A stretch of DNA of 64,000 nt from Candidatus Kerfeldbacteria bacterium CG_4_10_14_0_8_um_filter_42_10 (GTDB lineage: Bacteria > Patescibacteriota > Patescibacteriia > UM-FILTER-42-10). This document shows, piece after piece, positions 1 through 64,000 of the stretch (its first letter is position 1; each line of letters starts with the position of its first letter). The notes beneath the pieces are model-generated. The model was not told where the DNA came from and ran no database searches. It saw only the letters and a list, made by a program, of their open reading frames with translations. The DNA is taken from positions 17,858-81,857 of the forward strand of contig PFMD01000024.1 in the NCBI GenBank assembly GCA_002784945.1, written 5' to 3'. A program made the translations under genes and the position numbers.

Positions 1-68
1 GCTATATTAGAGGAAACGGATATAGCTGCTCTTCTTCTTTGAGGGGTAACACACACTACACACTATCA

Positions 69-1124
69 TCAAAACTGCTTCAAAAACCTCAAATCATTCT
101 CAAAAAGGGCGCGGATATCGGAAATGCGGTGCTTGATCATGGCCGGCCGCTCCACGCCAAAACCGAAGGCGAATCCTTTCCATTTTTTGGAATCATATTT
201 GGCCGCTTTCATCACGTTAGGATGAATCATGCCGCAGCCGCCCATTTCCAGCCAGCCCGTTCCTTTGCAGGTGGGGCAGCCGCGGCCGCCGCAAATGGTG
301 CAGGTAACGTCAAATTCGGCGCCCGGCTCGACAAAAGGGAAATAGGAAATCCGGAAGCGGACTTTTACCTCTTCCTCCAAAAGTTCCCGCATGGCGTAGT
401 GCAAAGTTCCTTTCAAATCGGCAAAAGTGATGCCATGGTCAATAGCAATGCCGTCAAACTGATGAAACATGGGCGTATGAGAAATATCATCGTCGCGGCG
501 GTAGCATTTGCCCGTAGCCATGATTCGAATCGGCGGCTTTCTTTTTTCCATAGTACGCACTTGAGAGATAGATGAGGTATGGGTTCTGAGCAGCAAATCG
601 CCGTATTTCTCCCTTTTCCCTTTTTCCCCTTTCGCTCCTTTAGTTCCTTTTAAATAAAAAGTGTCATGCATATCACGAGCCGGATGATCCGGCGGCACAT
701 TCAAGGCCTGAAAATTGTAGTAATCGTTTTCAATTTCCGGGCCTAAGACCAAATCGTAATTCATGGAACGAAAGACTTCCCAGATTCTTTCAAGCATTTG
801 AGTAATGGGGTGCAGATGGCCGGCAGGCGGAACAATGCCGGGCAAGGTAGGATCAAAAAATTCCGAACTGTCATTGGAGCCGGTTTTGAGTTTTGTTTCC
901 GCTTCTTGAAAAGCTGCCGAAACATCCTTTTTAATTTCATTGACCAGCTTGCCCATAACCGGCCGCAACTCCGCCGAAACATCCTTGATTTGGCGCATGA
1001 CTTTGGTCAGTTTACCTTTGCGGCCCAGATATTCCTTCTCCAGATTGCCTAAAAGCTTGGGATCTTGAATTAATTTAATCTCTTCCAGTACTTTGTTTTT
1101 TAATTGTTCTAATTGTTCTTTCAT
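69..1124 (-). CDS. pheS: Phenylalanine--tRNA ligase alpha subunit
   Basis: 351 aa; class II aaRS motifs FPFVEPGAEFDV and WLEMGGCGMIHPNV, zinc-ribbon CxxC..CxxC; typical PheS N-terminal coiled coil. Confidence 0.9.
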   Translation of the reverse strand: MKEQLEQLKNKVLEEIKLIQDPKLLGNLEKEYLGRKGKLTKVMRQIKDVSAELRPVMGKLVNEIKKDVSAAFQEAETKLKTGSNDSSEFFDPTLPGIVPPAGHLHPITQMLERIWEVFRSMNYDLVLGPEIENDYYNFQALNVPPDHPARDMHDTFYLKGTKGAKGEKGKREKYGDLLLRTHTSSISQVRTMEKRKPPIRIMATGKCYRRDDDISHTPMFHQFDGIAIDHGITFADLKGTLHYAMRELLEEEVKVRFRISYFPFVEPGAEFDVTCTICGGRGCPTCKGTGWLEMGGCGMIHPNVMKAAKYDSKKWKGFAFGFGVERPAMIKHRISDIRALFENDLRFLKQF

Positions 1125-1128
1125 TTTA

Positions 1129-1518
1129 TTATTCGTTTTCTTCCCTGGCTTTTCGGGAAAGAAAGAAAAATTCCAAAAGAGTGAAGCTAAATACTAAAAG
1201 AATCGCGTTCCACCAGGTGAACAGTCGGCTGGACTGCAGGATAAAGGAGATGGTAATTAAAATAGAAAATAAGACCGCTTGCCGTAGAGAAACACCAATG
1301 TGGCGGAAAAGAACGGACTTTCTTACAAAAATCAGGCGGATAAAAAAGCCGACCAGCGACAGCGTGCCCAGTAAAGCCAGAAAAAGGATGATATAGAAAG
1401 AGGCGCGTCCGATCCAACCGGAGCTGTACGGATCAATGTTAAAAAGCACCAGAAACCAGGCTCCCCAACAAATGGCGCTTCCGAATCCCATAATTAGTAA
1501 GTATTTTCTAAGCGACAT
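1129..1518 (-). CDS. Hypothetical integral membrane protein (4 predicted TM helices)
   Basis: 129 aa, strongly hydrophobic segments; 4 nt downstream of pheS on same strand. Confidence 0.45.
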   Translation of the reverse strand: MSLRKYLLIMGFGSAICWGAWFLVLFNIDPYSSGWIGRASFYIILFLALLGTLSLVGFFIRLIFVRKSVLFRHIGVSLRQAVLFSILITISFILQSSRLFTWWNAILLVFSFTLLEFFFLSRKAREENE

Positions 1519-1709
1519 AGATAAAGAAAAAGCTTATCTCCTTTTAGCTGAATTGGGAGAATTTCACTTAATATAATACCAGATTTTCAGGAATAAGTGA
1601 AGTAAAAAACAGGAAACTAAAAAACAAAAAATAGCCTTATTTTTTGGCTAATTTTAGAGGTTTCTTTATGATAGGTACAAGATGAAAGCCGGAAAGCGCT
1701 TCTGCGTTT

Positions 1710-2387
1710 TTATTTCTTGTTTTGACGGCTCTTTTGTTTTAATACTAATTTCAAAAATATTTCAATTTCGGGGTGCAATTCTTTTATTAAAACATGCATA
1801 TCCTGGGTAAATGTTCTGGGAAACTTCTTCATTTCTATTTCTAATTCCGGCAAGGTGTAGAATAGAATTCCCTTAGCTTCTCGGTCAACCGGTCTGATGC
1901 TACCATCGTATATTCCGAAGTAAGCATGGATTTTATTGGCGATTTTTACCATCTTTCCGTCAATAATCTTTTCCATAATATATATTTTGCTGCGGGAGTG
2001 CCTGATTATCGAAATAGTGGTCAAATAATCCTTAAGCAGGATGAGTGTTTTTTTGAAATCTTCCGTATTTTTCAACACAATCGAAGGAGTTTGAAGCTCT
2101 TGCACCGTTTCGACCATAACGGAATAATCAGCGGAGTCGCCGTAACGGACATGACCGCCAATCGATTTGTCTAACAGACCGGCATTATGAGTTTTGTCAT
2201 AGGATCTTTTTTGGACCAGTAGTTCCTGGTGACTATTGAAAATAAAAATATCAATTATATCATTGGCGCGGGTCGGCTTGCCCGTTTTTTTATACACTTC
2301 GATCTGTTCTCGATAAAATTCCTTCCGCTCCATTGGAATAATGGTTTCTGGGTCATCGAGAAGATAAGTATTAATAATTTCACTCAT
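1710..2387 (-). CDS. Nudix-family hydrolase paralog with degenerate Nudix box
   Basis: 225 aa; GLLDKSIGGHV...VETVQELQ aligns to the Nudix box of the 12177..12746 paralog (GLLDASTGGHV...AVKELKEETG) but the RE..EE catalytic glutamates are partly replaced. Confidence 0.5.
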   Translation of the reverse strand: MSEIINTYLLDDPETIIPMERKEFYREQIEVYKKTGKPTRANDIIDIFIFNSHQELLVQKRSYDKTHNAGLLDKSIGGHVRYGDSADYSVMVETVQELQTPSIVLKNTEDFKKTLILLKDYLTTISIIRHSRSKIYIMEKIIDGKMVKIANKIHAYFGIYDGSIRPVDREAKGILFYTLPELEIEMKKFPRTFTQDMHVLIKELHPEIEIFLKLVLKQKSRQNKK

Positions 2388-2393
2388 GGCTTG

Positions 2394-3617
2394 TTAAGTT
2401 TTATTTTCCTTTTTAAAAACCGTGTTAAAGGAGATTCTTTTACTTAGCTCCAACGAGCCGATTTCAAACAGTTTGAAAGCCAGGTAAAATCCGACTGCCA
2501 CGTAAGTAATTATTACCATGATTCCCAAGATGGATTCCCATAAGGAAAGCGCGCCAATAGAACTTCTGAAAATAAGAATCAGAGGCGCGGTAAACGGCGT
2601 GAAGCTGATTACTCGGGCAATAGTGCCGGTTGGTTCGGCAATCAAAATTGAAGCGAAATAAATGGGAAGAATGGAAAGGATGATGAAAACAGAGGAGAAT
2701 TGCTGGGCTTCGCGGTACTTAGGCATGGCCGCCCCGACTCCCACCATAATACTGGACATGAACAAAAAACCGCCGATGGTATAAAAAAGGGCGAGCAATA
2801 CTTGCCCTATGTTCCAATCAACAGCTGACCAGTCAATTTTAATCGGAAAGATATTGGTGGAAACAGCAATAATGCCGGTCAGTAATACCCCAAGCACTGC
2901 CAAAGAAGTAAGCGAAACAAAAGTCAGGCCGATAAGCTTGCCCCAGATCAGCTGCCGGGGGTTGATTACCGAGAGCACCGTTTCAATCATCCGGTTTTCC
3001 TTTTCTTCAGAAACACTGGAAAGCATAAAGCCAGAGGAAAACATTACCAGCAGAAAATAAACCAGCACCGACGCGATGGGGATAATAAAGGTTTCAAAAC
3101 GCTGATCCACCACCTTTCCTTCTTTGTATAAAGTGGAGGATACTTCCAACCTGGAATTAAACAGAGCGACTTTATTCGGATCCTCAATTTCTTGCAAAAG
3201 ACTTTGTTTTAATAAATCCTGGGCTACGGTATTAAAGCGGCCGCGCGAAATCAAGCTGGTATCTTGGGCATACACCTCTATTTTTTTTGATTCCTGAAAA
3301 TCAGTTGGATAAACAAAAGCCGCATCCACCTTTCCGCTTTCCACTTGGGCTACTGCCGTTTCTTTATTTTCGGAGCGTTGGTAGATTCCTAAAAGCAGCT
3401 GGTCACTGATCAAACCCGCCTGGTCCACAATCAAAACGGCATGGACGTTTTTCACCTCTTCCGCCACTTTTTTCTCTACCGAGCTGGCCGATGTTCCCGA
3501 AATGGCCACCAGAATCAAATATACCACCGGAATAATGATAATCATGATCCAAAAAGAGGGTTTTTGGACGACTTTGAGATATTCTTTTTTGGCTACTAGT
3601 AGGATTTTACTTTTCAT
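2394..3617 (-). CDS. ABC-2 type transporter permease
   Basis: 407 aa; N-terminal TM, large extracytoplasmic loop, then 5 C-terminal TM helices; downstream of ABC ATPase gene. Confidence 0.7.
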   Translation of the reverse strand: MKSKILLVAKKEYLKVVQKPSFWIMIIIIPVVYLILVAISGTSASSVEKKVAEEVKNVHAVLIVDQAGLISDQLLLGIYQRSENKETAVAQVESGKVDAAFVYPTDFQESKKIEVYAQDTSLISRGRFNTVAQDLLKQSLLQEIEDPNKVALFNSRLEVSSTLYKEGKVVDQRFETFIIPIASVLVYFLLVMFSSGFMLSSVSEEKENRMIETVLSVINPRQLIWGKLIGLTFVSLTSLAVLGVLLTGIIAVSTNIFPIKIDWSAVDWNIGQVLLALFYTIGGFLFMSSIMVGVGAAMPKYREAQQFSSVFIILSILPIYFASILIAEPTGTIARVISFTPFTAPLILIFRSSIGALSLWESILGIMVIITYVAVGFYLAFKLFEIGSLELSKRISFNTVFKKENKT

Positions 3618-3833
3618 CCCGTTAGAAGCAGATCGCGATCAACTGCGATCTGCACAAATTAATATTAAACTTCTATTTTAATCTTTTATTCTTGATTTAT
3701 CTGTCCCGCGAAGCGATCGCGGCTTCTAACGGGATTCACTTTCAACCAGTTAGTTAATTTAATTAATGAAGAGAGGGGTAGCGGCAAGCCCTCGCTGGCC
3801 GCCCGGGAATAAGACGAAAGCAAGGGCTTTCGT

Positions 3834-4727
3834 CTACCCGGAAACTTGGATGAATATTTCGTTCAAGGAAGGAAGGGTTAGTTCATACTTGATGATTTTT
3901 AGATTCTGGCTCAAAAGGTATTGCAGAATTTCTTGAGACTGGACGTTTTCTTGGGGCAACAGTTCGGCGTAATTGTTTTCAATTTCTTTAGAATGATAAA
4001 GCCGCTCATTTTTGGGCAGATCGCCGGTGAAAGCAACATGGATGCGATTTGTTCCGAACCGCTCTTTTACTTCGTCCACGCCGCCATAGAGAATTTCTTT
4101 GCCGTCTTTAATCATTAACAAGCGATCGGCCAGTTTTTCTACCTCTTCCATCTGGTGGGTAATAAACACAATGGTACTGCCCTGATTTTTCATTTCCATC
4201 AGCAGATCCATCAGCAAGGTTCGATTAACCGGATCTAGGCCCTTGGTCGGCTCGTCTAAAATCAGCAGGTTGGGATTATTAATGATGGTGATTCCCAATT
4301 GCACTTTTTGCTGCTGGCCCGAAGAAAGTTTTTTTACTTTTTCCTTAGCCTTTTCAGAAATGCCTACTTTGGTCAAATAATCCAAAGACCATTTTCGGGC
4401 TTGGGAACTGTCCATCCCTTTTAATTCCCCAAAATAGACCATAGTGTCGATTACTCTTTCCGAAGTGTATAATCCCCGCTCTTCCGGCAGGTAGCCGACT
4501 TCTTGGGACATTGCTTGATTGTATCTTTCCCCGTTAACTAAAAGAGATCCCTTAGTGGGCGCCAGAATATTTAACAGGCACCGGATGGTGGTAGTTTTGC
4601 CCGATCCATTCGCCCCCAACAAAGCAAAAACCTCTCCTTTATTTACCTCGAAAGAAAGGTTGGATACGACCTCATTTTCGCCGAATGATTTAGAGAAATT
4701 TTCTACGTCAATAACCTTTTCCGGCAT
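3834..4727 (-). CDS. ABC transporter ATP-binding protein
   Basis: 297 aa; Walker A GANGSGKTT, signature LSSGQQQKV, Walker B LLILDEPT. Confidence 0.85.
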   Translation of the reverse strand: MPEKVIDVENFSKSFGENEVVSNLSFEVNKGEVFALLGANGSGKTTTIRCLLNILAPTKGSLLVNGERYNQAMSQEVGYLPEERGLYTSERVIDTMVYFGELKGMDSSQARKWSLDYLTKVGISEKAKEKVKKLSSGQQQKVQLGITIINNPNLLILDEPTKGLDPVNRTLLMDLLMEMKNQGSTIVFITHQMEEVEKLADRLLMIKDGKEILYGGVDEVKERFGTNRIHVAFTGDLPKNERLYHSKEIENNYAELLPQENVQSQEILQYLLSQNLKIIKYELTLPSLNEIFIQVSG

Positions 4728-4783
4728 AGGAATTTTTAAATTAATCTAGCTTGATTATTTTATCGTATCATAATTTCGGCAAT

Positions 4784-4819
4784 TGAAAAAGCCCGTCAGA
4801 ACAAACCTGTCTGACGGGC
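4784..4819 (-). terminator. Rho-independent terminator after lipoprotein gene
   Basis: On minus strand GCCCGTCAGACAGGTTTGTTCTGACGGGC followed by TTTTTC; 10-bp perfect stem. Confidence 0.6.
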
Positions 4820-4849
4820 TAGCGGGCGTAATGAGCGAAAAGTAAAGTA

Positions 4850-5407
4850 CTACTTAGGAAAGCGTTGGGCAAGATCCTGCCTGATTTGCTCTTGGAGTTT
4901 CAGGTAACTACCGTCCTGCACGATTGCGAACATGCTTTGGTAGTCAATTTCTCCAAAGGAGTAATTCAGGAAATTCTCGAAATCCTGCCGAGGATCACTG
5001 GTGGTGAGAGAATTCCCTTCCAGAGAATCCAGTGGTCCGCCCGGCCCCAGCACCATTCCGCTGGGCAGATTTTCATGCCAAGAACTGTCGGCAAAGAAAT
5101 CTTCCCTCTCTGACGAATAGAATACGTTCCAGTAGTAACCCGCCAGATACTGGAAAGTGTAGAACTGCACCATGTGCGCCCGTTCCTGATCATCCTGAGT
5201 TTTCGCCGCCATTTCCAACTGTACGGTCCGGTTGTACTCGCCGACCAAGCGGCTGAAAGTCTGGATTTTCTCCGGACGGGAGATTGAGTTGGCGTACTCT
5301 TGTCCCTGCTTGACCGCGATGTCTTGCTGATCGCCCTTCTGGCAACCAAGCAACAAAGATGCCGAAGCGACAATCAACAGAACCAACACTGTCAACACGT
5401 TCTTCAT
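4850..5407 (-). CDS. Hypothetical lipoprotein
   Basis: 185 aa; signal peptide with lipobox LLLGC at residues 19-22. Confidence 0.55.
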   Translation of the reverse strand: MKNVLTVLVLLIVASASLLLGCQKGDQQDIAVKQGQEYANSISRPEKIQTFSRLVGEYNRTVQLEMAAKTQDDQERAHMVQFYTFQYLAGYYWNVFYSSEREDFFADSSWHENLPSGMVLGPGGPLDSLEGNSLTTSDPRQDFENFLNYSFGEIDYQSMFAIVQDGSYLKLQEQIRQDLAQRFPK

Positions 5408-5570
5408 GGACGATCCTCCTTGCTATCTGAAGTTTTAAAACTGCTTTCTTTTTTCAGAGATTAAAGATATCACAAATTATCTTGGTTGTCAATACCTAAT
5501 TCACAAAAATCCCGAATTACAATGTTCGTTGTTTTGTTAGATAGAGCATTAAATTTGAAATACGAATCGT

Positions 5571-5705
5571 AGGGGGCTTGGGGGCGGCACTTTAGCCCAG
5601 GCAAAACGAAACATACAAAGATTGGCGAATCGGCGCTTTGCCGCCCCCAACGCTTTTTGCTACTTTTTGCCTGCCCGCCTCTGGAGGGGCGCCAAAAAGT
5701 AGATA
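5571..5705. other. GC-rich structured intergenic element (nested hairpins)
   Basis: GGGGGCGGCA...TGCCGCCCCC 10-11 bp inverted repeat enclosing ~50 nt, plus CTACTTTTTG...CAAAAAGTAG 10-bp inverted repeat; GC-rich in an AT-rich intergenic region. Confidence 0.4.
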
Positions 5706-5749
5706 TCCCTCTGGTTATAAAAGGAATGAATTCTGGAAAATAATTATCG

Positions 5750-6502
5750 TTATTTTTGCTTTCTAGCCGCTTCCAGGTAGCTGCAGTAATCGCAGCCCGG
5801 AGCCGCTTGGGGCGGGGCTTTTTTATTCAAACATTTGTGAATATCCACTATTGTCTTTTCTACCCAGGAATCATTGCCTTCGTAAGCGATTAAAGTAACG
5901 TCAAATTCCAGCTTGCCATCGAACGCTTCTTTGTCCGCTCGGCCATTGCAGTAGACAAAGTAACCGGTGTTAGAGACAGGATAGCCGTTCTGTCTGAGCA
6001 GCCACTGGTAAACCTCTATCTGTCTTTTGTAGCTGTCTTGCCAATCCTGATCCAGCTCTTTAATTTCTTCCTTTTTAGCGGTGGCTTTATAATCCACCAC
6101 GATATATTCTCCCTTGGAATTTTGCCAAAGATCGTCGATTGCGCCAAAAATCAGAAGATTGGTAGGTGCATGCAAATATTGGATACCGGTGAAATTATGC
6201 CGCCATTGATCCAAATCTTCATGGGGAATGGGAATGGCATCAATCCCGTATTTTTCCATTAAGGGGTGCTGGGTCCCTTGGGCGCGGTGAACATCGAATT
6301 CCTGCTTTAAAAGGGTATCCACCGCCGCGTTTAAATTAAAAGGATACGAAGGCGGCCGGCCCACTCCCCTGACCCGGTCCAAATAAAAGCAGCGCGGGCA
6401 TTCCAAAAACAGATCGATCTTGGAACGCGACACTTTGAACGGTTCCGGAGAATGCGGGCGGTACAGATTGCTTTTGCGGTTAGAGTTGTAGTATTGGGAC
6501 AT
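5750..6502 (-). CDS. PD-(D/E)XK nuclease superfamily protein, Cas4/RecB-like with Cys cluster
   Basis: 250 aa; N-terminal CPRC, central VVDYKA (D..EXK-like), C-terminal CDYCSY: the Cas4/AddB-nuclease Fe-S cysteine pattern. Confidence 0.6.
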   Translation of the reverse strand: MSQYYNSNRKSNLYRPHSPEPFKVSRSKIDLFLECPRCFYLDRVRGVGRPPSYPFNLNAAVDTLLKQEFDVHRAQGTQHPLMEKYGIDAIPIPHEDLDQWRHNFTGIQYLHAPTNLLIFGAIDDLWQNSKGEYIVVDYKATAKKEEIKELDQDWQDSYKRQIEVYQWLLRQNGYPVSNTGYFVYCNGRADKEAFDGKLEFDVTLIAYEGNDSWVEKTIVDIHKCLNKKAPPQAAPGCDYCSYLEAARKQK

Positions 6503-6605
6503 AAGTTACTTTTTAAGTGACTTCATTATAGCTGGTTTTAGGTAGAAATGAAAACCGCGGGAGAAATGGATGCCAATCTCTAATTACTAATATCTTCAGC
6601 CTAAG

Positions 6606-6627
6606 GCTGATCCGCCTTTGGCGGAAA
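6606..6627. repeat. Partial copy of the 28-nt palindromic repeat (GATCCGCCTTTGGCGGAAA)
   Basis: Matches the core of the in-frame repeats at 28011..28038 and 43355..43382. Confidence 0.5.
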
Positions 6628-6721
6628 TTTCTAATCAATTTCTAATGATTCAAATCCCAATGTCCAAAACCCTGCTGATTGTTTGATAATGAACAAGGAT
6701 AGTAAAATAAGCAAAAACAGC

Positions 6722-6885
6722 ATTGGGGTCTGGGGCGACTCTAAGCCAAAAAAAGAAACAGGAGTAGTAATTGGCGCCAAAGCGCATAGTCGCCCCAGCA
6801 GTCCCTTCGACTTCGCTCAGGACAAGTTTGGTTCTTTTGCTGCCAAAAGAACAAGAGCCCAATAGTGGGCAAAATAAAAAACACT
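6722..6885 (+). repeat. Structured ~165-bp repeat, copy A
   Basis: ~85-90% identical to reverse complement of 22930..23093 apart from a 24-nt indel; contains internal hairpins TGGGGCGACT...AGTCGCCCCA and GTTCTTTTG-CTGC-CAAAAGAAC. Confidence 0.75.
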
Positions 6886-6925
6886 TTGACGGCTGGGGAT
6901 TTATTATATTTTTCTCAAATTGTTT

Positions 6926-7957
6926 TTACGGCTGTAAAATGTCTTCGGTTTGCCCGTCGACGGAAATAACTACGCTTTCCACTGTAGGAAACTGTTTCAG
7001 AGTTTCCGTAATTTGGGATCGGATGAACGTTACTAGGCAGGCCCCGCCTACTTGAAATTGCAACTGATTGTTAAAATCCGCTTTCGCCACACCATTTTCA
7101 ATGGTCAGACTTTTAATTTCTACTCCCTGAGGTAAAGTAGTTTTAAACCCCTGCTCTTTTTCCGTTTCAGTCGGCCCTTTCAAAAGTTCGACCAAGGCCG
7201 CTCGCGCCACTGCGGGAGTTTTCCAAATCTTTCGCTCTACTGGAAAAACTTTACTGCAATCAACTGCCGGATTCTGTTGATTATTATCAAAATAGACCTG
7301 AATTTTAGTGGTCTCGGTTAAATCAAATTTAACGGGGATGATTAGCTGATCATTATTAGCTGTAAGACCAGAAGGATTGTTTTTTTCTAAAGTCAGCGTT
7401 CCTTGATCGGAGACCGGCACCGCAAATTCCAGCTGGGCGGTAAAAGGGACAAATTCTTCAGTCATCCAACCCTGTGGTGAGCCTGCCGAACCATTGGACT
7501 GTGCCTGGGCAATGGCAGTGCCTAATTCTTTGCCGTTTGCATCCGTAATTGTTATTGGAAAATCTCCTTCAAAAAACCAACTTCCTCTGGCTCTTCCGGA
7601 AATTTCTAAAGGACTGGCAACGGACGCATTAGGCCTGGGATTATCCACTTGGATTAGGTCGGTCTTTTCCAGCTCATTCCCGATATTCTTGGTGAAAGTG
7701 CGGCCGTCGGCTGTTCGGCATTGTTCCGGATAAATTTCCATTACTATATTCCCCGCGGCGACACAATCATCAAAATTGTCAATTACCGGCCCGCAACCGG
7801 TGGCAGGCATAGCCGCGGTGGGATTGCCGTGTTTGACCCACTGATTATTTTCGCAAAGCCAGTTATCTTCATCACCGCCAATGACAAATCTTAAAACGAA
7901 TACTGCCGCTAAGACAAAGACAATTACTAAAATAATGTTGCGAAGTTGTTTGGACAT
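6926..7957 (-). CDS. Secreted GerMN-domain protein
   Basis: 343 aa; N-terminal signal/TM; C-terminal LVELLKGPTE...GVAKADFNNQ...GGACLV resembles GerMN domain. Confidence 0.5.
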   Translation of the reverse strand: MSKQLRNIILVIVFVLAAVFVLRFVIGGDEDNWLCENNQWVKHGNPTAAMPATGCGPVIDNFDDCVAAGNIVMEIYPEQCRTADGRTFTKNIGNELEKTDLIQVDNPRPNASVASPLEISGRARGSWFFEGDFPITITDANGKELGTAIAQAQSNGSAGSPQGWMTEEFVPFTAQLEFAVPVSDQGTLTLEKNNPSGLTANNDQLIIPVKFDLTETTKIQVYFDNNQQNPAVDCSKVFPVERKIWKTPAVARAALVELLKGPTETEKEQGFKTTLPQGVEIKSLTIENGVAKADFNNQLQFQVGGACLVTFIRSQITETLKQFPTVESVVISVDGQTEDILQP

Positions 7958-7968
7958 AATGATTTTTG

Positions 7969-8385
7969 TTAATGATTAAAATATTTTATCAAGTATTGAT
8001 GGATGCTCGCGGGTAGAAGGCGCGATTTCGGAATCGCGCTTACGGCTAACCAAGTAATGGAGATGTGGCTTTCCTGGCATTTTATTTTCTCAGGATTCAC
8101 GGTTTTTAAAGTGACTTCGTATAACAAATTTATTTCGTGGTGATTTTCTCCGCGCCACTTAAAAAAATTTTCGAATGTTTCCATGAACCGAGAGGTTTTC
8201 ACTACTGCTCCAACTTCCTCCTTAATTTCTCTTTTTAGACATTCTTCCAATGTCTCGCCGTATTCCAAATGCCCCCCGGGCAAATAATGAATTGGCGGCT
8301 GATCGTTGGAAACGCATAATAAAATTTTATCGCTGTTTACGATAATCGCTCTTAAGATTATTTCGATATTTTTAACGGGTTTCAT
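7969..8385 (-). CDS. Nudix hydrolase (MutT-like)
   Basis: 138 aa; Nudix box GGHLEYGETLEECLKREIKEEVG. Confidence 0.75.
   Translation of the reverse strand: MKPVKNIEIILRAIIVNSDKILLCVSNDQPPIHYLPGGHLEYGETLEECLKREIKEEVGAVVKTSRFMETFENFFKWRGENHHEINLLYEVTLKTVNPEKIKCQESHISITWLAVSAIPKSRLLPASIHQYLIKYFNH
8016..8043. repeat. GC-rich hairpin motif GAAGGCGCGATT-TCGG-AATCGCGC, related to 44571..44598
   Basis: 24/28 nt match to the 28-nt perfect palindrome downstream of the clp gene; lies inside the 3' end of the Nudix CDS (encodes SAIPKSRLL). Confidence 0.45.
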
Positions 8386-8433
8386 TATTTACTTTTATTA
8401 CCGGCAACTAGTTGAATAACAATGTCAAAATTC

Positions 8434-9003
8434 TTATTTTTTCAACTCCTCTGAAAAATTTTTTTGAACCTTTTTAACCTTCGGCGCGATCACCACTTGG
8501 CAATAAGCTTGATTAGGATTTCTTTCAAAATAGCGATGATGATATTCCTCCGCTTCATAAAATTTTTCCAGTTTCTTAACTTCCGTCACGATCGGACTGG
8601 TATATTCCTTTTGGATCCGCCCGACATAATCTTTAATTGGACGCGCCTGATCCTCGTCAGAATAAAGGATAATCGAACGGTACTGGGTACCGACATCTCT
8701 GCCCTGCTTGTTCAAGCTGGTCGGATTGTGCATCTTAAAAAATATTTTCAGAATTTTTTCTAAAGATACAATACTAGGATCGTAGTCGAGCTTAACCACT
8801 TCCGCATGGCCGGTATTTCCTTGGCAAACTTCCTCGTAAGTAGGATTTTCTTTTTCCCCTCCGGCATAACCAGGCAGAACGGTTTTAATTCCATTCATCA
8901 TTAAAAAAACCGCTTCGGTACACCAAAAGCAGCCTCCGCCCAGAATGATTGTTTTAAGATTATTTTTCATCTTCAACAAACTCCATGGAAATGGAATTAA
9001 CAC
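8434..9003 (-). CDS. msrA: Peptide methionine sulfoxide reductase MsrA
   Basis: 189 aa; [12 protein letters not shown] and [12 protein letters not shown] motifs. Confidence 0.9.
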
Positions 9004-9325
9004 AGTGACGGGTATTTTTTTCGGTCATTTTCTCCCCTTCAAACACATGCCCTAAATGAGCGCCGCAGTTAACGCATTGGATTTCAATCCGCCGGCCATC
9101 GGGATCAGGCTGTCTTTTAACCGCGCCGGGAATTTCGGCATCAAAGCTGGGCCAGCCGCAACGGGCGTCGAATTTATCATCGGAGCGGTAAAGTTCGGCC
9201 CCGCAGCGCTTGCAGACATAGGTCCCTTTTTCAAAATGCTGATCATATTTTCCGCTGTAAGGCGCTTCGGTTCCTTTATGCACAATCACCGCTTCTTCTT
9301 CAGGAGTCAGTTTTTTTTCAGGCAT
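8960..9325 (-). CDS. msrB: Peptide methionine sulfoxide reductase MsrB
   Basis: 121 aa; CGWPSF, two CxxC pairs, [17 protein letters not shown]; overlaps msrA by 44 nt. Confidence 0.9.
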
Positions 9326-9386
9326 TTTTTAGGATTAAGTTTAATGAATTCTGCTGAGATTGTTGTAATGCAGTTTCTGTAACTTA

Positions 9387-9884
9387 TTAATAATCGTACC
9401 AATCCACCGGATCAATTCTGGTAATGTGCTCGCGGGTTTTCACTTCAACCTTTATTGGATTATGCGAAGGACATTCGTATAACATTCCGCAGGTAACAAA
9501 CTTAGAATAATACGCTTTGTCTTCATTGGTGTACCCAATTTTTTCCCTTCCCTCTTCTACCAAATGGCTAAAAATATAGTAGTCTCCCGGAGGAACATTC
9601 AGTTTGTAGCCTAAGCCATAAGTATAATCATTACTTTCTATCATTTCATAAGTACAGTATAAATCTTCCTTTTCGGTGGTCTCGGCGCAAACGCCCATTG
9701 CCGGTATCGCTTCGCTGGGATAGCTCAAAGAGCCAGAGATAGTTCCCCAATGGGCTCTAGAATCAGGCGGATCGACTTGATATGTTACAGCCGGCACCCT
9801 TTTCAATATTAATGATCCCGCACCGACAACCACAATAAGTAAAAAGATTAAGAGAACGATTACTAATATAAATTTCTTTTTCAT
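9387..9884 (-). CDS. Hypothetical secreted protein
   Basis: 165 aa with N-terminal signal/TM helix. Confidence 0.4.
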   Translation of the reverse strand: MKKKFILVIVLLIFLLIVVVGAGSLILKRVPAVTYQVDPPDSRAHWGTISGSLSYPSEAIPAMGVCAETTEKEDLYCTYEMIESNDYTYGLGYKLNVPPGDYYIFSHLVEEGREKIGYTNEDKAYYSKFVTCGMLYECPSHNPIKVEVKTREHITRIDPVDWYDY

Positions 9885-9891
9885 TTTTTTA

Positions 9892-11250
9892 TTAGCTTAT
9901 GCGAATATAAGACCAGCCCCTAATAAATTCTCTAACGGTGGTCAGCTCTTTTTTATAAGGGTCTAAAACCTTAGCGTCAAGCAAACGGGAATCAATACTT
10001 TGAAGATTATTAGGAGGAATGCCAGGGTTGTCTTCAGTTCCCCCCGATAGTTTTTTAAGCTCTTTGACGATTTCCTCCCATTCCAGATTAGAAATTCCGG
10101 CAGGACGAATCATTAAAGAGGTGTGGTTGAGAAAATTGCCGTATTTCTCTCCGGTAATTGAAAGCATGGCCTCGTGTTTTTGTCCGGGGAGATCGGGATC
10201 ATCGCCCAAACTTAAATGTTGGGATAGATTGCGTTCTAACCATTGCATAGAATCGCCGCACCGGCCGTATTCATTGACATCGACAAAATCGGCGCTGTTC
10301 CCGTCAAAGCCGTGGTCCAAAACGGCCACCACGTGCTGCCACCAAAACTGAGGATGCCAGATTCTGGTCTCGGTTCTGATGTTTTTAATTTGGCCATTGA
10401 ACCATTCCTTCATCTTCTCGCCATCTAAAAGTTTGTCTATCTCTGATTCGGTATAGCGGTACCCCAATCTTTGGCGAATTTTTTCCACTTCTTCGCGGCG
10501 GTCAAACCTTTCTTTAGAGACCAGACTACCGGAAGCGGGATCAAAAGTATAAGTGGTTTCAATATTGCCCTCTACCGAGATAGTTTGGGTAAGAAGCCCA
10601 TTATCATCTTGGACGTCAATTTGGCAATTGCATTCTGGATAATCTCCTTCCGCTGTAATCACTTGGGCATTCTTTTTGCCGCGTAAAAACTTGCTACATT
10701 GATCTTGGCAAGTTAAACCAGTGGCTCCTAAAGTAGATAAGGAAGTATTAGCGTTACTTACCGAAGTGTTAATATTAACATTTTTATTCTGATTTCGGTT
10801 AGCATTACTGTTTAGGGATACATTTGTATTATTATTATTCTTTGGCGCATTTACATTAGAATTTTGTTGAGATTGCTCATTGGGACAAAGTTCATCAAGA
10901 TTGACACAAGCATAGACGCAACCCGGGCAAGCGTCATAATCCGCCGGACGATAACATTCCTTATTAGGATCGGATAAATCTTCAAATTCACTGCCTGAAG
11001 AACCGCAAACGCATTGGCTAGTATAAGACCAGTGAGCATTAGCAACATCATTGCAGTCTGATTGAACACATCCTACGCCGCTCATGGGCTGCCATTCATA
11101 GCCGCTTTGGCAATCTTCTGGCCCTCTGGCTTCGGATCTTACCGGTAGCAAAAGAAAAATTCCCAAAAAAATGCTTATTAATAAAATTCTTTTGTAAAAC
11201 ATAGACTCTATCTTATTGATTAGTAATTGATTACTTTTTCTTTGCTTCAT
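9892..11250 (-). CDS. Secreted Cys-rich protein with Asn/Ser low-complexity linker
   Basis: 452 aa; signal peptide, Cys-rich N-terminal module, NxN/NTS low-complexity tract, globular C-terminal domain. Confidence 0.5.
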   Translation of the reverse strand: MKQRKSNQLLINKIESMFYKRILLISIFLGIFLLLPVRSEARGPEDCQSGYEWQPMSGVGCVQSDCNDVANAHWSYTSQCVCGSSGSEFEDLSDPNKECYRPADYDACPGCVYACVNLDELCPNEQSQQNSNVNAPKNNNNTNVSLNSNANRNQNKNVNINTSVSNANTSLSTLGATGLTCQDQCSKFLRGKKNAQVITAEGDYPECNCQIDVQDDNGLLTQTISVEGNIETTYTFDPASGSLVSKERFDRREEVEKIRQRLGYRYTESEIDKLLDGEKMKEWFNGQIKNIRTETRIWHPQFWWQHVVAVLDHGFDGNSADFVDVNEYGRCGDSMQWLERNLSQHLSLGDDPDLPGQKHEAMLSITGEKYGNFLNHTSLMIRPAGISNLEWEEIVKELKKLSGGTEDNPGIPPNNLQSIDSRLLDAKVLDPYKKELTTVREFIRGWSYIRIS

Positions 11251-11515
11251 CCAAAGTCGCGGATTTCTTTTTTCTAAGATGTAATACTACAAAACAGGTG
11301 ACACAATAAACAACGGTTACTCCAGCCAGATACCAAGCCATTTTGGTCCAATCGGTGTAAAATCCCATTTCACCGTACTCCTCGCCGGTTATGGGATCAA
11401 TTTTATGATATTCCGTAATTGACCGGTTGTAAAAGCTAAGAAAAACCGTGGCAATAATTATTATCCATCCTGTGAAAATTAGGACAATTTTTTTCATATT
11501 AATTTCACCCTCCAA
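11231..11515 (-). CDS. Small membrane protein (2 TM)
   Basis: 94 aa, two hydrophobic helices; overlaps neighbouring genes by a few nt in operon-like fashion. Confidence 0.4.
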   Translation of the reverse strand: MEGEINMKKIVLIFTGWIIIIATVFLSFYNRSITEYHKIDPITGEEYGEMGFYTDWTKMAWYLAGVTVVYCVTCFVVLHLRKKKSATLDEAKKK

Positions 11516-12146
11516 AATCCTTTAATTCCATGCTAGGATCTTCTAACAGCTCAATCTGATCATCTTGCACCATAATCGCCTGCTGGTCCGTAAGCAATTT
11601 AGCCGGATATTTCGCCGCCTGTATTTTTGGCTGGATAATCTGCTCTTCTTCTCGCTTATAATGAGCCAAGATTAAAAAGGGAACCAGATTCATTGCGGTA
11701 AAATCGGTGACTCCGTGACGGTTAAACTTTTTGGGATTCCTCCAAGTGGCCGTCTCAATGGTCGGGCAGGCTACGTAAGCGCCGGCGCTGGAGCCGCAGT
11801 ATACTCCCCCTCTTTCCAGAAATTCTTTCAGCACTTGTTCAAACCCGCTCTCTCGAATACATTTAAGCAGAAAATAGGAATTGCCGCCCAGCATATTGAT
11901 AGCATCCTTGTCTTTCAAAATTTCCCGCAACTCATTGGGGTTTTTTCCTTCGATATCAATATCCTCAAAGTCCCATCCCAATTTCCGCATACGAGTGACA
12001 TGTTTTTGAATATAAGCCGTGTCAGGCACGCTTTTTCCGGCAGTGGTAATATAAGCCCATTTGATTTGATCGCGGGGCTTATCAAAAATTTCGTATTTCC
12101 CGTCAGTAATGTAGGTGCCGCGGGAAGCGAGAAGAAGTTTTTTCAT
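11505..12146 (-). CDS. Peptidase S51 family (dipeptidase E-like)
   Basis: 213 aa; GGNSYFLL and GSSAGA nucleophile-elbow motifs typical of PepE/cyanophycinase family. Confidence 0.7.
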   Translation of the reverse strand: MKKLLLASRGTYITDGKYEIFDKPRDQIKWAYITTAGKSVPDTAYIQKHVTRMRKLGWDFEDIDIEGKNPNELREILKDKDAINMLGGNSYFLLKCIRESGFEQVLKEFLERGGVYCGSSAGAYVACPTIETATWRNPKKFNRHGVTDFTAMNLVPFLILAHYKREEEQIIQPKIQAAKYPAKLLTDQQAIMVQDDQIELLEDPSMELKDFGG

Positions 12147-12176
12147 TGTTTATCGGAATTTATTTATTATCGTTTG

Positions 12177-12746
12177 TCATCTGATGTTTGCCTCCACCAG
12201 TTTTTCTATTTTTCTTAAAATATCCAGCACCTGGTCGCTTAGTAGTGCCGGAATAAACTTCTTCTTATCCTTTTTAGAAGGATTAAAGATTTTTTCCAGC
12301 GGCCAGAATTCCAAGCTGGTGGCTTTGCCTTTCTCAATCTTCAGATCATTTAATTCCCCGTTGTATTCAAAAGCATACACTACCCTAATTACATTATTGG
12401 TCATGTTAGTAACTTGATCATAACTTTTTTGGCGCATTTTAGTTATAAAAACCAAATCAGACGGGTTTGCCTTGATTCCGGTTTCCTCCTTAAGTTCCTT
12501 CACCGCCGTTTTAAGATAATCATCCCCTATTTCCACATGCCCGCCGGTGGAAGCATCCAGCAGACCAGGATAAGTATCTTTATCTCTTGCCCGCTTTTGC
12601 AAAAGAACCCCTTTTTTCCGATTGAAAACCCAAATATGAATTTCGCGATGAAGCAATCCATTTTGATGGATGTTTTCTCTGGTATCCTGACCAATCACCT
12701 GATCATTTTTATCAATAATATTCAGTTTTCGTTTTAATTCGGACAT
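12177..12746 (-). CDS. Nudix hydrolase
   Basis: 189 aa; Nudix box GGHVEIGDDYLKTAVKELKEETG. Confidence 0.8.
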   Translation of the reverse strand: MSELKRKLNIIDKNDQVIGQDTRENIHQNGLLHREIHIWVFNRKKGVLLQKRARDKDTYPGLLDASTGGHVEIGDDYLKTAVKELKEETGIKANPSDLVFITKMRQKSYDQVTNMTNNVIRVVYAFEYNGELNDLKIEKGKATSLEFWPLEKIFNPSKKDKKKFIPALLSDQVLDILRKIEKLVEANIR

Positions 12747-12839
12747 TCTAATTTTGAATTATGTATGTTTTGGAATGGCTGTAAACCTAAAGGTTTTTGC
12801 TACATCTTCTACATCCTACGATTTTCTACCTACTACCTA

Positions 12840-12875
12840 CAAGCTACAAGCTAAAAAGCTACAAGCTAATTCAAA
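12840..12875. repeat. A/T-rich AAGCTA repeat family member (CTACAAGCTACAAGCTAAAAAGCTACAAGCTAA)
   Basis: Shares AGCTAAAAAGCTA(A/C)(G/A)AGCTA core with 29186..29258 and 37425..37500. Confidence 0.5.
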
Positions 12876-15771
12876 CCGCCCGCTCTTCGCAAATCTCCCG
12901 AAAATCGCAAGCGGCGCATTTATAAACAGACGGCGTGGCGGTAAAATCGCCTGTCCTGATTTCTTCAATGTTTTTCTTGATTTTAACCTTTAGCTTTCCG
13001 ACATCCTCCTCATTGGCGGTAAAGGAATATTTTTCGTTGCCGTCGATATAGTAAAAGCTTAACAGCGCCGCTTCTTTTTTAAACACCTCTTTCATGGCCA
13101 AATAGTAAATTAACAGCTGATTATGGTCGATTTGTGATTTCACTTTTGGTTTTTTGCCCGTTTTGTAATCAATAATCTCTACCGTTTCTTGGCCCATTCG
13201 ATCCACACGGTCAATGAATCCGCGCACGGAGTATTCTCCCACTTTTATATTAAACCCTTTTTCCAGGAATTCCGGCGGCCGGAAATTTTTATGATTCTTT
13301 TCGTAAAATTCCTCCAGCATTATTTGGCCCGCTTTTTTCCTTTCCTGCTCGTGCTGTTTGGTATCATACCAATCGTCAATCCAATTGTCTTCGTACAGTT
13401 TGAGCAAATCGGCTTTCGCTGGTTTTTCCCCTTGCTGAATTAAAGTGTAAAAAGCGCGCAGGGTATTATGAACGGATGAACCAAAGCTGTAGGTGTGCCT
13501 GCCGGCCAATACCGGTATTTTCCAAATAAACATGTATTTGTATTGCTTAGGGCAGGTTTCAAAAGCTTTGAACTGGGAAAAACTGAATCTTTCCGGCAAA
13601 GGATATTGGATTTTTTCTTTCTTAGCGGATTTTTTCTGGACAATGTCGAATCCTAAATTCAACTGTTCTACTGGTTTTTCTTTCTCTTCTTTCTTTACTT
13701 TTATTTCGTACAGGAATCGGGAGGGTTTCTTTTTGGTTTTGCCGCCCACATCCAAGGCGGAGGTGAAATAGAGCCCCTCTTTGGCCCGAGTGCAGGCCAC
13801 ATAGAATAATCTTCTTTCTTCTTGCAAATGGACATCTCCTTCAGGCAGGATTTCTTTAATCAAACTATTAGGAACTTCTATTTGCTCTTTTCGTTCAATG
13901 CTGGGAAAGCGCTTATCCACCATATTGGCAATAAATACCTGGGAAAATTCCAACCCCTTGGCGCCGTGAACCGTCATAATCTTCACGCTCTCCGGGCCTT
14001 CTTCTGCTTGGGCCGGGGCCGGATCTTCCCCGATATCAATAATTAACCCCAGCTCGGCCATAAAGTTTTTAACCGTCGGCTCGCTGTGGCTTTTTTCGAA
14101 TTCCTGGATTTTTCTAAAAAACTTGCTGATATTTTGGATTTTCTTGTGGTAATCAGGATCATCCTTGCTGCTCAGTTTTTTCAGATAACCGATCGACTTC
14201 AAAAATTCATAAGCCACTTGCCCCACCGATTTTTCTTTGGCCATTTGGGTCTGCTTTTTGATTAAATCCAAAATAAAGCGGATAACTTCTTTGGTTTTAG
14301 GCTGAATATAGTAAACTTGGTCGATTTGTTCCAATGTCTCGTAGATTGAACAACGTTTACGGTTAGTAAAGTTTAAAATACGAATCAAATCGCGCATATC
14401 AATGTTAAAAGCATCCATCGATAATACCCGAAACAGGCTCGGGCTCTCATGGTAGTTGTCGAGCATCCTGAGCCAGGCAATAACGTCTAGAATCTCCGGC
14501 TGTTGGTAAAGCCCTCGAGCCGCCACGTACTGATAAGGCACTTCTTGATTGATAAACGTTTTTACGAAAATGTCCGCCTGGTTGTTGGCTCGCACTAAAA
14601 TAGCGAAGTCATTCCAGGTCAGTTTCGGATTCTGCCTTTTCAACTTCAGAATTTCCCGCAGAACATCCAGCACTTCATCTTCTTCGGTTTCTGATTCAAT
14701 GTGCTTGATCACCGCTTCGCCTTTTTGCCAGGCTAAAAGCTTTTTGCTGACTCTTTTTATTTTAGGAGCCTTGGCGCCGGTCTTCTTGAGCTGATATTCT
14801 AATCGATTGGGATTGTTTAGTTGGATAAACTGATAGGCTAAATCCAGAATATTCTGCCGAGAGCGGTAGTTTTTAACCAGAATCACCTCCTTGGATTTGG
14901 GAAAATCCTTTTTGAACTCCAAAATATTGCTCATGGAGGCGCCCCGAAAGCGGTAAATGGCCTGATCGTCATCTCCCACCACGGTGAGATTATTTTTAGG
15001 ATAAGCCAAAAGTTTCAGCAATTCGTACTGGGCATGGTTAGTATCTTGGAATTCATCCACCAGAATATATTTGAACTGTTTTCTGAATTTTTCCAAAACC
15101 GTTTTTCTTTTTTGAAACAACTCCAAGGTACGAATAATTAAATCGCCGAAATCAAAGTAGCCGTTTTGATTCAGAAGATCTTGGTATTTTTTATAAGCTT
15201 TAGCGGCTTCTAAAGTCTTTTCGGCCTCTTCTTGTTGATCAGGCTTTAGATTTTTTTTCTTGGTTAAAGATTGGGCGTACTTTAAGTATTCTTCCGGTGA
15301 AATGTTTTCATCCTTTACGCGGGAAAAATGCTGGATCAAGGCTTGGATAAAGCGGGTGGGATTGCCGAGCGGCTTATAATAATTTAATTCAAACTGGTCG
15401 AGATTTTGCTGGATCAAAAGCCATTGTTCCGCCCGAGACAGAATTTGGAATCCGGAATCAAGGCCGATTTCTAAAGCGTAATCCCTTAGAATCCGCTCGC
15501 CAAAGGAATGGAAAGTAGAAACCCATAAATCCACGTAGCCGTAAGGCAATAATTGATCAACTCTTTCTTCCATTTCGCCAGCCGCTTTTTCGGTAAAGGT
15601 AAGGGCCAGGATTTCATCGGGATTCGCTTTTTTCTGCTCAATCAGCCAAGCCAGCCTTTGAGTAATCACGGTAGTCTTTCCCGTACCGGCACCGGCCACA
15701 ATTAAAAGCGGCCCTTCACCATGAGTAACCGCTTTTTTTTGCTCTAGATTAAGCGTTTTGAGGAATTCCAT
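12871..15771 (-). CDS. UvrD/PcrA-family helicase fused to C-terminal PD-(D/E)XK (Cas4/AddB-like) nuclease domain
   Basis: 966 aa; Walker A GAGTGKTT, UvrD helicase motifs (TFH, VDEFQDTN, YRFRGA), C-terminal CPKQYKY...IDYKTGK...CAACDFREIC nuclease/Fe-S cysteine pattern. Confidence 0.85.
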   Translation of the reverse strand: MEFLKTLNLEQKKAVTHGEGPLLIVAGAGTGKTTVITQRLAWLIEQKKANPDEILALTFTEKAAGEMEERVDQLLPYGYVDLWVSTFHSFGERILRDYALEIGLDSGFQILSRAEQWLLIQQNLDQFELNYYKPLGNPTRFIQALIQHFSRVKDENISPEEYLKYAQSLTKKKNLKPDQQEEAEKTLEAAKAYKKYQDLLNQNGYFDFGDLIIRTLELFQKRKTVLEKFRKQFKYILVDEFQDTNHAQYELLKLLAYPKNNLTVVGDDDQAIYRFRGASMSNILEFKKDFPKSKEVILVKNYRSRQNILDLAYQFIQLNNPNRLEYQLKKTGAKAPKIKRVSKKLLAWQKGEAVIKHIESETEEDEVLDVLREILKLKRQNPKLTWNDFAILVRANNQADIFVKTFINQEVPYQYVAARGLYQQPEILDVIAWLRMLDNYHESPSLFRVLSMDAFNIDMRDLIRILNFTNRKRCSIYETLEQIDQVYYIQPKTKEVIRFILDLIKKQTQMAKEKSVGQVAYEFLKSIGYLKKLSSKDDPDYHKKIQNISKFFRKIQEFEKSHSEPTVKNFMAELGLIIDIGEDPAPAQAEEGPESVKIMTVHGAKGLEFSQVFIANMVDKRFPSIERKEQIEVPNSLIKEILPEGDVHLQEERRLFYVACTRAKEGLYFTSALDVGGKTKKKPSRFLYEIKVKKEEKEKPVEQLNLGFDIVQKKSAKKEKIQYPLPERFSFSQFKAFETCPKQYKYMFIWKIPVLAGRHTYSFGSSVHNTLRAFYTLIQQGEKPAKADLLKLYEDNWIDDWYDTKQHEQERKKAGQIMLEEFYEKNHKNFRPPEFLEKGFNIKVGEYSVRGFIDRVDRMGQETVEIIDYKTGKKPKVKSQIDHNQLLIYYLAMKEVFKKEAALLSFYYIDGNEKYSFTANEEDVGKLKVKIKKNIEEIRTGDFTATPSVYKCAACDFREICEERAV

Positions 15772-15858
15772 GAGGTAATTTTAGCACAAAAAGTTCAATG
15801 ATAAAAAGAAATGAAAAAGCAGTCTCGTTTCAAGACTGCTCTGGAAAGTACGGCTGAA

Positions 15859-16464
15859 TCATCGGTTCCGGTCAAACCATCGCTTGATCAGAAGTCCTGC
15901 CTTCTTCTTGACTACGTAGAGTTTTACCTTCTTCTTCAAAATACCTTTCTCTCCAGGCGTCCAATCCATCAAAAATACCGGCAAGACCACGTCTTCTGAC
16001 ACTTCCAAGTGAGCGGTTACTACTTCGTCTGCACGCATAGTAGCCAGAAGCATATCAGAAAGAGAAACTTCCAGCTTGTGCGCTTTGCCGCAATGAATTC
16101 CGTGCGCGATCATCAGAACCGTAGTGCCCTTTTTGAGTTGATGGAATGCCTCTGTCAAATCCCATTTCAACACGACCTGAGCAGCATGAAGGTATTCTTT
16201 GGTCGCAGCGTCAAAACCGCTGTTAGGATCAAGACCCAGAAGAAAACCGCCCCCATTGAGCTTTAGTAAATGTTGCCGCGGATTCACCTCTTTCAGCTTC
16301 ATTTCTAGAAGCAGGGAATAATCGCCATCAGCGCACATGCAGCCGATAATTCCGCCTCGGGCCAGTTCGCGGATTCGCTCATGTTTCATCAGCTGCAATC
16401 CGCCTTCCCGAATGAGCCAATTGACAAACTCCAGTGAATCTTGGATTTCTTGTGATTCAGTCAC
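15859..16464 (-). CDS. Hypothetical protein (no recognisable family)
   Basis: 201 aa; conserved-looking Cys/His patches (GCMCADGD, IAHGIHCGKAH); locally GC-richer than neighbours. Confidence 0.4.
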   Translation of the reverse strand: MTESQEIQDSLEFVNWLIREGGLQLMKHERIRELARGGIIGCMCADGDYSLLLEMKLKEVNPRQHLLKLNGGGFLLGLDPNSGFDAATKEYLHAAQVVLKWDLTEAFHQLKKGTTVLMIAHGIHCGKAHKLEVSLSDMLLATMRADEVVTAHLEVSEDVVLPVFLMDWTPGEKGILKKKVKLYVVKKKAGLLIKRWFDRNR

Positions 16465-16598
16465 AGATTCCCCCTCTGGTTAAGGTTAAAGAACAATGCA
16501 TTTTACCCATCCTAGACCAAAGTTGATTTTAAATCAAGATTGAAAAAACCGGGCTTTTGGAGCCCGGCTTTTCGCGAGGAGGATTGTACTTAGTATTA

Positions 16599-19500
16599 TT
16601 AATTTATGAATTTAGTAAGTACTCCTCCTCTGAACGTTTCATCATAAGCCATGAACCAGTTGCTTACGACAAGCTCGTCATTTTCCACGTTGATTATTCT
16701 GACATTCGGGCCGCCGCCACTTAACGGAGTAACGACCAAGGATGATGTTCCGTCACCATTCAGATCCGCTACTCGAACCGTCATTTCACCGCGGAAATCA
16801 GCGGCATAGGCATAGGTCCAATCAAGGAGGGTCAGCTGGCCTGCGGCATCGTATTCGTAAATCCGCAGATTCGGGCCGCCGTTCTGCAGCGGATAAACCA
16901 CCACCTCCCGATAGGCATCACCGTCTAAATTGGATACTTCTAATCCGACTCCTCCCCTGAAATCATCGGCAAATACCATGGCCCAATCTTTCAGGTCAAA
17001 ATCTTCCGTAGCAGAGTTGTAACTGTAAACTCTTAGGTTAGGACCGCCGTTGGTAGCCGGAGCAACGATTATTTCCGCCTGATCGTCTTTATCTAAATCA
17101 AATACCTTTACTTCCATCAAACCGCGGTAATCATCACTGAAAGGCTGAATCCAATTAATCAGTTCAAAGGCTCCGGTTTCGGAATTATAGCTATAAGCCC
17201 TGATGTTTGCTCCGCCGGCTTCTTCTGGGTAAGTGATAATATCTTTCTGGCCGTCCCCATTAACATCACCAGTAGCAACTAAAACTCCTCCTTGGAATTC
17301 CTCTTGATAAGCCATAAACCAATCGTCCAGTTCTAAAGTACCGTGTATCGAATCATAGTGGAATACTCTGATATTAGGGCCTCCGTCAAGCGGTGAAGTA
17401 ATAACATCCACATTTCCATCACCAGTAACGTCAGCGGTGGCCACGGCAATCTCGCCTTGATATTCCTCTTGATAAGCCATAGTCCAGGCTAACAAATCAA
17501 TCGTACCGGTTTGGGAGTTGTACTTATAAGCGCGCAAGTTCGGGCCGCCGTTTCCTCGCGGCACCACTACCATGTCCTGTTTTCCATCACCGTCCAGATC
17601 AACATTGTTCACCACTTCAATCCCACCGCGGTATCCTTCGTTTAAGACCAGTTCTTGGGCCAGCAAAGTTCCGTCTTTAGCAAAGATTCTTATTTGCGGA
17701 CCGTATCCTTCGCCGTATGGCCAGGCAATAATCTCCATTTCATCATCACCGTTAACGTCGGCGGTCAGAATTCTGAATTCGCCGCGATAGGCTTCAGAGA
17801 AAGCAAAGAACTGGCTTTGTAATTCTCCTTCGGAGTTGAACACCCGAATATGGGGTGAGGAATTTTCGTTGGTAGTGACCGCAATGTCGTATGCAATGCC
17901 GGTTACGGAATCAAGCGGGGTTTCCCCTTCCGGCGAATAAATTATCGTTCGGCTGACCGTATCGGCAGTAAGCAAACCTTTCACGGCGCCTACCAGGATA
18001 GTGTTTTCTCCTTCTAACAGCCCGGCAACATTTTTAGAGAAGCTGCCGGAAGAATCCACCGTAACTTCACCGCTACTTACCCCGTTCAGCCTGACAGTCA
18101 CGATAGCGGCATTATCACTGACCGTACCGGATACCAACACCGAATCAGTAGAAACTGCCGTTCCCTCAGTTGGCGCGGTAACGCCCAACTCTAAATTTTC
18201 TGCATCCGCTGCTCTACCAGGAGTGATGGTACTGAAGGTACTGAAATGATCGGTTTGAATGTTAATTACGTTGTTGTCTTCGTCCACAATCACGCTGGCC
18301 GCACCTTCCCAAATGCCAGAAGTGCTATCAAAATATTCACCGCTCAAATCGCTTTCTAATAATCCCAGGTCTTGAAGCGCTTCTTCAGAATAAGGAATGG
18401 TCAGCGTTACGTTAGAATTAAAGCTTTGAATGGTCGAGCCGTCGTCGCCGCGGACCGTTATTTCATAACCGTACCCCTGCAAAGGCTGGGCGCCGGCCTG
18501 ATAAGCCATTTTAGCGGTAGGTTTAACCGTCAACGTTACGTTACCCTCGGTAGCGAAGGCCCGGGCCGGAGCCTGAATGGCAAAGCCGTCTTCTAATTCT
18601 AAACTGAACGATTGAGTGGAATCAAAGGTAGAGTTGGTTGATTCCGGCATTTCCCCTTGATATTCCAGTTCCAGATCTTGAGTTTTAGTGGCGGCATCAA
18701 CTACCACATCTTTCTGTTCACTAATATAGTAGGAAGTGCCGCTTTCATGAACTGCGCCAATCCGCCAGGTTTCACCTCTAGTCACGGCAATAGTGTAATC
18801 GCCATCGCTGGTAGTTGCTTCGGAATATCCGCCATTGCTGGTGTAAGCATAAATAAATGCTTGATTGTTTTCTGCTTCCAGTGTTACTTGACCGGTAATT
18901 TGAGCGTCGGCCGAGGCAAAAATTACTTCTATATTTTCCGCCGGATCATTGGGGCTGGTATAAACTAACTGCGCTCCGGTAAAGATGTAGCCTAAAGATG
19001 GTGGTAAAGAAGCATGCAGATAATACTCGCCTTCCGGAGCCATTAAGGAAAATACCCCGTTAGCATCCGAGACTGCTTCTAAGGAATCAAATCCGTAGCT
19101 GCTGTAATTATCGTCTCTTTGTTGACCAGCATAGTCCAAAGAAGCATAAACGTGAGCGCCTTCAATTTCATTTCCTTCTTCATCATGAACTACGCCGGAA
19201 ATCGCTGAATCAGCGGCCAGAACGGTAAAATCAAGCGTGATTGTTTCATCTTCTTCTACTGTAACTTTCTTTGATTCCAGGCTAGAGGGCAGATACCCCG
19301 CCCCCGACCAAGGATCAAGCCAATAATCTAAATTCCAGGTGCCCGCGGCAACTTTCAGGGAATAGGTACCATCAGGATTTATCTGACTAAAGGTATTGCC
19401 GCCTTCCGCGCGATCTCCGAAAATTTCTCCCCATAAGCCATAGACGGTGTTACCGTCGGCATCTTTGAATTTGCCCTGAATTTTGGAATTCGTGGGAATC

Positions 19501-22100
19501 ATGGTAATCACCACATCGTCTTTGGTTTGGCCGGATTCAATGTTTACGGAAACCTCGGAATTCTGAATATAATCAGAGTTCCAGTCCATAAAGGCATTCA
19601 GTTCATATTTACCCGCCGGAACATCAAGCGAAAACTGTCCGCTTTCCAACGGCGCTCCTAAAAAGCCGCCGTACCACATGTCGCCTTCTTGAAAATCATC
19701 TCGAGAATTTGAGGCATTAACCCAGCCCCAGCTATTGATTAAATCGCCATCGGCCGTTTCTAAATGCCCCTTGATCGTGGCATCGGCAATTCCCATTTGA
19801 AAATTAACATCGCTAACGGTTCGATTGGCTTGAATAGAAATTTCGGTCGGCGGAGTAATCGGAACGTAACTTGCTCCTTCATCTTCGGGAGAAGCGTTCC
19901 AACTGGGGAAAGCATTCACTTGATAAGTCCCCCCGAACACCAGCATATCGTACTCACCATCGGCATCGGTCATGGCCGAGCCCCAACCGCCGGCTGATTC
20001 GGACCAAGCGTTAAGATTAGCTCCTTCAATCGGCGTTCCATTGGTATCGGTCACCTTGCCGGTGATATGAGCATTCTTTTCTACCAGATTAAGTGTTCCC
20101 AAATCATAAGTTGAATCAGAAATCATCTTTACGGGAGCAATCGCCGGGCCGGCATATTCTTCGCCCTCGCCGGAATAACTCCAGGCCCACATGTTTATTT
20201 CATAGGTATGACCTCCGGCTAATTTCAAGGAGAAGTTGCCGCTACTGTCTACCTGCGCCCAGTTGCCGGTACGGCCGCCTTTCTCCCAAGCGTCAACGTT
20301 TGCCGAAATCATATTGCCCAAAGCGCTGCCGTCGGGCTTCACCAGTTTTCCCGTTAAGGTCGCATCGTATTCGACCACGGTAAAATTGACCGTGTTTGTT
20401 TCACTAATGGAATCGTCTTCGGTAAATTCAATGTACTGCTCAGCGGGAGCGCCCCAATCCGGCTCGCCGCCTGATCCCCAATCCGGCCAGACATTTATTC
20501 CGTAAGATCCTTTGCCAACCCACAGGGTGTATTGGCCTTGCGAATTAGTCTGATCCCAAGCGTATCCGCCATACATTCCCCCTAAGGCCCAGGTGTCGAT
20601 CCGGGCATCCGTTACCGGATTACCGTTGGGATAAGAAACCGTTCCCGTTATTTTCTTTCTGGCGGTGGCTAATTGAATGGGATGGGTATCATAATAAGTA
20701 CTGGTCTGGCCGGCAGTTAATTGGACGCTAAGCGTTTCCGAGGGCAGTAAACCTTCTTGATCAAAGGGAGGGTTAACCTTGACGTAATAAGTTCCGGTGG
20801 CAAAACTTTTATTAACCGTAAATTCGCCATCGGCGTTAGTCTGACCCCAATAACTGTTTTGCCAGCTATAAGAGGAATCGTGCACATCCACTTGCGCGTT
20901 AGTTACCGGACTGCCGGATTCCGTTACCACTTTTCCTTTCATAATTGCCGGCGAAAGATAAAGCGTTCCTACATTAATATTTGATCCAGAATAATTAATG
21001 GTTTGGGTAGCAGGGGCAGCATAATCAGGATAAGAATACTGATCAATCCAAAACTCCAGTTTGTAAGCGCCGTTAGTGGTAATCGCCAGACCGAACGTTC
21101 CATCTTCTGCCGTAGTTCCATACTTGTTAATTGTCCAGTTGTTATTATAAAAACTAAAAGAAGCGTTTGCCACCGGATCGCCGGAAGGCGTTAAAAGCGT
21201 TCCGGTAATATTATTATTCAGAAGATATAAATTACCAAGATTGTTGCTGATATTGGCATTAATCGCCGCCGTCGTAGGGTCCGGCGCAGAATAATTATCC
21301 CCCCAGTAATTCACATTAATATTATAAGTGGCGCTCTGACTGATATTTAAGGAGAAATAACCGTTCTCATCAGTGTTCGCCCAATAAGAATAAGTCCAAT
21401 TATTAGTATAGAGTGAGATGCTGCATTCGCTGGCACAAGGAGTCAGATCCGGTTTTAAAACATAACCAACGACATTCGGGGCTTTATAACTGGCGGCTAA
21501 AGTAACCATGCTGCCAGAATAAGTGAAGGTAATTGGATCAGGAGGAGATTCTCCTTCAAAATTGCCGTAAACCTCAATCGTATATATTCCATTACTCTCC
21601 AGACCGAAAGAAGCCACTCCTAAATTATTAGTAGATTCATATTTCCAAATAGTGTTGTTAGCATCATGCAAATTGACCCCAACGTAACCTGCCGGTGTTA
21701 CCTCGTCAGACATAGTAAGAGTCAGCAGAACGGAAGGTTCCACTAAAGCAACGGTTCCTAAATCATAAACCGGAGTACCTGGCAGATAAACCTGAATGGG
21801 ATCAGGATCTTTATAAGTAGCATGCCCTGCCCAGACTTGAACGGTATAATTGTCAGCGGGCAGATCATTAAAAGTAAAATCTCCGTTCTGATCGGTATAG
21901 GTTGATTGATAATAAGACCAGGTGGCATTTCTCACGTCTACTAAGGCATTAGTTACCGCCGTGGTTTCATCCGGTTCGGTAACAGTACCGGCAAGAGAAG
22001 GATTCTGGGCCGAAGCTTGATTAGGCGCAATGATTAGTAAGGCCAGTCCAAAGAAGAAGATTAATCCGCTATAATTTATAATTTTTTTAATATTGTTCAT
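16599..22100 (-). CDS. Giant secreted protein: N-terminal Ig-like/carboxypeptidase-regulatory-like repeats plus C-terminal FG-GAP beta-propeller
   Basis: 1833 aa; signal peptide; repeated ~90-aa beta-sandwich units; C-terminal third has many DxDGDG calcium-binding FG-GAP repeats (VADLNGDGTSSLVV, DLDGDGKQDMVV, GDVNGDGQKDIIT). Confidence 0.8.
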   Translation of the reverse strand: MNNIKKIINYSGLIFFFGLALLIIAPNQASAQNPSLAGTVTEPDETTAVTNALVDVRNATWSYYQSTYTDQNGDFTFNDLPADNYTVQVWAGHATYKDPDPIQVYLPGTPVYDLGTVALVEPSVLLTLTMSDEVTPAGYVGVNLHDANNTIWKYESTNNLGVASFGLESNGIYTIEVYGNFEGESPPDPITFTYSGSMVTLAASYKAPNVVGYVLKPDLTPCASECSISLYTNNWTYSYWANTDENGYFSLNISQSATYNINVNYWGDNYSAPDPTTAAINANISNNLGNLYLLNNNITGTLLTPSGDPVANASFSFYNNNWTINKYGTTAEDGTFGLAITTNGAYKLEFWIDQYSYPDYAAPATQTINYSGSNINVGTLYLSPAIMKGKVVTESGSPVTNAQVDVHDSSYSWQNSYWGQTNADGEFTVNKSFATGTYYVKVNPPFDQEGLLPSETLSVQLTAGQTSTYYDTHPIQLATARKKITGTVSYPNGNPVTDARIDTWALGGMYGGYAWDQTNSQGQYTLWVGKGSYGINVWPDWGSGGEPDWGAPAEQYIEFTEDDSISETNTVNFTVVEYDATLTGKLVKPDGSALGNMISANVDAWEKGGRTGNWAQVDSSGNFSLKLAGGHTYEINMWAWSYSGEGEEYAGPAIAPVKMISDSTYDLGTLNLVEKNAHITGKVTDTNGTPIEGANLNAWSESAGGWGSAMTDADGEYDMLVFGGTYQVNAFPSWNASPEDEGASYVPITPPTEISIQANRTVSDVNFQMGIADATIKGHLETADGDLINSWGWVNASNSRDDFQEGDMWYGGFLGAPLESGQFSLDVPAGKYELNAFMDWNSDYIQNSEVSVNIESGQTKDDVVITMIPTNSKIQGKFKDADGNTVYGLWGEIFGDRAEGGNTFSQINPDGTYSLKVAAGTWNLDYWLDPWSGAGYLPSSLESKKVTVEEDETITLDFTVLAADSAISGVVHDEEGNEIEGAHVYASLDYAGQQRDDNYSSYGFDSLEAVSDANGVFSLMAPEGEYYLHASLPPSLGYIFTGAQLVYTSPNDPAENIEVIFASADAQITGQVTLEAENNQAFIYAYTSNGGYSEATTSDGDYTIAVTRGETWRIGAVHESGTSYYISEQKDVVVDAATKTQDLELEYQGEMPESTNSTFDSTQSFSLELEDGFAIQAPARAFATEGNVTLTVKPTAKMAYQAGAQPLQGYGYEITVRGDDGSTIQSFNSNVTLTIPYSEEALQDLGLLESDLSGEYFDSTSGIWEGAASVIVDEDNNVINIQTDHFSTFSTITPGRAADAENLELGVTAPTEGTAVSTDSVLVSGTVSDNAAIVTVRLNGVSSGEVTVDSSGSFSKNVAGLLEGENTILVGAVKGLLTADTVSRTIIYSPEGETPLDSVTGIAYDIAVTTNENSSPHIRVFNSEGELQSQFFAFSEAYRGEFRILTADVNGDDEMEIIAWPYGEGYGPQIRIFAKDGTLLAQELVLNEGYRGGIEVVNNVDLDGDGKQDMVVVPRGNGGPNLRAYKYNSQTGTIDLLAWTMAYQEEYQGEIAVATADVTGDGNVDVITSPLDGGPNIRVFHYDSIHGTLELDDWFMAYQEEFQGGVLVATGDVNGDGQKDIITYPEEAGGANIRAYSYNSETGAFELINWIQPFSDDYRGLMEVKVFDLDKDDQAEIIVAPATNGGPNLRVYSYNSATEDFDLKDWAMVFADDFRGGVGLEVSNLDGDAYREVVVYPLQNGGPNLRIYEYDAAGQLTLLDWTYAYAADFRGEMTVRVADLNGDGTSSLVVTPLSGGGPNVRIINVENDELVVSNWFMAYDETFRGGVLTKFIN

Positions 22101-22311
22101 TTTTTTGATTTAATTATTAATTTTTGTTGATAAATAAAAACTGCCTAAAAAGGCAGATTTTTTAATCTTTAATTTTGTTTCGGTTTATGCCCCGCATAGA
22201 CTCGGCGTCTAGCCTAGGCTGGTAAATATGCCCTCCTAGCATATTTTTTGTGGTTATTTATTTTTATTTTCACCTTTATTATAGCGCAAAAAAGGGTTTT
22301 TGTCAACAAAT

Positions 22312-22385
22312 TCCGTTAGAAGCCCAACTTAGCTAGCTTTAATCAATCATAAGAGTTAACACTCTCTAAGGAACGAGCTTCTAGA
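22312..22385. mobile_element. MITE-like empty copy of the CCCGTTAGA terminal-inverted-repeat element
   Basis: TCCGTTAGAAGC at left end, GCTTCTAGACGGGA at right end; 74 bp. Confidence 0.5.
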
Positions 22386-22486
22386 CGGGATAAAAGAATT
22401 GACTAAAAAGCCCTCGGTGATAAGATTACTTACCGATCATTGGAAAAAATCTGCCGGATTTAACAGTCATGAGGGAGGTGATTTAA

Positions 22487-22849
22487 ATGATGGGAGCAAT
22501 GGAATACTCCGTAAGAATAACAGGGGGTATTCTACTAATTACCCTGAGGGGCTCTTTCGAAAAAAACGGAGAGGACTTATTTAAACTAATGATTAAGGAA
22601 AGCCCCTTACTGAGAGAAACGGGACTTAGGGCGATCAAACGAATGGCAGTTGATGTTACTCAAGTAAATTCTACGGATCTTTCCGGAATTTCTGTTTTGG
22701 TCGGGCTACGTGCTCTGGGAGATCAAGCGGGAATAAGTCAACAGCTCGCCGTCATTCTGGGCGACAATTCCAAGATGCGTAAATTGCTCGATCAGACTAA
22801 ACTCGCCACAATTTTTCAGTGCCTCACGTCCGTTGAAGAACTGAACTGA
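22487..22849 (+). CDS. STAS-domain protein (anti-sigma-factor antagonist-like)
   Basis: 120 aa; SpoIIAA-like pattern ...VDVTQVNSTDLSGISVLVGL...; GGGAGGTG RBS 8 nt upstream. Confidence 0.55.
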   Translation: MMGAMEYSVRITGGILLITLRGSFEKNGEDLFKLMIKESPLLRETGLRAIKRMAVDVTQVNSTDLSGISVLVGLRALGDQAGISQQLAVILGDNSKMRKLLDQTKLATIFQCLTSVEELN

Positions 22850-22879
22850 TTCGCCCCGAACAATCTGCGCCCTTTACTA

Positions 22880-22915
22880 AAAGCTGCGGTCACCCGATCA
22901 GCAGCTTTTTCATTT
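22880..22915 (+). terminator. Rho-independent terminator after STAS gene
   Basis: AAAGCTGC-ggtcacccgatca-GCAGCTTT followed by TTTC. Confidence 0.5.
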
Positions 22916-22929
22916 GGAAAGGTAGGGCC

Positions 22930-23093
22930 ATTAAAAATTTTCCATTTCTGACTATTTTTTGCCCCCAGGGCTCTTGTTCTTTTGACAGCAAAAGAACCAA
23001 AACTGCTGGGGCGACTAATGCGCTGTAGCGCCAATTGCCGTTCCTACTTCTTTTTTTGGCTTAGAGTCGCCCCAGACCCCAGCGTCCTTTGGG
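22930..23093 (-). repeat. Structured ~165-bp repeat, copy B (inverted relative to copy A)
   Basis: Reverse complement aligns to 6722..6885 at ~85-90% identity; same internal hairpins. Confidence 0.75.
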
Positions 23094-23382
23094 TTTATAT
23101 CTCTATGTTTACTCGACCATCAAGGGATCCGGCGAACATTGGAAAAATTTAACTAGAATTTGGAGTTAAGAAGGAACGTTCCCCGAAAGGAAAATTTAGC
23201 ACCGTTCAAACCCCACATAGGTGGGTGAGTTTGCTAAATTAGTGACGATGAATCCTAAATTCTCTAAATTTTTCCAGCGAGCCAGTTCTTAGCGCCACAT
23301 TTTGTCTAAAAAGGTGGCGAGGAAGTTTGGTTAAAAGTGGATTCTTCATCCTAAATAGCTTGCATAAAAAAACAACAATTGA

Positions 23383-23410
23383 TAGAATTATTTACTATCA
23401 AATAATTCTA
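23383..23410. promoter_or_regulatory. Palindromic operator-like site overlapping start codon of 23410 gene
   Basis: TAGAATTATTT-actatc-AAATAATTCTA, 11-bp perfect inverted repeat. Confidence 0.4.
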
Positions 23411-24069
23411 TGAAAAGAAACAAAGAATATTTAATTTTCTTAATTTTTATTGTTTTACTGGCAGGAATTGCAATTATTCTTGAGTTCTCAAGCAATCTAT
23501 CAATAATGACTATTCGTGGTCTTGGAAGTATCTCAATACTTATAGCTTTCGTAATAACCACATTTATTAAGAAACTAGATGATGAAATACAAAATAATCG
23601 ATGGAAATATAGATTTGATGAACAAAATCTAAGCGAAAATAGGTATCATTATATTCTTTCCAGAAATTATCTCAATGCAAGTATGCTTTGCGATATTAGA
23701 AAATCACTTCCTCCTCACGATGAAGGATTATCGTTTGCCGCAAAAGAAAGATTGTTTTCTTCATTTAAAGAAATTAAAGAATCAATTACTAACCTAGCTA
23801 GCATTGTCGGAAGGGATTATAGAAAAATAATAGAAAATAAACTTATTGCTATTTTAGAGTCATCAATCGGTGATATTGAAAAAAATCAAAAATTAGAAAT
23901 CATTAGAGGTGACGTTATGAGAGAGGGAGTTAAAGCACTAAACGTTATCTTTAAAGACGAAGAAGAACTGATTCGTAAAAAAGGTAAGCTAGATTATATT
24001 TTTTATGAATTTCAAGTTACTGGTCTTATTTTAATAGGGATTGGCGAAATCCTTAATATAATTTCCTAA
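23410..24069 (+). CDS. Hypothetical membrane-anchored protein (2 N-terminal TM, cytoplasmic helical domain)
   Basis: 219 aa; lies in a markedly AT-rich islet (~30% GC). Confidence 0.5.
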   Translation: MKRNKEYLIFLIFIVLLAGIAIILEFSSNLSIMTIRGLGSISILIAFVITTFIKKLDDEIQNNRWKYRFDEQNLSENRYHYILSRNYLNASMLCDIRKSLPPHDEGLSFAAKERLFSSFKEIKESITNLASIVGRDYRKIIENKLIAILESSIGDIEKNQKLEIIRGDVMREGVKALNVIFKDEEELIRKKGKLDYIFYEFQVTGLILIGIGEILNIIS

Positions 24070-24128
24070 AATTATACAATCAATAACAAAATCACTTCTC
24101 AATAATTTTAAAGTGATTGTTTTGATTA

Positions 24129-24551
24129 CTACTTTACTTCTTCAAACTCTATTTCCCTTTCATTCCCCTTCTCTTTGAGATTGGCAAAATAGAGTTTTAT
24201 TTTTAGATCGGGAAAAATGTCTTGGATTATTTTAGCCGCTTTTTTTAAATCGGCATAATGTTGCACTTTTTCGCTTGCTTCGTTGTCAAACTCTTCGTAT
24301 CCCCCACAGTTCTGATGATTGATGATTATTACTCTAGCAATTTCATGCAGTCGGAATGATTTTTCAATTGAGTCTAGAAGGTAATTTTTTGTATTCTGAT
24401 CATCCGGACGGGAAAGATTTTTGGCTACTCCGGGAACAGTTAAAAGATCATATGATCCTTCTATTCTTAACTCCCTACTAAAATCATGGATAGCGTCTTG
24501 AAACCGAAAATCCATGCAGGTGATAATTAGGGCTTTGGCGCGATGGGACAT
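24129..24551 (-). CDS. Short beta-carbonic-anhydrase-like protein
   Basis: 140 aa; CMDFR (beta-CA CxDxR) and HQNCGG (HxxCG) zinc-ligand motifs, but ~70 aa shorter than canonical beta-CA. Confidence 0.45.
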   Translation of the reverse strand: MSHRAKALIITCMDFRFQDAIHDFSRELRIEGSYDLLTVPGVAKNLSRPDDQNTKNYLLDSIEKSFRLHEIARVIIINHQNCGGYEEFDNEASEKVQHYADLKKAAKIIQDIFPDLKIKLYFANLKEKGNEREIEFEEVK

Positions 24552-24673
24552 AATTTAGTACAATAAGTTTATAATAGGATTATATCATTTTTAACAGAAA
24601 TCAGGAAAATAAAGGTATTTTAGGCTAAAAAGGGCCGCTTTTCCGTTTTTCCACAGAATAAAAATGGCCAGCA

Positions 24674-24702
24674 TTGACATATTTGATTATTTGCTCTAAT
24701 CT
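24674..24702 (+). promoter_or_regulatory. Candidate sigma70-type promoter for the atp operon
   Basis: TTGACA - 17 nt - TAATCT, ~85 nt upstream of atpZ-like start. Confidence 0.3.
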
Positions 24703-24788
24703 ATAGGCGAAAAAATGGCTATTCCAGCATTTTTTTGTTAATTTCAATATTCTTCGCTATTTCAGATTATTTTGGATTAAAGACAGAA

Positions 24789-25142
24789 ATGAAAAAAAGA
24801 AACTCCAACTTATTTACAGAGAAAGACGCGCCTCAAAAGTCCTCTTCAGATAATAATCAAGAGACGGCCTGGTGGCAACCGGCCATGACTATTTTCAGCC
24901 AGGTTACCGGATTAATCGCCGGGCCGATTCTAATTGCTTTATTTGTCGGCAAGGCTTTAGATAAAAAATATAATACCGATCCTTGGATTTTTTTAGGACT
25001 CACGGCCGTGGCTTTCTTCATCTCCAGCATGGGAATAGTCAAAATTGCCGCTAATTATTCCAAGAAAATAGAAAAAGAGCTCGACGCCAAAAAAAAGGAT
25101 TCTGATTCGGCTAAAAATAATTTTAAAAAAGAAAATAAATAA
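24789..25142 (+). CDS. AtpZ/AtpI-like small membrane protein of ATP synthase operon
   Basis: ~117 aa from the internal Met (track ORF starts 24735); WWQPAMTIFSQVTGLIAGPILIALFVGKALDKKY resembles the AtpZ family; immediately upstream of atpB. Confidence 0.5.
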   Translation: MKKRNSNLFTEKDAPQKSSSDNNQETAWWQPAMTIFSQVTGLIAGPILIALFVGKALDKKYNTDPWIFLGLTAVAFFISSMGIVKIAANYSKKIEKELDAKKKDSDSAKNNFKKENK

Positions 25143-25154
25143 CTAACAAAATTA

Positions 25155-26051
25155 ATGGCTACCAACGAACAAACTGAAAATACCATTCCGGCTGCTCATC
25201 AGGAAACTGACGCTTCTGACTCCAATCAGCAGACCGAGACTAACAATCAAGTTTCTCATGAAACGACCTTGTATCCTGAACCGATTTTGGAAATAGGAAA
25301 ATTTACGATTACTAATTCCCTTTTAAATTCTTGGCTGGCCGTTCTCATTATCATCCTGGGAGTATTGGCTTTAAGAAAAAAAATTAAACTGATTCCGCGA
25401 GGCCTTCAAAACTTGTGGGAAATAATTATTGAGGGAGCGTTAAAACTGGCAGACTCCGTTACTAGCGACCGGAAAAAATCAATGAAGATTTTCCCAATTG
25501 TGTTCGCCATATTTATTTTTGTTCTAATCAACAACTGGTTGGGCCTTTTGCCGGGTGTCGGCTCAATTGGATTCATTGAACAGCACGGCGGCACATCGAC
25601 CTTTGCGCCTTTTTTCCGCGGTTCTACCGCCGATTTAAACACTACTCTAGGCTTAGCACTGTTTGCCGTCATTGGCTCCAATATTTTCGGCATCATTACC
25701 ATTGGTTTTTGGAAACATCTTAATAAATTCGTTAACTTGAAATCCTTTGCCGAGATTCCCAAAAAAATCAGAAAAGAACCGTTCATTGTTTTGATTAATC
25801 CGATTAAAGCGTTTGTGGGAATAATTGAACTGGTGGGAGAATTGGCCAAGATCGCCTCACTCTCCTTTCGTCTTTTCGGCAATATTTTTGCCGGTGAGGT
25901 TTTGCTGGCCGCTATGGCGGTAATTTTCGCTTTTATTCTGCCGATCCCTTTTATCTTTTTGGAATTAATTGTTGGCATTGTCCAAGCGCTAATTTTTGCC
26001 ATGTTGACCCTGGTTTACTTCACTATTGCTTCAACCGCGGAAGAACATTAA
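25155..26051 (+). CDS. atpB: F0F1 ATP synthase subunit a
   Basis: 298 aa; multiple TM helices; conserved LSFRLFGNIFAGEVLL with the essential Arg. Confidence 0.85.
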   Translation: MATNEQTENTIPAAHQETDASDSNQQTETNNQVSHETTLYPEPILEIGKFTITNSLLNSWLAVLIIILGVLALRKKIKLIPRGLQNLWEIIIEGALKLADSVTSDRKKSMKIFPIVFAIFIFVLINNWLGLLPGVGSIGFIEQHGGTSTFAPFFRGSTADLNTTLGLALFAVIGSNIFGIITIGFWKHLNKFVNLKSFAEIPKKIRKEPFIVLINPIKAFVGIIELVGELAKIASLSFRLFGNIFAGEVLLAAMAVIFAFILPIPFIFLELIVGIVQALIFAMLTLVYFTIASTAEEH

Positions 26052-26246
26052 AAATAATGTATAATTAATAATTTATAATGTATAATGACATAAATCCTAA
26101 ATTCTCTCCAAAGGCATACTTCAGAGGTGCATCCGCTCGCCTCGCCGGCGAAGCGGGTCCATGGCGGAGATCTTTGCCTTAGGCGTGAGGAGTTTATGAT
26201 TTAATGCTTCAAAAAATTATACATTATACATTATTAATTATTAATT
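26052..26246. repeat. Inverted-repeat-flanked insertion between atpB and atpE (AT-rich ~35-bp arms around a ~130-nt GC-rich core)
   Basis: Arms ATAATGTATAATG...CATTATACATTAT pair perfectly over 13 bp; core begins with the motif AATCCTAAATTCTCT also found at 23247. Confidence 0.55.
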
Positions 26247-26295
26247 GGTTGATAACACCGACTCTAAATCCAAAAAACATAAGTCGAGTAGTTAA

Positions 26296-26529
<234 letters not shown>

Positions 26530-26643
26530 TCCGATTATGGGCAAGAGGATTGGTTTAACCATTCCTCTTGAGATAATCTGATTATTAACAAATACAAAAT
26601 TCAAAATTTTGATCCTAAACAATCCTTTTAAGGCACAGTTTGA

Positions 26644-26708
26644 GAAATTAGAATTTGGGATTTGTAATTTGTTTAGGATTTAGAAATTAGAATTTGGGAT
26701 TTACAAAT
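26644..26708 (+). repeat. Tandem direct repeat 2x GAAATTAGAATTTGGGATTT (period 39) immediately upstream of atpF
   Basis: Two perfect 20-mers; related to the (A)ATCCTAAA/TTTAGGAT motif family. Confidence 0.6.
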
Positions 26709-26710
26709 AT

Positions 26711-27217
26711 ATGGACGAAGTAATAAAAACTTTTCACATCGATTGGAAACTAATGATCGCTCAGTTAATTAATTTGGCTATCGTGATTTTTGTCTTGTGG
26801 AAATTTGCCGTAAAGCCACTGACTAAATTAATGGAAAAAAGATCAAAGGATATTGAGCAAAGCCTCAAGGACGCCAAAAAAATTGAGGAAAACCTGGCCA
26901 AATCAGAAGCGGACAAAGAAAATCAGCTAAAGCAAGCGCGAAAAGAGGCTCAAGCGATTATGGAGAAAGCCAACCAGCAAGAGGAAAGGCAAAGCCGGCA
27001 AATGATCGACGAAACCAAAACCGAAGTGCAAACCATGATTGTCACGGCCAAAGATCAGATCGCTCAAGAAAAGCAACAGATGCTTAAAGAGGCCAAGGCG
27101 GATCTGGGATCATTAGTAATAGAAGCAACGAAAAAAATTTTGGAGAAGACCGGAGCAAAAGAAATCGACGAAAAAATTGTCTCTGATTCACTGAGTCATT
27201 TATCCAATAAAAAGTAA
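26711..27217 (+). CDS. atpF: F0F1 ATP synthase subunit b
   Basis: 168 aa; single N-terminal TM then long charged coiled coil. Confidence 0.75.
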   Translation: MDEVIKTFHIDWKLMIAQLINLAIVIFVLWKFAVKPLTKLMEKRSKDIEQSLKDAKKIEENLAKSEADKENQLKQARKEAQAIMEKANQQEERQSRQMIDETKTEVQTMIVTAKDQIAQEKQQMLKEAKADLGSLVIEATKKILEKTGAKEIDEKIVSDSLSHLSNKK

Positions 27218-27227
27218 TAATTCAGCA

Positions 27228-27629
27228 ATGAAAAGGGTTACGCCAAAACAATATGCCATCGCCTTGTACGAATCAATCAAAGATTCTGAAGGTACGGAAT
27301 TAAACCAAAGGATTCGCAATTTTTTGGAGTTGATTCGAAAAAGAAAAAACATGAAATCGCTTAATAAGATCTATAAGCATTTTGTCGCGGTATATCAAGA
27401 GCGCGAGCAAGTTTTGCAGGCTGAGGTAACCGCCAGCCGCGATCTTGGCAGTAAGGTCAAAAGCGAAATTATTCACTGGCTAAACGAATCTACCGGACGC
27501 ACTGCCACCTTAACGGAACTAATCGATCCAACCATACTCGGCGGAGTAATTGTTAAATTCGGCGACACGGTATGGGATGCCAGCTTAAAAAACAGTTTAA
27601 AAAAACTACAAAATTCCTTTAATAAATAA
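27228..27629 (+). CDS. atpH: F0F1 ATP synthase subunit delta (short form)
   Basis: 133 aa; OSCP-like C-terminal [17 protein letters not shown]; operon position between atpF and atpA. Confidence 0.65.
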
Positions 27630-27649
27630 CCAATAATCTATCAAATCAT

Positions 27650-29185
27650 ATGTCCAGTAAAGACCAAATAGTCCAGCAGTTAAAAAAACAGATTGAAAAT
27701 TTCAAAACAGAGGCTACTTTAGAAAAAGTGGGAACCGTTGTAGAAGTGGGCGACGGCATTGCTAAAATATCCGGGCTTTCCGATTGCATGTCGCAGGAAA
27801 TGTTAGAGTTCGAAAACGGCCAGTTCGGAGTCGCCCTGAATTTAGAAGAAGATAACGTTGGAGCGATAATCTTGGGCGATTATTTGGGAATCGAAGAAGG
27901 TCATAGCGTCAAGACCACCAAGAGGATATTGGAAGTGCCGGTCGGCGAAGCGGTGATTGGCCGGGTGGTTAATCCTTTAGGCCAGGCTTTAGACGGTAAA
28001 GGTGAAATATCCGCCCAAGGCGGATCCGCCTCTGGCGGAAAGTCCTCACTTTTTTATCCGGTAGAAAAAATCGCTCCCCGGGTCATTACCCGAGAAGAAG
28101 TGAATACTCCCTTGCAAACCGGCATTAAAGCGATTGATTCCATGATTCCGATTGGCCGGGGACAAAGGGAATTGATTATCGGCGATCGACAAACCGGCAA
28201 AACGGCTTTGGCGATCGATACGATTATCAACCAGAAGCAGGAAAAAGTAATCTGCATCTATGTTGCCATTGGCCAAAAAGAGTCTAAAATAGCAAAAATT
28301 GTCAATAAACTCCAAGAAGAAGGTGCAATGAAATATACCACGGTAGTGTTGGCCAGCGCTTCGGATCTCGCCTCGCTTTCTTATATCGCCCCTTATGCCG
28401 GCTGTGCCATGGGAGAATACTTTATGGATCAAGGGAAGGATGTTTTGCTGGTTTACGACGATCTTTCTAAACATGCCGTGGCTTATCGCGAAATCTCGCT
28501 GCTTTTAAGAAGACCCCCCAGCCGAGAAGCCTATCCCGGTGATATTTTCTATCTCCATTCCCGGCTTTTGGAACGATCCGCCAAAATGAACAAGAAATAT
28601 GGCGGTGGCTCTTTAACCGCTTTGCCGATTATCGAAACTCAGGCCGGCGATGTTTCCGCTTATATTCCTACCAATGTAATTTCCATTACCGACGGCCAGA
28701 TTTTTCTGGAATCGGATTTATTCTATAAAGGAATCCGCCCCGCTTTAAATACCGGCATTTCGGTTTCCCGGGTCGGCTCGAAAGCCCAAATTAAGGCGAT
28801 GAAAAAAGTGGCCGGCAAGCTTAAGCTGGCCATGGCCCAATATCGCGAGTTGGAAGCTTTCGCCCAGTTCGGGTCGGACTTGGATGAAACCACCCAACAA
28901 CAGTTGAATTTGGGCCGAAGATTGACTGAAATTCTTAAGCAAGGACAGTACGTACCAATGTCCGTAGAGCATCAGGTGGCTATTTTGTATGCTGTCACCA
29001 ACGGCCAGCTTAATGACATTAAAGTGGAAGAAATTGCCAAATTCGAAGAAGAATTCCATAAATATTTAAGCACCAACGGTTTAGAAGTCCTTAAGAAGAT
29101 AAAGGAAAAACAAGAATTAGATGATGCTACTGAAAATCAGTTGAAAAAAGTCATTGAAGATTTTAAAAGAACCTTAGCTTCTTAG
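27650..29185 (+). CDS. atpA: F0F1 ATP synthase subunit alpha
   Basis: 511 aa; GDRQTGKT P-loop and the full alpha-subunit signature; contains the in-frame 28-nt palindromic repeat (AQGGSASGG) at 28011..28038. Confidence 0.95.
28011..28038. repeat. 28-nt palindromic repeat CCGCCCAAGGCGGATCCGCCTCTGGCGG inserted in-frame in atpA
   Basis: Identical 28-mer (reverse complement) at 43355..43382 in glyQS; encodes AQGGSASGG and lengthens a loop relative to E. coli AtpA. Confidence 0.8.
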
Positions 29186-29258
29186 CTTATTAGCCTTTTA
29201 GTCACACCGCACCCGCGACCTAAAAAGCTAAGAAGCTACTTCCTAACACCTAAAACAA
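29186..29258. repeat. A/T-rich AAGCTA inverted-repeat element between atpA and atpG
   Basis: CTTAGCTTATTAGCCTTTTAG ... CTAAAAAGCTAAGAAGCTA; family shared with 12840 and 37425. Confidence 0.5.
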
Positions 29259-30191
29259 ATGCCACAAGCTACAAGAGATATTAAAAGAAGAATAAAATCG
29301 GTCCGCAATACTCACAAAGTTACCAAAGCAATGGAAATGGTTGCGGCGGCTAAAATGCGCAAAGCAGTGAGTAATGTTGTGGCGACCAGAAGTTATAGTA
29401 ACCTGGCTTGGGAACTGGTCAAGAATTTAGCCCGAAGAACCGATTCCAAGTATCATCCTTTGCTGGAGAAAAGAGACAAAATCAAAAAAATCGGAATGGT
29501 TCTGATAACCTCTAACCGGGGCTTGTGCGGCGGATTTAACAATCAGATAATCGACCGGGTCACCCAATATGTCAGGCAACAGAAAGAAGAAGGGGGTATT
29601 GAATCCGACCTGGTAATTATGGGAAAAAAAGGGAGAGAGGCAATGCTTAAAAAGGGCCATACCATTATTGCTGAATTCACAAAACTGGATATCACCAATA
29701 CGATTCCCGAGATCAGGCCGTTAAGCAATTTGATTATCAACGACTATTTAGAAGGAAAATATGACCAGGTAATGATTGCTTACACTGACTTTATTTCTAC
29801 CTTAGTTCAAAAGCCCAGAATTTTAGAACTGTTGCCGATCGAAAAAAGAGAAGAGGATCGGTATCTTGGTCAGGCTAAAACCGGTAAGCTTGAGACGGAA
29901 AAAATCAGCGAGCCTAAAACGCCGTCAATTGAATTCGAATATCTGTTTGAGCCTTCTGCTGATGAAGTGCTGGGTGAATTGTTGCCGCGACTGCTGGAAA
30001 TGCAGATTTACCAAGTTATTTTAGAATCAGATGCCAGCGAACATTCTTCTAGAATGGTGGCGATGCGCAATGCCTCGGATGCCGCGGCTGACATGATTGA
30101 TGGCTTAACTTTGATATTCAACAAGGCCAGGCAGGCCTCCATCACCGCCGAGCTGGCTGATATCAGCGGCGGCCGGATTGCTTTGGAATAA
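29259..30191 (+). CDS. atpG: F0F1 ATP synthase subunit gamma
   Basis: 310 aa; N-terminal IKRRIKSVRNT..KVTKAMEMVAAAKMRKA and C-terminal ITAELADISGG helices. Confidence 0.9.
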   Translation: MPQATRDIKRRIKSVRNTHKVTKAMEMVAAAKMRKAVSNVVATRSYSNLAWELVKNLARRTDSKYHPLLEKRDKIKKIGMVLITSNRGLCGGFNNQIIDRVTQYVRQQKEEGGIESDLVIMGKKGREAMLKKGHTIIAEFTKLDITNTIPEIRPLSNLIINDYLEGKYDQVMIAYTDFISTLVQKPRILELLPIEKREEDRYLGQAKTGKLETEKISEPKTPSIEFEYLFEPSADEVLGELLPRLLEMQIYQVILESDASEHSSRMVAMRNASDAAADMIDGLTLIFNKARQASITAELADISGGRIALE

Positions 30192-30211
30192 ATATAGATT
30201 TTAAATTATAA

Positions 30212-31615
<1,404 letters not shown>

Positions 31616-31673
31616 AAAGCGCAAATACGCATTCGCGCTTTCTGATTCCCAATAACAATTACCATACTAACTT

Positions 31674-32129
31674 ATGCCAAAGATTAAGTTCAAAATCGTC
31701 ACTCCCGAAAAAGTGGTCTATGAAAATGAAATCGACCAAATTACCCTAACCACTAAAATGGGGGAAGTTACCATTCTCCCTAATCACATTCCTTTAGTAA
31801 GCTCCTTGAAGGCCGGCGAAATATTGATTAAAAAGGATGGGCAAGAAATACCCCTGGCCGTTTCCGGAGGATTTGCTGAATTAGCCAACAATAACCTGGT
31901 TATTCTAGCCGATACCGCCGAACGGGTGGAAGAGATCGACGAAGCCCAAGCGGAAGAAGCCAGAAAAAGGGCGGAAGAGTTTCTAAAAAGGCGGGGACAA
32001 GTGGCAGAAGAAGCGGTCGATTACACGGCCCTGGCCGCCAAGCTAGAAAAAGAACTGGCCCGTTTGAAAGTGGTTCGAAAATATCGAAGAAATCGGCCAT
32101 CTCAACCCACTATAAGATTAGAAGAATAA
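31674..32129 (+). CDS. atpC: F0F1 ATP synthase subunit epsilon
   Basis: 151 aa; N-terminal beta-sandwich and C-terminal helical hairpin. Confidence 0.85.
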   Translation: MPKIKFKIVTPEKVVYENEIDQITLTTKMGEVTILPNHIPLVSSLKAGEILIKKDGQEIPLAVSGGFAELANNNLVILADTAERVEEIDEAQAEEARKRAEEFLKRRGQVAEEAVDYTALAAKLEKELARLKVVRKYRRNRPSQPTIRLEE

Positions 32130-32319
32130 AAAATTATTGAGACTAAAGAATAATTCTTTATATTGATAAGGGAAGGATAGGGGTAGATAATACTCTAAAA
32201 TATAACTAATCTTAATTCTGCGTTAGAGGCTTGAATTCAGCTACGGATAAGTTGCGTTAGAAAATACAATATGATATATTATGGATATCAGAATTTATTA
32301 GCATAAAAGATTCCAATTT

Positions 32320-32679
32320 ATGAAAAAAATTCTTTTACTTGCGGGAATAAGCACTTTCTTTGTAATCTTTTTACCCCTTTCGGTAAACGCTTTATCGTTT
32401 TGGGACCCCAGCGGAACTTTAGGTCTTGGATCTGCAGATCTGCAAACTACGGTAATTAAGATTATTCAATGGATTCTGGGCCTGTTGGGATTGGTGGCGG
32501 TAATTATGATTCTTTATGGCGGATTCACTTGGCTGACTTCAGCGGGCAATGAAGAAAAGATTTCCAAAGCGAAAGGAGTGATTACTGCGGCAGTAATCGG
32601 TTTGGTTATAGTTATTTTATCTTGGGCCGTGGTGCGATACGCTCTTAACACTCTTACTAACGTATCTGGAGCCAGTTAA
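32320..32679 (+). CDS. Small secreted two-TM protein, TrbC/VirB2-like pilin family
   Basis: 119 aa; signal peptide then two hydrophobic helices (WILGLLGLVAVIMILYGG ... VITAAVIGLVIVILSWAVV). Confidence 0.45.
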   Translation: MKKILLLAGISTFFVIFLPLSVNALSFWDPSGTLGLGSADLQTTVIKIIQWILGLLGLVAVIMILYGGFTWLTSAGNEEKISKAKGVITAAVIGLVIVILSWAVVRYALNTLTNVSGAS

Positions 32680-32703
32680 GATCAGACCATTAATAACTAA
32701 ATC

Positions 32704-32730
32704 TCCCCGTCAAAGGGGAGGTTTTTGTTA
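32704..32730 (+). terminator. Rho-independent terminator after pilin-like gene
   Basis: CTCCCC-gtcaaa-GGGGAG followed by GTTTTTGTT. Confidence 0.6.
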
Positions 32731-32778
32731 TAAAAATAACCCCGGGCTGACTAAAAAATTGCCAGATCCCGGGGGAAT
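32731..32778 (-). terminator. Convergent terminator for the 32804..33067 minus-strand gene
   Basis: CCCCGGG...CCCGGGG stem; TTATTTTTAT follows on the minus strand. Confidence 0.4.
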
Positions 32779-32803
32779 GCTGAGGCGGCTAACCGCCAAA
32801 AAA

Positions 32804-33067
32804 TCAGAAACCATACGCCATCGCCTCCTCCGTTGCAAGAACATAGCCCTTGCGACCCTCGATTTCAACAGGGAAAAAGAGATTCCCGTTCAACCGCTCG
32901 GGGTCAATATCATGCCCGGTTTTAAAGAGGATCAGGCTCATATGGTCTAACTCTCCCTGAGGCATTTTAAAAACCTCAAAGAGATCAGTGGACTTTTCCA
33001 CTTGATGCGTTTGGAAAGCCTGGTGTGCCCGATTTTTCATTTCCGAAGAAACCCTTACATCATTCAT
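32804..33067 (-). CDS. Hypothetical small protein
   Basis: 87 aa ORF with its own terminator; no recognisable motif. Confidence 0.3.
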   Translation of the reverse strand: MNDVRVSSEMKNRAHQAFQTHQVEKSTDLFEVFKMPQGELDHMSLILFKTGHDIDPERLNGNLFFPVEIEGRKGYVLATEEAMAYGF

Positions 33068-33239
33068 ACGACACCCGTCTTTCTGCTAAAGGAGCATTAT
33101 GTGACTTTTTGTCGAAGTATTTTAGCATAGGTTAAAAATTATGTCAACCCCGTTAGAAATTTATGTTTTAATAGTAAATATTGTTCATACTTAGACGAAA
33201 TTTCCAAAGGGATTAAGGCTAAAAACTTTAAGCCGCTTT

Positions 33240-33959
33240 TTAGACTAATTTTCTCTCATTTACTTCTCTGGTAAATTCCCCCAATATATTTTCGTCTTTC
33301 GGAAAAACAAGCTGAACCGGTTTTCCCTTTCGAATAGTGTCAGTACGGTAAATTTCGAAATCTTCACTGGAAGCTAAAGCACTGGTAGCATCGCCAAAGT
33401 CTATTAAATAAACGTTAAGCTCGTCATTCACCATAATGTTCTCAAGATGGAGATCGCGATGGTATAATCCCGCCTGGTGCGCTAGATCGATTTGTTGCTT
33501 AATGCCATCTTTAATTTTCTGATACTCTTCTTCGGTAAATTTTTTTCCTTCTTGTTCTCTCTGGTCCAGTAATTCTTTAAGATTCGGTCCGTTAATAGTT
33601 TCCATTATAATAAAGTCTTGTGTTTTCTGGCCGTTCCCTTCTTTTCCCTCAATAAGCATCCAAACCTTCGGCACTCTGACTCCCGCCTCATAATATTCCT
33701 GCTGGAGATCAAATTCTCTGCCAGGACTATTAACAGAAGCTTCGGAATTGTAATTAGTTTTGGCGCAAAGCTTTGTTCCAAACGCTGGGTGATCGCTAAA
33801 CCAAACCTCGGCCGCTTTTCCTTTTCCCAGATTTTCCCGGCGCAGGTATTGTTCTTCCAGTATTTTGCGGGCCAGTTTTTCCTGCTGCTTTTTACTAAAT
33901 TCTGGACCAGCCTCCTGTTCAAAATCTTTGGTTACTCTTAGTGCTCCGACTTCATACAT
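33240..33959 (-). CDS. Protein-kinase-like fold protein (atypical kinase)
   Basis: 239 aa; Gly-rich loop LGKGKAAEVW, catalytic loop HRDLHLENIMV, DFG motif IDFGDA. Confidence 0.6.
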   Translation of the reverse strand: MYEVGALRVTKDFEQEAGPEFSKKQQEKLARKILEEQYLRRENLGKGKAAEVWFSDHPAFGTKLCAKTNYNSEASVNSPGREFDLQQEYYEAGVRVPKVWMLIEGKEGNGQKTQDFIIMETINGPNLKELLDQREQEGKKFTEEEYQKIKDGIKQQIDLAHQAGLYHRDLHLENIMVNDELNVYLIDFGDATSALASSEDFEIYRTDTIRKGKPVQLVFPKDENILGEFTREVNERKLV

Positions 33960-34158
33960 ATAATCTATTCATTTTAACAATTATTCCTTGATAGATTTTA
34001 GAAAGATTGGCGCTTTTTCCTTCAGCGTGAAATCCCCGGCCTTTTTTATCCTGAACGGCAATAAAGGTATAATAATCCCCTTTCAACTTATAATCATTCA
34101 GGCAGACGATCAGGAATCCTTTTTGATGTATCTGTTTTTGAAACTGTTTAAATTCCAT
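33952..34158 (-). CDS. Hypothetical small protein
   Basis: 68 aa ORF lying between the rmuC and kinase-like genes and overlapping the kinase start by 8 nt. Confidence 0.3.
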   Translation of the reverse strand: MEFKQFQKQIHQKGFLIVCLNDYKLKGDYYTFIAVQDKKGRGFHAEGKSANLSKIYQGIIVKMNRLYV

Positions 34159-34159
34159 A

Positions 34160-35212
34160 CTATTCTTCTTTAGGTTTCTCGAGCTCGATTGGCTCTACCT
34201 TGCCGCCTTTGTCACTGATTTTAATAACATCTTTATCAACTTTTTTAAATTCTTTGTAAGCCGTATTGTAAGTATTCACCGCGGTACCCAAGTGCTGGCC
34301 TAATTTTTTGAAATATTCTTCGTAGCTTAGCAAGTGTTTGGCCAGCGATTCCACGTTTTTGCGGATCTCTTTGGCCGATTCTTCAATTTGAAGCGCGCGA
34401 AGCCCTTGCAGAACTGTTTGCAAATAGGCCAAGAAGCTGGTGGGCGAAACAATGATAACGTGTTTTTCTTTAAAGGCGTATTCGATTAAATCTCGGGTGG
34501 CAATTTTGACCGCACCCACTTTATTAATTAATAAATCATAGTAAATCGCTTCTGAAGGAATAAACATAAAAGCGAATTCCATGGTATCTTCCTGAGGACG
34601 GACGTATTTGGCCGTTTCGTCAATTCGGTTTTTCAAATCCATTTTAAACTGCTTTTCTAATTGAGCCCGCGCTCCTTCGTCTCTTTCATTTAGGATTCGT
34701 TCATAATTTTCTAAAGTAAACTTAGAATCAATCGGAATAATTTTCTCTTTCACAAAAACCACCGCATCAACAATTTCGCCGTCTTTGAATTTATACTGCA
34801 TTTTGTAGGAATTGGGCGGAAGTACGTTTTTTAACGTTTCTTCCAAATAATATTCTCCCAGCACGCCGCGCTGCTTGGGATTTTTTAAAATGTCCTGGAG
34901 ATTTTGGAGCTGGTCGGTAAAATTCAGCACATTTTTATTAGTTTCATCCAGCTTGGTCAGTCGCTCTGTCACGTCTTGGATTATTTTCGCGGACTGGCCG
35001 AATTGCGACTGCATCATTTTGACCGAATCTCCCATTTTTTGATCCACCACCTTGCTCATTTCTTCCATTCTTTGCTGGAGCAGTAAAAGGCCATCGGAAT
35101 CCTTTTTAGATTCCTGCAGCTCTTTAAATTTATGATTCAATTGAGACATTAGTAATCCGAGGATTAAAACGGCAAAGACAGCAAGAGCAATTATCAAGGT
35201 AACGATGTCCAT
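34160..35212 (-). CDS. rmuC: DNA recombination protein RmuC
   Basis: 350 aa; N-terminal TM anchor, long coiled coil, C-terminal RmuC nuclease-like domain. Confidence 0.75.
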   Translation of the reverse strand: MDIVTLIIALAVFAVLILGLLMSQLNHKFKELQESKKDSDGLLLLQQRMEEMSKVVDQKMGDSVKMMQSQFGQSAKIIQDVTERLTKLDETNKNVLNFTDQLQNLQDILKNPKQRGVLGEYYLEETLKNVLPPNSYKMQYKFKDGEIVDAVVFVKEKIIPIDSKFTLENYERILNERDEGARAQLEKQFKMDLKNRIDETAKYVRPQEDTMEFAFMFIPSEAIYYDLLINKVGAVKIATRDLIEYAFKEKHVIIVSPTSFLAYLQTVLQGLRALQIEESAKEIRKNVESLAKHLLSYEEYFKKLGQHLGTAVNTYNTAYKEFKKVDKDVIKISDKGGKVEPIELEKPKEE

Positions 35213-35287
35213 AGATTTTGATTAATAGATAAGCATTTATAGTATGCTAATAATAACAAAATTAGTGTTGTACTTCAAGTACTGATC

Positions 35288-35315
35288 CACTTTCATGATA
35301 TAGTGCATGAAAGTG
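35288..35315. promoter_or_regulatory. Candidate operator palindrome between TrpR-like gene and rmuC
   Basis: CACTTTCATG-atatagtg-CATGAAAGTG, 10-bp perfect inverted repeat; no T-run follows, so it is unlikely to be a terminator. Confidence 0.4.
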
Positions 35316-35317
35316 TT

Positions 35318-35713
35318 TTATCTCCCAGTTTTTGACCGAATTGCAATCTGATAACCACCACGGCCAAAATGAAGCCACCGTTCTACCCGAGCGATGGTTG
35401 GAAAACCACAATGTAAACGTTTAATAATTTCTTTATAAGTAAATCCATCAACTAGCATCTCAGCGATTAGCAATCGCCTGACTAACATTATTCGCTCCTG
35501 GCGGTTGAGCAAATCCTTAAGAAAATTCTTCATAACTCGCCTACTCTTTAATTGACAAAGTGTATCACAAAGCATATCCATTAATCTCTCTTGATGAGCG
35601 TATGAAATTTTCTTTTCATTATATCGAGACATATTATTTCTTATTAACGCTACCATGCTACAGTGCGTGGTAGTACTTAATAAAATAAAAACGGGCCGTG
35701 TTAGAACGCCCAT
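35318..35713 (-). CDS. TrpR/YerC-family DNA-binding protein
   Basis: Helix-turn-helix region FTYKEIIKRLHCGFPTIARVERWL resembles Trp-repressor/YerC; true start probably the internal Met at 35632 (MSRYNEKK...). Confidence 0.5.
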   Translation of the reverse strand: MGVLTRPVFILLSTTTHCSMVALIRNNMSRYNEKKISYAHQERLMDMLCDTLCQLKSRRVMKNFLKDLLNRQERIMLVRRLLIAEMLVDGFTYKEIIKRLHCGFPTIARVERWLHFGRGGYQIAIRSKTGR

Positions 35714-35781
35714 TTTTTACTTGCATATTTATCCTATCACTTTATTAAATCATGTCAATAGATATCAAACGAAAAATAGTT

Positions 35782-36576
35782 TCATCTCATAAAATAGACT
35801 CCTAAAATTACCAGCGCCAGCGCAATTCGATACCAGACGAACGGCCGATAGTTCTTGGTTTGAATATAACGCAGCAAATATTTGATGCTCAAAAAGCCGG
35901 AAAATGCGGCTACCAGAGCGCCCATAACAACGCCGACGCTGATTCCTTCGTGCAGCAACTCGGGCACTTTAACCAATCCCGCTCCAAAAATAATCGGGGT
36001 GGAAAGCAGAAACGAGAAACGGGCCGCCGCTTCCCGATTAATGTTCCTAAATAAAGCCATAGAAATGGTAGCGCCGGAGCGGGATACTCCGGGAACAATT
36101 GCCACTGCTTGGGAAATACCTATTATAAGACTATCCCAAAGACCTATCTCGCTAAAACTTCGTCCTTTTTTGCCAGCTTTGTCCGCCCAGCCTAAGATTA
36201 ATCCCATTATCGCCAAAGTGCCGGCAATTAAAAGCGGAGCCCGAAAAGAAGTTTCCGCCCAATCATCCAGCAAGTAACCGAACAGCGCTCCGGGCACCGA
36301 GGCAATAACGATCAATCCTAGCATTTTACGATCTTGCTTTAGGGAATCGTTTTGACCTCGTCTAAACAGCGATTTAACCAACCTTATCCAATCTTTCCAA
36401 AAATAAGCCAATACGGCAATTAAGGTTCCCCAATGCAACGCCACATCAAAGGCCAAGCCCGGATCCTTGAAATTAAAAAGCCAGGGCAGAACAACTAAAT
36501 GCCCTGAGCTGGAAATCGGCAGGAATTCGCCTAATCCTTGCGCTAGCCCTAAAATGATTGATTGAATTAATTCCAT
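35782..36576 (-). CDS. uppP: Undecaprenyl-diphosphatase
   Basis: 264 aa; LPISSSGHL and PGVSRSGATI motifs of the BacA/UppP family. Confidence 0.9.
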   Translation of the reverse strand: MELIQSIILGLAQGLGEFLPISSSGHLVVLPWLFNFKDPGLAFDVALHWGTLIAVLAYFWKDWIRLVKSLFRRGQNDSLKQDRKMLGLIVIASVPGALFGYLLDDWAETSFRAPLLIAGTLAIMGLILGWADKAGKKGRSFSEIGLWDSLIIGISQAVAIVPGVSRSGATISMALFRNINREAAARFSFLLSTPIIFGAGLVKVPELLHEGISVGVVMGALVAAFSGFLSIKYLLRYIQTKNYRPFVWYRIALALVILGVYFMR

Positions 36577-36582
36577 AGAATA

Positions 36583-37419
36583 TTAAATTTTAAATAGTTT
36601 CCTTGCATTCTCTGTGGTAACTTTTGCCACTTCTTCAAAGGAGATTCCTTTCAGTTCTGCAATTTTTATGGCGATATATTTAACATAAGCCGGTTCATTT
36701 CTTTTGCCTCGATATGGCTCGGGCGCTAAATAGGGAGCATCCGTCTCTAACAAAATTTTATCCAGGGGCAGTTCCTTGGCAACTTTTTGAATTTCCTTGG
36801 CGTTCTTAAAAGTGACTATCCCGGTAAAGGAAATTAAAAATCCCATTTCAATAAACTGCTGCGCTGTTTTCAGATCGCCGCTATAGCAGTGAATTACCCC
36901 TTTGGCATCAGGGAACTGTTTCAGTATAGCCATAATATCTTGATATACTCCCATGGGATCAGCTTCGGTCCCCCGGCTGTGAATGGTCAGCGGCTTCTTT
37001 AATTCTACCGCCAAAGCAATCTGCTGTTTAAAAACCGCCTCCTGCCTTTTTTTAACCAAATCAAAATCATCGTCTTTGGGAATATGGAAATAATCTAAGC
37101 CGGTTTCTCCAATGGCCACTGTTTTGGGATTTAATCCCAATTCGCGGTATTCCGGTAAATTAAATTCTTCCCTTCGTGACTGAAATGCTATTTCTGATTC
37201 ATCGACGCTTACTTCGTGTAAATGAATCGGATGCAAACCAACGGCGGCGTAAACTCCTTCTTTATAATCCACGGCAATGTTGACCGCTCTTTTGCTGGTG
37301 GTTATCTGACTGCTCACATTAATTAACCATACTCCCGCGCGCAGAGCGCGATCAATCACATCAGGCCCGTCTTCTTTAAAGCCGTTGAAATTAACGTGGG
37401 TATGAGTGTCTATCAACAT
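36583..37419 (-). CDS. tatD: TatD-family metal-dependent hydrolase
   Basis: 278 aa; MLIDTHTHVNF N-terminus, GLHP, ETD motifs. Confidence 0.85.
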   Translation of the reverse strand: MLIDTHTHVNFNGFKEDGPDVIDRALRAGVWLINVSSQITTSKRAVNIAVDYKEGVYAAVGLHPIHLHEVSVDESEIAFQSRREEFNLPEYRELGLNPKTVAIGETGLDYFHIPKDDDFDLVKKRQEAVFKQQIALAVELKKPLTIHSRGTEADPMGVYQDIMAILKQFPDAKGVIHCYSGDLKTAQQFIEMGFLISFTGIVTFKNAKEIQKVAKELPLDKILLETDAPYLAPEPYRGKRNEPAYVKYIAIKIAELKGISFEEVAKVTTENARKLFKI

Positions 37420-37424
37420 AAGAT

Positions 37425-37500
37425 TTTAGGAGTTAGCTTTTTAGCTTGTTAGACATTTTTAGATAACCTAAAAAGCTAATAAGCTAAGAAGCTAAATAAC
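37425..37500. repeat. A/T-rich AAGCTA inverted-repeat element
   Basis: TTAGCTTTTTAGCTTGTTAG ... CCTAAAAAGCTAATAAGCTAAGAAGCTAAAT. Confidence 0.5.
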
Positions 37501-37992
37501 CAAGTCTAATCCTTTAACAACTTCCGGCAATAAAAAAGCGAGTGCTTTGCCGATTCTAGCAAACATCGGTACTAAACTGGAATCACCTAATATTTCCACA
37601 ATTTTATCGGCTAAATCAAAGCGGGTAATGAAAAAAAGGCTGATTCCTAAAAAGAGTATTCCTTCAATAAATCCGAAAATGGCGCCTCCTAAACGATTGA
37701 TCAATCCCAGAAAGGGAATAATCATAGCTATTTTGACAACCTTGTTAATAACATAAAAAATCAATCCAATCAGTTGATTGACGACTACAAATACCAGTAA
37801 AAATGCGGCGATTTTCGCCCAATTGGCATCATTGCCCACTAAACCGGCCAGCGGTTCGTAAAGCCGGCCCGCTACCAGCGCTCCGACCACAATACCCAAA
37901 AGAGTGCCTAAAGAATAAATCAGGCCGCCTTTGAACCCGGAAAAAATAAAACTAATCAGCAAAATAATTAGAATCCAGTCTAAAAAGGTCAT
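37492..37992 (-). CDS. cvpA: CvpA-family membrane protein
   Basis: 4-5 TM helices, MTFLDWILIILLISFIFSGFKGG N-terminus typical of CvpA; start set at the internal Met (track ORF extends to 38070). Confidence 0.55.
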   Translation of the reverse strand: MTFLDWILIILLISFIFSGFKGGLIYSLGTLLGIVVGALVAGRLYEPLAGLVGNDANWAKIAAFLLVFVVVNQLIGLIFYVINKVVKIAMIIPFLGLINRLGGAIFGFIEGILFLGISLFFITRFDLADKIVEILGDSSLVPMFARIGKALAFLLPEVVKGLDLVI

Positions 37993-38009
37993 ATTGTTAT
38001 TCTCTAATA

Positions 38010-38711
38010 TTAAGCTAAGACTTGGGGAAAATCCTTGTTTACTAAATAGAGTTCTATTTTTCCCCCGCAAAATTTTTGAACAAATTGACTAAAATCCTGG
38101 GCCGCTTCTTTTACTTCAATATCTTTGACCGGAGGCAATCCTTCCAGAAATATTACCGCTTTGCTAGTTTCATTAGTCAGTTTCGTCTTTTCCGCCTCGC
38201 GCCAGTTAAAACGGCGGCAAAGCACATCATTGTCTTCATCCACATAGACTACTTCTCCCTTATCAGGATGCTCCGCCGCTTCAGCATGCAACGCCCGGAA
38301 ATTTTCATTGCCCGAGGCCAGAATCAATTCAATATTGCCTTTCACTTTTTTCAAATCCTCTCCACCCACCGGCAAAACATGCTTTAGAGAAATCAGATTG
38401 TAAATATCCACTAATTTGTTGATGGAAGGAATCTCCTCCCCCTTGACCACCCGTTTAGTCAGCGCCTCCACCGAACTGCGGTAATGCGAACCGGCTCCAA
38501 AATCGGTATAGGCTTTGCGCCAGCAAGCAATATTGGGATGCTCGGATACTTTCAGTTCCTTAAAATAGCGGCGGCAATAAGCTTCTTCTTGCCTTAATAA
38601 ATCGGCAATCTCTTTTTCCGGCGTAGAATTGTCGATTTCCTTAAGCACAATCATCACGATGTTGAGCTCCGGAAACAAATTAAAAACTTCGGGCGATACG
38701 GTAAACTTCAT
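38010..38711 (-). CDS. B3/4 (tRNA-binding) domain protein
   Basis: 233 aa; overlaps metG stop by 4 nt; resembles the PheT-like B3/B4 family often encoded next to aaRS genes. Confidence 0.45.
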   Translation of the reverse strand: MKFTVSPEVFNLFPELNIVMIVLKEIDNSTPEKEIADLLRQEEAYCRRYFKELKVSEHPNIACWRKAYTDFGAGSHYRSSVEALTKRVVKGEEIPSINKLVDIYNLISLKHVLPVGGEDLKKVKGNIELILASGNENFRALHAEAAEHPDKGEVVYVDEDNDVLCRRFNWREAEKTKLTNETSKAVIFLEGLPPVKDIEVKEAAQDFSQFVQKFCGGKIELYLVNKDFPQVLA

Positions 38712-40147
38712 TTTTGCATTCTAGGAAATAGGGGTTGTCCTTTGGTGATTTTGGAAGCTAAAAACTTTTTTTGAATAGCCGCGCCGGTCTCCGGCATAAA
38801 CGGTTCAATAGCATTGGCAATGGCCAGAATAGTTCCTGCGGTCTCTTGAAGAAACTTAAGGCGGTTTTCATCATTCACGGCTTTTTCCCAAGGTTTTTCT
38901 TTCTGCAATTTATAATCAAGGTTGTTAATTTCGGATTCAAAAACAGCAATTGCTTCAGTGAATTCCAGTTTCTCTAAATGTCTGGAAACTTCTTTAAAAA
39001 TTAGATCCGATGTCTTCAGCTTTTTATTCAGTTGTCCTCCTCCTTGTTCGATTAAATTCGCCACTCGCGACACTAAATTACCGATGCCATTCGCTAAATA
39101 AGCATTGTATTGTTCATCAAATTTTTCCGCCTTGATATCGCCATCCTGCCCAAAAGGAAATTGGGACAATAAGAGATAACGCGTCGCGTCCGCTCCATAC
39201 TTTTTTACCATTTCATTAGGGTCAATGACGTTGCCTAAAGATTTACTCATTTTTTGGCCGTTGATGGTGAAGAAACCATGCAAAAAAAGCTCTTTGGGCG
39301 GTTTTTCGCCGGCCGCCAGCAAAAGAGCGGGCCAATAGATGCAGTGGAATTTCAGAATGTCCTTAGCCATTAAATGAAGAACGTCGGCCTCAATCCACCA
39401 TTTTTTAAACTCTTTTTCATTGTCACCATAACCGATCGCCGAGACGTAGTTTTGGAGCGCCTCTACCCAGACATAGGTTACCTGCGATTGATCAAACGGC
39501 AAAGGGATTCCCCATTTTACCCTTTCCCGCGATACGGAAAAATCTTCCAGCCCTTGCTGGAACAATCCCAATGTTTCTTTTTTCTTATCTTCCGGCCTGA
39601 TTTTTATTTCATCTTTTTCAATCAGTTCCTTAACTTGAGGAAGATATTTTTTCAGCTTAAAAAAATAGTTCTTTTCCGTGATTTTCTCCGGTACGGTGAG
39701 GTGAATGGGGCACTTGCCGTTAACCAGTTCTTTTTCCGTCAAGAAATTCTCGCAGCCGGTGCAATAGAGCCCTTCGTAGGTTCCTTCGTAAATATCCCCG
39801 TTCTCCCAGAGCTTTTGCATGAATTTGGCCACCGCTTCTTTATGCCGTTGATCAGTAGTTCTGATAAAGTAATCAAAAGAGAGATTCAAGCTTTCAAAAG
39901 TCTTTTTGAATTTTTCACTGTTTTCATCGCATAGCTCCAGGGGAGATTTTCCCGCTTTTTTTGCCGATTCTTCCACTTTGGCGCCATGCTCATCGGTACC
40001 GGTTAAAAAAAACACCTCATCTCCTTTTAAACGATGCCAGCGGGCCAGTACATCCGCCGCGATGGTCGTATAGGCATGCCCGATGTGAGGTTTATCGTTT
40101 ACATAGTATATGGGTGTCGTAATGTAGTACTTGCTTTTTGTTGACAT
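38708..40147 (-). CDS. metG: Methionine--tRNA ligase
   Basis: 479 aa; HIGH-type motif PHIGHAYT, KMSKS, zinc knuckle CTGCENF..C. Confidence 0.9.
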   Translation of the reverse strand: MSTKSKYYITTPIYYVNDKPHIGHAYTTIAADVLARWHRLKGDEVFFLTGTDEHGAKVEESAKKAGKSPLELCDENSEKFKKTFESLNLSFDYFIRTTDQRHKEAVAKFMQKLWENGDIYEGTYEGLYCTGCENFLTEKELVNGKCPIHLTVPEKITEKNYFFKLKKYLPQVKELIEKDEIKIRPEDKKKETLGLFQQGLEDFSVSRERVKWGIPLPFDQSQVTYVWVEALQNYVSAIGYGDNEKEFKKWWIEADVLHLMAKDILKFHCIYWPALLLAAGEKPPKELFLHGFFTINGQKMSKSLGNVIDPNEMVKKYGADATRYLLLSQFPFGQDGDIKAEKFDEQYNAYLANGIGNLVSRVANLIEQGGGQLNKKLKTSDLIFKEVSRHLEKLEFTEAIAVFESEINNLDYKLQKEKPWEKAVNDENRLKFLQETAGTILAIANAIEPFMPETGAAIQKKFLASKITKGQPLFPRMQK

Positions 40148-40335
40148 TAATATGAATTAAATCATCGTATGGTTTTATGTTATATTGTTTTATTGTTAAA
40201 TTGTTAAGGAGACTCAAAACAAACCAATTTGTGAAACAATAAAGCAATATAACAATAAAACAATTGCTTAATTAACTCTTGACTTACAACTGATGATAAT
40301 TATTAATTTATTTTTCAACATTTAAACTTCAATTT

Positions 40336-41391
40336 CTACGTTTCTAATTTTTCTTCTTTCTCTTTCCTTTCTTCAAAAAAATCACTCAGGAATATTTTTA
40401 TAATGGTCGTGGTCGGCACGGCTAAAATAATTCCCACCACTCCGGCAATTTTAGCCCCGATCAACATGACAATAATTACCACGATCGGATTCAGCCCGAC
40501 GCTTTTCTGCATTACTTTGGGAACAATAATTTGATTCTCTAACTGCTGAATAATGATATAAAGAACGACTACCAGCAGCGCTTTAAGGGGAGACATGGCA
40601 AAAGTAAGAAAAACCGCCGGAATCGCGCTAATAATCGGCCCGATGTAAGGAATAAATTCCGTAATGCCCGCGATTAAAGCCAGCACTAAGGCATATTTTA
40701 CTCCTAAAATAGTCAAACCGATAAAGGTGAGGGTAAAAATTATTAAGGACAGGATTAATTGGCCTCTGAGCCATTGGCCCAACTTATGCTGAACTTGATT
40801 GGTTTTTTGAACCAGATAAGGCTGATACTTGCTGGGCGCGATTGAGTGAAAAAACTCTTTGATCCCCGCTTCGCCAATAGTCAGGTAAAATACCATCACC
40901 ATTACGGCAAAGAGACCGATTATACCGCCCAAGAAGCGGGAAGAAAATGTGAAAATTCCGCTTCCTAGCTGGGCTAGGGAATCACTCAAGGAATTCAAGG
41001 AATTCTGGACTGATCCTTCTACGCCATATTTGTTGGAAAAATTTTGAAAAGTGGAATAGAGCTGGACCAACTTATCATAGTATTGCGGGAAAGAACCGGT
41101 AATCTGTTTCACCTGTTCTACAATCGGCGGAACAATCAACATTACCGCTAATGACACTACTCCAATAATCGCTAAATAAACTACCAAAATTCCAATCGCT
41201 CGGGGAATTTTTCTTTTCTGCAAAGCGTCAATCCAGGGATCCAGGGCTGAAGCAATTACTATGGAAATAAATATTATGGCAAGGATATCGCGCACTAGGT
41301 AAAGGAACCCCAATAACAAAAAAATGGCGATTATCTTGATAATTGATCCGGTAGATATGGTTACGTTCATCTTCTGTTTTAGCGGTTCCAT
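40336..41391 (-). CDS. AI-2E family transporter (PerM-like permease)
   Basis: 351 aa; 7-8 TM helices with characteristic long N-terminal TM pair. Confidence 0.7.
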   Translation of the reverse strand: MEPLKQKMNVTISTGSIIKIIAIFLLLGFLYLVRDILAIIFISIVIASALDPWIDALQKRKIPRAIGILVVYLAIIGVVSLAVMLIVPPIVEQVKQITGSFPQYYDKLVQLYSTFQNFSNKYGVEGSVQNSLNSLSDSLAQLGSGIFTFSSRFLGGIIGLFAVMVMVFYLTIGEAGIKEFFHSIAPSKYQPYLVQKTNQVQHKLGQWLRGQLILSLIIFTLTFIGLTILGVKYALVLALIAGITEFIPYIGPIISAIPAVFLTFAMSPLKALLVVVLYIIIQQLENQIIVPKVMQKSVGLNPIVVIIVMLIGAKIAGVVGIILAVPTTTIIKIFLSDFFEERKEKEEKLET

Positions 41392-41441
41392 AAAATCATT
41401 TTAGAATAATTAGAAGCTATTTTTAGTATACCATAAAATAG

Positions 41442-42719
41442 CTATATTTTTAACAGCTTTAGAAATTCTTGCTTAGCCGTGAACGGCCCGATTAAAGCTA
41501 AGTTTATTTTGGAGGTTTGAAAAATATCTTTTGCTACTCGTTGGATATCACCGATTTTTACTTTTTGAATCTTTCTCAATTTTTGTTCCAAAGTCAGTGT
41601 TTTACCGGTCAAAAGCTGTTGAATACCGTACCAGCCGGCGATTTGCTCCGAGTCTTCCATTTCTAAAGTCAGTCTCCCTTTCAAATATTCCTTCGCTTTA
41701 TCCAGTTCTTCTGAAGAAACAGCGGTTTGCTTTATTTTTTTGATTTCTTCCAATATTCTTACGATGGCCTGGCTGATTCTTCGGCGATCCAGCCCGGATT
41801 GGATGACAAAATTTCCGATGTCTTCATATATATTGGCGGACGAACGGATGAAATAACACAATCCCTGCCGCTCCCGAATATTAATAAAGAGCCGGGAACT
41901 CATATTGCCGCCTAAGATAATATTTAAAAGATAAAGCGCTTCCAGATCTTTATGAAAATAGGAATAAGCGGGAAAGCCCAAACAAAGCTGAACCTGCTCC
42001 GTTTTTTTGTATTCCACTTTTGCCCGGGGAGCGTTTTGAATTACTTTCACTTTGGAAAAGGAAGAGGCTTTGTCTTTAGTTCGTTCCCAATTAAAGTGTT
42101 TTTCAATTAAGCGGAATCCTTCTTGAGGATTAATTTTTCCGGAAATTACCACCAGCATGTTGCGGGGATGGTAATATTTTTTTTTGTAACGCATCATCTG
42201 GCTGCGAGTGACTTTTCTGATTACCGCCTTCGGACCGCTGATCAACTGGCCCAGCCGGTTATCTTTTCCATAAAGCAGTTCCTCGAACAAAGAATCCACA
42301 TACGATTGGGGATTATCTTTATACATGTTGATTTCTTCTTCAATCACTCCCCGCTCGCGGTTTAATTCCTTCGGATCAAACAAGGAGTTCTTTAGCATAT
42401 CGGACAAAACGTCAAAAGCGAGCTTCTTTTTTTCGTGATTTACTTTTATATGGTATCCCGTCTGGTCTTTTTGGGTAAAAGCGTTGCATTCCGCGCCCAC
42501 GCCATCTAGTTCTTTGGAAATTTGAAGCGTGGTCGGACGCTTTACAGTGCCCTTAAACATCATATGCTCGATAAAATGAGAGACGCCGTTTAAATTCTGC
42601 GGTTCGTGGCGGGAGCCCACTTTAACCAATACTAAAAGAGTGATTGTTTTGGTATCTTTAAGCGGAGCGACAATGGCTTTCAAACCATTGGGGAATGTTT
42701 TTTTGTAGTAAGGAAGCAT
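41442..42719 (-). CDS. M16-family zinc peptidase (insulinase-like)
   Basis: 425 aa; inverted zinc motif HFIEHMMFKGT. Confidence 0.8.
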   Translation of the reverse strand: MLPYYKKTFPNGLKAIVAPLKDTKTITLLVLVKVGSRHEPQNLNGVSHFIEHMMFKGTVKRPTTLQISKELDGVGAECNAFTQKDQTGYHIKVNHEKKKLAFDVLSDMLKNSLFDPKELNRERGVIEEEINMYKDNPQSYVDSLFEELLYGKDNRLGQLISGPKAVIRKVTRSQMMRYKKKYYHPRNMLVVISGKINPQEGFRLIEKHFNWERTKDKASSFSKVKVIQNAPRAKVEYKKTEQVQLCLGFPAYSYFHKDLEALYLLNIILGGNMSSRLFINIRERQGLCYFIRSSANIYEDIGNFVIQSGLDRRRISQAIVRILEEIKKIKQTAVSSEELDKAKEYLKGRLTLEMEDSEQIAGWYGIQQLLTGKTLTLEQKLRKIQKVKIGDIQRVAKDIFQTSKINLALIGPFTAKQEFLKLLKI

Positions 42720-42744
42720 AGGTTTTGTTTATCACCTTTACAGT

Positions 42745-42788
42745 GGATGGTTGTAGGCGAATTTGGCCAAATTCGCCTACAACCATCC
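42745..42788. repeat. 44-nt perfect palindrome GGATGGTTGTAGGCGAATTTGG|CCAAATTCGCCTACAACCATCC
   Basis: Lies between the glyQS stop and the M16 peptidase start; no T-run follows. Confidence 0.6.
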
Positions 42789-42813
42789 CATTTTAATGAG
42801 GTAACAAATAATA

Positions 42814-44154
42814 TTAGATTTTTTCCTTTAAGTAATTAACCAATTCTTCGATTTTTACCCTCTCCTGCTTCATAGTGTCTCTATCTCGGACAGTCACCGC
42901 TTTGTCTTCTAAAGAATCAAAATCCACGGTGACGCAATAGGGCGTGCCAATTTCATCCTGTCGGCGGTAGCGTTTTCCTATGGAAGCAACTTCATCGTAA
43001 GCCGCCATGAAATTGGGTTGGATTTCTTGATAAATTTCTTTAGCCACTTTTACCAGATTTTCTTTGCGGGACAAAGGCAGTACCGCCACTTTATATGGAG
43101 CCAAATCCTTATGGAGGCGCAGAACTACCTCTTCTTCTTTAATGCTTTCGGTAGTGGTGGTGCGGCCGCCCTTTACTTCGTCATAAGCATCCAGCAGAAA
43201 GGTCAAAGCGGCCCGGTCTACTCCGAATGACGGTTCTATGACGTAAGGAGTGATTTTCTGGTTTGATTCCTGATCATGGTATTCCAGCTTGTGCTGTTTC
43301 AAATCATAATCGGTTCGGTTAGCAATACCCAAAAGTTCCGCCCATCCTTTCTCTCCGCCAGAGGCGGATCCGCCTTGGGCGGAAAAAGGAAATTTGTATT
43401 CAATGTCAACCGTTTCTTTAGCGTAATGAGCCAGTTCTTTTTTCTCTTGAGGACGTTTCTTGATATTTTCTTTTTTAATACCTAAATCTAAAAACCATTG
43501 ATAGGATTGCTCCACCCAATAATCAAACCATTTTTTGTCTTCTTTCGGATCGATAAAATACTCCAGTTCCATCTGTTCAAATTCCCGCGAGCGGAATATA
43601 AAGTTGCCGGGCGTAATTTCATTGCGAAAAGCTTTGCCCACTTGAGCAATGCCAAAGGGCAGCTTTTGGCGCATGGTATCAACAATGTTTTTGAAATTGA
43701 CGAAAATCCCTTGAGCGGTTTCCGGGCGGAGGTAAGCAGCCGAAGCAGAATTTTCTACTGGGCCCACAAAAGTTTTAAACATTAAGTTGAACTCTTTTGC
43801 TTTTTCTAATTCTTTCTTACCGCAATTAGGACACTGACCATTTAAATCTTCTTCCTTAAAACGCTGATGACAACTTTTGCATTCCACCAACTTATCAGCG
43901 AATCCTTTTAAATGCCCTGAAACCTCCCAAGTTTTGGGATTCATTATAATTGCCGAATCCAACCCCACCACATCTGCCCTTTCCTGCACAAACTTTTTCC
44001 ACCACATTTTTTTGATGTTATTTTTCAACTCCACGCCCAAAGGACCGAAATCCCAAAACCCCTGAAGTCCGCCGTAAATTTCCGAGGAAGGAAAAATAAA
44101 CCCTCTTCTCTTCGATAAACTTACAATCTTTTCCATTAAATTTTGTTGAAGCAT
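42814..44154 (-). CDS. glyQS: Glycine--tRNA ligase (homodimeric class II)
   Basis: GlyRS N-terminus MEKIVSLSKRRGFIFPSSEIYGG; start set at MLQQ (track ORF extends 10 codons further, into the GIY-YIG element IR); carries the in-frame 28-nt repeat at 43355..43382. Confidence 0.9.
   Translation of the reverse strand: MLQQNLMEKIVSLSKRRGFIFPSSEIYGGLQGFWDFGPLGVELKNNIKKMWWKKFVQERADVVGLDSAIIMNPKTWEVSGHLKGFADKLVECKSCHQRFKEEDLNGQCPNCGKKELEKAKEFNLMFKTFVGPVENSASAAYLRPETAQGIFVNFKNIVDTMRQKLPFGIAQVGKAFRNEITPGNFIFRSREFEQMELEYFIDPKEDKKWFDYWVEQSYQWFLDLGIKKENIKKRPQEKKELAHYAKETVDIEYKFPFSAQGGSASGGEKGWAELLGIANRTDYDLKQHKLEYHDQESNQKITPYVIEPSFGVDRAALTFLLDAYDEVKGGRTTTTESIKEEEVVLRLHKDLAPYKVAVLPLSRKENLVKVAKEIYQEIQPNFMAAYDEVASIGKRYRRQDEIGTPYCVTVDFDSLEDKAVTVRDRDTMKQERVKIEELVNYLKEKI
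43355..43382. repeat. 28-nt palindromic repeat inserted in-frame in glyQS (encodes AQGGSASGG)
   Basis: Reverse complement is identical to 28011..28038 in atpA. Confidence 0.8.
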
Positions 44155-44158
44155 ATTT

Positions 44159-44443
44159 TTACTTTTTTCTACTCGTCCTCTCAACTTTTTGAGAAAACAA
44201 TTGGTTCTTTAAAGTTCTATAAATCCAATTCTTACCCCAACCAGTTTTTAAAAATTTTTCTCTTTGCGCTGCATCATGCTTATTCCGATGAGCTTCATAA
44301 TACAACAATATAAATGGATGCCTCGACTGCGTAGAAAAATTTTCACCATTATTATGTGAGTTAAACCTCTTACGTAGATCATTTGTCATACCGATATACA
44401 TATTTCCATCTTTTATACTCTGAAGTATATAGACGTACCACAT
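44159..44443 (-). CDS. GIY-YIG nuclease family protein (copy 1)
   Basis: 94 aa; WYVYIL...GNMYIGMTNDLRKRFNSHN; 65% identical over the shared region to the 47868..48083 copy. Confidence 0.75.
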   Translation of the reverse strand: MWYVYILQSIKDGNMYIGMTNDLRKRFNSHNNGENFSTQSRHPFILLYYEAHRNKHDAAQREKFLKTGWGKNWIYRTLKNQLFSQKVERTSRKK

Positions 44444-44465
44444 ATTCTCAAAAAGTTGAGAGGGT
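44177..44465 (-). mobile_element. GIY-YIG cassette bounded by 19-bp hairpin-containing inverted repeats TTCTCAAAAAGTTGAGAGG
   Basis: Left arm 44177..44195 is the reverse complement of right arm 44446..44465; right arm abuts the GIY-YIG start codon; the left arm encodes the protein C-terminus FSQKVER. Confidence 0.6.
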
Positions 44466-44531
44466 AAAACCGCGCCTCTTGGCTAAAGAGACAATTTTTT
44501 CCATTAAATTGTTTTCTTCTCTCTCGATCAT
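44448..44531 (-). pseudogene. Remnant duplicate of the glyQS 5' end (MIEREENNLMEKIVSLAKRRGFTLSTF)
   Basis: 15-aa stretch NLMEKIVSLAKRRGF matches glyQS residues NLMEKIVSLSKRRGF; reading frame terminates inside the cassette inverted repeat. Confidence 0.55.
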
Positions 44532-44570
44532 AATGAATAAATTATACCAATTTTACAGTTTTTACACAAA

Positions 44571-44598
44571 GAAGGCGCGATTCGCGAATCGCGCCTTC
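44571..44598 (-). terminator. 28-nt perfect palindrome GAAGGCGCGATTCG|CGAATCGCGCCTTC downstream of the clp gene
   Basis: 14-bp stem; TTTGTGTAAA follows on the minus strand; related to the 8016..8043 motif. Confidence 0.4.
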
Positions 44599-44618
44599 TA
44601 TAATCCATCGTTAATATC

Positions 44619-47408
44619 TCACAACTCCTCGGCTTTTTCAATTCGAATGGTTCCGCCTTTTTCCAAAACAGCAACATCCCTGCGGCCAACCTTGCCCGAA
44701 AGCATATATTTGGCTAAAGCACTGTCTACTTTATCCTGGATTACTCTTCTTAAAGGCCGAGCTCCAAATTCAGGGTGAAATCCTTCCCGGGCCAGTTCGA
44801 CAATCGCTTCCTGGTCCGCTTTTAGTGTGATTCCCTTTGGAGCAAGCTGGAGGGCGACTTTATTTAATTCCAATTGAGCAATTTGTACTACCTGATCAAA
44901 CGTTAAGGGTTTGAATACGACGATTCCATCAAAGCGGTTCAAAAATTCCGGGCGAAAATAGCCTTTAAGCACCTGGCCTAAAACTTGTTTTTGAATCTGG
45001 TCAGTGGTTAGACCGGCTCGCATCCCTTCTTGAATTTGGGCGGTACCGGCATTAGAGGTAGCGATCAAAATAGCATTGGTAAAATCAATGGTTCTTCCCG
45101 CTCCATCGGTAAGGCGGCCATCGTCCATCACTTGTAAAAAAACATTTAAAATATCAGGATGCGCCTTTTCTAATTCATCCAGCAGTACTAGGGAAAAGGG
45201 TGCAGAACGGACCGCTTCTGTTAAATACCCTCCGGCGCTGGCCCCTTTGTAGCCGGGCGGCGCTCCAATCAAACGGCTGAGCGAGGATTGGTCTTGGTAT
45301 TCCGACATATCCAGCCGGACCATTTTAGTCTCCGCTCCAAAGTAAACTTCCGCCACGGTCTTGGCTAATTCCGTTTTGCCTACGCCGGTGGGGCCGACAA
45401 AAAGAAAATTGGCAATCGGCCGGTTGGTATCTCTAAGCTCAGCCCGGGCTCTTCTTAACGCTTCGGCTACCAAATGCACCGCCTCATCTTGCCCCACTAT
45501 TCGGGCGTGCATCTTTTCTTCTAAATTGATCAGCAGATCTTCTTCTTCCATGGTCACCGTTGTTACCTTTACGTTTGTTTTTTCCGAAAGTACGACGGCC
45601 ACTTCGTTTTTTCCAACAATGGCATTTTCTCCTTTGGTTTCTCGAGTATAAACTGCGGCCTCTTCCATAATATCTAAAGCCTTGGAGGGCAAATAACGAT
45701 CGTGAATATACCGGCGGGAAAGTTTGACGGCGTTTTCAATGGCATCATAAGAAAAGAATACCTTATGGCGATATTCCATTCCGCCGGACCTGGCTTCTAA
45801 TACTTGAATAGCGGCATTGTCATCCATTTCCTCTACTTTAACCACTTGGAAGCGGCGCATAAAGGCATCGTTGTTTTTAAGATAAAGATTAAAGTCGGTT
45901 GTAGTCACAACGCCGATTACTTGAATTAACCCTTGAGATAAGGCGTTGGCTAAAATGCCTGCAGCATCCTGTGCCCCTGCTGTGCTGCTAGCACCCACCA
46001 GATTAGCAATATCATCAATAAATAACGTAACGTTTCCGGCGGAAGTGGCTTCGTTAATTGCGGTCATCATCCGGCCTTCAATTTCCCCTTGGGCATGGGT
46101 GCCGGCAATCAGCCCGCCCGTTTCTAAACTAACCAAGCGCTTATCCTGAAGAACCTTAGGTACGTCTTCGGCGGTCATTCTCTCAGCAATTCCTTCGCCA
46201 ATAATTGTTTTGCCCACACCGGCATCACCGACCATCAGCACGTTACCCAGCCGCTGTTCCAAAATCCTCAAGACTTCATCCATTTCCTTTTCCCGGTCAA
46301 TCAGCGGAAATAAGGCGCCGGCCCGGGCCGCTAAAGTCAGGTCTCTACTAAACTGATCCAACGTAGGAGTGGGCCGCGCCGTCATGGCCCGATTCATAAT
46401 ATTTTTAGGCTTCAGCTGCGCTTTGGAACGGAAGCGGCGCCAACGCTCCTGAAGCAGTTTGGTGATGTGGATCCATTCCGCGACGTTTTTCAACTTATTG
46501 AAATCAACCTCTAAATCATAAAGAATTTCCTGAGCCACTTTATGGGTTTTAGCAATAACAATGAGCAACTCCGTAACATCCACCTTATCCCGACGTAAGC
46601 TGCTTGCTTCAACGTAAGCCATAAAAAGCAGATTGTAGAATTCGGGCGAAAAACCGGTCTGTTCGCCAATAGTGTACTGTTCCTGCTTTAATGCCCTTAT
46701 TACTTTCTGCATTAAAAGTTTTGCGTTTATTCCCATTCGCCCGAAAATCACAGCGCTCTGCTTAAGCGTCAAAAGTGAAGCTAGTAAATGAAGGGAGTGC
46801 ACTTCACTATGTTTTAGCTTTCGCGCCAACTTCCATGACTCTTCGACTAATTTAAGCGCGTCTTCGGTGAAAGTCTTGCTGATATCAATTTTTTTGTCTT
46901 TAGGCAACGATTCTGCCTGGTCGAAAGTTAGCGGTGCGGAGAGAGGCACGGCAGTGGTATAACTTCCTTTTTTCACCGAGTGTTTTAGTTTCTCTTCCTG
47001 ATCGATCCGGTAAAAAATGTAAAGATCTCCTAAAAGACTGATCCAGAATAAAAGCAGACCGGGCTTTTTCAGGTTTAATAAATCAGAAATTGCCGAGATC
47101 TGCTCTAAAGAACGCACGACTTCTAAAAAACCAAGTAAGATTCCTAAGACCGCCAATAAAATCAGCAGGCCGTTAATGGTAATCCGGATTCCCCTTTCCA
47201 GTTTATCTTCTACAATCGAAATAGTATTCATCTTCTTGCCCCAATACAAAGCATCGCCTAGATAATAGGCATATGCTCCCAAGCCGTTGCATTTGGAACA
47301 GCGCACTTCTTCCTTGCTGCTAATTAGGCGCGAATAACCGTTACACCGATCGCAAGGAATAAGCCCAAGAGACTCTTTTTCTGGTTCTTTACTTGTGTAG
47401 AATGCCAT
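44619..47408 (-). CDS. Clp/Hsp100-family double-AAA+ ATPase with N-terminal zinc ribbon and two TM helices
   Basis: 929 aa; CDRCNGY...CSKCNG zinc ribbon; two hydrophobic helices; Clp-N repeats; D1 GDAGVGKT; D2 GPTGVGKT; short D1-D2 linker, so no ClpB-type M domain. Confidence 0.8.
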   Translation of the reverse strand: MAFYTSKEPEKESLGLIPCDRCNGYSRLISSKEEVRCSKCNGLGAYAYYLGDALYWGKKMNTISIVEDKLERGIRITINGLLILLAVLGILLGFLEVVRSLEQISAISDLLNLKKPGLLLFWISLLGDLYIFYRIDQEEKLKHSVKKGSYTTAVPLSAPLTFDQAESLPKDKKIDISKTFTEDALKLVEESWKLARKLKHSEVHSLHLLASLLTLKQSAVIFGRMGINAKLLMQKVIRALKQEQYTIGEQTGFSPEFYNLLFMAYVEASSLRRDKVDVTELLIVIAKTHKVAQEILYDLEVDFNKLKNVAEWIHITKLLQERWRRFRSKAQLKPKNIMNRAMTARPTPTLDQFSRDLTLAARAGALFPLIDREKEMDEVLRILEQRLGNVLMVGDAGVGKTIIGEGIAERMTAEDVPKVLQDKRLVSLETGGLIAGTHAQGEIEGRMMTAINEATSAGNVTLFIDDIANLVGASSTAGAQDAAGILANALSQGLIQVIGVVTTTDFNLYLKNNDAFMRRFQVVKVEEMDDNAAIQVLEARSGGMEYRHKVFFSYDAIENAVKLSRRYIHDRYLPSKALDIMEEAAVYTRETKGENAIVGKNEVAVVLSEKTNVKVTTVTMEEEDLLINLEEKMHARIVGQDEAVHLVAEALRRARAELRDTNRPIANFLFVGPTGVGKTELAKTVAEVYFGAETKMVRLDMSEYQDQSSLSRLIGAPPGYKGASAGGYLTEAVRSAPFSLVLLDELEKAHPDILNVFLQVMDDGRLTDGAGRTIDFTNAILIATSNAGTAQIQEGMRAGLTTDQIQKQVLGQVLKGYFRPEFLNRFDGIVVFKPLTFDQVVQIAQLELNKVALQLAPKGITLKADQEAIVELAREGFHPEFGARPLRRVIQDKVDSALAKYMLSGKVGRRDVAVLEKGGTIRIEKAEEL

Positions 47409-47802
47409 TGATAATGGTAATTAAATGATGCTCCTTAATCTCGGATAATTGGAAAATAATGGAATAGATAATGAAAACGGGTAAAATCAACCAAATAATA
47501 AACAGGATCACCAACACAACAACCCAGATCACCGTGGTCAGCAGTAGAAAAAAGAAATGGAAAATTCTTACAAAAAAACTGATTAACCGGCCGCTGCGCG
47601 AATAGTCGCCATACATCGGCTTAAGCAAATTAGCAAACAGAATCTTTAGGGAAAGCGCTTCGGCTAAAGAAGAAATTTGCCGGCCAATAAAAAACAGCAC
47701 TTTTTTAGTGCCGGTGGTGTACCACCATACTGGAAAATAGAAGATTTTGCCAATCAGCTCAATAAAAACATATTTAAGCGCGTTGATAAACGCATTACTC
47801 AT
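47389..47802 (-). CDS. Hypothetical membrane protein (3-4 TM)
   Basis: 137 aa; start codon directly abuts the CCCGTTAGAG element end. Confidence 0.45.
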   Translation of the reverse strand: MSNAFINALKYVFIELIGKIFYFPVWWYTTGTKKVLFFIGRQISSLAEALSLKILFANLLKPMYGDYSRSGRLISFFVRIFHFFFLLLTTVIWVVVLVILFIIWLILPVFIIYSIIFQLSEIKEHHLITIINGILHK

Positions 47803-48077
47803 CCCGTTAGAGAAAGGAAGCGCTTCAGACGATTTTTTAGATATCTTTTACCCATACCTGATTTTAGTTATTTTTCTCTAGTAAAAGCATCGCCTTTATT
47901 AAAACACGCTTCATAATAAATTAGAATAAATGGCCCACGACCTTTTGTAGAAAGTATCATATTATTGTTATGTTCCTTAAAGCGCTTCCGTAAATCAATA
48001 GTACAACCCGTATACCAATCATTATCTTTTTTACTTTGAATAAGATAAGTATACCACGCTTTGTTTTCTCTAACGGG
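47803..48077 (-). mobile_element. CCCGTTAGA terminal-inverted-repeat element carrying a GIY-YIG gene
   Basis: TCATCCCGTTAGAG at 47799..47812 and CTCTAACGGGACTCAT at 48068..48083 form inverted ends flanking the GIY-YIG ORF. Confidence 0.55.
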
Positions 48078-48083
48078 ACTCAT
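47868..48083 (-). CDS. GIY-YIG nuclease family protein (copy 2, C-terminally shorter)
   Basis: 71 aa; WYTYLIQ...WYTGCTIDLRKRFKEHN; lacks ~20 C-terminal residues present in copy 1. Confidence 0.6.
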   Translation of the reverse strand: MSPVRENKAWYTYLIQSKKDNDWYTGCTIDLRKRFKEHNNNMILSTKGRGPFILIYYEACFNKGDAFTREK

Positions 48084-48172
48084 GAATATATTTTAGCATA
48101 TTTTTGATGAATTGTAAACCCCGTTAGAAACATAGCTTCTCACAAGGATAAGTAAAAAAATGGTTTTAAATT

Positions 48173-48204
48173 AAAAAACTCCGGGGGTTATCCCAGAGTT
48201 TTTT
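48173..48204 (-). terminator. Bidirectional rho-independent terminator
   Basis: AAAAAACTCCGGG-ggttatc-CCAGAGTTTTTT. Confidence 0.55.
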
Positions 48205-48219
48205 AATTGTAATCTGAAA

Positions 48220-48891
48220 TTAACTTATTTTAGATATTTTTTTAATAATTTCATCCGCTGAAGAAAAAAATTCTAGTTCCGCCAGAAATTCTCGGGGTAA
48301 AGTCTCCATATTCATCAAAGTCTGCAGTAAACCGATCCAGTAGTTGCTGATGAATACTAATTGGGGCAGCTGTTCCGGATGATATTTACGGTTATTGATA
48401 TGGGTAATTGCTCTCATTAACATCATTAACGTTCCTAAGCCCCCTCGAAAAATCACGATAATCGGCGCGCAGGTAGCCAAAAGTTCTATGCGCGGCGTGG
48501 GAGCATTCACTACTACGCGGGGACCATATTTGCTAATTTCTTTCTCTAACTCCGGAAAAACAATTCCCAGACTGTTTTCTTTACCTATTTTAGAACTAGC
48601 CTCCATAATACCCGACTTGCGGCCACCGTTCATAACAATTCCTCCGTTTGCTACCACATATTCTGTTATTCTAGCAGCATCTTGTGCCTGAGGATGATCA
48701 GCTTTAATTGTTCCACTACCGTTGATAGAAACTACCAGTCCCTCACTTTCATAAGTCAAAAGGTATTCCTGCGAAGAACCGTGAATAGAAACCCAAGCTT
48801 TAGCGCTTTTCAGCTCCACTTCTTTAATTATTTCACCCAGCAATCTTCTTTTTTTCTTTTGGAATATTTCTTCTAAATTTTGCTTTGCCAT
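48220..48891 (-). CDS. LOG/TIGR00725-family Rossmann-fold protein
   Basis: 223 aa; VMNGGRKSGIMEASSKIG...IVIFRGGLGT motifs of the SLOG superfamily. Confidence 0.5.
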   Translation of the reverse strand: MAKQNLEEIFQKKKRRLLGEIIKEVELKSAKAWVSIHGSSQEYLLTYESEGLVVSINGSGTIKADHPQAQDAARITEYVVANGGIVMNGGRKSGIMEASSKIGKENSLGIVFPELEKEISKYGPRVVVNAPTPRIELLATCAPIIVIFRGGLGTLMMLMRAITHINNRKYHPEQLPQLVFISNYWIGLLQTLMNMETLPREFLAELEFFSSADEIIKKISKIS

Positions 48892-48982
48892 ATTTTTTTG
48901 TATATTGCTTCATTGTTTCACTGTTTCATGGTTCTTTATATGCATCCAACAATGAAACAATGAAGCCATGAATCAATGAAAT

Positions 48983-50227
48983 CTATTCGTATCTTAACGC
49001 ATCTAAAGGATTAATTTTGGCGGCGCGGCGCGCCGGATAATATCCAGTTACTAAACTTACCATAAACGAGACGAATAACACTGCCCCCGCTAAAAGAAGT
49101 GGGGTATAGAAGATATCCACCACTTCGCCGCCTGCTCTTTTGGCAAAATAATTTATTCCGTAATTAGTGCCCTCTCCCAATAAAAATCCGACAATCAGCC
49201 CAATGGTGCCGCCCGTCATCCCGATCAAAACCGCTTCGGTGATAAAAAGGCGGTAAATGTCTTTAGTGGTTGCGCCCAGCGCTTTCATTATTCCAATTTC
49301 TCTGGTTCTTTCCAAAAGAGAAACAGTGAGAGTATTAAGTGAACCCATTGCCGCTACAAACATGGCGATGGCACCGAATAAACCCATGATAATTTCAAAA
49401 ACCAAGAATATTTTGTCGATTTGACCCACGGTATCGGCAATCGAATCAACCTGGTATCCCATTCCTTCAATTTGAGCCCTGACTTCTTTTAGCTTTGATT
49501 CGTCCTCCACTTTAACTCTGGCCATAGAGTACTCTTTTTCCTTTTCCACTTTTACTTTTGCCTCGCTGTAAGTAGGCTCAAAGCCGATACTAACTAAGTA
49601 ATCCAGGGGGGCATAAACTATTGATAACTCATCATCGTCTGCCACAACCCCCTGTGTTTTTACGGTAAGCTCCTTAGAAATTAATTCTTCTTCTTGAGTT
49701 CCTTCAATTTTCTGGGGAACTAATAATTTTAGCTTTAATTCTTTACCGACGGCTTCTTGGGGATCGGCAAATCCGATCAGATCCAGGGTAGTTTTGGTAA
49801 CAATTATTTCTTTAGCGGCCGCATCGGAAAATTCCTGACCGTAATTAACTTTGATGCCTTCCATTGACATAAACTCAGGGTTAATGCCATAAATTGCCAC
49901 ATCCGTAATTGCATCCCCGATCCCGACCTGACCGGAAAGGCTAAGAGAAGGGCTCACATCATTAACATTTTCCATGTTTTGAAATTTGTTTACCACTTCA
50001 TCATCCAATTTTAAAAGAGTGGATTCTCCTTTGCTGACATCTAGAACGGTCAATGCCTCTACATTAGTGATTTGATTTTTAATTAACAGCTGTAAGCCAA
50101 AGCCTAATGATAACAAAAAAACTATCAAAGAAATGCCCACCGCCATTCCTCCAATCGTCAGAACGCTCCTTAACTTTCTTTTGATTAAGTTGGACTGTGA
50201 TATGAATAGAATGTACCCAAATTTCAT
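48983..50227 (-). CDS. ABC transporter permease, FtsX/MacB-like
   Basis: 414 aa; N-terminal TM, ~250-aa extracytoplasmic domain, three C-terminal TM helices. Confidence 0.75.
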   Translation of the reverse strand: MKFGYILFISQSNLIKRKLRSVLTIGGMAVGISLIVFLLSLGFGLQLLIKNQITNVEALTVLDVSKGESTLLKLDDEVVNKFQNMENVNDVSPSLSLSGQVGIGDAITDVAIYGINPEFMSMEGIKVNYGQEFSDAAAKEIIVTKTTLDLIGFADPQEAVGKELKLKLLVPQKIEGTQEEELISKELTVKTQGVVADDDELSIVYAPLDYLVSIGFEPTYSEAKVKVEKEKEYSMARVKVEDESKLKEVRAQIEGMGYQVDSIADTVGQIDKIFLVFEIIMGLFGAIAMFVAAMGSLNTLTVSLLERTREIGIMKALGATTKDIYRLFITEAVLIGMTGGTIGLIVGFLLGEGTNYGINYFAKRAGGEVVDIFYTPLLLAGAVLFVSFMVSLVTGYYPARRAAKINPLDALRYE

Positions 50228-50233
50228 TTTTTT

Positions 50234-51097
50234 CTAAGCCTTAAATGAATTGCTGCCCTCTACTATTTTGCCATCACGGATATAAATAGTCCGGGAACCG
50301 TAAGTGACATAATCAATGTTATGAGTAACCATCAATAGAGTCTTTCTTAAACGTTCGTTAAGGTTCTTGAAAAACTCCATTACTTTGGTGGCTGATTCGG
50401 TATCCAAATTTCCGGTGGGCTCATCGGCTACCAGTATTGGCGGATTAGAGGTGAGGGCTCGCGCCACGCAAACTTTTTGCTGCTGACCGCCGGAAAGTGA
50501 GGTGGGGGCATAATTGGCATGATCATCAACCCCCATTTCTCTAAGCCGGTACCAGGCTTTTTCTAACCTTTCCTTTTTACTTATATTATTGATGGCTAAA
50601 GGAAGAACGACGTTTTGAAGCACGTTTAAAGACCTGATCCAGTCCGCTTTCTGAAAAATAATGCCAAAATTATTGTAACGGAATTTAGCCAGTTTATTCG
50701 GGCTTTTTTTGGTAATATCTTCCCCGCGTATAATCACCTTTCCTGAAGTGGGATACTCTAACCCCAATAAAGTATTCAAAAGGGTAGATTTTCCACTGCC
50801 TGAAGGCCCCAAGATAATTATGAATTCCCGTTCATAAATTTTAACATTGATATCCTTAAGAACGGGGATGAGGTTTTTCCCCACTTGAAAGGATTTATTA
50901 ACATGGACTAATTCAATAATCGGCTTCCTTTTATCTGAGCCGGCGTTGTTTTTGGTTTCGGTATCAAAACTATTTACTGTCTTGACTTGTTCTGCCGAAT
51001 TATTATTGGATTTTTTTTCTCCGTTCTGCTTTCCGTTCTGCTTTCCGTTACCGTTTTTACTATTTTTTTTCGCTTTTAGATTCTCACCGTTAACCAT
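50234..51097 (-). CDS. ABC transporter ATP-binding protein (MacB/LolD-like)
   Basis: 287 aa; GPSGSGKST, LSGGQQQKV, LVADEPTGNLD; N-terminal low-complexity NGKQNGKQNG tract from a short tandem DNA repeat. Confidence 0.85.
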   Translation of the reverse strand: MVNGENLKAKKNSKNGNGKQNGKQNGEKKSNNNSAEQVKTVNSFDTETKNNAGSDKRKPIIELVHVNKSFQVGKNLIPVLKDINVKIYEREFIIILGPSGSGKSTLLNTLLGLEYPTSGKVIIRGEDITKKSPNKLAKFRYNNFGIIFQKADWIRSLNVLQNVVLPLAINNISKKERLEKAWYRLREMGVDDHANYAPTSLSGGQQQKVCVARALTSNPPILVADEPTGNLDTESATKVMEFFKNLNERLRKTLLMVTHNIDYVTYGSRTIYIRDGKIVEGSNSFKA

Positions 51098-51180
51098 TAT
51101 TTTGGATGTTTCCTATGATTAATTTAGCTGAAAATATTATAATTATTATAACATTATTTTTGAAATTTTACAAAAACTAG

Positions 51181-54100
51181 CTAAAACGGCAATCCAATCT
51201 GACCCACCCAGGCAAAGGTTTCTTCTAAGTTAGAAATAACCAGCTGGAGGAAGGATTCTCTTTTGCGGGAGGTTAAAACCGAATAGGAACCGGATTTGGA
51301 TTCATTTCCGGCTTTATCAACGGCCACTACCCGAAAGCGATAGGTCTTGGCCGGAGCCAGTTCCGAGATTACCACTAAATGATCCATGACCAGTTCGGCG
51401 TTTGCTTCCGTCTGTTCGGTGAATTCCGTGCCGGAAAGGCCTACGCCAAATTCTGCCTGAGAAGTGGTTGGTTCGTTGGTTTTCCAATTGACGATGATCT
51501 GGACCGAGGAGGTTTCCCCCGCTCCAATCGTGTTGGATTCGGACTGGATTCCCGTGATTACCGGCGGGGTGGTATCTTCCAGCGTAGTAAAAGTATTCAC
51601 TTCGGATACGGCCTGGTAGCCGAACTGGTCAAAGCCTTTGGTTTTGAACTGGTAGGCGGTAGCATCTTCCAAACCGAATAGGAGAATGGAGTGGGTAGTG
51701 ACCAGGGCGGAGTTGCCTTGAGTTTTAGGGGCAATGGAAGAGTTGTAGTACTCTACTTCCGAAGTGGTAAGAACATTAGTGGTCCAGCTGATTTCGGTCT
51801 GTCCTTCGGATTTGTTTTCAAAGGATATGGAGAGTACTTTCGGAAAAGTCAGAGTAGTAAAGGAATAATCGCTTGATTCCGGGGAATTGCTGGTAGAATC
51901 CAGTCCGGTGGGCCTAAAGTGGTAGGTGGTGCCATCAGTAAGACTGGCAAGCTTCATAGTATGAGTAGTGGTGAGCGAGCCGGAGGTATCGGCCACCGTA
52001 AAGCCATAATCCACGGCAGTTCCATAGTCTAGCTTGGTGGTAGTGGGTTTGTTAGTGGTCCAGGTGATCAGAGCATCAAAGAGCTTAACGTCTGATACCA
52101 CCACTTCTGAGACACGGGGGGCTTCTAGAGTGGTGAAAGTAGCAATGCTGGAGAGAGCGACGTTGCCGTCTTGGTCTCTGGATCGAATCCGATAATAATA
52201 AGTAGTTTTCGATTCTAGTCCTTCCAAAACAACTGTATGTTTTTCACTTTCTTCAATCGTTCCCTGTTCTTCGCCAAATTCTTGAGTTAAACCATATTCT
52301 ACATGCGAATCAGCATTTCTTTCCGTTTCCCAAGTTACGTTTGCGGAAAAGGAATCCGGCGTTACAGTTGGTCCAGAGGTAATCTCTGGAGGGGTAGTAT
52401 ATCTTCCTTCGGGAATGTCTGAAACAGTTGTAGAAGCAGCGGAGGTAGCTCCGGCCGTGTCTTTAGCCTTAACCTTGTAATAGTAGGTTTCCGAGTTATC
52501 CAGACCGACATCCAGGTAGCCGTAGGAAGTGATTTCTGCAATAGATTCAAAGTGATCATCATCATCAACGGACCGTTCGATAATATAGGTGATTTCTTCC
52601 CCATCGGAAGCACTGCTTTGGGTTACTTGTTCCCAAACTAGGGTAATGGAATAAATTTCCGCTTCCCGATTGGAAGAATCGGTAATAATCAATCCGGTAG
52701 GAATCGAGGGGGCTTCAGTCTCCGCCTCAAAATCAATCGAAGCGTAGTTGGAGTAATTAATGTTGTTGTCTTCGTCAATCGCCACCACATAGAAAGTGTT
52801 GGTACCCTGCTGGGTAGCATAGGGGCCGGGGCCGACATATTCGTTGGTGGTATAAGAAACATTTTCTTCCGTAGGAGTGGAGTTGATGGAATAGAAATAG
52901 CCCTGGACCGTCACCCCTTCATCTAAGGGCGGGTCCCAGGTGAACTTAAAGGAGTTTTCCGTGTTGTATTCCGGAGTAACAGCAAGGTTGGTGGGAGCAG
53001 ATAAAGCATCAGCGGTGGTAAAGGTGTAATCGGAAGAATAGCCGGTATTATCATCTTCATCGGTCCATCTCGCCCGGTAATGGTAGGTGGTGTCAGGTTC
53101 CAGGGCAATGAGGGTTACTTCATGGGAAGTGACAAAGTCTTCCTGGCCCTGTTCCTCGCCATAGGAGGTGGCAGTACCGTATTCCACAAAAGAGGAGCCT
53201 TCCCGATCAGTGAGCCATTCTACTGTGGCGGATTGGATCCGGGTGGTTACTCCGGGAGTGCCAACTAAATTAGGCGGTACGTAATATCTTCCCCGGGCCT
53301 GCTCGCAGACTGCCGTGGAGGCGGCGGAGACGGCATTGGCGTTATCCGCTGCTTTGATCCGGTAACAATACCAGGCATTCTGGGTCAGACCGGTATCTAA
53401 GTAACCGGTGCCGGCCACTTGGGATATCTCTGAGTAGTTAACCCCTTCATCTTCGCTTCTTTCCACGTTGTAATGATCAATGCCGGAACCAGTGTTTTCC
53501 GGCTCATCCCAGGTAACAGTTAAGGAGAATTTGTCCTGGGCCCGGTTGGAGGTGTCAGTGACAATTACGCCTACAGGGATACCGGGAGCAGAAGTGTTAG
53601 CGGTGAATTCTATGGAAGAGTAAGCGTTGTAGTTGACGTTGCCGGCCGCATCTTCCGCTACTATGTAAAAAGTGTTGGTGCCCTGCTGGGTAGCGTAGGG
53701 GCCGGGGCCGATAGAGGTAGCAGTGGTAGTGGAGGTATTGAGAGCGGTAGGCAGGGCATTGATGGAATAGTGGTAGCTGGCAATAGAACCGCTGTAGATG
53801 GCCGGAGCACTCCAGGAAAAAGTGAAAGAGTTGGTAGAAGTTGGTTCGGCAGGGTCTACGGCTAAATCTTGGGGTTCGGAAGGAGCCGAGCCGTTGTAAT
53901 AGTAGTTTACTTGGGCATAGGAAGAAGCGAGGTTTCCGGCCTCATCTTTGCTTCGGACATAGAAAACATTAACGTTTTCCTGGTAGGATTCGATGCCAGA
54001 GACGGAGGTGCCGGAGATACAGGTTTCGACGAATCCTTCTTCGCCTGTTTTGTAGCAGTATTCCCCTATTCCGGAATCATCATCTGATCCGGCGGACCAA

Positions 54101-56214
54101 AGGAAGGTGAAGGAATTAACGTTGGAATATCCGGCCGGGTCGGCAGCGGCGATGCCGGGGGAAGTAGGAGCGGTTGAGTCGAATTTGTAGATAAAACCTT
54201 GGTAGGTAGTAGTTACGGTATTACCCACTAAATCGTAGGCTTTTAGGCGAAGATAGTAAGTGTTGCCGGAAGTCAGAGAAGAAAAAGTGCTATTATCCTC
54301 ATTATGGCTGGAACCGTCGTCTTCGGGATCGGCAGAATTATTTAGACCGAAATACACGTAATAGCCGGCCACTCCGGAATCAGGATCAGTAGCGCCTGAC
54401 CAGGTGCAGTAGATATTGTCATCGTTGTACCAGGTATCAGTGGTCAGTTCGGTACCCATGCCCGAATCGGTATAACAGTGAGCCGAGGTAACATTAGAGC
54501 TAGGAGGATCCACATCTTTGAGATAATAGATGGTGATATCGGAAAGAGTGGGGTTGGAAACGCCATCTGTTTGGGTCAAAGTGGCTCTAACTTGAAGATA
54601 CCGATAGGTTTTGTAGGTACTTTGAGGAAACTGGGTTTCTAAGGTAGCGGCAGAAACGCCATATCTGCCGCTGTTGGCATCCTCGTCCGTCATATCATAC
54701 CAAGAAGTCCAGGAAGAACGGTTAGTGGATAACCTCATTTCAAAATCGATATTAGTGTTGGCTGGTATAGTTACCGAGGATTCAAGAGCATTGCCATTGC
54801 CATTATCGCTCCAGCCGCCATTCCAAATAACATCTATGGCATTAGCGTCAGAAGGTGAAGTCCAGGTACCGGAAGATTGAAGCGTGGCGGCTTCGATTCC
54901 TACGGATGTGGAAGGTTCAGGCGATGAATATTTCCTTATCAATTCTTTGCCCGGATAGTTGGTGGTCACGTAGCCGTAATTGCTGTAGAGATCGGCTATT
55001 TCGCCAGTGGTAAGGGTGTGACTATAAACACGCGTCTGATCTATCTTTCCATACCAGTCATATGCGACGCCCGATGACATTGTAAAATTATTGGCAGCGG
55101 GATTGGTATAAGTAGCGGCACCGCAAAGCGAATTATCATAATAAAGATTCGTATTTCCAGTATCAGTAGCAACATTAAAAACATAATGATGAAAATTACC
55201 ATCCGCTGCGTTTGCCGGGATCGTGCAAAATGAATTCGTATCGCCATTCCAAGTATTTAAGCTGATCTTACCATTATAGAAAAATGCGTCCGGTCCGGCG
55301 CCATTCGGTCCAGTTCGCCAAAGCATGCCGTAAGGGTTCGGCGGTACGGCATCAACTACCCACATGGAAATAGCAACTGCCGTCCCAACCGCCGTACTGG
55401 TCGTAATATAATTATTATTGCCTGCAAAATTCCTGGCATTACCGAACTTTCCCGTATCAACAGTCGTGCCGGTAGGCGTTCCTGTGTAATTATTTCCCGA
55501 TGTATCTGCAACATTTCCAGAAGCTTCATCCAAGGTCCACGCGCCAATTACTCCGGTAATCTCCCTAATAAACGTATTCGCTATTGATGATTGACTGGCA
55601 GCCGAACCGCTTCCATAATATAAATAAATACTTTTTGAACTGGAAGCAGGGATTGAAGGCACTTCCACCCAGATTTTAGAAGAAGCGTTATTGCAAGGAC
55701 CATCCAGCCAAAAATCCAAGTTGGTTGAATCATCAGCATCCTTGAACCTGATATCATCACAGTCGCCTTGCATCTTACTGGCCAATATTAAAGCAGCGGT
55801 ATCTAAAGTTAAAGATACTTGATAATTAGTTAAAGTATTAGAGTTACTGCTGTTATTAATAGTAAGGGTTCTTTTGTATTGAGTATTATCCGGCCCGGCT
55901 GAACCAGCCAGTCTCACTTCCCCGCCGCTGATACTTTGGGATACTGCACTAGAGAAGGTTCCTTGATCAAACTGGGCTTGAGTGGTAATGGATTTGAAAT
56001 CCTGAGTAGGAGCGGCTTTAGTGATTGGTCCCTGGTAAAGGAAGACGGCGAGAGCGAGAATCAATAAAACAGAAATACTGGTTTGGATCCAGTATTTTTG
56101 GCGGTAAATCTGAAACTTTTTTTGATATACGCTAAGCGTGGCTAAAGCAGCTTTTAGCTTTCGCTTTAAATCCTTCTCATTGCCACTTTGTTTTTTTTCT
56201 TTCTCCTTCTTCAT
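51181..56214 (-). CDS. Giant membrane-anchored surface protein (DUF2341-like + LamG-like + multiple FN3 domains)
   Basis: 1677 aa; N-terminal TM anchor; DUF2341-like and concanavalin/LamG-like modules; more than 8 FN3-like repeats; C-terminal ~1000 aa closely paralogous to the next gene. Confidence 0.8.
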   Translation of the reverse strand: MKKEKEKKQSGNEKDLKRKLKAALATLSVYQKKFQIYRQKYWIQTSISVLLILALAVFLYQGPITKAAPTQDFKSITTQAQFDQGTFSSAVSQSISGGEVRLAGSAGPDNTQYKRTLTINNSSNSNTLTNYQVSLTLDTAALILASKMQGDCDDIRFKDADDSTNLDFWLDGPCNNASSKIWVEVPSIPASSSKSIYLYYGSGSAASQSSIANTFIREITGVIGAWTLDEASGNVADTSGNNYTGTPTGTTVDTGKFGNARNFAGNNNYITTSTAVGTAVAISMWVVDAVPPNPYGMLWRTGPNGAGPDAFFYNGKISLNTWNGDTNSFCTIPANAADGNFHHYVFNVATDTGNTNLYYDNSLCGAATYTNPAANNFTMSSGVAYDWYGKIDQTRVYSHTLTTGEIADLYSNYGYVTTNYPGKELIRKYSSPEPSTSVGIEAATLQSSGTWTSPSDANAIDVIWNGGWSDNGNGNALESSVTIPANTNIDFEMRLSTNRSSWTSWYDMTDEDANSGRYGVSAATLETQFPQSTYKTYRYLQVRATLTQTDGVSNPTLSDITIYYLKDVDPPSSNVTSAHCYTDSGMGTELTTDTWYNDDNIYCTWSGATDPDSGVAGYYVYFGLNNSADPEDDGSSHNEDNSTFSSLTSGNTYYLRLKAYDLVGNTVTTTYQGFIYKFDSTAPTSPGIAAADPAGYSNVNSFTFLWSAGSDDDSGIGEYCYKTGEEGFVETCISGTSVSGIESYQENVNVFYVRSKDEAGNLASSYAQVNYYYNGSAPSEPQDLAVDPAEPTSTNSFTFSWSAPAIYSGSIASYHYSINALPTALNTSTTTATSIGPGPYATQQGTNTFYIVAEDAAGNVNYNAYSSIEFTANTSAPGIPVGVIVTDTSNRAQDKFSLTVTWDEPENTGSGIDHYNVERSEDEGVNYSEISQVAGTGYLDTGLTQNAWYCYRIKAADNANAVSAASTAVCEQARGRYYVPPNLVGTPGVTTRIQSATVEWLTDREGSSFVEYGTATSYGEEQGQEDFVTSHEVTLIALEPDTTYHYRARWTDEDDNTGYSSDYTFTTADALSAPTNLAVTPEYNTENSFKFTWDPPLDEGVTVQGYFYSINSTPTEENVSYTTNEYVGPGPYATQQGTNTFYVVAIDEDNNINYSNYASIDFEAETEAPSIPTGLIITDSSNREAEIYSITLVWEQVTQSSASDGEEITYIIERSVDDDDHFESIAEITSYGYLDVGLDNSETYYYKVKAKDTAGATSAASTTVSDIPEGRYTTPPEITSGPTVTPDSFSANVTWETERNADSHVEYGLTQEFGEEQGTIEESEKHTVVLEGLESKTTYYYRIRSRDQDGNVALSSIATFTTLEAPRVSEVVVSDVKLFDALITWTTNKPTTTKLDYGTAVDYGFTVADTSGSLTTTHTMKLASLTDGTTYHFRPTGLDSTSNSPESSDYSFTTLTFPKVLSISFENKSEGQTEISWTTNVLTTSEVEYYNSSIAPKTQGNSALVTTHSILLFGLEDATAYQFKTKGFDQFGYQAVSEVNTFTTLEDTTPPVITGIQSESNTIGAGETSSVQIIVNWKTNEPTTSQAEFGVGLSGTEFTEQTEANAELVMDHLVVISELAPAKTYRFRVVAVDKAGNESKSGSYSVLTSRKRESFLQLVISNLEETFAWVGQIGLPF

Positions 56215-56229
56215 TATTCTTACAAAAAC

Positions 56230-59200
56230 CTAGAATGAACCGCCGATCCTTCCAATCCAAGAGAAAGTTTCCTCCAGATTAGAAATAATCAGCTGTAAAA
56301 ATGATTCTCTTTTTCGGGAGGTCAACACGGTATAAGCGCCGGATTTAGTGGTATTTCCCGCTTTATCTCGGGAAACCGCTCTAAAGCGGTAAGTTTTAGC
56401 CGGAGCAAGATCTGAAATAACCACTAAATGATCCATGACCAGTTCGGCGTTTTCATCGGTTTGTTCGGTAAATTCGGTTGCTCCCAAGCCTACTCCGTAT
56501 TCCACCTGAGAAGTAGTCGCCTCATTGGTTTTCCAAGAGATGATGATTTGCACTTTGGATTCTTCACCGGCGCCAATCGTGTTTGATTCCGACTGAATTC
56601 CGCTTACCACTGGCGGAGTGGTATCTTCTAAGGTAGTGAATTCATTCTCATCGGAAACCGCTTCATAGCCGAATTCATCTGATCCTCTCACTTTAAACTT
56701 ATAGAGAGTGGCGTCTTCTAATCCATAAAGAAGAATAACATGCTCTTTCACCATGGCGGTATTACCTTGCGTTTTGGGAGGAATATTTTCACTGTAGTAT
56801 TCCACTTCAGAAGTAGTTGGCACATTAGTGGTCCAAGTCACTTCCGTCTGTCCTTCGGACTGGTTGCGGGAAGAAACGGTTAGAACTTCAGGAAAGGTTA
56901 GAGTGGCAAAGATATAATCATCCGAAGCAATCGGATTGCCGTTGCGGTCTTCACCGCCGATTCTTAAGTGATAAGTAGTGCTGTCAGTTAAACCTTCCAG
57001 CTTAACGGTATGAGTCAGGGCGTAGGATCCGGAAGTATCAGTATAAGTCAAGCCGTAATTAGCCGTAGTGCCGTATTGAATCACGGCCGTTGATTCTTTG
57101 TTAGTTTCCCAACTGATAATTGCATCATACAGTTTAACATCACTGATTTTTACCTCTAATACTCTGGGCGCTTCTAAAGTGGTAAAGCTGTCAATCTCGG
57201 AATAAGCGATATTCTCATCAACGTCAATACTCTTTATTCGATAATAATAGGTGGTTTCCGATTTTAACCCCGTAACTTCAATCTCATGTTTTGCGATTAA
57301 ATCAGCGGTACCTTGTTCTTCCGTTAAATCATTGGCCTTTAAACCAAACTCGACGAAAGAAGAAGCGATTCTTTCCGTTTCCCAAACGATGTCAGCGGAA
57401 AACGAATCCGGCGTGGCGACAGGTGATACGGTAATGGCCGGCGGCTGGGTATAGCGGCCTTCAGGTACTTCTGAAACTATGTCAGTAGCTTTGGATGCCG
57501 CACCGGCTTTGTCTTCTGCAACAACTTTATAGAAATATTCTTTAGAGCTATCAAGACCGGTGTCTAAAAATCCGGTTGAGGTAAATCTGGCAATTTCTGA
57601 AAAACTGTCTTTTTCCCCAACTTTGCGATAAAGAGAATAGTAAACTATTTCAGTTTCATCTTCTGAAGATGACGTTTCATATCCTTCGGGCGGGTCCCAA
57701 GTAATGGTAATGGAATAACGCTTGGCATCACGATCAGAGGAATCGGTAATAGTCACAGCTTGTGGAGGTCCCGGAGGTTCGGTCTCGGCTTCGAAGTCAA
57801 CCGATGCATAATTGGCATAATTGATATTGCCGGAGTCGTCCACCGCCACCACATAAAAAGTATTGATTCCTTGCTGAGTGGCAGCGTCGTAAGGACCAAT
57901 ATAAGTATTGGCGGTAAAAGAGACATTGTCTTCAGTGGGAATATTATTCACCACATAAAAATATCCGGCTACGGTAACACCCTCGTCAGTGGGAGCGCCC
58001 CAGGTAAACTTGAAGCGATTAACAGTGTTGCATTCCGGGTCAACCTCTAGATTGATAGGAGCAGATGGCGCGCCATTGGTAGTAAAAGTGAAATCACTGG
58101 AATAACCGATGTTACCGTCAATATCCACCCATTTGCAGCGGAAATGATAGGTCGTTTCCGGAGTTAAATCAGTCAAAGTAACTTCATGCTCACTAACCAT
58201 ATCAGATGTTCCAGTTTCATTACCGTAGGAAGCTGTTTCCCCATATTCCACAAAAGAAGTCGCCGGATGAGGAATAATGTTTCCTTCTCTATCCTGATCA
58301 TCAAGCGTTAGCCATTCAACCACCGCAGAACGAATTCTGGTTTGAACGCCCGGCTGACCGCTCATAGAAGGGGCGCTCTTAAACTTTCCTTCCGGCTTCA
58401 TTTCTACTAAAGCAGAGTTACCCGAAGCGGCATTTCCCGGACCAATCGCTCTGGTGAAGTAAGTATAAGTAATGGTATTATCAAGGCCCGTATCTAAATA
58501 ACCCAAAGTGGAAGTAGAGGCAATTTTAGTGTAATTATCAGGAGGATCATTTACGGTAGAAGGATTCTGGCAATCCTCTTCACAACGGTAGATATTATAC
58601 AAATCAACTCCCGCTCCTACATCATCCGGTTCATCCCAAGTCAGAGTAATAGAATAACGGCTGGTGGATCGATCAGATGAGTCTGTAGCCTGAATGCTGG
58701 CAGGTACTCCCGGCGCAGTAGAATCAAAAATATAGGTTGCGGTAACATAATTACTGTAATCAATATTATTGATTAAGTCAGTAGCAACGATATAAAGAGT
58801 ATTAGTACCCTGCTGGGTAGCGGCGGAGAACCCTGACAATAAGCGATTGGTTGTCTGGGTATCAGTAGTCCAACCGCCATCCGGACTTGGGGTAGTGCTG
58901 CCGCCTGTATTAGTCCCGCAATTGACAGCGTTTGGCAACTCGTTAATGGTATAACAGTATCTTAAAATATCACTGGCTTCACAAGGCGTTTGTCCTAAAC
59001 AGGTGTCCGGTAAACTCCAGGAAAATGAAAAAGTGTTATTGTTGGTTTGAGATGTTGGTGAAACCACGACGCTCGCCGGAGCGGTAGGAGCTTCGCCGGC
59101 ATAATAGTAAGTGGTGGAAGCGTAACTGGAAGAATAATTACCCGCCCCATCTTTCGCCCGAACATAAAAGGTATTACCTCTGGATTGATAAGCTTGAATG

Positions 59201-62200
59201 CTGGAAACGCTGGTATTGGAAGAAGCGATACAGGTATCTTCCGCGCCTTCGGCTCCGGTTTTATAGCAATAATAAGCCACACTGGAGCCGCCGGTATCAG
59301 AAGAAGCGGTCCAGGAAAAAGCAAAACTATTGGTGGAAGAATAACCAGATGGCGAAACGCTGACTCCCGTGGGATTAGAAGGGCTGATGATATCTAATTT
59401 AAAGGTATAAAGCACCCCTGAAGATAAAGCCGTATTATTATTAATATCCTTGGTCCGGATAATAAGATAATAAGTACCCGAGGTTAAAGCGGAAGCGCTT
59501 TGGGTAGCGGCGTTCCAGGAACCGGTAGTGCCGCCTGAAACAGTATAGAAATTAGTTCCGCTTTTATAGGCCTTATTAGTAGGATCAGCCGCATTATCTA
59601 TCGGATCCAAGCTGCTATTTGTCCCAAAATAAACATAAAATCCATCAACACCAATTCCACCTGAATTATCGGTGGCGGTCCATTCAAAATAGGGATTAGC
59701 ATCATAAGTCCAAGTATTATTACTGATAGAAGTAGCTTTAGTATTATCAGTATAACCCGATGCGGAAGAAGGATTAGTAGGAGCAGTAGCATCTGAATAA
59801 TAACTCAACGTAATATCATTAACTGTCGGGGTGTATATTTGATCGGAGGAAAACGTAACCCGGACTTGCACATACCGCGCTGGCGTAGAGTCAACCGTGT
59901 AGTAATCGGTTGAACCGTACGTGAATTGGTTTGACACCTCATCCCAGTCTGCCCAGTTGGCGTCGTCAGGATCGCTCGAACAGCCAGCGTCAGAGCAGGA
60001 ACGAATTTCGTACTTAAGCGATGTGTTTGTCTGCGTCGTATCATTCACCGTCAGGCCGCCGAAGTCGTAGATCGATCCAAGGTTAAGAATCTGCGAGGTC
60101 CACGTGCCGTTTTGTTCGAACCCTGTTGACGAAGAGGCGGGCACGAATCGAGTCAGTGCCGAAGTATTGTAACCGCGAAAACCGTAGAGAATACCGTTTG
60201 TACCTGTCTCCAGAGCGCCATAATACCAGTATTCGTCATTCGTACTTATCGTACCCCAGCTGTCGCCAGAAATGCTGTATACGTAGACGTTCGTGTTCGC
60301 GTTCGTGCCGGCGACGACGTAAATCAGATCACTGCCGTCATAGGTACACGCGTCGGACTGGTAGATGTTCCCAGGCGCATCGGTAAGCGTCGTCGCTCCG
60401 TCCCACGTCTGGGTGCCGATGTTGAATCGGAAGATATCTGCGGTATTCTGTGCGCGGATCTGGTAGATGTAGTCAGTGCCGCCATCGCTCGCCTTTACCG
60501 CACAGCCACCTTGGTAGACGGCTGCTGGAACAGTTGACGCGACGGTGGACCAGGTATCCGTGGCGATGGTGTACTTGTAGTTTGTTGTCGTATTCTGTCC
60601 GCGGACAGTGTAGATCGCACCGTCCTCGCCGTTGACAAGATTCGCTCCGTAGCCGAGCCACGCCGGTGCGGCGTTGCCATTTGACCACATATTAGTCGCC
60701 ACGTCGTAGATATACATTTTTGACTCATTATCTTTATTGTATGATCCGGCCGCATAAACCTTACCACCCACATAGACAACATCCGAGCCGACATACATAG
60801 GGATCGGGGCGTCCATCAAGCGCTCATGCGTGCCGGTCGAGATCGTGTACTTGTAGAAATCCGTAGTGTTGTTCCCCCGCACGTAGTAAATGGTATCACC
60901 CCCATCGTAGGTGATGCCGCCATAGTAGAAGCCGTTAGACGTCTGGTCGTGCGGGATGCCCGTGTTCAGCCATTTATTGTTTCTTACGTCATAACTGTAG
61001 AAAGAGTACTCATTATACCCACGAAGCATATAAATGATATCTGTGTTTGTATCATAGACCATCCCTGCACTCGATCCGAAGTAGTGTGTTGAGGGAAGAC
61101 TGGCGAGAGGATCCCAGCGGTCATTCAAAATATCATATGAGAAGAAATTATCCGACGCGTAACCACGGGTCGCATAAATAGTACCGTTATTGTAGAGAAG
61201 CGCTCCGCCATACTGGACGTAGAACGGAATGGCTGTTATGTTCGTCCAGGTGTTCGCGCTGACATCATAGCGGAGAAATTGCGACGTACTTGCACCACGC
61301 AGGGCAAAAATGCATCCTAATGCGTCGCTACAGTAAGTACCATTCGGAACAAAGACTGCTGATGAACCGTAGTTGAACGCGTACGACGGAGAGCTCCTTG
61401 TGACCCAACTGTTTCCAGAAATGCTGTACCGGTAAAACTCGGTCGAGTTGTTTGACCGGAACGCAAAGATATAATCACCGCCGTTCCATACCATGGACCC
61501 GCCGTAACCGACGCCGGTGCCGCCGTACGCTTGGAGCGCCGTCCACGTATTTGCGCCGACATTATAGCGGAGGAACTCCGTTGAATTATTGCCAACGAGC
61601 GCGAAGACGCACCCCGAAGCATCCGCACACTGGGTGCCATTCGGGATGTAGGTAATGGTGGTTCCGTAGTATGCGTTCGCCGTGCTGGTGATGTCAGCAA
61701 GCGACGACCATGTTTTTGACGAGATGGTGTACTTGAAAAAACTTTTGGAGTTCACGGATCGGAGAACAAAGATTGTATCATCACCATCGAAGGCCATAGC
61801 TGTATCGTTATACGCCGTTGTTAGTGCTGCTGTGCCGAACGTAGACGGCAGGTCCATCCACAACCCCTCCGCAATAGAGGATAAAGTCATTGCGGTTCCT
61901 GTGCCCGCTGCGGTGTTAACGTTGGAAGATGTTGTCCCGGCCGCTTCAAAGTCTGCCTGGACCGTCCACGTCTGCGTTGAGGCGGGCGATATACCATTAT
62001 AGGTGTATGTAAAACCGGACACCGCCGAAGATGTATTGCCTGCGTTATCCTTTGTCACAATCCGCAGGTAGTACGTCGTACCGCTTACTAAATCCGTGTT
62101 CACCTCGTACGTCGTACCCGTCTGATAGTAGTCCTCGCTCGAGGAAGGGTCAGCCGATCCGTTTGTCGTCCACTGCACGTAGTAGCCGGCAATACCGGAA

Positions 62201-64000
62201 CTTTCGTCCGTTGCTCCGGAAAGTTCAAAGTAGGGATTGGTGTAGTACGCCGAGCTGCCGGACGTTACGGTTGTCGCTTTGCTGGAGTCTGCATAACCCG
62301 TAACGGTCGGGTTCGTTGGATTATCACTGTCCTTCTCATAGGTAATGGTGAAGTCTGAAAGCGTCGGGGTGTTTGTTCCATCGGAAGTAAGCGTGACTTT
62401 AATCTGAACATAGCGCCGCGCGAGTGAAGAAATTGTTCCCCCAGAGATTGCGGCCCACGACGACCAATTGACTTGGTCGGTGGATGTCCGGGAGTAGTAG
62501 GCGATTGATGTTGCTCCAGGCGTCGTCGATGAGGCAGCAAAACTTGTGAACGATTCTACCCATTTTAGGTCAAGCGTATCGGAAATCCACGAAACCGAAT
62601 CCGCGTATTGATTCGTCGACATATCGGCTTTGTAGATTGAGGTTGTGTTGAATCCGCGCAACGCGTAGAGCGTATCCGTGCCAGTATCATAGGTGATGCC
62701 TGTTCCGTAGCCGCTCGTCCGCTCTGGAAAGTCGATTGAGCGCTCCCACGTATCATCCGATATGCTATATCGCCAGAAGTAGTCGCGGTAATCGCCGGAC
62801 GCCGTGTAGATGTAATTCGTTCCGTCGTAGACAATATCATCCGCGTAGTATGTGCTTGTCGGGAGCGACGCCAGCGCTGTCCAGCCCACGCCCGGCTGGT
62901 ACCGGTAGAATTCGCTCCGCCAGTAACCCATAAGTGAATAGACGTAAGTGCCGTCGTTCGTAATCGCCCCTCCCGCGTAAATAGAGTACGGCGGGACCTT
63001 CTCTTCCGCCCAAACGCCGTTATAACTGAAGAAGTGATTGTTGTTGTTCCCTTTCTGGGCGTACACCGTTGCTCCCATACAGGTTACCCCACCGCCATAT
63101 CGGGCGTTCAGCGAGCCCGCCGTCCCTCCTGAATGAGTGGCAGGCATGCTGGTCAACGTGCTCCACGTTCCCCCAGAGATGCTGTAGCTGTAGAAATTCA
63201 GCGTATTATTTCCCCGGAGAGCATAGATCGTTCCATTACCGTTGTAGCAGATCGAGCTACCTTCCCGCATACCGCCGGGGATTACATTCAGCGTCGTCCA
63301 CGCATGCGCATTGATGTCGTACCGCCAGAATGTCGTCGTGTTCTCTCCTTGGGCAACGAAGAGACACCCGTCAACGTCGCTGCAGTCAGCCCCGTTCGGG
63401 ACGAACGAGATCATGCTCCCCTCGTAGCTGTTCCCAACGTTTAAAGGTGTTGAAATTGAGTCCCAGTGTTCGTTGGTAAGATCATACCGCCAAAATTCGG
63501 GAGTGCCATTCCCGCGGATGGCGTACAGGTAGTTGCCGTATCGGAGGAGTGATCCACCGCCATAGACAGTGCCCGGCGCATCCGGCGTATCTGTGATGTT
63601 AACGTCCCACGTTTCTGTGTCTACGTCATATTTAAAGAAATCGTCCGTGTTATATCCGCGGAGCATGTAAACATAACCGTCTGTGGGGTCATAAGCCATT
63701 GAACCGCCGTAGTGGGGCCCGCCAAGCGCGACCGGAATAGTTGTTGCCGTGTACCACTGGCTTTCGGCGATATCGAAACGGAAGAACTCGCGATTGCCGT
63801 TTCCCCGCATAGCAAAAACGCACCCTTGCGCGCACGCAGTCGGATCTCCGTACGATTCATCAACATATTCCAGCGCGTGACCCGTTGTTGTGTAAACCTG
63901 GTATCCCGGTATTGCTGGCAGGGTATCGTCCCAAGTATCGGTCGCAATATTGTATGACCAGAAAGTCGCCGTTGATCTTCCCCGGGCCGCGTAGATAAGA
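56230..64000 (-). CDS. Giant surface protein, 5'-partial (Kelch-like beta-propeller repeats + FN3 domains)
   Basis: More than 2590 aa. The track ORF begins at Met 63810, but the same reading frame is open and still Kelch-like (IYAARGRSTATFWSYNIATDTWD) up to the window edge. N-terminal ~1300 aa consist of ~50-aa Y..RG.N..F..Y....W repeats. Confidence 0.8.
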   Translation of the reverse strand, partial: LIYAARGRSTATFWSYNIATDTWDDTLPAIPGYQVYTTTGHALEYVDESYGDPTACAQGCVFAMRGNGNREFFRFDIAESQWYTATTIPVALGGPHYGGSMAYDPTDGYVYMLRGYNTDDFFKYDVDTETWDVNITDTPDAPGTVYGGGSLLRYGNYLYAIRGNGTPEFWRYDLTNEHWDSISTPLNVGNSYEGSMISFVPNGADCSDVDGCLFVAQGENTTTFWRYDINAHAWTTLNVIPGGMREGSSICYNGNGTIYALRGNNTLNFYSYSISGGTWSTLTSMPATHSGGTAGSLNARYGGGVTCMGATVYAQKGNNNNHFFSYNGVWAEEKVPPYSIYAGGAITNDGTYVYSLMGYWRSEFYRYQPGVGWTALASLPTSTYYADDIVYDGTNYIYTASGDYRDYFWRYSISDDTWERSIDFPERTSGYGTGITYDTGTDTLYALRGFNTTSIYKADMSTNQYADSVSWISDTLDLKWVESFTSFAASSTTPGATSIAYYSRTSTDQVNWSSWAAISGGTISSLARRYVQIKVTLTSDGTNTPTLSDFTITYEKDSDNPTNPTVTGYADSSKATTVTSGSSAYYTNPYFELSGATDESSGIAGYYVQWTTNGSADPSSSEDYYQTGTTYEVNTDLVSGTTYYLRIVTKDNAGNTSSAVSGFTYTYNGISPASTQTWTVQADFEAAGTTSSNVNTAAGTGTAMTLSSIAEGLWMDLPSTFGTAALTTAYNDTAMAFDGDDTIFVLRSVNSKSFFKYTISSKTWSSLADITSTANAYYGTTITYIPNGTQCADASGCVFALVGNNSTEFLRYNVGANTWTALQAYGGTGVGYGGSMVWNGGDYIFAFRSNNSTEFYRYSISGNSWVTRSSPSYAFNYGSSAVFVPNGTYCSDALGCIFALRGASTSQFLRYDVSANTWTNITAIPFYVQYGGALLYNNGTIYATRGYASDNFFSYDILNDRWDPLASLPSTHYFGSSAGMVYDTNTDIIYMLRGYNEYSFYSYDVRNNKWLNTGIPHDQTSNGFYYGGITYDGGDTIYYVRGNNTTDFYKYTISTGTHERLMDAPIPMYVGSDVVYVGGKVYAAGSYNKDNESKMYIYDVATNMWSNGNAAPAWLGYGANLVNGEDGAIYTVRGQNTTTNYKYTIATDTWSTVASTVPAAVYQGGCAVKASDGGTDYIYQIRAQNTADIFRFNIGTQTWDGATTLTDAPGNIYQSDACTYDGSDLIYVVAGTNANTNVYVYSISGDSWGTISTNDEYWYYGALETGTNGILYGFRGYNTSALTRFVPASSSTGFEQNGTWTSQILNLGSIYDFGGLTVNDTTQTNTSLKYEIRSCSDAGCSSDPDDANWADWDEVSNQFTYGSTDYYTVDSTPARYVQVRVTFSSDQIYTPTVNDITLSYYSDATAPTNPSSASGYTDNTKATSISNNTWTYDANPYFEWTATDNSGGIGVDGFYVYFGTNSSLDPIDNAADPTNKAYKSGTNFYTVSGGTTGSWNAATQSASALTSGTYYLIIRTKDINNNTALSSGVLYTFKLDIISPSNPTGVSVSPSGYSSTNSFAFSWTASSDTGGSSVAYYCYKTGAEGAEDTCIASSNTSVSSIQAYQSRGNTFYVRAKDGAGNYSSSYASTTYYYAGEAPTAPASVVVSPTSQTNNNTFSFSWSLPDTCLGQTPCEASDILRYCYTINELPNAVNCGTNTGGSTTPSPDGGWTTDTQTTNRLLSGFSAATQQGTNTLYIVATDLINNIDYSNYVTATYIFDSTAPGVPASIQATDSSDRSTSRYSITLTWDEPDDVGAGVDLYNIYRCEEDCQNPSTVNDPPDNYTKIASTSTLGYLDTGLDNTITYTYFTRAIGPGNAASGNSALVEMKPEGKFKSAPSMSGQPGVQTRIRSAVVEWLTLDDQDREGNIIPHPATSFVEYGETASYGNETGTSDMVSEHEVTLTDLTPETTYHFRCKWVDIDGNIGYSSDFTFTTNGAPSAPINLEVDPECNTVNRFKFTWGAPTDEGVTVAGYFYVVNNIPTEDNVSFTANTYIGPYDAATQQGINTFYVVAVDDSGNINYANYASVDFEAETEPPGPPQAVTITDSSDRDAKRYSITITWDPPEGYETSSSEDETEIVYYSLYRKVGEKDSFSEIARFTSTGFLDTGLDSSKEYFYKVVAEDKAGAASKATDIVSEVPEGRYTQPPAITVSPVATPDSFSADIVWETERIASSFVEFGLKANDLTEEQGTADLIAKHEIEVTGLKSETTYYYRIKSIDVDENIAYSEIDSFTTLEAPRVLEVKISDVKLYDAIISWETNKESTAVIQYGTTANYGLTYTDTSGSYALTHTVKLEGLTDSTTYHLRIGGEDRNGNPIASDDYIFATLTFPEVLTVSSRNQSEGQTEVTWTTNVPTTSEVEYYSENIPPKTQGNTAMVKEHVILLYGLEDATLYKFKVRGSDEFGYEAVSDENEFTTLEDTTPPVVSGIQSESNTIGAGEESKVQIIISWKTNEATTSQVEYGVGLGATEFTEQTDENAELVMDHLVVISDLAPAKTYRFRAVSRDKAGNTTKSGAYTVLTSRKRESFLQLIISNLEETFSWIGRIGGSF

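What the first reader, a model, noticed from the sequence alone, without database searches (positions are those of the whole stretch)
47799..48083. Mini mobile-element family with TCCCGTTAGA inverted ends: one GIY-YIG-bearing copy, two empty MITE-like copies, solo ends
The 10-12-mer CCCGTTAGA(A/G) recurs as inverted pairs at three sites. These are 3618..3629 with 3724..3735, 22312..22323 with 22373..22385, and 47803..47812 with 48068..48077. The third pair exactly brackets a 71-aa GIY-YIG gene. The first two enclose only 74-118 bp of hairpin-rich DNA, e.g. GCAGATCGC-N8-GCGATCTGC inside copy 1. Solo CCCCGTTAGAAA ends occur at 33151 and 48109. Two copies abut an ATG start on the opposite strand, reading ...TCTAACGGG|ATG for the 2394..3617 permease gene and for the 47389..47802 membrane-protein gene. 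Taken together this looks like a very small (~275 bp) GIY-YIG-mobilised element family with non-autonomous derivatives. I do not know of this having been described.
Basis: seen in the sequence. Interest (0 to 1): 0.8.

Follow-up and report, generated by a model that had tools for sequence, protein, structure and literature searches.

The report
Tiny GIY-YIG transposon that hijacks start codons
The window holds copies of a 277-bp mobile element of Patescibacteria whose single 94-aa GIY-YIG nuclease gene fills it end to end; it inserts at gene start codons and has spawned even shorter gene-less copies, so it may be the smallest self-contained transposon yet seen.

Summary
CCCGTTAGA occurs 6 times in the window against 0.39 expected. 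The pair at 47802-48078 bounds a 277-bp element with 14-bp terminal inverted repeats and a 4-bp target duplication. A related Kerfeldbacteria genome has the same promoter joined directly to the same membrane-protein gene, which is an empty site.

More than 500 metagenome loci share the architecture: host leader, ATGAA|T-CCCGTTAGAG, a 94-aa GIY-YIG ORF, CTCTAACGGG-A|TGAA, host gene. The ORF borrows the host start codon. Its first and last codons are the repeats, and its TGA overlaps a regenerated host ATG.

The protein is under purifying selection (dN/dS about 0.13) and is Slx1/UPF0213-like. The window copy carries one nonsense codon. Gene-less copies of 27-125 bp share only the ends and are recently mobile, with clean presence/absence and 4-bp duplications.

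The repeat arms covary, which points to a folded single strand. That the nuclease is the transposase is inferred, not shown.

Closest prior art is the Ssn family (Chenal 2025), where an IS-like layout was noted but mobility was not shown.

The parts
47802..48078 (-). Full-length element, 277 bp: Y-CCCGTTAGAG...CTCTAACGGG-R. It is inserted at the start codon of the membrane-protein gene.
   Evidence: L011 lacks exactly this stretch plus one copy of TGAG. Same architecture in L030, L036 and 80 metagenome loci.
48079..48082 (-). Upstream copy of the 4-bp target duplication (TGAG on the - strand). With A48083 it forms the original host start codon, now used by the GIY-YIG ORF.
   Evidence: A 4-bp direct repeat flanks 67 of 117 non-redundant copies.
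47798..47801 (-). Downstream copy of the target duplication (TGAG). The element's last base, A47802, plus TG regenerates the host ATG (47802-47800).
48065..48078 (-). Left terminal inverted repeat, TCCCGTTAGAGAAA. It encodes residues 2-7 (S-P-V-R-E-N) of the GIY-YIG protein.
47802..47815 (-). Right terminal inverted repeat, TTTCTCTAACGGGA. In intact relatives it encodes the C-terminus ...L-S-L-T-G, and the stop TGA (47801-47799) overlaps the host ATG.
47868..48083 (-). GIY-YIG ORF, truncated to 71 aa by a single in-frame TAA (47868-47870) where relatives have Tyr72.
   Evidence: Pfam PF01541 E = 1.2e-13. Alignment with 94-aa relatives. In-frame continuation shown (L001 row).
47802..47867 (-). 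Remaining 22 codons of the ORF (LKSGMGKRYLKNRLKRFLSLTG), still in frame after the nonsense codon. The former stop TGA (47801-47799) follows, overlapping the host ATG.
   Evidence: alignment.
47980..47989 (-). Internal segment GGAAGCGCTT (codons R-K-R-F). It is complementary to the subterminal segment at 47816-47825.
   Evidence: 98.9% paired in 37 elements; CG to UA compensatory change in 7 of them through synonymous substitutions.
47816..47825 (-). Subterminal segment AAGCGCTTCC next to the right repeat. It is conserved at synonymous sites and contains the palindrome AAGCGCTT.
48090..48118 (-). Host promoter now driving the GIY-YIG ORF: -35 TTTACA (48113-48118), 17-bp spacer, -10 TAAAAT (48090-48095), 6 nt before the ATG. 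The transcript is therefore probably leaderless.
   Evidence: Read. The same promoter sits 6 nt from the membrane-gene ATG in L011.
47389..47802 (-). Host gene: 137-aa membrane protein whose start codon was invaded.
3617..3734 (-). 118-bp gene-less copy (MITE-like) with 13-bp repeats TCCCGTTAGAAGC. It lies between the ABC ATPase and ABC-2 permease genes, and its terminal A supplies the permease ATG.
   Evidence: Ends are conserved with copies in L066 and L075.
3613..3616 (-). Target duplication of the 118-bp copy (TGAA on the - strand), downstream copy.
3735..3738 (-). Target duplication of the 118-bp copy, upstream copy. With G3739 it reads GTGAA, probably the permease's original GTG start.
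22311..22390 (.). Degenerate 80-bp gene-less copy (TTCCGTTAGAAGC ... GCTTCTAGACGGGA). Its flanks CAAA/TAAA match at 3 of 4 positions.
33148..33212 (.). Decayed 65-bp copy: CCCCGTTAGAAAT ... ATTTCCAAAGGGA, 10 of 13 positions complementary. Flanks are TCAA/TTAA.
   Evidence: read from the sequence.
48119..48148 (.). Decayed 30-bp mini copy (CCCCGTTAGAAAC-ATA-GCTTCTCACAAGGA), with flanks TAAA/TAAG. It sits just upstream of the promoter and is absent from L011.
4792..4818 (.). 27-bp hairpin with a doubly substituted, still complementary variant of the motif (CCCGTCAGA...TCTGACGGG). Membership of the family is uncertain.

Best explanation
This is a family of very small transposable elements of Patescibacteria (CPR bacteria).

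Anatomy (shown). The full-length form is 277 bp: Y-CCCGTTAGAG ... CTCTAACGGG-R. It has 14-bp terminal inverted repeats and makes a 4-bp target duplication. The preferred target is (A)TGAA, which in these AT-rich genomes is most often a start codon followed by AA. The element has room for one gene only, a 94-aa single-domain GIY-YIG nuclease of the Slx1/UPF0213/Ssn kind. That ORF fills the element completely:
- It starts at the host gene's own ATG, in the upstream copy of the duplication.
- Its codons 2-7 are the left repeat.
- Its last five codons are the right repeat.
- Its TGA overlaps a host ATG rebuilt from the element's terminal purine plus the duplicated TG.
The element therefore takes over the host promoter and start site.

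Host gene expression (inferred). The host gene is left translatable by stop-start coupling through the ATGA overlap.

Mobility mechanism (inferred). The nuclease is the mobility enzyme. It recognises the two repeats paired with each other in a folded single strand. It cuts at the base of that stem and at the target. Host polymerase and ligase then finish the job. The nearest analogies are the hairpin-dependent ssDNA cleavage shown for Ssn nucleases and the single-strand transposition of IS200/IS605.

Derivatives (shown). Gene-less copies of 27-125 bp keep only the repeats and are moved in trans.

In this window: one full-length copy with a fresh nonsense mutation (47802-48078), one intact 118-bp derivative (3617-3734) and three or four decayed short copies.
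For: Insertion polymorphism:
- Window versus L011: 277 bp plus TGAG, same promoter and same gene.
- L119 versus L061: 46-bp mini plus TGGG, flanks 100% identical.
- L073 versus L047: 68-bp copy plus TGTG.

Ends and duplication, in 117 non-redundant copies from about 0.94 Mb:
- The base outside CCCG...CGGG is T...A in 65 copies and C...G in 41.
- 67 copies have identical 4-bp flanks; TGAA in 40 of them.
- Target logo is A80 T91 G80 A87 A85 per cent.

Generality:
- The ATGAA|T...A|TGAA layout holds in most of the 80 loci fetched, in front of unrelated host genes.
- 97% identical elements sit in unrelated flanks, L076 versus L080.

The ORF fills the element:
- Relatives start M[NS]PVRE and end RLKRFLSLTG.
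- There is a 4-nt ATGA overlap with the next gene.

The protein is functional:
- 31 of 37 ORFs are intact and dN/dS is about 0.13.
- GIY/YIG tyrosines, Arg and Glu are invariant.
- Best structural matches are Slx1, UPF0213 and HIGLE, all acting on branched or structured DNA.

Pairing of the ends:
- The 14-bp stem is 99.2% paired, with compensatory changes at 4 pairs. No shuffle of 500 reached this.
- The right-arm changes are synonymous Leu codons.
- A second helix has a CG to UA compensatory change in 7 sequences.
- Gene-less copies have different but complementary inner repeat bases.

No other candidate enzyme:
- No larger element with these ends was found in 0.94 Mb.
- None of the roughly 30 window ORFs scanned matches a transposase or integrase family.

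Start-codon association: 42 of 71 full-length and 14 of 30 short copies abut the start of a long ORF.

Precedent: Ssn nucleases are 94-aa GIY-YIG enzymes that cut ssDNA next to hairpin repeats flanking their own genes (PMC11893778).
Against: - No biochemical or genetic evidence here shows that the GIY-YIG protein cuts these ends or joins DNA.
- GIY-YIG enzymes are hydrolytic nucleases with no known strand-transfer activity, so the joining step has no known catalyst.
- A 4-bp duplication is typical of DDE transposases and is not produced by IS200/IS605-type single-strand transposition.
- All sampled DNA lies close to GIY-YIG copies or in one 64-kb window. A separate transposase elsewhere in these genomes is therefore not excluded.
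- About a tenth of copies have flanks that are inverted rather than direct repeats. The model does not explain these.
- The wobble asymmetry that favours one strand is weak: about 12 G.U against about 3 A.C.
- The window's own copy is truncated, so it cannot itself be autonomous.
Confidence: 0.7

Rival explanations
1. The CCCGTTAGA-ended units are MITEs moved by a conventional transposase encoded elsewhere in the genome, for example a DDE enzyme that makes 4-5-bp duplications. The GIY-YIG gene is a passenger that became fixed inside one MITE lineage. It might serve as a host-beneficial or addiction-type nuclease.
For: Terminal inverted repeats plus a 4-bp duplication are classic DDE signatures. 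GIY-YIG enzymes are not known to catalyse strand transfer (established knowledge). Gene-less copies move without carrying the gene. Only about 0.94 Mb was sampled.
Against: - No larger element with these ends was found in 0.94 Mb.
- None of the window ORFs scanned matches a transposase family.
- The GIY-YIG ORF is the majority form: 71 of 117 non-redundant copies.
- It runs exactly from repeat to repeat across copies only about 73% identical in DNA, under dN/dS of about 0.13. That is hard to explain for a passenger.
- A second GIY-YIG family in the same genome has its own, different repeats that also encode its C-terminus.
- A duplex-binding transposase does not predict covariation that keeps the arms complementary.
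Confidence: 0.17
2. The motif is a regulatory or RNA-structural element. The inverted pairs would form mRNA stem-loops or operator sites at promoters and start codons, kept by selection for gene control. The GIY-YIG gene would be an ordinary chromosomal gene that happens to lie within one such pair.
For: The ends sit at start codons or next to -35 boxes. The terminal stem is in the minimum-free-energy and centroid RNA folds, with z-scores of -3.8 and -5.3. Wobble pairs favour the sense strand.
Against: - Presence/absence occurs between near-identical sequences with 4-bp duplications.
- The same unit lies in front of unrelated genes.
- There are insertions inside other copies of the element and tandem arrays (L074 and L115).
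- No Rfam family matches.
These points show insertion, not in-place regulation. An RNA role after insertion remains compatible with the main explanation.
Confidence: 0.05
3. It is a free-standing homing endonuclease gene. The nuclease cuts an uninterrupted allele, and the gene is copied in by homologous repair.
For: GIY-YIG is a classic homing-endonuclease fold. There is a weak match to TIGR01453, group I intron endonuclease (E = 3.5e-5, below cutoff).
Against: - Insertions are in front of many unrelated genes with no flank homology.
- There are terminal inverted repeats and target duplications.
- The protein has no DNA-binding domain and is only 94 aa.
- 46-bp copies with no gene insert cleanly.
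- The fold is far closer to Slx1/UPF0213 than to I-TevI.
Confidence: 0.03

Closest known systems
Ssn nucleases with NTS/SRM hairpin repeats (Chenal et al. 2025, Nat Commun, PMC11893778)
   Same: A single-domain GIY-YIG protein of about 94 aa. The gene is flanked on both sides by inverted-repeat sequence that also occurs many times in the genome. Recognition is of a folded single strand and is directional. The authors themselves note that the repeat-gene-repeat layout looks like an insertion sequence.
   Different: In Ssn each flank is a complete 20-50-nt hairpin outside the gene. Here each flank is a half-site inside the coding sequence, and the hairpin forms only by pairing across the whole element. 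Ssn repeats were interpreted as domesticated modulators of transformation; no target duplication, empty site, gene-less mobile copy or start-codon insertion was reported. Whether this protein belongs to the same CDD family (cd10448) could not be tested. By sequence it is nearest to UPF0213 (1ZG2, YazA).
Insertion sequences and their MITEs (DDE-type; for example IS630- or IS1380-like elements, Neisseria Correia elements)
   Same: Terminal inverted repeats, a short fixed-length target duplication, a target-sequence preference, an autonomous form plus gene-less derivatives sharing only the ends, nested and tandem insertions.
   Different: The only encoded protein is a 94-aa GIY-YIG nuclease, not a DDE, HUH, serine or tyrosine enzyme. 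At 277 bp the element is less than half the size of the smallest known IS (IS200, about 700 bp, from my own knowledge). The ORF has no start codon or promoter of its own. The repeat arms covary as a helix.
IS200/IS605 and REP/RAYT systems
   Same: Mobility or repeat spread that depends on hairpins in single-stranded DNA, strand specificity, a short specific target sequence, and very small elements with abundant hairpin-only derivatives.
   Different: Those use HUH Y1 transposases that cut and rejoin covalently, have subterminal hairpins rather than terminal inverted repeats, and make no target duplication.
Prokaryotic stand-alone Slx1-like / UPF0213 proteins (YhbQ, YazA, BH0048; Dunin-Horkawicz 2006, PMC1564403)
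   Same: Sequence and fold: 1ZG2 at E = 3e-9, and Slx1 as the top Foldseek hits. It is the minimal GIY-YIG domain without accessory domains.
   Different: Those were regarded as vertically inherited repair-type genes. Here the gene is bounded by transposon ends, is multi-copy and is polymorphic in position.
GIY-YIG homing endonuclease genes (I-TevI, Seg proteins) and GIY-YIG ORFs in non-intron insertions of CPR rRNA genes (Tsurumaki 2024, PMC11270868)
   Same: A selfish element with a GIY-YIG nuclease. The CPR rRNA paper already noted GIY-YIG insertions that do not behave like homing.
   Different: There is no long specific target, no DNA-binding domain and no dependence on flank homology. Inverted repeats and target duplications are present.
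Rickettsia palindromic elements (RPE)
   Same: Short palindromic mobile repeats tolerated inside or at the edge of coding sequence in a reduced genome.
   Different: RPEs insert in frame within ORFs and have no known autonomous partner. These elements sit at the start codon and have a coding master copy.

Membership tests
GIY-YIG nuclease superfamily (Pfam PF01541) | Significant match to the GIY-YIG domain model | tested here: met
   E = 1.2e-13, 51.6 bits against a cutoff of 22.6, for the window protein. All homologues carry PF01541.
GIY-YIG nuclease superfamily (Pfam PF01541) | Conserved catalytic residues: Tyr of GIY, Tyr of YIG, Arg, Glu | tested here: met
   Y13, Y24, R32/R34 and E58 are invariant in 16 sequences. 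The window copy keeps them but loses the last 23 residues.
Slx1-like / UPF0213 branch | Closest sequence and fold relatives are Slx1/UPF0213 rather than UvrC or I-TevI | tested here: met
   1ZG2 at E = 3e-9. Foldseek: Slx1 entries 7cq2, 4xm5 and 6seh, plus 1zg2, at E of 3e-4 to 1e-2, against I-TevI at 0.8 and UvrC at 2.7.
Ssn family (cd10448; Chenal 2025) | Single-domain GIY-YIG protein of about 94 aa | tested here: met
   94 aa, one domain.
Ssn family (cd10448; Chenal 2025) | Gene flanked on both sides by an inverted-repeat motif that is repeated elsewhere in the genome | tested here: met
   The difference is that each flank here is a half-site, not a whole hairpin.
Ssn family (cd10448; Chenal 2025) | Assignment to CDD cd10448, or clade membership with N. 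meningitidis SsnA (NMB0047) | not testable with these tools
   No CDD library and no SsnA sequence were available. The only plasmid hits were UPF0213-type YazA and an unannotated ORF.
Ssn family (cd10448; Chenal 2025) | Site-specific cleavage of ssDNA, and not dsDNA or RNA, next to the hairpin | not testable with these tools
   This needs enzyme assays. Indirect support only: arm covariation and a sense-strand wobble bias.
Insertion sequence / DNA transposon | Terminal inverted repeats | tested here: met
   14 bp, 99.2% complementary over 37 elements.
Insertion sequence / DNA transposon | Target-site duplication of fixed length | tested here: met
   4 bp in 67 of 117 copies, seen directly in three filled-versus-empty comparisons.
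Insertion sequence / DNA transposon | Presence/absence polymorphism, and copies at unrelated sites | tested here: met
   (97% identical copies in unrelated flanks).
Insertion sequence / DNA transposon | Element-encoded enzyme that catalyses its transposition | tested here: inconclusive
   The only ORF is the GIY-YIG nuclease. It is under purifying selection and no alternative enzyme was found. Its activity is untested.
MITE (non-autonomous derivative) | Short, non-coding, same ends and same duplication as a coding partner, multi-copy | tested here: met
   42 non-redundant copies of 27-125 bp, including window 3617-3734. Recent insertions are shown.
Homing endonuclease gene | Insertion confined to one cognate target, spread through flank homology, no inverted repeats or duplication | tested here: not met
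   Many unrelated host genes; inverted repeats and duplication present.
Invertible promoter / DNA inversion switch | Segment between the inverted repeats found in both orientations | tested here: not met
   All 43 full-length copies that could be oriented have the ORF co-directional with the abutting gene. The polymorphism seen is presence/absence, not inversion.

The most novel reading that the evidence does not exclude
Single-domain Slx1/Ssn-like GIY-YIG nucleases are a further catalytic class of prokaryotic transposase. This family would then be the smallest autonomous transposable element known, at 277 bp with a 94-aa enzyme. It would move through a folded single-stranded intermediate in which its two ends pair. 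It would also be specialised to capture host start codons, so that it needs no promoter, ribosome-binding site or start codon of its own. By extension, the widespread Ssn/SRM hairpin repeats of Neisseria, Wolbachia, Rickettsia and others would be products of the same kind of transposition rather than host-evolved regulatory repeats.
Probability: 0.5. Interest if true: 0.92.

Novelty: new variant of a known kind. Interest (0 to 1): 0.82.

Why it matters
If the nuclease is the mobility enzyme, this sets a new lower size limit for an autonomous mobile element. It also adds GIY-YIG to the short list of transposase chemistries.

It would give the recently discovered Ssn ssDNA nucleases, whose biological role outside Neisseria is open, a concrete natural function. 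The evidence would be sequence-level proof of movement, which the Ssn work lacked.

The start-codon takeover, in which the ORF borrows the host ATG and returns a rebuilt ATG through an ATGA overlap, is an unusually economical form of genome parasitism in already minimal CPR genomes.

Practically, annotators call these ORFs 'excinuclease ABC subunit C' or 'GIY-YIG nuclease' and miss the elements. Start codons of the genes behind them are likely to be mis-set.

Paired nuclease and hairpin specificities are also of interest as programmable ssDNA tools.

Tried and rejected
- An exact-match scan of metagenome contigs for the predicted empty site of the window copy found nothing. The empty site was later found at 85% identity in a related genome.
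- Rfam and tRNA scans of the window gave no hits.
- Promoter/operator reading. The 'solo' ends abut perfect -35 boxes, which first suggested an upstream promoter element. I rejected this because the flanks TTGA and TTTA are simply preferred target tetranucleotides and the copies are absent from L011.
- Integron attC resemblance (GTTAGA / TCTAAC cores). Rejected: the order and orientation of the cores do not fit a cassette, and there are target duplications.
- Shine-Dalgarno displacement argument. Dropped because most genes in this window lack an SD anyway.
- A search for a larger element with the same ends that could carry a conventional transposase found none in 0.94 Mb.
- A search of viral contigs for the protein found none.
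- A tblastn against plasmids, meant to find Ssn-type relatives for a membership test, returned only two weak hits: YazA and an unannotated ORF.
- Nine literature searches found no description of these elements. The eighth surfaced the Ssn paper.
- The supplement of the Ssn paper, needed for the SsnA sequence, is not held.
Full report
**1. The observation**

The 9-mer CCCGTTAGA occurs six times in the 64-kb window (43% G+C). The expectation from dinucleotide-preserving shuffles is 0.39, and none of 100 shuffles reached six.

- 47802-47815 with 48065-48078: a perfect 14-bp repeat, TCCCGTTAGAGAAA.
- 3617-3629 with 3722-3734: a perfect 13-bp repeat, TCCCGTTAGAAGC.
- 22311-22323 with 22377-22390: a degenerate pair.

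The ORF between the first pair (47868-48083, minus strand, 71 aa) matches Pfam GIY-YIG at E = 1.2e-13.

The two 'solo' ends lie at 33148 and 48119, not 33151 and 48109. Each has a decayed inverted partner nearby, so they are eroded short copies rather than single ends.

**2. It is an insertion**

The organism is a relative of Candidatus Kerfeldbacteria, in the Patescibacteria/CPR. The closest genome fetched is L011, with 83% protein identity on the 137-aa membrane protein.

- In L011 the sequence ...AAAATATGCTAAAATATAAAC-ATGGAT-AATGCATTTGTAAACGCGCTTAAATATG joins a -10 box directly to the membrane-protein gene.
- The window has the same promoter (...ATATGCTAAAATATATTC-ATGAGT), then 277 bp, then ATGAGT-AATGCGTTTATCAACGCGCTTAAATATG.
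- The inserted stretch is exactly the repeat-bounded unit (47802-48078) plus one copy of TGAG.

L011 also lacks every other CCCGTTAGA in its 17.8 kb.

**3. The full-length form**

Homologues of the 71-aa protein number over 1000 at E < 1e-5 in the protein collection. The top 120 are 65-80% identical, and the few that carry a source's organism name are Patescibacteria. Most are 94 aa, begin M-[NS]-P-V-R-E and end ...R-L-K-R-F-L-S-L-T-G.

These termini are the inverted repeats read as codons:
- ATG AAT CCC GTT AGA GAA at the start.
- CTT TCT CTA ACG GGA TGA at the end.

The TGA overlaps an ATG that starts the next gene. In L030 and L036-L045 the GIY-YIG gene is called at 3001-3285 and the next gene at 3282.

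The window copy differs by one in-frame TAA where relatives have Tyr72. The remaining 22 codons (LKSGMGKRYLKNRLKRFLSLTG) and the overlapping stop are intact. It is therefore a recently disabled full-length element.

**4. Generality and anatomy**

Eighty loci were fetched. In most of them the layout is [host leader] ATGAA|T-CCCGTTAGAG ... CTCTAACGGG-A|TGAA[N], with exactly 275 bp from CCCG to CGGG. The genes behind are unrelated to one another.

I pooled the window and all loci, about 0.94 Mb, and found 117 non-redundant inverted pairs:

| Size class | Pairs |
|---|---|
| about 275 bp | 71 |
| 58-125 bp (one further pair of 208 bp is a composite) | 30 |
| 27-45 bp | 12 |
| more than 300 bp, composite or interrupted copies | 4 |

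- The base just outside CCCG...CGGG is T...A in 65 pairs and C...G in 41, so it belongs to the repeat.
- The four bases beyond it are identical on the two sides in 67 of 117 pairs. TGAA accounts for 40; the rest include TAAA, TGAG, TGGA, TCAA and CTGG.
- The reconstructed target has the consensus A-T-G-A-A and nothing conserved further out except A-richness.
- No pair more than 450 bp apart had matching extended repeats, so no larger element with these ends is present in this sample.

**5. Evidence of recent movement**

- L119 and L061 are identical except for 50 bp in L119: C + 44 bp + G plus a second TGGG. This insertion lies inside a GIY-YIG element.
- L073 and L047 differ by a 68-bp copy plus TGTG.
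- Elements 97% identical in DNA lie in unrelated flanks (L076 and L080). Identical tandem copies share one duplication in L074.

The 46-bp case shows that the two repeats alone are enough in cis.

**6. The protein**

- Thirty-one of 37 distinct full-length copies have intact ORFs.
- The median pairwise dN/dS over the core is 0.13.
- The GIY and YIG tyrosines, the arginines and the glutamate are invariant.
- The nearest solved sequence is the UPF0213 protein BH0048 (1ZG2, E = 3e-9).
- An AlphaFold model (pLDDT 85) matches Slx1 structures best (7cq2, 4xm5, 6seh), then 1ZG2 and plant HIGLE. I-TevI and UvrC come far behind. The best matches are nucleases that act on branched or folded DNA.
- None of the roughly 30 window ORFs scanned matches a transposase or integrase family. 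The neighbourhood is core chromosome: PheRS, MetRS, GlyRS, ClpB, ATP synthase and ABC transporters.
- No relative was found in viral contigs.

**7. The ends pair**

Across 37 full-length elements about 73% identical in DNA, the 14 repeat positions are complementary in 99.2% of cells. Four positions show changes on both sides, and no shuffle of 500 reached any of four measures.

At repeat position 12 the pair is A:T in 22 sequences, T:A in 8 and C:G in 4. The right-arm base there is the third position of a Leu codon, so the match is not imposed by the protein.

Gene-less copies carry quite different bases at repeat positions 10-13 (AAGC, ATAA, AAAT, ACAG), yet these are always complementary within a copy.

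A second helix joins GGAAGCGCTT (codons R-K-R-F in the middle of the ORF) to AAGCGCTTCC next to the right repeat. It is 98.9% paired, and seven sequences carry a CG to UA switch made of two synonymous changes.

Both helices appear in the minimum-free-energy and centroid folds. One-sided changes are mostly G.U on the sense strand (about 12) rather than A.C (about 3). This is a weak hint that one particular strand, as DNA or as mRNA, is the folded species.

**8. How it most likely works**

Shown:
- It is a transposable element with inverted ends and a 4-bp duplication.
- It prefers (A)TGAA.
- It carries one conserved nuclease gene that fills the element.
- It gives rise to mobile gene-less derivatives.
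- 42 of 71 full-length copies and 14 of 30 short copies abut the start of a long ORF.

Follows from the anatomy:
- The ORF uses the host promoter and ATG. In the window the -10 box is 6 nt from the ATG, so the transcript is probably leaderless.
- The host gene keeps a start codon, because the terminal purine plus the duplicated TG rebuilds ATG or GTG.
- The ATGA overlap allows stop-start coupling.

Inferred:
- The GIY-YIG protein is the mobility enzyme.
- It recognises the two ends paired in a single strand and cuts at the stem base.
- Host enzymes do the filling and sealing.

The precedent is the Ssn family. These are 94-aa single-domain GIY-YIG proteins shown in vitro to bind hairpin repeats in ssDNA, directionally, and to cut beside them. 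They do not cut dsDNA or RNA. Their genes are flanked by the same repeats, which occur in hundreds of copies per genome (PMC11893778).

Unexplained:
- How a hydrolytic nuclease yields a 4-bp duplication.
- Why about a tenth of copies have inverted rather than direct flanks.

**9. Comparison with what is known**

The Ssn authors noted that repeat-ssnA-repeat 'is identical to' IS architecture and proposed domestication. They reported no mobility, duplication or empty sites.

Earlier work treated prokaryotic stand-alone Slx1-like proteins as vertically inherited (PMC1564403).

A survey of insertions in CPR rRNA genes noted GIY-YIG ORFs in non-intron insertions that did not look like homing (PMC11270868).

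Nine literature searches found no description of a GIY-YIG element with inverted ends, target duplication, start-codon insertion or MITE derivatives.

I therefore rate it a new variant of a known kind: the Ssn/hairpin-repeat association on one side and IS/MITE biology on the other. There is a substantial chance that it represents a new transposase class.

Whether the protein falls in CDD cd10448 (Ssn) or cd10456 (UPF0213) could not be tested.

**10. Verdict**

- Mobility is close to certain.
- The role of the nuclease as transposase is probable but unproven.
- Interest is high.

Noticed in passing
window 44177-44463 (- strand), ORF 44159-44443: A second 94-aa GIY-YIG gene, 60% identical to the first, is bracketed by a different perfect 19-bp inverted repeat (CCTCTCAACTTTTTGAGAA). 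Each arm is itself a small hairpin. Homologues in other Patescibacteria (L126, L130, L136) have the related ends CCCTCCCAACTTTTT / AAAAAGTTGGGAGGG, and the right arm encodes the C-terminus (SKKLGG / SQKVGRT). This looks like a sister element family with its own start codon. No clear 4-bp duplication was seen.
   Followed up: partly
window 44100-44540 (- strand); L011 13310-13460; L136 1-400: The second GIY-YIG element sits in the 5' end of the glycyl-tRNA synthetase gene. It is flanked by a diverged direct duplication of about 50 bp of that gene's first codons (NLMEKIVSLAKRRGF / NLMEKIVSLSKRRGF), so the gene stays intact. L136 has the same insertion. L011 keeps the duplicated 5' piece with only about 65 bp between the copies and no GIY-YIG ORF. 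How such a long, diverged duplication arose is unexplained.
   Followed up: partly
L067 1327-1432: A CCCGTTAGAGAT...ATCTCTAACGGG pair encloses an intact tRNA-Pro(CGG) gene (1345-1416, - strand). The outer flanks resemble the two halves of another tRNA-Pro-like sequence. It looks as if an element carrying a tRNA had inserted into a tRNA gene. This is possible cargo capture or gene rescue.
   Followed up: partly
L115 27-400; L074 24-590; L061 and L119 upstream flank: There are tandem arrays of mini and full-length copies separated by the same tetranucleotide (GTAAAC or GCTGGC junctions). This suggests repeated insertion into the duplicated target next to an existing copy.
   Followed up: no
L053 12484, L055 11092 and 11306, L087, L095 and others: In roughly a tenth of copies the four flanking bases are inverted rather than direct repeats (for example TTTCAC...GTGAAT, GCTCGC...GCGAGC). 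This lengthens the palindrome. The simple insertion model does not explain it.
   Followed up: no
window, upstream of most genes (for example 12871-15771, 33240-33959, 48083): Most genes lack a Shine-Dalgarno sequence. Several have a TAAAAT/TATAAT box only 6-12 nt before the ATG, which suggests widespread leaderless or very short-leader mRNAs in this organism. The STAS-domain gene at 22487 is an exception, with GGAGGTGA.
   Followed up: no
window 3740-3835: A G+C-rich stretch with nested inverted repeats lies between the ABC ATPase stop and the 118-bp copy (GGGGTAGCGGCAAGCCCTCGCTGGCCGCCCGGG...GACGAAAGCAAGGGCTTTCGTC). There is no Rfam match. It may be a terminator or another repeat.
   Followed up: no
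L014 (CAYGGS010000024.1): This contig is labelled 'uncultured Gammaproteobacteria' but encodes a relative of the Kerfeldbacteria membrane protein and carries two gene-less CCCGTTAGA copies at start codons. One of them splits an ATGA stop/start overlap. The label is probably a binning or taxonomy error.
   Followed up: no
window 16599-22100, 51181-56214, 56230-63810 (- strand): Three very large ORFs (1833, 1677 and 2526 aa), typical of CPR surface proteins. They were not examined.
   Followed up: no

What the first reader, a model, noticed from the sequence alone, without database searches (positions are those of the whole stretch)
48983..64000. Tandem paralogous giant surface-protein genes co-oriented with a MacB/FtsX-type ABC exporter
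Two adjacent minus-strand genes encode surface proteins of 1677 aa and more than 2590 aa. Their C-terminal ~1000 residues are 70-85% identical at the DNA level. Both have FN3 repeats and end in ...SRKRESFLQL(V/I)ISNLEETF(A/S)W(V/I)G(Q/R)IG. Their N-termini differ. One has a TM anchor with DUF2341-like and LamG-like modules. The other has a long Kelch-like beta-propeller array that continues past the window edge. Directly downstream on the same strand are an ABC ATPase and an FtsX/MacB-like permease, which suggests a dedicated export or processing module. The FG-GAP giant protein at 16599..22100 adds to this. In reduced-genome episymbionts such proteins are the prime candidates for host attachment.
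Basis: partly seen in the sequence, partly recalled or inferred. Interest (0 to 1): 0.6.

Follow-up and report, generated by a model that had tools for sequence, protein, structure and literature searches.

The report
Giant adhesin tail paired with MacB-type ABC
Two giant membrane-anchored surface proteins of a candidate-phyla-radiation bacterium end in a short conserved helix that occurs on many giant proteins in related bacteria and is usually encoded next to one particular ATP-driven membrane machine, which suggests an undescribed system for handling the proteins thought to attach these bacteria to hosts.

Summary
The genes are real. Gene A (51181-56214, 1677 aa) and gene B (56230 to past the window edge, 2893 aa on the source contig) are old paralogs. 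Each has a basic cytoplasmic N-terminus, one TM helix, a giant Fn3-rich ectodomain and the same 31-residue C-terminal tail. An ABC ATPase and a MacB/LolC/YtrF-type permease follow directly.

The main new result is that the tail is a family-wide signature. In 183 distinct tails it reads LTP-x4-S-(V/I)-(L/I)-(Q/D)-(L/I)-I-I-x-N-(F/L)-E-x-T-F-G-W plus a short basic end. It always sits at the extreme C-terminus of proteins of 749-6321 aa.

Tail genes are co-encoded with this ABC pair in 24 of 25 determinable genome assemblies and in about 72% of informative metagenome loci of a divergent clade. The link survives changes in gene order and flanks. Three tail-less Fn3 homologs have no such neighbour.

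My best reading is that the tail is the recognition element for a type VII ABC machine acting on Sec-inserted adhesins from outside the membrane, not a trans-membrane exporter. The linkage is shown. Physical contact and host attachment are inferred.

The parts
56230..64000 (-). Gene B, giant surface protein. 2589 codons lie in the window. The complete CDS is 2893 aa and begins 912 nt beyond the window edge. Layout: basic cytoplasmic N-terminus, one TM helix, two Kelch-like propeller arrays, Fn3 repeats, C-terminal tail.
56233..56325 (-). Tail of B: LTSRKRESFLQLIISNLEETFSWIGRIGGSF
   Evidence: tail HMM and logo
51181..56214 (-). Gene A, 1677-aa paralog. Layout: 42-aa basic N-terminus, TM helix (aa 41-59), DUF2341, LamG-like stretch, Fn3 / Pur_ac_phosph_N repeats, C-terminal tail.
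56038..56094 (-). Single TM helix of A (aa 41-59, YWIQTSISVLLILALAVFL). It is preceded by 14 K/R against 4 D/E, which predicts N-in, C-out topology.
55567..55764 (-). DUF2341 domain of A (aa 151-216)
   Evidence: E = 5e-16
51184..51276 (-). Tail of A: LTSRKRESFLQLVISNLEETFAWVGQIGLPF. It is predicted as a lone helix (residues 327-343 of the 349-aa model) with low pLDDT, so it is not packed on the last Fn3 domain.
51136..51173 (-). Two overlapping sigma-70-like promoter matches (10 of 12) in the 83-nt A/T-rich gap between A and the ABC gene. No terminator-like site lies there. Function is not established.
50234..51097 (-). ABC ATPase, 287 aa, MacB/LolD/FtsE type. Walker A (GPSGSGKST), signature (LSGGQQQ), Walker B (ILVADEPT) and H-loop are intact. 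It has a roughly 60-aa K/N-rich N-terminal extension.
48983..50227 (-). Type VII ABC permease, 414 aa, with four TM helices (21-39, 273-291, 332-350, 377-395).
49412..50110 (-). Extracytoplasmic MacB_PCD-type domain of the permease (aa 40-272). This is the proposed docking surface for the tail.
   Evidence: MacB_PCD, E = 1.5e-17; matches 3ftj, 5f9q, 5udf; the docking role is inference only
48220..48891 (-). SLOG/LOG-like 223-aa gene. A homolog follows the permease directly in 13 loci of the window's subclade, so it may be a fourth member of the module in that subclade.

Best explanation
A and B are type-II-anchored giant surface proteins. The N-terminus is in the cytoplasm, one TM helix crosses the membrane, and the ectodomain of lectin-like or Kelch modules plus Fn3 repeats lies outside. 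They are presumably inserted by the general Sec pathway.

Their conserved C-terminal tail has a 4-residue basic linker, a 16-17-residue amphipathic helix carrying N-(F/L)-E-x-T-F-G-W, and a short basic end. I propose this tail is the recognition element for the co-encoded type VII (MacB-family) ABC complex.

That complex would be a dimer of the 4-TM permease with its 233-aa extracytoplasmic domain, plus two ATPase subunits. It would not carry the proteins across the membrane. It would use cytoplasmic ATP hydrolysis to act on them at the outer face.

I favour docking of the tail on the extracytoplasmic domain with mechanical actuation, as FtsEX acts on EnvC, PcsB and RipC (about 0.3). The alternative within this explanation is extraction or release of a tail lodged in the outer leaflet, as LolCDE, YbbAP and HrtBA do (about 0.25).

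One machine serves several client proteins whose outer domains diversify.

Shown: gene content, topology signals, tail conservation, co-encoding. Inferred: physical contact, direction of action, adhesin role.
For: 1. The tail is a specific motif, not just composition. In 183 distinct tails F is 100% conserved, W/F 99%, N 86%, I 84%, E 79% and Q/D 90%. The preceding L-T-P is 91/88/78% conserved. The tail always ends within 21 residues of the stop.

2. Of the 150 best 50%-identity cluster representatives, 69 carry the tail, and none carries it internally. Protein lengths are 749-6321 aa.

3. Co-encoding in genomes. In 24 of 33 genome loci the order is tail gene, ABC, permease. Four more loci are tandem tail-gene arrays cut by contig ends. 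By assembly, 24 of 25 determinable assemblies have the module.

4. Co-encoding in a divergent clade (NFExTFGW tails, ABC of about 445 aa). Of 57 informative loci, 41 are linked, and 7 of these have the permease upstream of the tail gene.

5. Four small tail-bearing homologs (28-38% identical to A's C-terminal 349 residues) were looked up. P0033, its close relative P0026, and P0021 are linked; P0012 is not.

6. Across 1.36 Mb of fetched loci, 65 of 67 permease-type ORFs lie within 4 kb of a tail gene.

7. Three tail-less Fn3 homologs have no ABC or FtsX gene within 8 kb.

8. Permease-selected distant loci from CPR3 and WWE3 have an A-like giant (45% identity) or a B-like giant (58% identity) next to the pair.

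9. Genes beyond the module differ between loci, so the link is not general synteny.

10. A and B are old paralogs. Identity at 4-fold degenerate sites is 0.34-0.40, yet the last 80 residues are 80% identical. This indicates purifying selection on the C-terminus.

11. AlphaFold2 predicts the tail as a lone helix with pLDDT about 58 next to Fn3 domains above 90. It is therefore free to bind something else.

12. The permease is of the MacB/LolC/YtrF type. Pfam gives MacB_PCD plus FtsX. PDB sequence matches are YtrF at 2e-27 and MacB at 2e-23. The model matches MacB 5nik_J at TM 0.76 and LolE and YtrF at about 0.7.

13. Each of the E. coli type VII systems named in the abstracts read here works with an extracytoplasmic protein partner: EnvC, LolA, MacA/TolC and TesA (abstracts, PMC12646458, PMC5985334).

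14. Each giant protein has one N-terminal TM helix with a strongly basic cytoplasmic flank and no C-terminal TM helix.
Against: - No direct evidence of contact between the tail and the permease. No docking model, covariation test or experiment was possible here.
- If the giant ectodomain is extended, the C-terminal tail would sit far from the cell's own membrane. Permanent docking would then require a looped conformation.
- About 28% of informative loci in the divergent clade, 4 genome loci and P0012 show no adjacent ABC pair. The pair could be elsewhere in those genomes, but this was not checked.
- One permease-selected locus (L129/L130) has no giant gene within 10 kb.
- Loci were found by homology, so the counts are not independent evolutionary events.
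- The tail is moderately amphipathic (hydrophobic moment 0.33-0.44, in the top 1.5-5% of shuffles). It could therefore also bind a membrane.
- The A-to-ABC gap carries promoter-like sites, so co-transcription is unproven.
Confidence: 0.55

Rival explanations
1. The ABC pair handles another substrate that matters for the same surface function, for example a lipid, glycan precursor or peptide. It is co-encoded for co-regulation only. The tail has its own role at the distal tip of the adhesin, such as binding a host membrane or ligand, or oligomerisation.
For: - MacB-family members extract or expel small hydrophobic molecules: MacB, HrtBA, BceAB and YbbAP appear among the structural matches and in the abstracts.
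- With an N-terminal anchor, the tail would be the most distal part of an extended protein.
- The tail is amphipathic and flanked by basic residues.
- Some tail genes have no adjacent ABC pair.
Against: - The conserved polar positions (S, Q/D, N, E, T) and the invariant F-G-W across clusters below 50% identity fit a defined protein partner better than generic membrane binding.
- ABC linkage tracks the tail rather than the Fn3 scaffold, since three tail-less homologs are unlinked.
- The link persists through changes in gene order.
Confidence: 0.25
2. This is a dedicated trans-membrane exporter, as in type 1 secretion of giant adhesins. The ABC transporter recognises the uncleaved C-terminal signal and translocates the giant proteins across the membrane.
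For: - The giant repetitive proteins carry a conserved extreme C-terminal element and have an adjacent ABC transporter. This resembles LapA- or RTX-type substrates (own knowledge).
- The linkage data fit this reading too.
Against: - Both proteins have an N-terminal signal-anchor TM helix with a positive-inside flank. Type 1 substrates lack N-terminal signals (own knowledge).
- The permease has the FtsX/MacB fold, not a HlyB-type exporter fold.
- No membrane fusion protein or outer-membrane factor is present in the locus.
- MacB-type transporters are described as acting by mechanotransmission rather than through a trans-membrane channel (PMC5985334).
Confidence: 0.05
3. The adjacency is inherited synteny with no functional meaning, and the tail is simply the conserved end of a repeat family.
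For: - All loci come from related Patescibacteria lineages found by homology.
- Within the window's subclade the SLOG-like gene and sometimes ClpB are also syntenic.
Against: - The module is retained while flanking genes change.
- Three gene orders occur: tail-ABC-permease, ABC-permease-tail, and permease-receiver-giant.
- The link holds between proteins only 28-38% identical.
- Nearly every permease-type ORF in 1.36 Mb of loci is next to a tail gene.
- Tail-less homologs are unlinked.
Confidence: 0.05

Closest known systems
FtsEX with EnvC, PcsB, CwlO or RipC (a type VII ABC complex that actuates an extracytoplasmic protein partner)
   Same: It has the same transporter superfamily and fold: a 4-TM FtsX-type permease with an extracytoplasmic domain between TM1 and TM2, plus a separate ATPase. 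The partner protein is bound through helices and the machine moves no substrate across the membrane. Functionally this is the closest analogy.
   Different: The permease fails the FtsX models (39-53 bits against cutoffs of 225-255). Its 233-aa domain is of the MacB_PCD type, not a small FtsX domain. The proposed partners are giant TM-anchored Fn3 proteins with a single C-terminal helix, not coiled-coil hydrolase activators. No peptidoglycan hydrolase is in the locus.
LolCDE, YbbAP-TesA and HrtBA (type VII ABC extractors)
   Same: LolE, LolC, YbbP and HrtB are among the structural matches. These machines pull lipid-embedded moieties out of the outer leaflet. An amphipathic tail lodged in the leaflet could be handled in the same way.
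   Different: There is a single permease gene, implying a homodimer, rather than LolC plus LolE. Scores fall far below the Lol cutoffs (84.5 against 362 bits). The clients have no lipobox, and the organisms are thought to have a single membrane (stated for the genus Patescibacterium in PMC11809585).
MacAB-TolC and Gram-positive MacB-like pumps (Spr0694-0695, YknXYZ, YtrEF)
   Same: These are the closest solved sequence and structure relatives: YtrF 2e-27, MacB 2e-23 with TM 0.76, and Spr0695. The gene order, with an N-terminally anchored extracytoplasmic protein followed by ATPase then permease, mirrors macA-macB.
   Different: There is no membrane fusion protein and no TolC. The upstream gene is a 1700-2900-aa Fn3 protein with no HlyD-like domains.
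Type 1 secretion of giant adhesins (LapA, SiiE, RTX proteins)
   Same: These are giant repetitive surface proteins with a conserved uncleaved C-terminal element and an adjacent ABC transporter.
   Different: The ABC fold class is different. N-terminal TM anchors are present here. There is no adaptor or outer-membrane component.
C-terminal sorting signals with a dedicated machine (LPXTG-sortase, PEP-CTERM-exosortase, T9SS C-terminal domain)
   Same: The logic is the same: one short C-terminal signature shared by many otherwise diverse surface proteins, co-encoded with one dedicated machine. Tail-less homologs of the same Fn3 family end instead in termini that look like other C-terminal sorting or anchoring signals (read by eye as T9SS-CTD-like and hydrophobic-plus-basic; no domain scan was run on them) at the same position.
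   Different: The tail has no hydrophobic TM segment and no known cleavage motif. No NCBIfam or Pfam model covers it. The partner is an ABC complex rather than a transpeptidase.
Giant DUF2341/Fn3 surface proteins of Patescibacteria described as putative adhesins
   Same: They share the same kind of protein and the same inferred role (PMC11809585; PMC13059738).
   Different: Those papers do not mention the C-terminal tail or a link to a MacB-type ABC pair. Both papers annotate ftsX/ftsE as cell-division genes.

Membership tests
Type VII (MacB-family) ABC transporter | Permease with four TM helices and a large extracytoplasmic domain between TM1 and TM2 | tested here: met
   TM helices at 21-39, 273-291, 332-350 and 377-395, with a loop at 40-272. 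The AlphaFold2 model has long TM1 and TM2 helices.
Type VII (MacB-family) ABC transporter | MacB_PCD-type extracytoplasmic domain and FtsX C-terminal TM domain | tested here: met
   PF12704 at 65 bits (cutoff 27) and PF02687 at 69.4 bits (cutoff 25.5). Foldseek matches 5nik_J at TM 0.76, 9o9x_C at 0.71 and 9rld_E at 0.69, and the isolated domains 3ftj, 5f9q and 5udf.
Type VII (MacB-family) ABC transporter | Cognate ATPase of the LolD/MacB/FtsE type with intact motifs, encoded adjacent | tested here: met
   ABC_tran at 115 bits. Best NCBIfam matches are LolD, MacB, DarD and FtsE, all below equivalog cutoffs. Walker A, Walker B, signature and H-loop are visible in the sequence. There is a 6-nt gap to the permease gene.
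MacAB-TolC tripartite pump | Membrane fusion protein (MacA/HlyD type) and outer-membrane factor | tested here: not met
   No such domains were found in the genes of the locus.
FtsEX cell-division complex | Permease reaches the FtsX family models; small FtsX-type extracytoplasmic domain; hydrolase-activating coiled-coil partner | tested here: not met
   FtsX models score 39.6-53.3 bits against cutoffs of 225-255, and only the C-terminal TM part aligns. The PDB FtsX match is only E = 6e-4. The extracytoplasmic domain is 233 aa of MacB type. No LytM, CHAP or NlpC protein is in the locus.
LolCDE lipoprotein release system | Two paralogous permeases (LolC and LolE) reaching equivalog cutoffs | tested here: not met
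   There is one permease gene. lolCE scores 84.5 bits against a cutoff of 362.
Type 1 secretion substrate and transporter | Substrate without an N-terminal signal; HlyB-type ABC exporter; adaptor and outer-membrane protein | tested here: not met
   A and B have N-terminal TM anchors. The permease is of the FtsX/MacB type. No adaptor is present.
Sortase- or exosortase-type C-terminal sorting signal | Signature motif followed by a hydrophobic TM helix and a basic tail, with the sorting enzyme encoded in the genome | tested here: not met
   No TM-grade hydrophobic segment lies at the C-terminus. The helix carries conserved N, E and Q/D. No NCBIfam or Pfam model hits the tail. No sortase or exosortase gene is in the locus. 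The rest of the genome was not visible.
Fn3 / Pur_ac_phosph_N repeat surface proteins | Multiple Fn3-like beta-sandwich repeats | tested here: met
   For A, Pur_ac_phosph_N scores 109.9 bits and fn3 91 bits. For B they score 75.7 and 65 bits. The AlphaFold2 model of the last 349 residues is all beta-sandwich with pLDDT 87.6.
DUF2341 / LamG module (gene A) | Pfam DUF2341 and Laminin_G_3 domains | tested here: inconclusive
   DUF2341 is met (59.3 bits, cutoff 23.4). Laminin_G_3 was not reported for A at E <= 0.01, but it is on record for the orthologs in L003.
Kelch beta-propeller (gene B) | Kelch repeats above the Pfam cutoffs | tested here: met
   Kelch_1 at 40.9 bits (cutoff 20.1), Kelch_3 at 34.9 (cutoff 22) and Kelch_6 at 33.1 (cutoff 25.3). 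There are 15 blade-signature motifs in two arrays.
Proposed tail-plus-ABC module (defined here) | Tail motif within about 20 residues of the C-terminus of an Fn3 protein, with an ABC ATPase and a MacB-type permease adjacent on the same strand | tested here: met
   The window shows it. It recurs.

The most novel reading that the evidence does not exclude
The tail and the MacB-type ABC pair form a previously unrecognised client-and-machine system that is widespread in Patescibacteria. A short C-terminal helix marks giant, N-terminally anchored adhesins as clients of a dedicated type VII ABC mechanotransducer. That machine uses cytoplasmic ATP to deploy, tension, retract or release them. If so, host attachment by these episymbionts would be an actively powered and regulated process. 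Small cytoplasmic sensor genes (SLOG-like or receiver domain) sit right after the permease in several lineages and could supply the regulation.
Probability: 0.3. Interest if true: 0.85.

Novelty: new variant of a known kind. Interest (0 to 1): 0.62.

Why it matters
Candidate-phyla-radiation bacteria make up a large share of bacterial diversity. Most are thought to live attached to hosts, and their giant surface proteins are the usual suspects for attachment (PMC11809585, PMC13059738). Almost nothing is known about how those proteins are handled.

A short, easily searchable C-terminal signature tied to one dedicated ATP-driven machine would give three things. It would give a way to list the client proteins in any genome. 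It would give a concrete and testable peptide-domain interaction. It would add a new kind of partner for the type VII ABC family, whose known partners are EnvC, LolA, MacA and TesA.

It would also correct routine annotation of this pair as FtsEX, or as an antimicrobial-peptide or macrolide exporter.

Tried and rejected
- **Genome scan with alignment A1.** I replaced it with the closer set A2 and, for the divergent clade, with A4.
- **Recent gene conversion between A and B.** This would explain identity rising toward the 3' end. I rejected it because 4-fold degenerate sites are only 34-40% identical and the longest shared exact run is 33 nt.
- **Archaeal spread of the family.** One cluster has members labelled Thermoplasmata archaeon. 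The locus of its representative carries PilM, PilB and ComF-like genes, so the label is probably a binning error.
- **Second homolog search for taxonomy.** Searching with the divergent-clade C-terminus returned only short fragments and no taxonomy. The cluster look-up gave almost no names.
- **Known RNA or defence context.** There were no Rfam hits and no tRNAs in the 64 kb. PADLOC gave only generic ABC and LolE-type TM matches.
- **Operon structure.** The promoter and terminator scan was inconclusive. Promoter-like sites lie in the A-to-ABC gap and no terminator does, but overall counts are near the shuffle expectation.
- **Sorting-signal models.** No NCBIfam or Pfam family covers the tail. 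The PDB profile search matches only the Fn3 part.
- **Docking by AlphaFold2.** I considered fusing permease, linker and tail into one chain.
- **Literature.** Six full-text searches found no description of the tail or of the link to the ABC pair. The library is limited, so this is not proof of novelty.

Full report
**What is in the window**

Four co-oriented minus-strand genes fill 48983-64000.
- Gene B runs from 56230 to past the window edge.
- Gene A is 51181-56214 and encodes 1677 aa.
- An ABC ATPase is at 50234-51097 (287 aa).
- A permease is at 48983-50227 (414 aa).

B has no stop codon up to base 63999, giving 2589 codons in the window. An exact-sequence look-up of A found the source contig, ENA ERZ27293407 k141_327463, 82,147 bp. 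On that contig B is complete at 2893 aa, and the contig ends 227 nt upstream of it.

Gaps between the genes are short:
- B to A: 15 nt.
- A to ABC: 83 nt.
- ABC to permease: 6 nt.

The A-to-ABC gap is A/T-rich. It holds two sigma-70-like promoter matches and no terminator-like site, so co-transcription is open.

**Domains and topology**

Pfam gives A a DUF2341 domain and Fn3 / Pur_ac_phosph_N repeats. It gives B Kelch repeats and the same Fn3 types. The ATPase hits ABC_tran. The permease hits MacB_PCD and FtsX.

A hydropathy scan finds exactly one TM helix in each giant protein, near the N-terminus.
- In A it is at residues 41-59, after 42 residues with 14 K/R against 4 D/E.
- In full-length B it is at residues 113-131, after 108 residues with 39 K/R against 3 D/E.

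Both are therefore predicted to be N-in, C-out single-pass proteins.

**Paralogy**

A residues 309-1677 align with B at 48% protein identity. On a codon alignment the last 1000 residues are 59% identical in protein and 60% in DNA. In 100-codon windows the DNA identity ranges from 50% to 74%, rising toward the 3' end.

Four-fold degenerate sites are only 34-40% identical, and the longest exact shared run is 33 nt. The duplication is therefore old. The strong conservation of the last 80 residues (80% identical) reflects selection rather than recent conversion.

A-like proteins (about 1670-1690 aa) and B-like proteins (about 2940-3010 aa) both recur in related genomes.

**The tail**

Both proteins end in LTSRKRESFLQL(V/I)ISNLEETF(A/S)W(V/I)G(Q/R)IG plus 3 residues. 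In this window no other ORF of at least 100 codons ends that way. That includes the 1833-aa CarboxypepD_reg/FG-GAP protein at 16599-22100.

Elsewhere the tail is widespread.
- A search with A's last 349 residues found it on close Patescibacteria homologs. It also found it on small signal-peptide proteins of 450-520 aa that are only 28-38% identical.
- A profile of the last Fn3 domain plus tail was run against 1.84 billion cluster representatives. Of the best 150, 69 carry the tail. In every case it lies within 16 residues of the C-terminus. Protein lengths range from 749 to 6321 aa, with a median of 2285.
- Tail-less homologs in the same list end in other kinds of terminus. By eye (no domain scan was run on them), some resemble the C-terminal domain of type IX secretion substrates, and others are a hydrophobic stretch followed by basic residues.

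A logo from 183 distinct tails reads as follows:
- (Y/F)(T/S)(V/L/I), then L (0.91), T (0.88), P/S (0.96).
- Four polar or basic residues.
- S (0.72), (V/I/F), (L/I/F), Q/D (0.90), (L/I), I (0.84), I, x.
- N (0.86), F/L (0.93), E (0.79), x, T (0.71), F (1.00), G/S (0.90), W/F (0.99).
- Then 2-21 residues (median 6) with 1.46 K/R against 0.11 D/E on average.

The L-T-P is the end of the last Fn3 strand. Earlier repeats in the same proteins end in FTTLE or FTTLP.

AlphaFold2 on the last 349 residues gives confident beta-sandwiches with mean pLDDT 87.6. It gives the tail as one helix, residues 327-343, with pLDDT about 58. The helix is therefore not packed on the Fn3 domain.

The helix is moderately amphipathic. 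Its hydrophobic moment is 0.33-0.44, in the top 1.5-5% of shuffles. No Pfam, NCBIfam or PDB entry covers it.

**Linkage to the ABC pair: relatives of the window**

A scan of one genome per species with the last 125 residues gave 33 loci. Those with an informative label are Patescibacteria or Kerfeldbacteria; seven TPA assemblies are labelled uncultured Gammaproteobacteria.
- In 24 loci the tail gene is followed at once, on the same strand, by an ABC ATPase and a homolog of the window's permease.
- In 4 loci it is followed by a second giant gene of the same type that runs off the contig. This is the tandem layout seen in the window.
- In 4 loci it is followed by unrelated genes. Three of those genomes hold another, linked copy.
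- One locus is uninformative.

By assembly, 24 of 25 determinable genomes have the module.

Genes beyond the module differ. The window has a SLOG-like gene, GIY-YIG genes and ClpB. L033 and L035 have ORFs that look like TsaD and ValRS from their sequences (no domain scan was run on them). L003 has a 2-hydroxyacid dehydrogenase.

A 1.08-Mb contig (CP060223.1) labelled Candidatus Nomurabacteria has at least four tail-ending ORFs, some fragmented, before one ABC pair.

**Linkage to the ABC pair: divergent lineages**

- The 488-aa protein P0033 and its relative P0026 are followed by an ABC ATPase with a long C-terminal extension and then a MacB-type permease.
- P0021 has a variant tail and is followed by an ABC ATPase and a 685-aa MacB-type permease.
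- P0012 is not linked.

A metagenome scan for the clade with N-F-E-x-T-F-G-W tails returned 80 loci.
- 26 have the order tail, ABC, permease.
- 5 show the ABC or permease gene and then the contig ends.
- 2 are partial.
- 7 have the permease directly upstream of the tail gene.
- 1 has the pair but the tail was not called.
- 16 show no pair in the visible flank. In 13 of these the upstream side is not visible.
- 23 are too short to judge.

This gives 41 linked out of 57 informative loci.

In all 1.36 Mb of fetched loci, 65 of 67 permease-type ORFs lie within 4 kb of a tail gene. The other two are in loci L116 and L120, where the pair is present but interrupted or the tail was not called.

**Controls and the reverse test**

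Three tail-less Fn3 homologs were looked up: P0047 from Patescibacteria, P0019, and P0014 from Nitrospirae. None has an ABC_tran, MacB_PCD or FtsX gene within 8 kb.

For the reverse test, three permease homologs of 42-45% identity were chosen without regard to neighbours.
- The CPR3 locus has ABC, permease, then an A-like giant that is 45% identical to A over 1092 residues and is cut by the contig end.
- The WWE3 locus has ABC, permease, a receiver-domain protein, then a B-like Kelch giant that is 58% identical to B over 887 residues and is also cut.
- The third locus has ABC, permease, a receiver-domain protein and a 444-aa membrane protein, with no giant gene in 10 kb.

All these loci were found by homology, so the counts are not independent events. 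The varied gene orders and flanks argue for repeated retention.

**What the ABC pair is**

The ATPase has intact Walker A, signature, Walker B and H-loop motifs. Its best matches are LolD, MacB, DarD and FtsE, all below equivalog cutoffs.

The permease has four TM helices and a 233-aa loop between TM1 and TM2.
- Its nearest solved sequence relatives are B. subtilis YtrF (2e-27), MacB (2e-23), Spr0695, LolF, LolC and LolE. FtsX matches only at 6e-4.
- An AlphaFold2 model (pLDDT 77) superposes on MacB in the MacAB-TolC structure (TM 0.76, rmsd 3.9), on YtrF (0.71) and on LolE (0.69). It also superposes on the isolated extracytoplasmic domains of MacB, YknZ and LolE.

It is a type VII (MacB-family) ABC permease. 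It fails the FtsX and LolCE family cutoffs. The locus has no membrane fusion protein, TolC or hydrolase. PADLOC finds nothing specific.

**How it most likely works**

The MacB review abstract describes a mechanism called mechanotransmission (PMC5985334). [quoted passage not shown] The YbbAP-TesA abstract pairs each E. coli system with an envelope partner: FtsEX with EnvC, LolCDE with LolA, MacAB with TolC, and YbbAP with TesA (PMC12646458). All three abstracts were read.

The giant proteins have their own N-terminal signal-anchors, so Sec insertion is the simplest route across the membrane. This step is inference. The ABC complex would then act on them outside.

Three features fit a specific contact between the tail and the permease:
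- The exact residue conservation of the tail.
- Its free-helix prediction.
- Its strict C-terminal position.

The pattern of one ABC pair with several tail proteins also fits.

I put 0.55 on that direct client-and-machine relation. Within it I favour docking and actuation in the FtsEX manner (about 0.3) over extraction or release of a leaflet-lodged helix in the LolCDE or YbbAP manner (about 0.25).

The main rival (0.25) is that the pair handles some other molecule and the tail works at the distal tip of the adhesin. Trans-membrane export in the type 1 manner (0.05) and meaningless synteny (0.05) are disfavoured by the evidence above.

Nothing here shows contact, processing, operon structure or host binding.

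**Comparison with the literature, and novelty**

Giant DUF2341/Fn3 proteins of Patescibacteria are already discussed as putative adhesins (PMC11809585; PMC13059738). The giant proteins themselves are therefore not new.

Six full-text searches found no description of the C-terminal tail or of its link to a MacB-type ABC pair. No curated family model covers the tail.

I rate this a new variant of a known kind: a type VII ABC machine with a new class of extracytoplasmic partner and a new recognition motif. The library searched is limited, so prior description elsewhere cannot be excluded.

Noticed in passing
window 48220-48891 (- strand): A 223-aa SLOG/LOG-like protein with weak hits to LDcluster4, Lysine_decarbox and TIGR00725/TIGR00730. 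A homolog follows the permease directly in 13 loci of the window's subclade (L001, L006-L009, L011-L015, L020, L021, L025), which is more often than the next genes do. It may be a cytoplasmic regulatory fourth member of the module.
   Followed up: partly
L128:7861-8325; L129:7256-7714; L130:11211-11669: In the more distant WWE3-type and related loci a CheY-like receiver-domain protein follows the permease directly, in the slot that the SLOG-like gene occupies in the window's clade. This hints at regulatory input to the ABC complex.
   Followed up: no
window 16599-22100 (- strand): An 1833-aa protein with five CarboxypepD_reg repeats, FG-GAP repeats and a Glucodextran_B-like domain. It lacks the tail and ends in ...RGGVLTKFIN. 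It is a separate kind of giant surface protein.
   Followed up: partly
L041, L042, L058-L062 and others (ABC ORFs of about 420-500 aa); L005:9472-10773: In the divergent NFExTFGW clade the ABC ATPase carries a roughly 200-aa helical C-terminal extension with no Pfam hit. The window's ATPase instead has a 60-aa K/N-rich N-terminal extension. The giant proteins have long basic cytoplasmic N-termini, so a cytoplasmic contact is conceivable.
   Followed up: no
L041:6087-10587: The tail, ABC and permease module of P0166 sits next to type IV pilus genes (PilM, and a PilB-type ATPase with an MshEN domain) and a ComF-like gene. Members of the P0166 cluster are labelled Thermoplasmata archaeon in NCBI, which looks like a binning error.
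   Followed up: partly
L012, L026, L027, L035, L036, L038 (record titles): Several TPA-assembled genomes that carry this Patescibacteria-type module are titled 'uncultured Gammaproteobacteria bacterium'. The taxonomic labels are probably wrong.
   Followed up: no
L003:1-16392 (CP060223.1, contig labelled Candidatus Nomurabacteria): An array of DUF2341/LamG/Fn3 genes before one ABC pair. It includes short ORFs (121, 417 and 427 aa) that look like fragments of larger genes. For example, P0015 ends out of frame within an Fn3 repeat. These are either pseudogenes or assembly frameshifts.
   Followed up: no
window 1-64000: There are no tRNA genes and no Rfam family at gathering score anywhere in the 64 kb. 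The window does carry an F-type ATP synthase cluster (gene-table style hits; ORFs at 25155-32129, + strand), a ClpB (44619-47408) flanked by two small GIY-YIG ORFs, and an AddA-like UvrD/PD-(D/E)XK helicase-nuclease (12871-15771).
   Followed up: partly
window 2394-4727 (- strand): A second, unrelated ABC system lies in the window: an ABC-2-type permease (2394-3617) with a DrrA-like ATPase (3834-4727). It has no giant-protein neighbour.
   Followed up: no
P0033 / L005:8001-9467: The minimal 488-aa tail proteins have an insert of about 60 residues, rich in E, K and A and looking helical by eye, between the first and second Fn3 domains (KKLVEIPGVEKFGEEAKLIEKAVEAVYQMK...). A and B lack it. Whether it pairs with the tail helix was not examined.
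   Followed up: no
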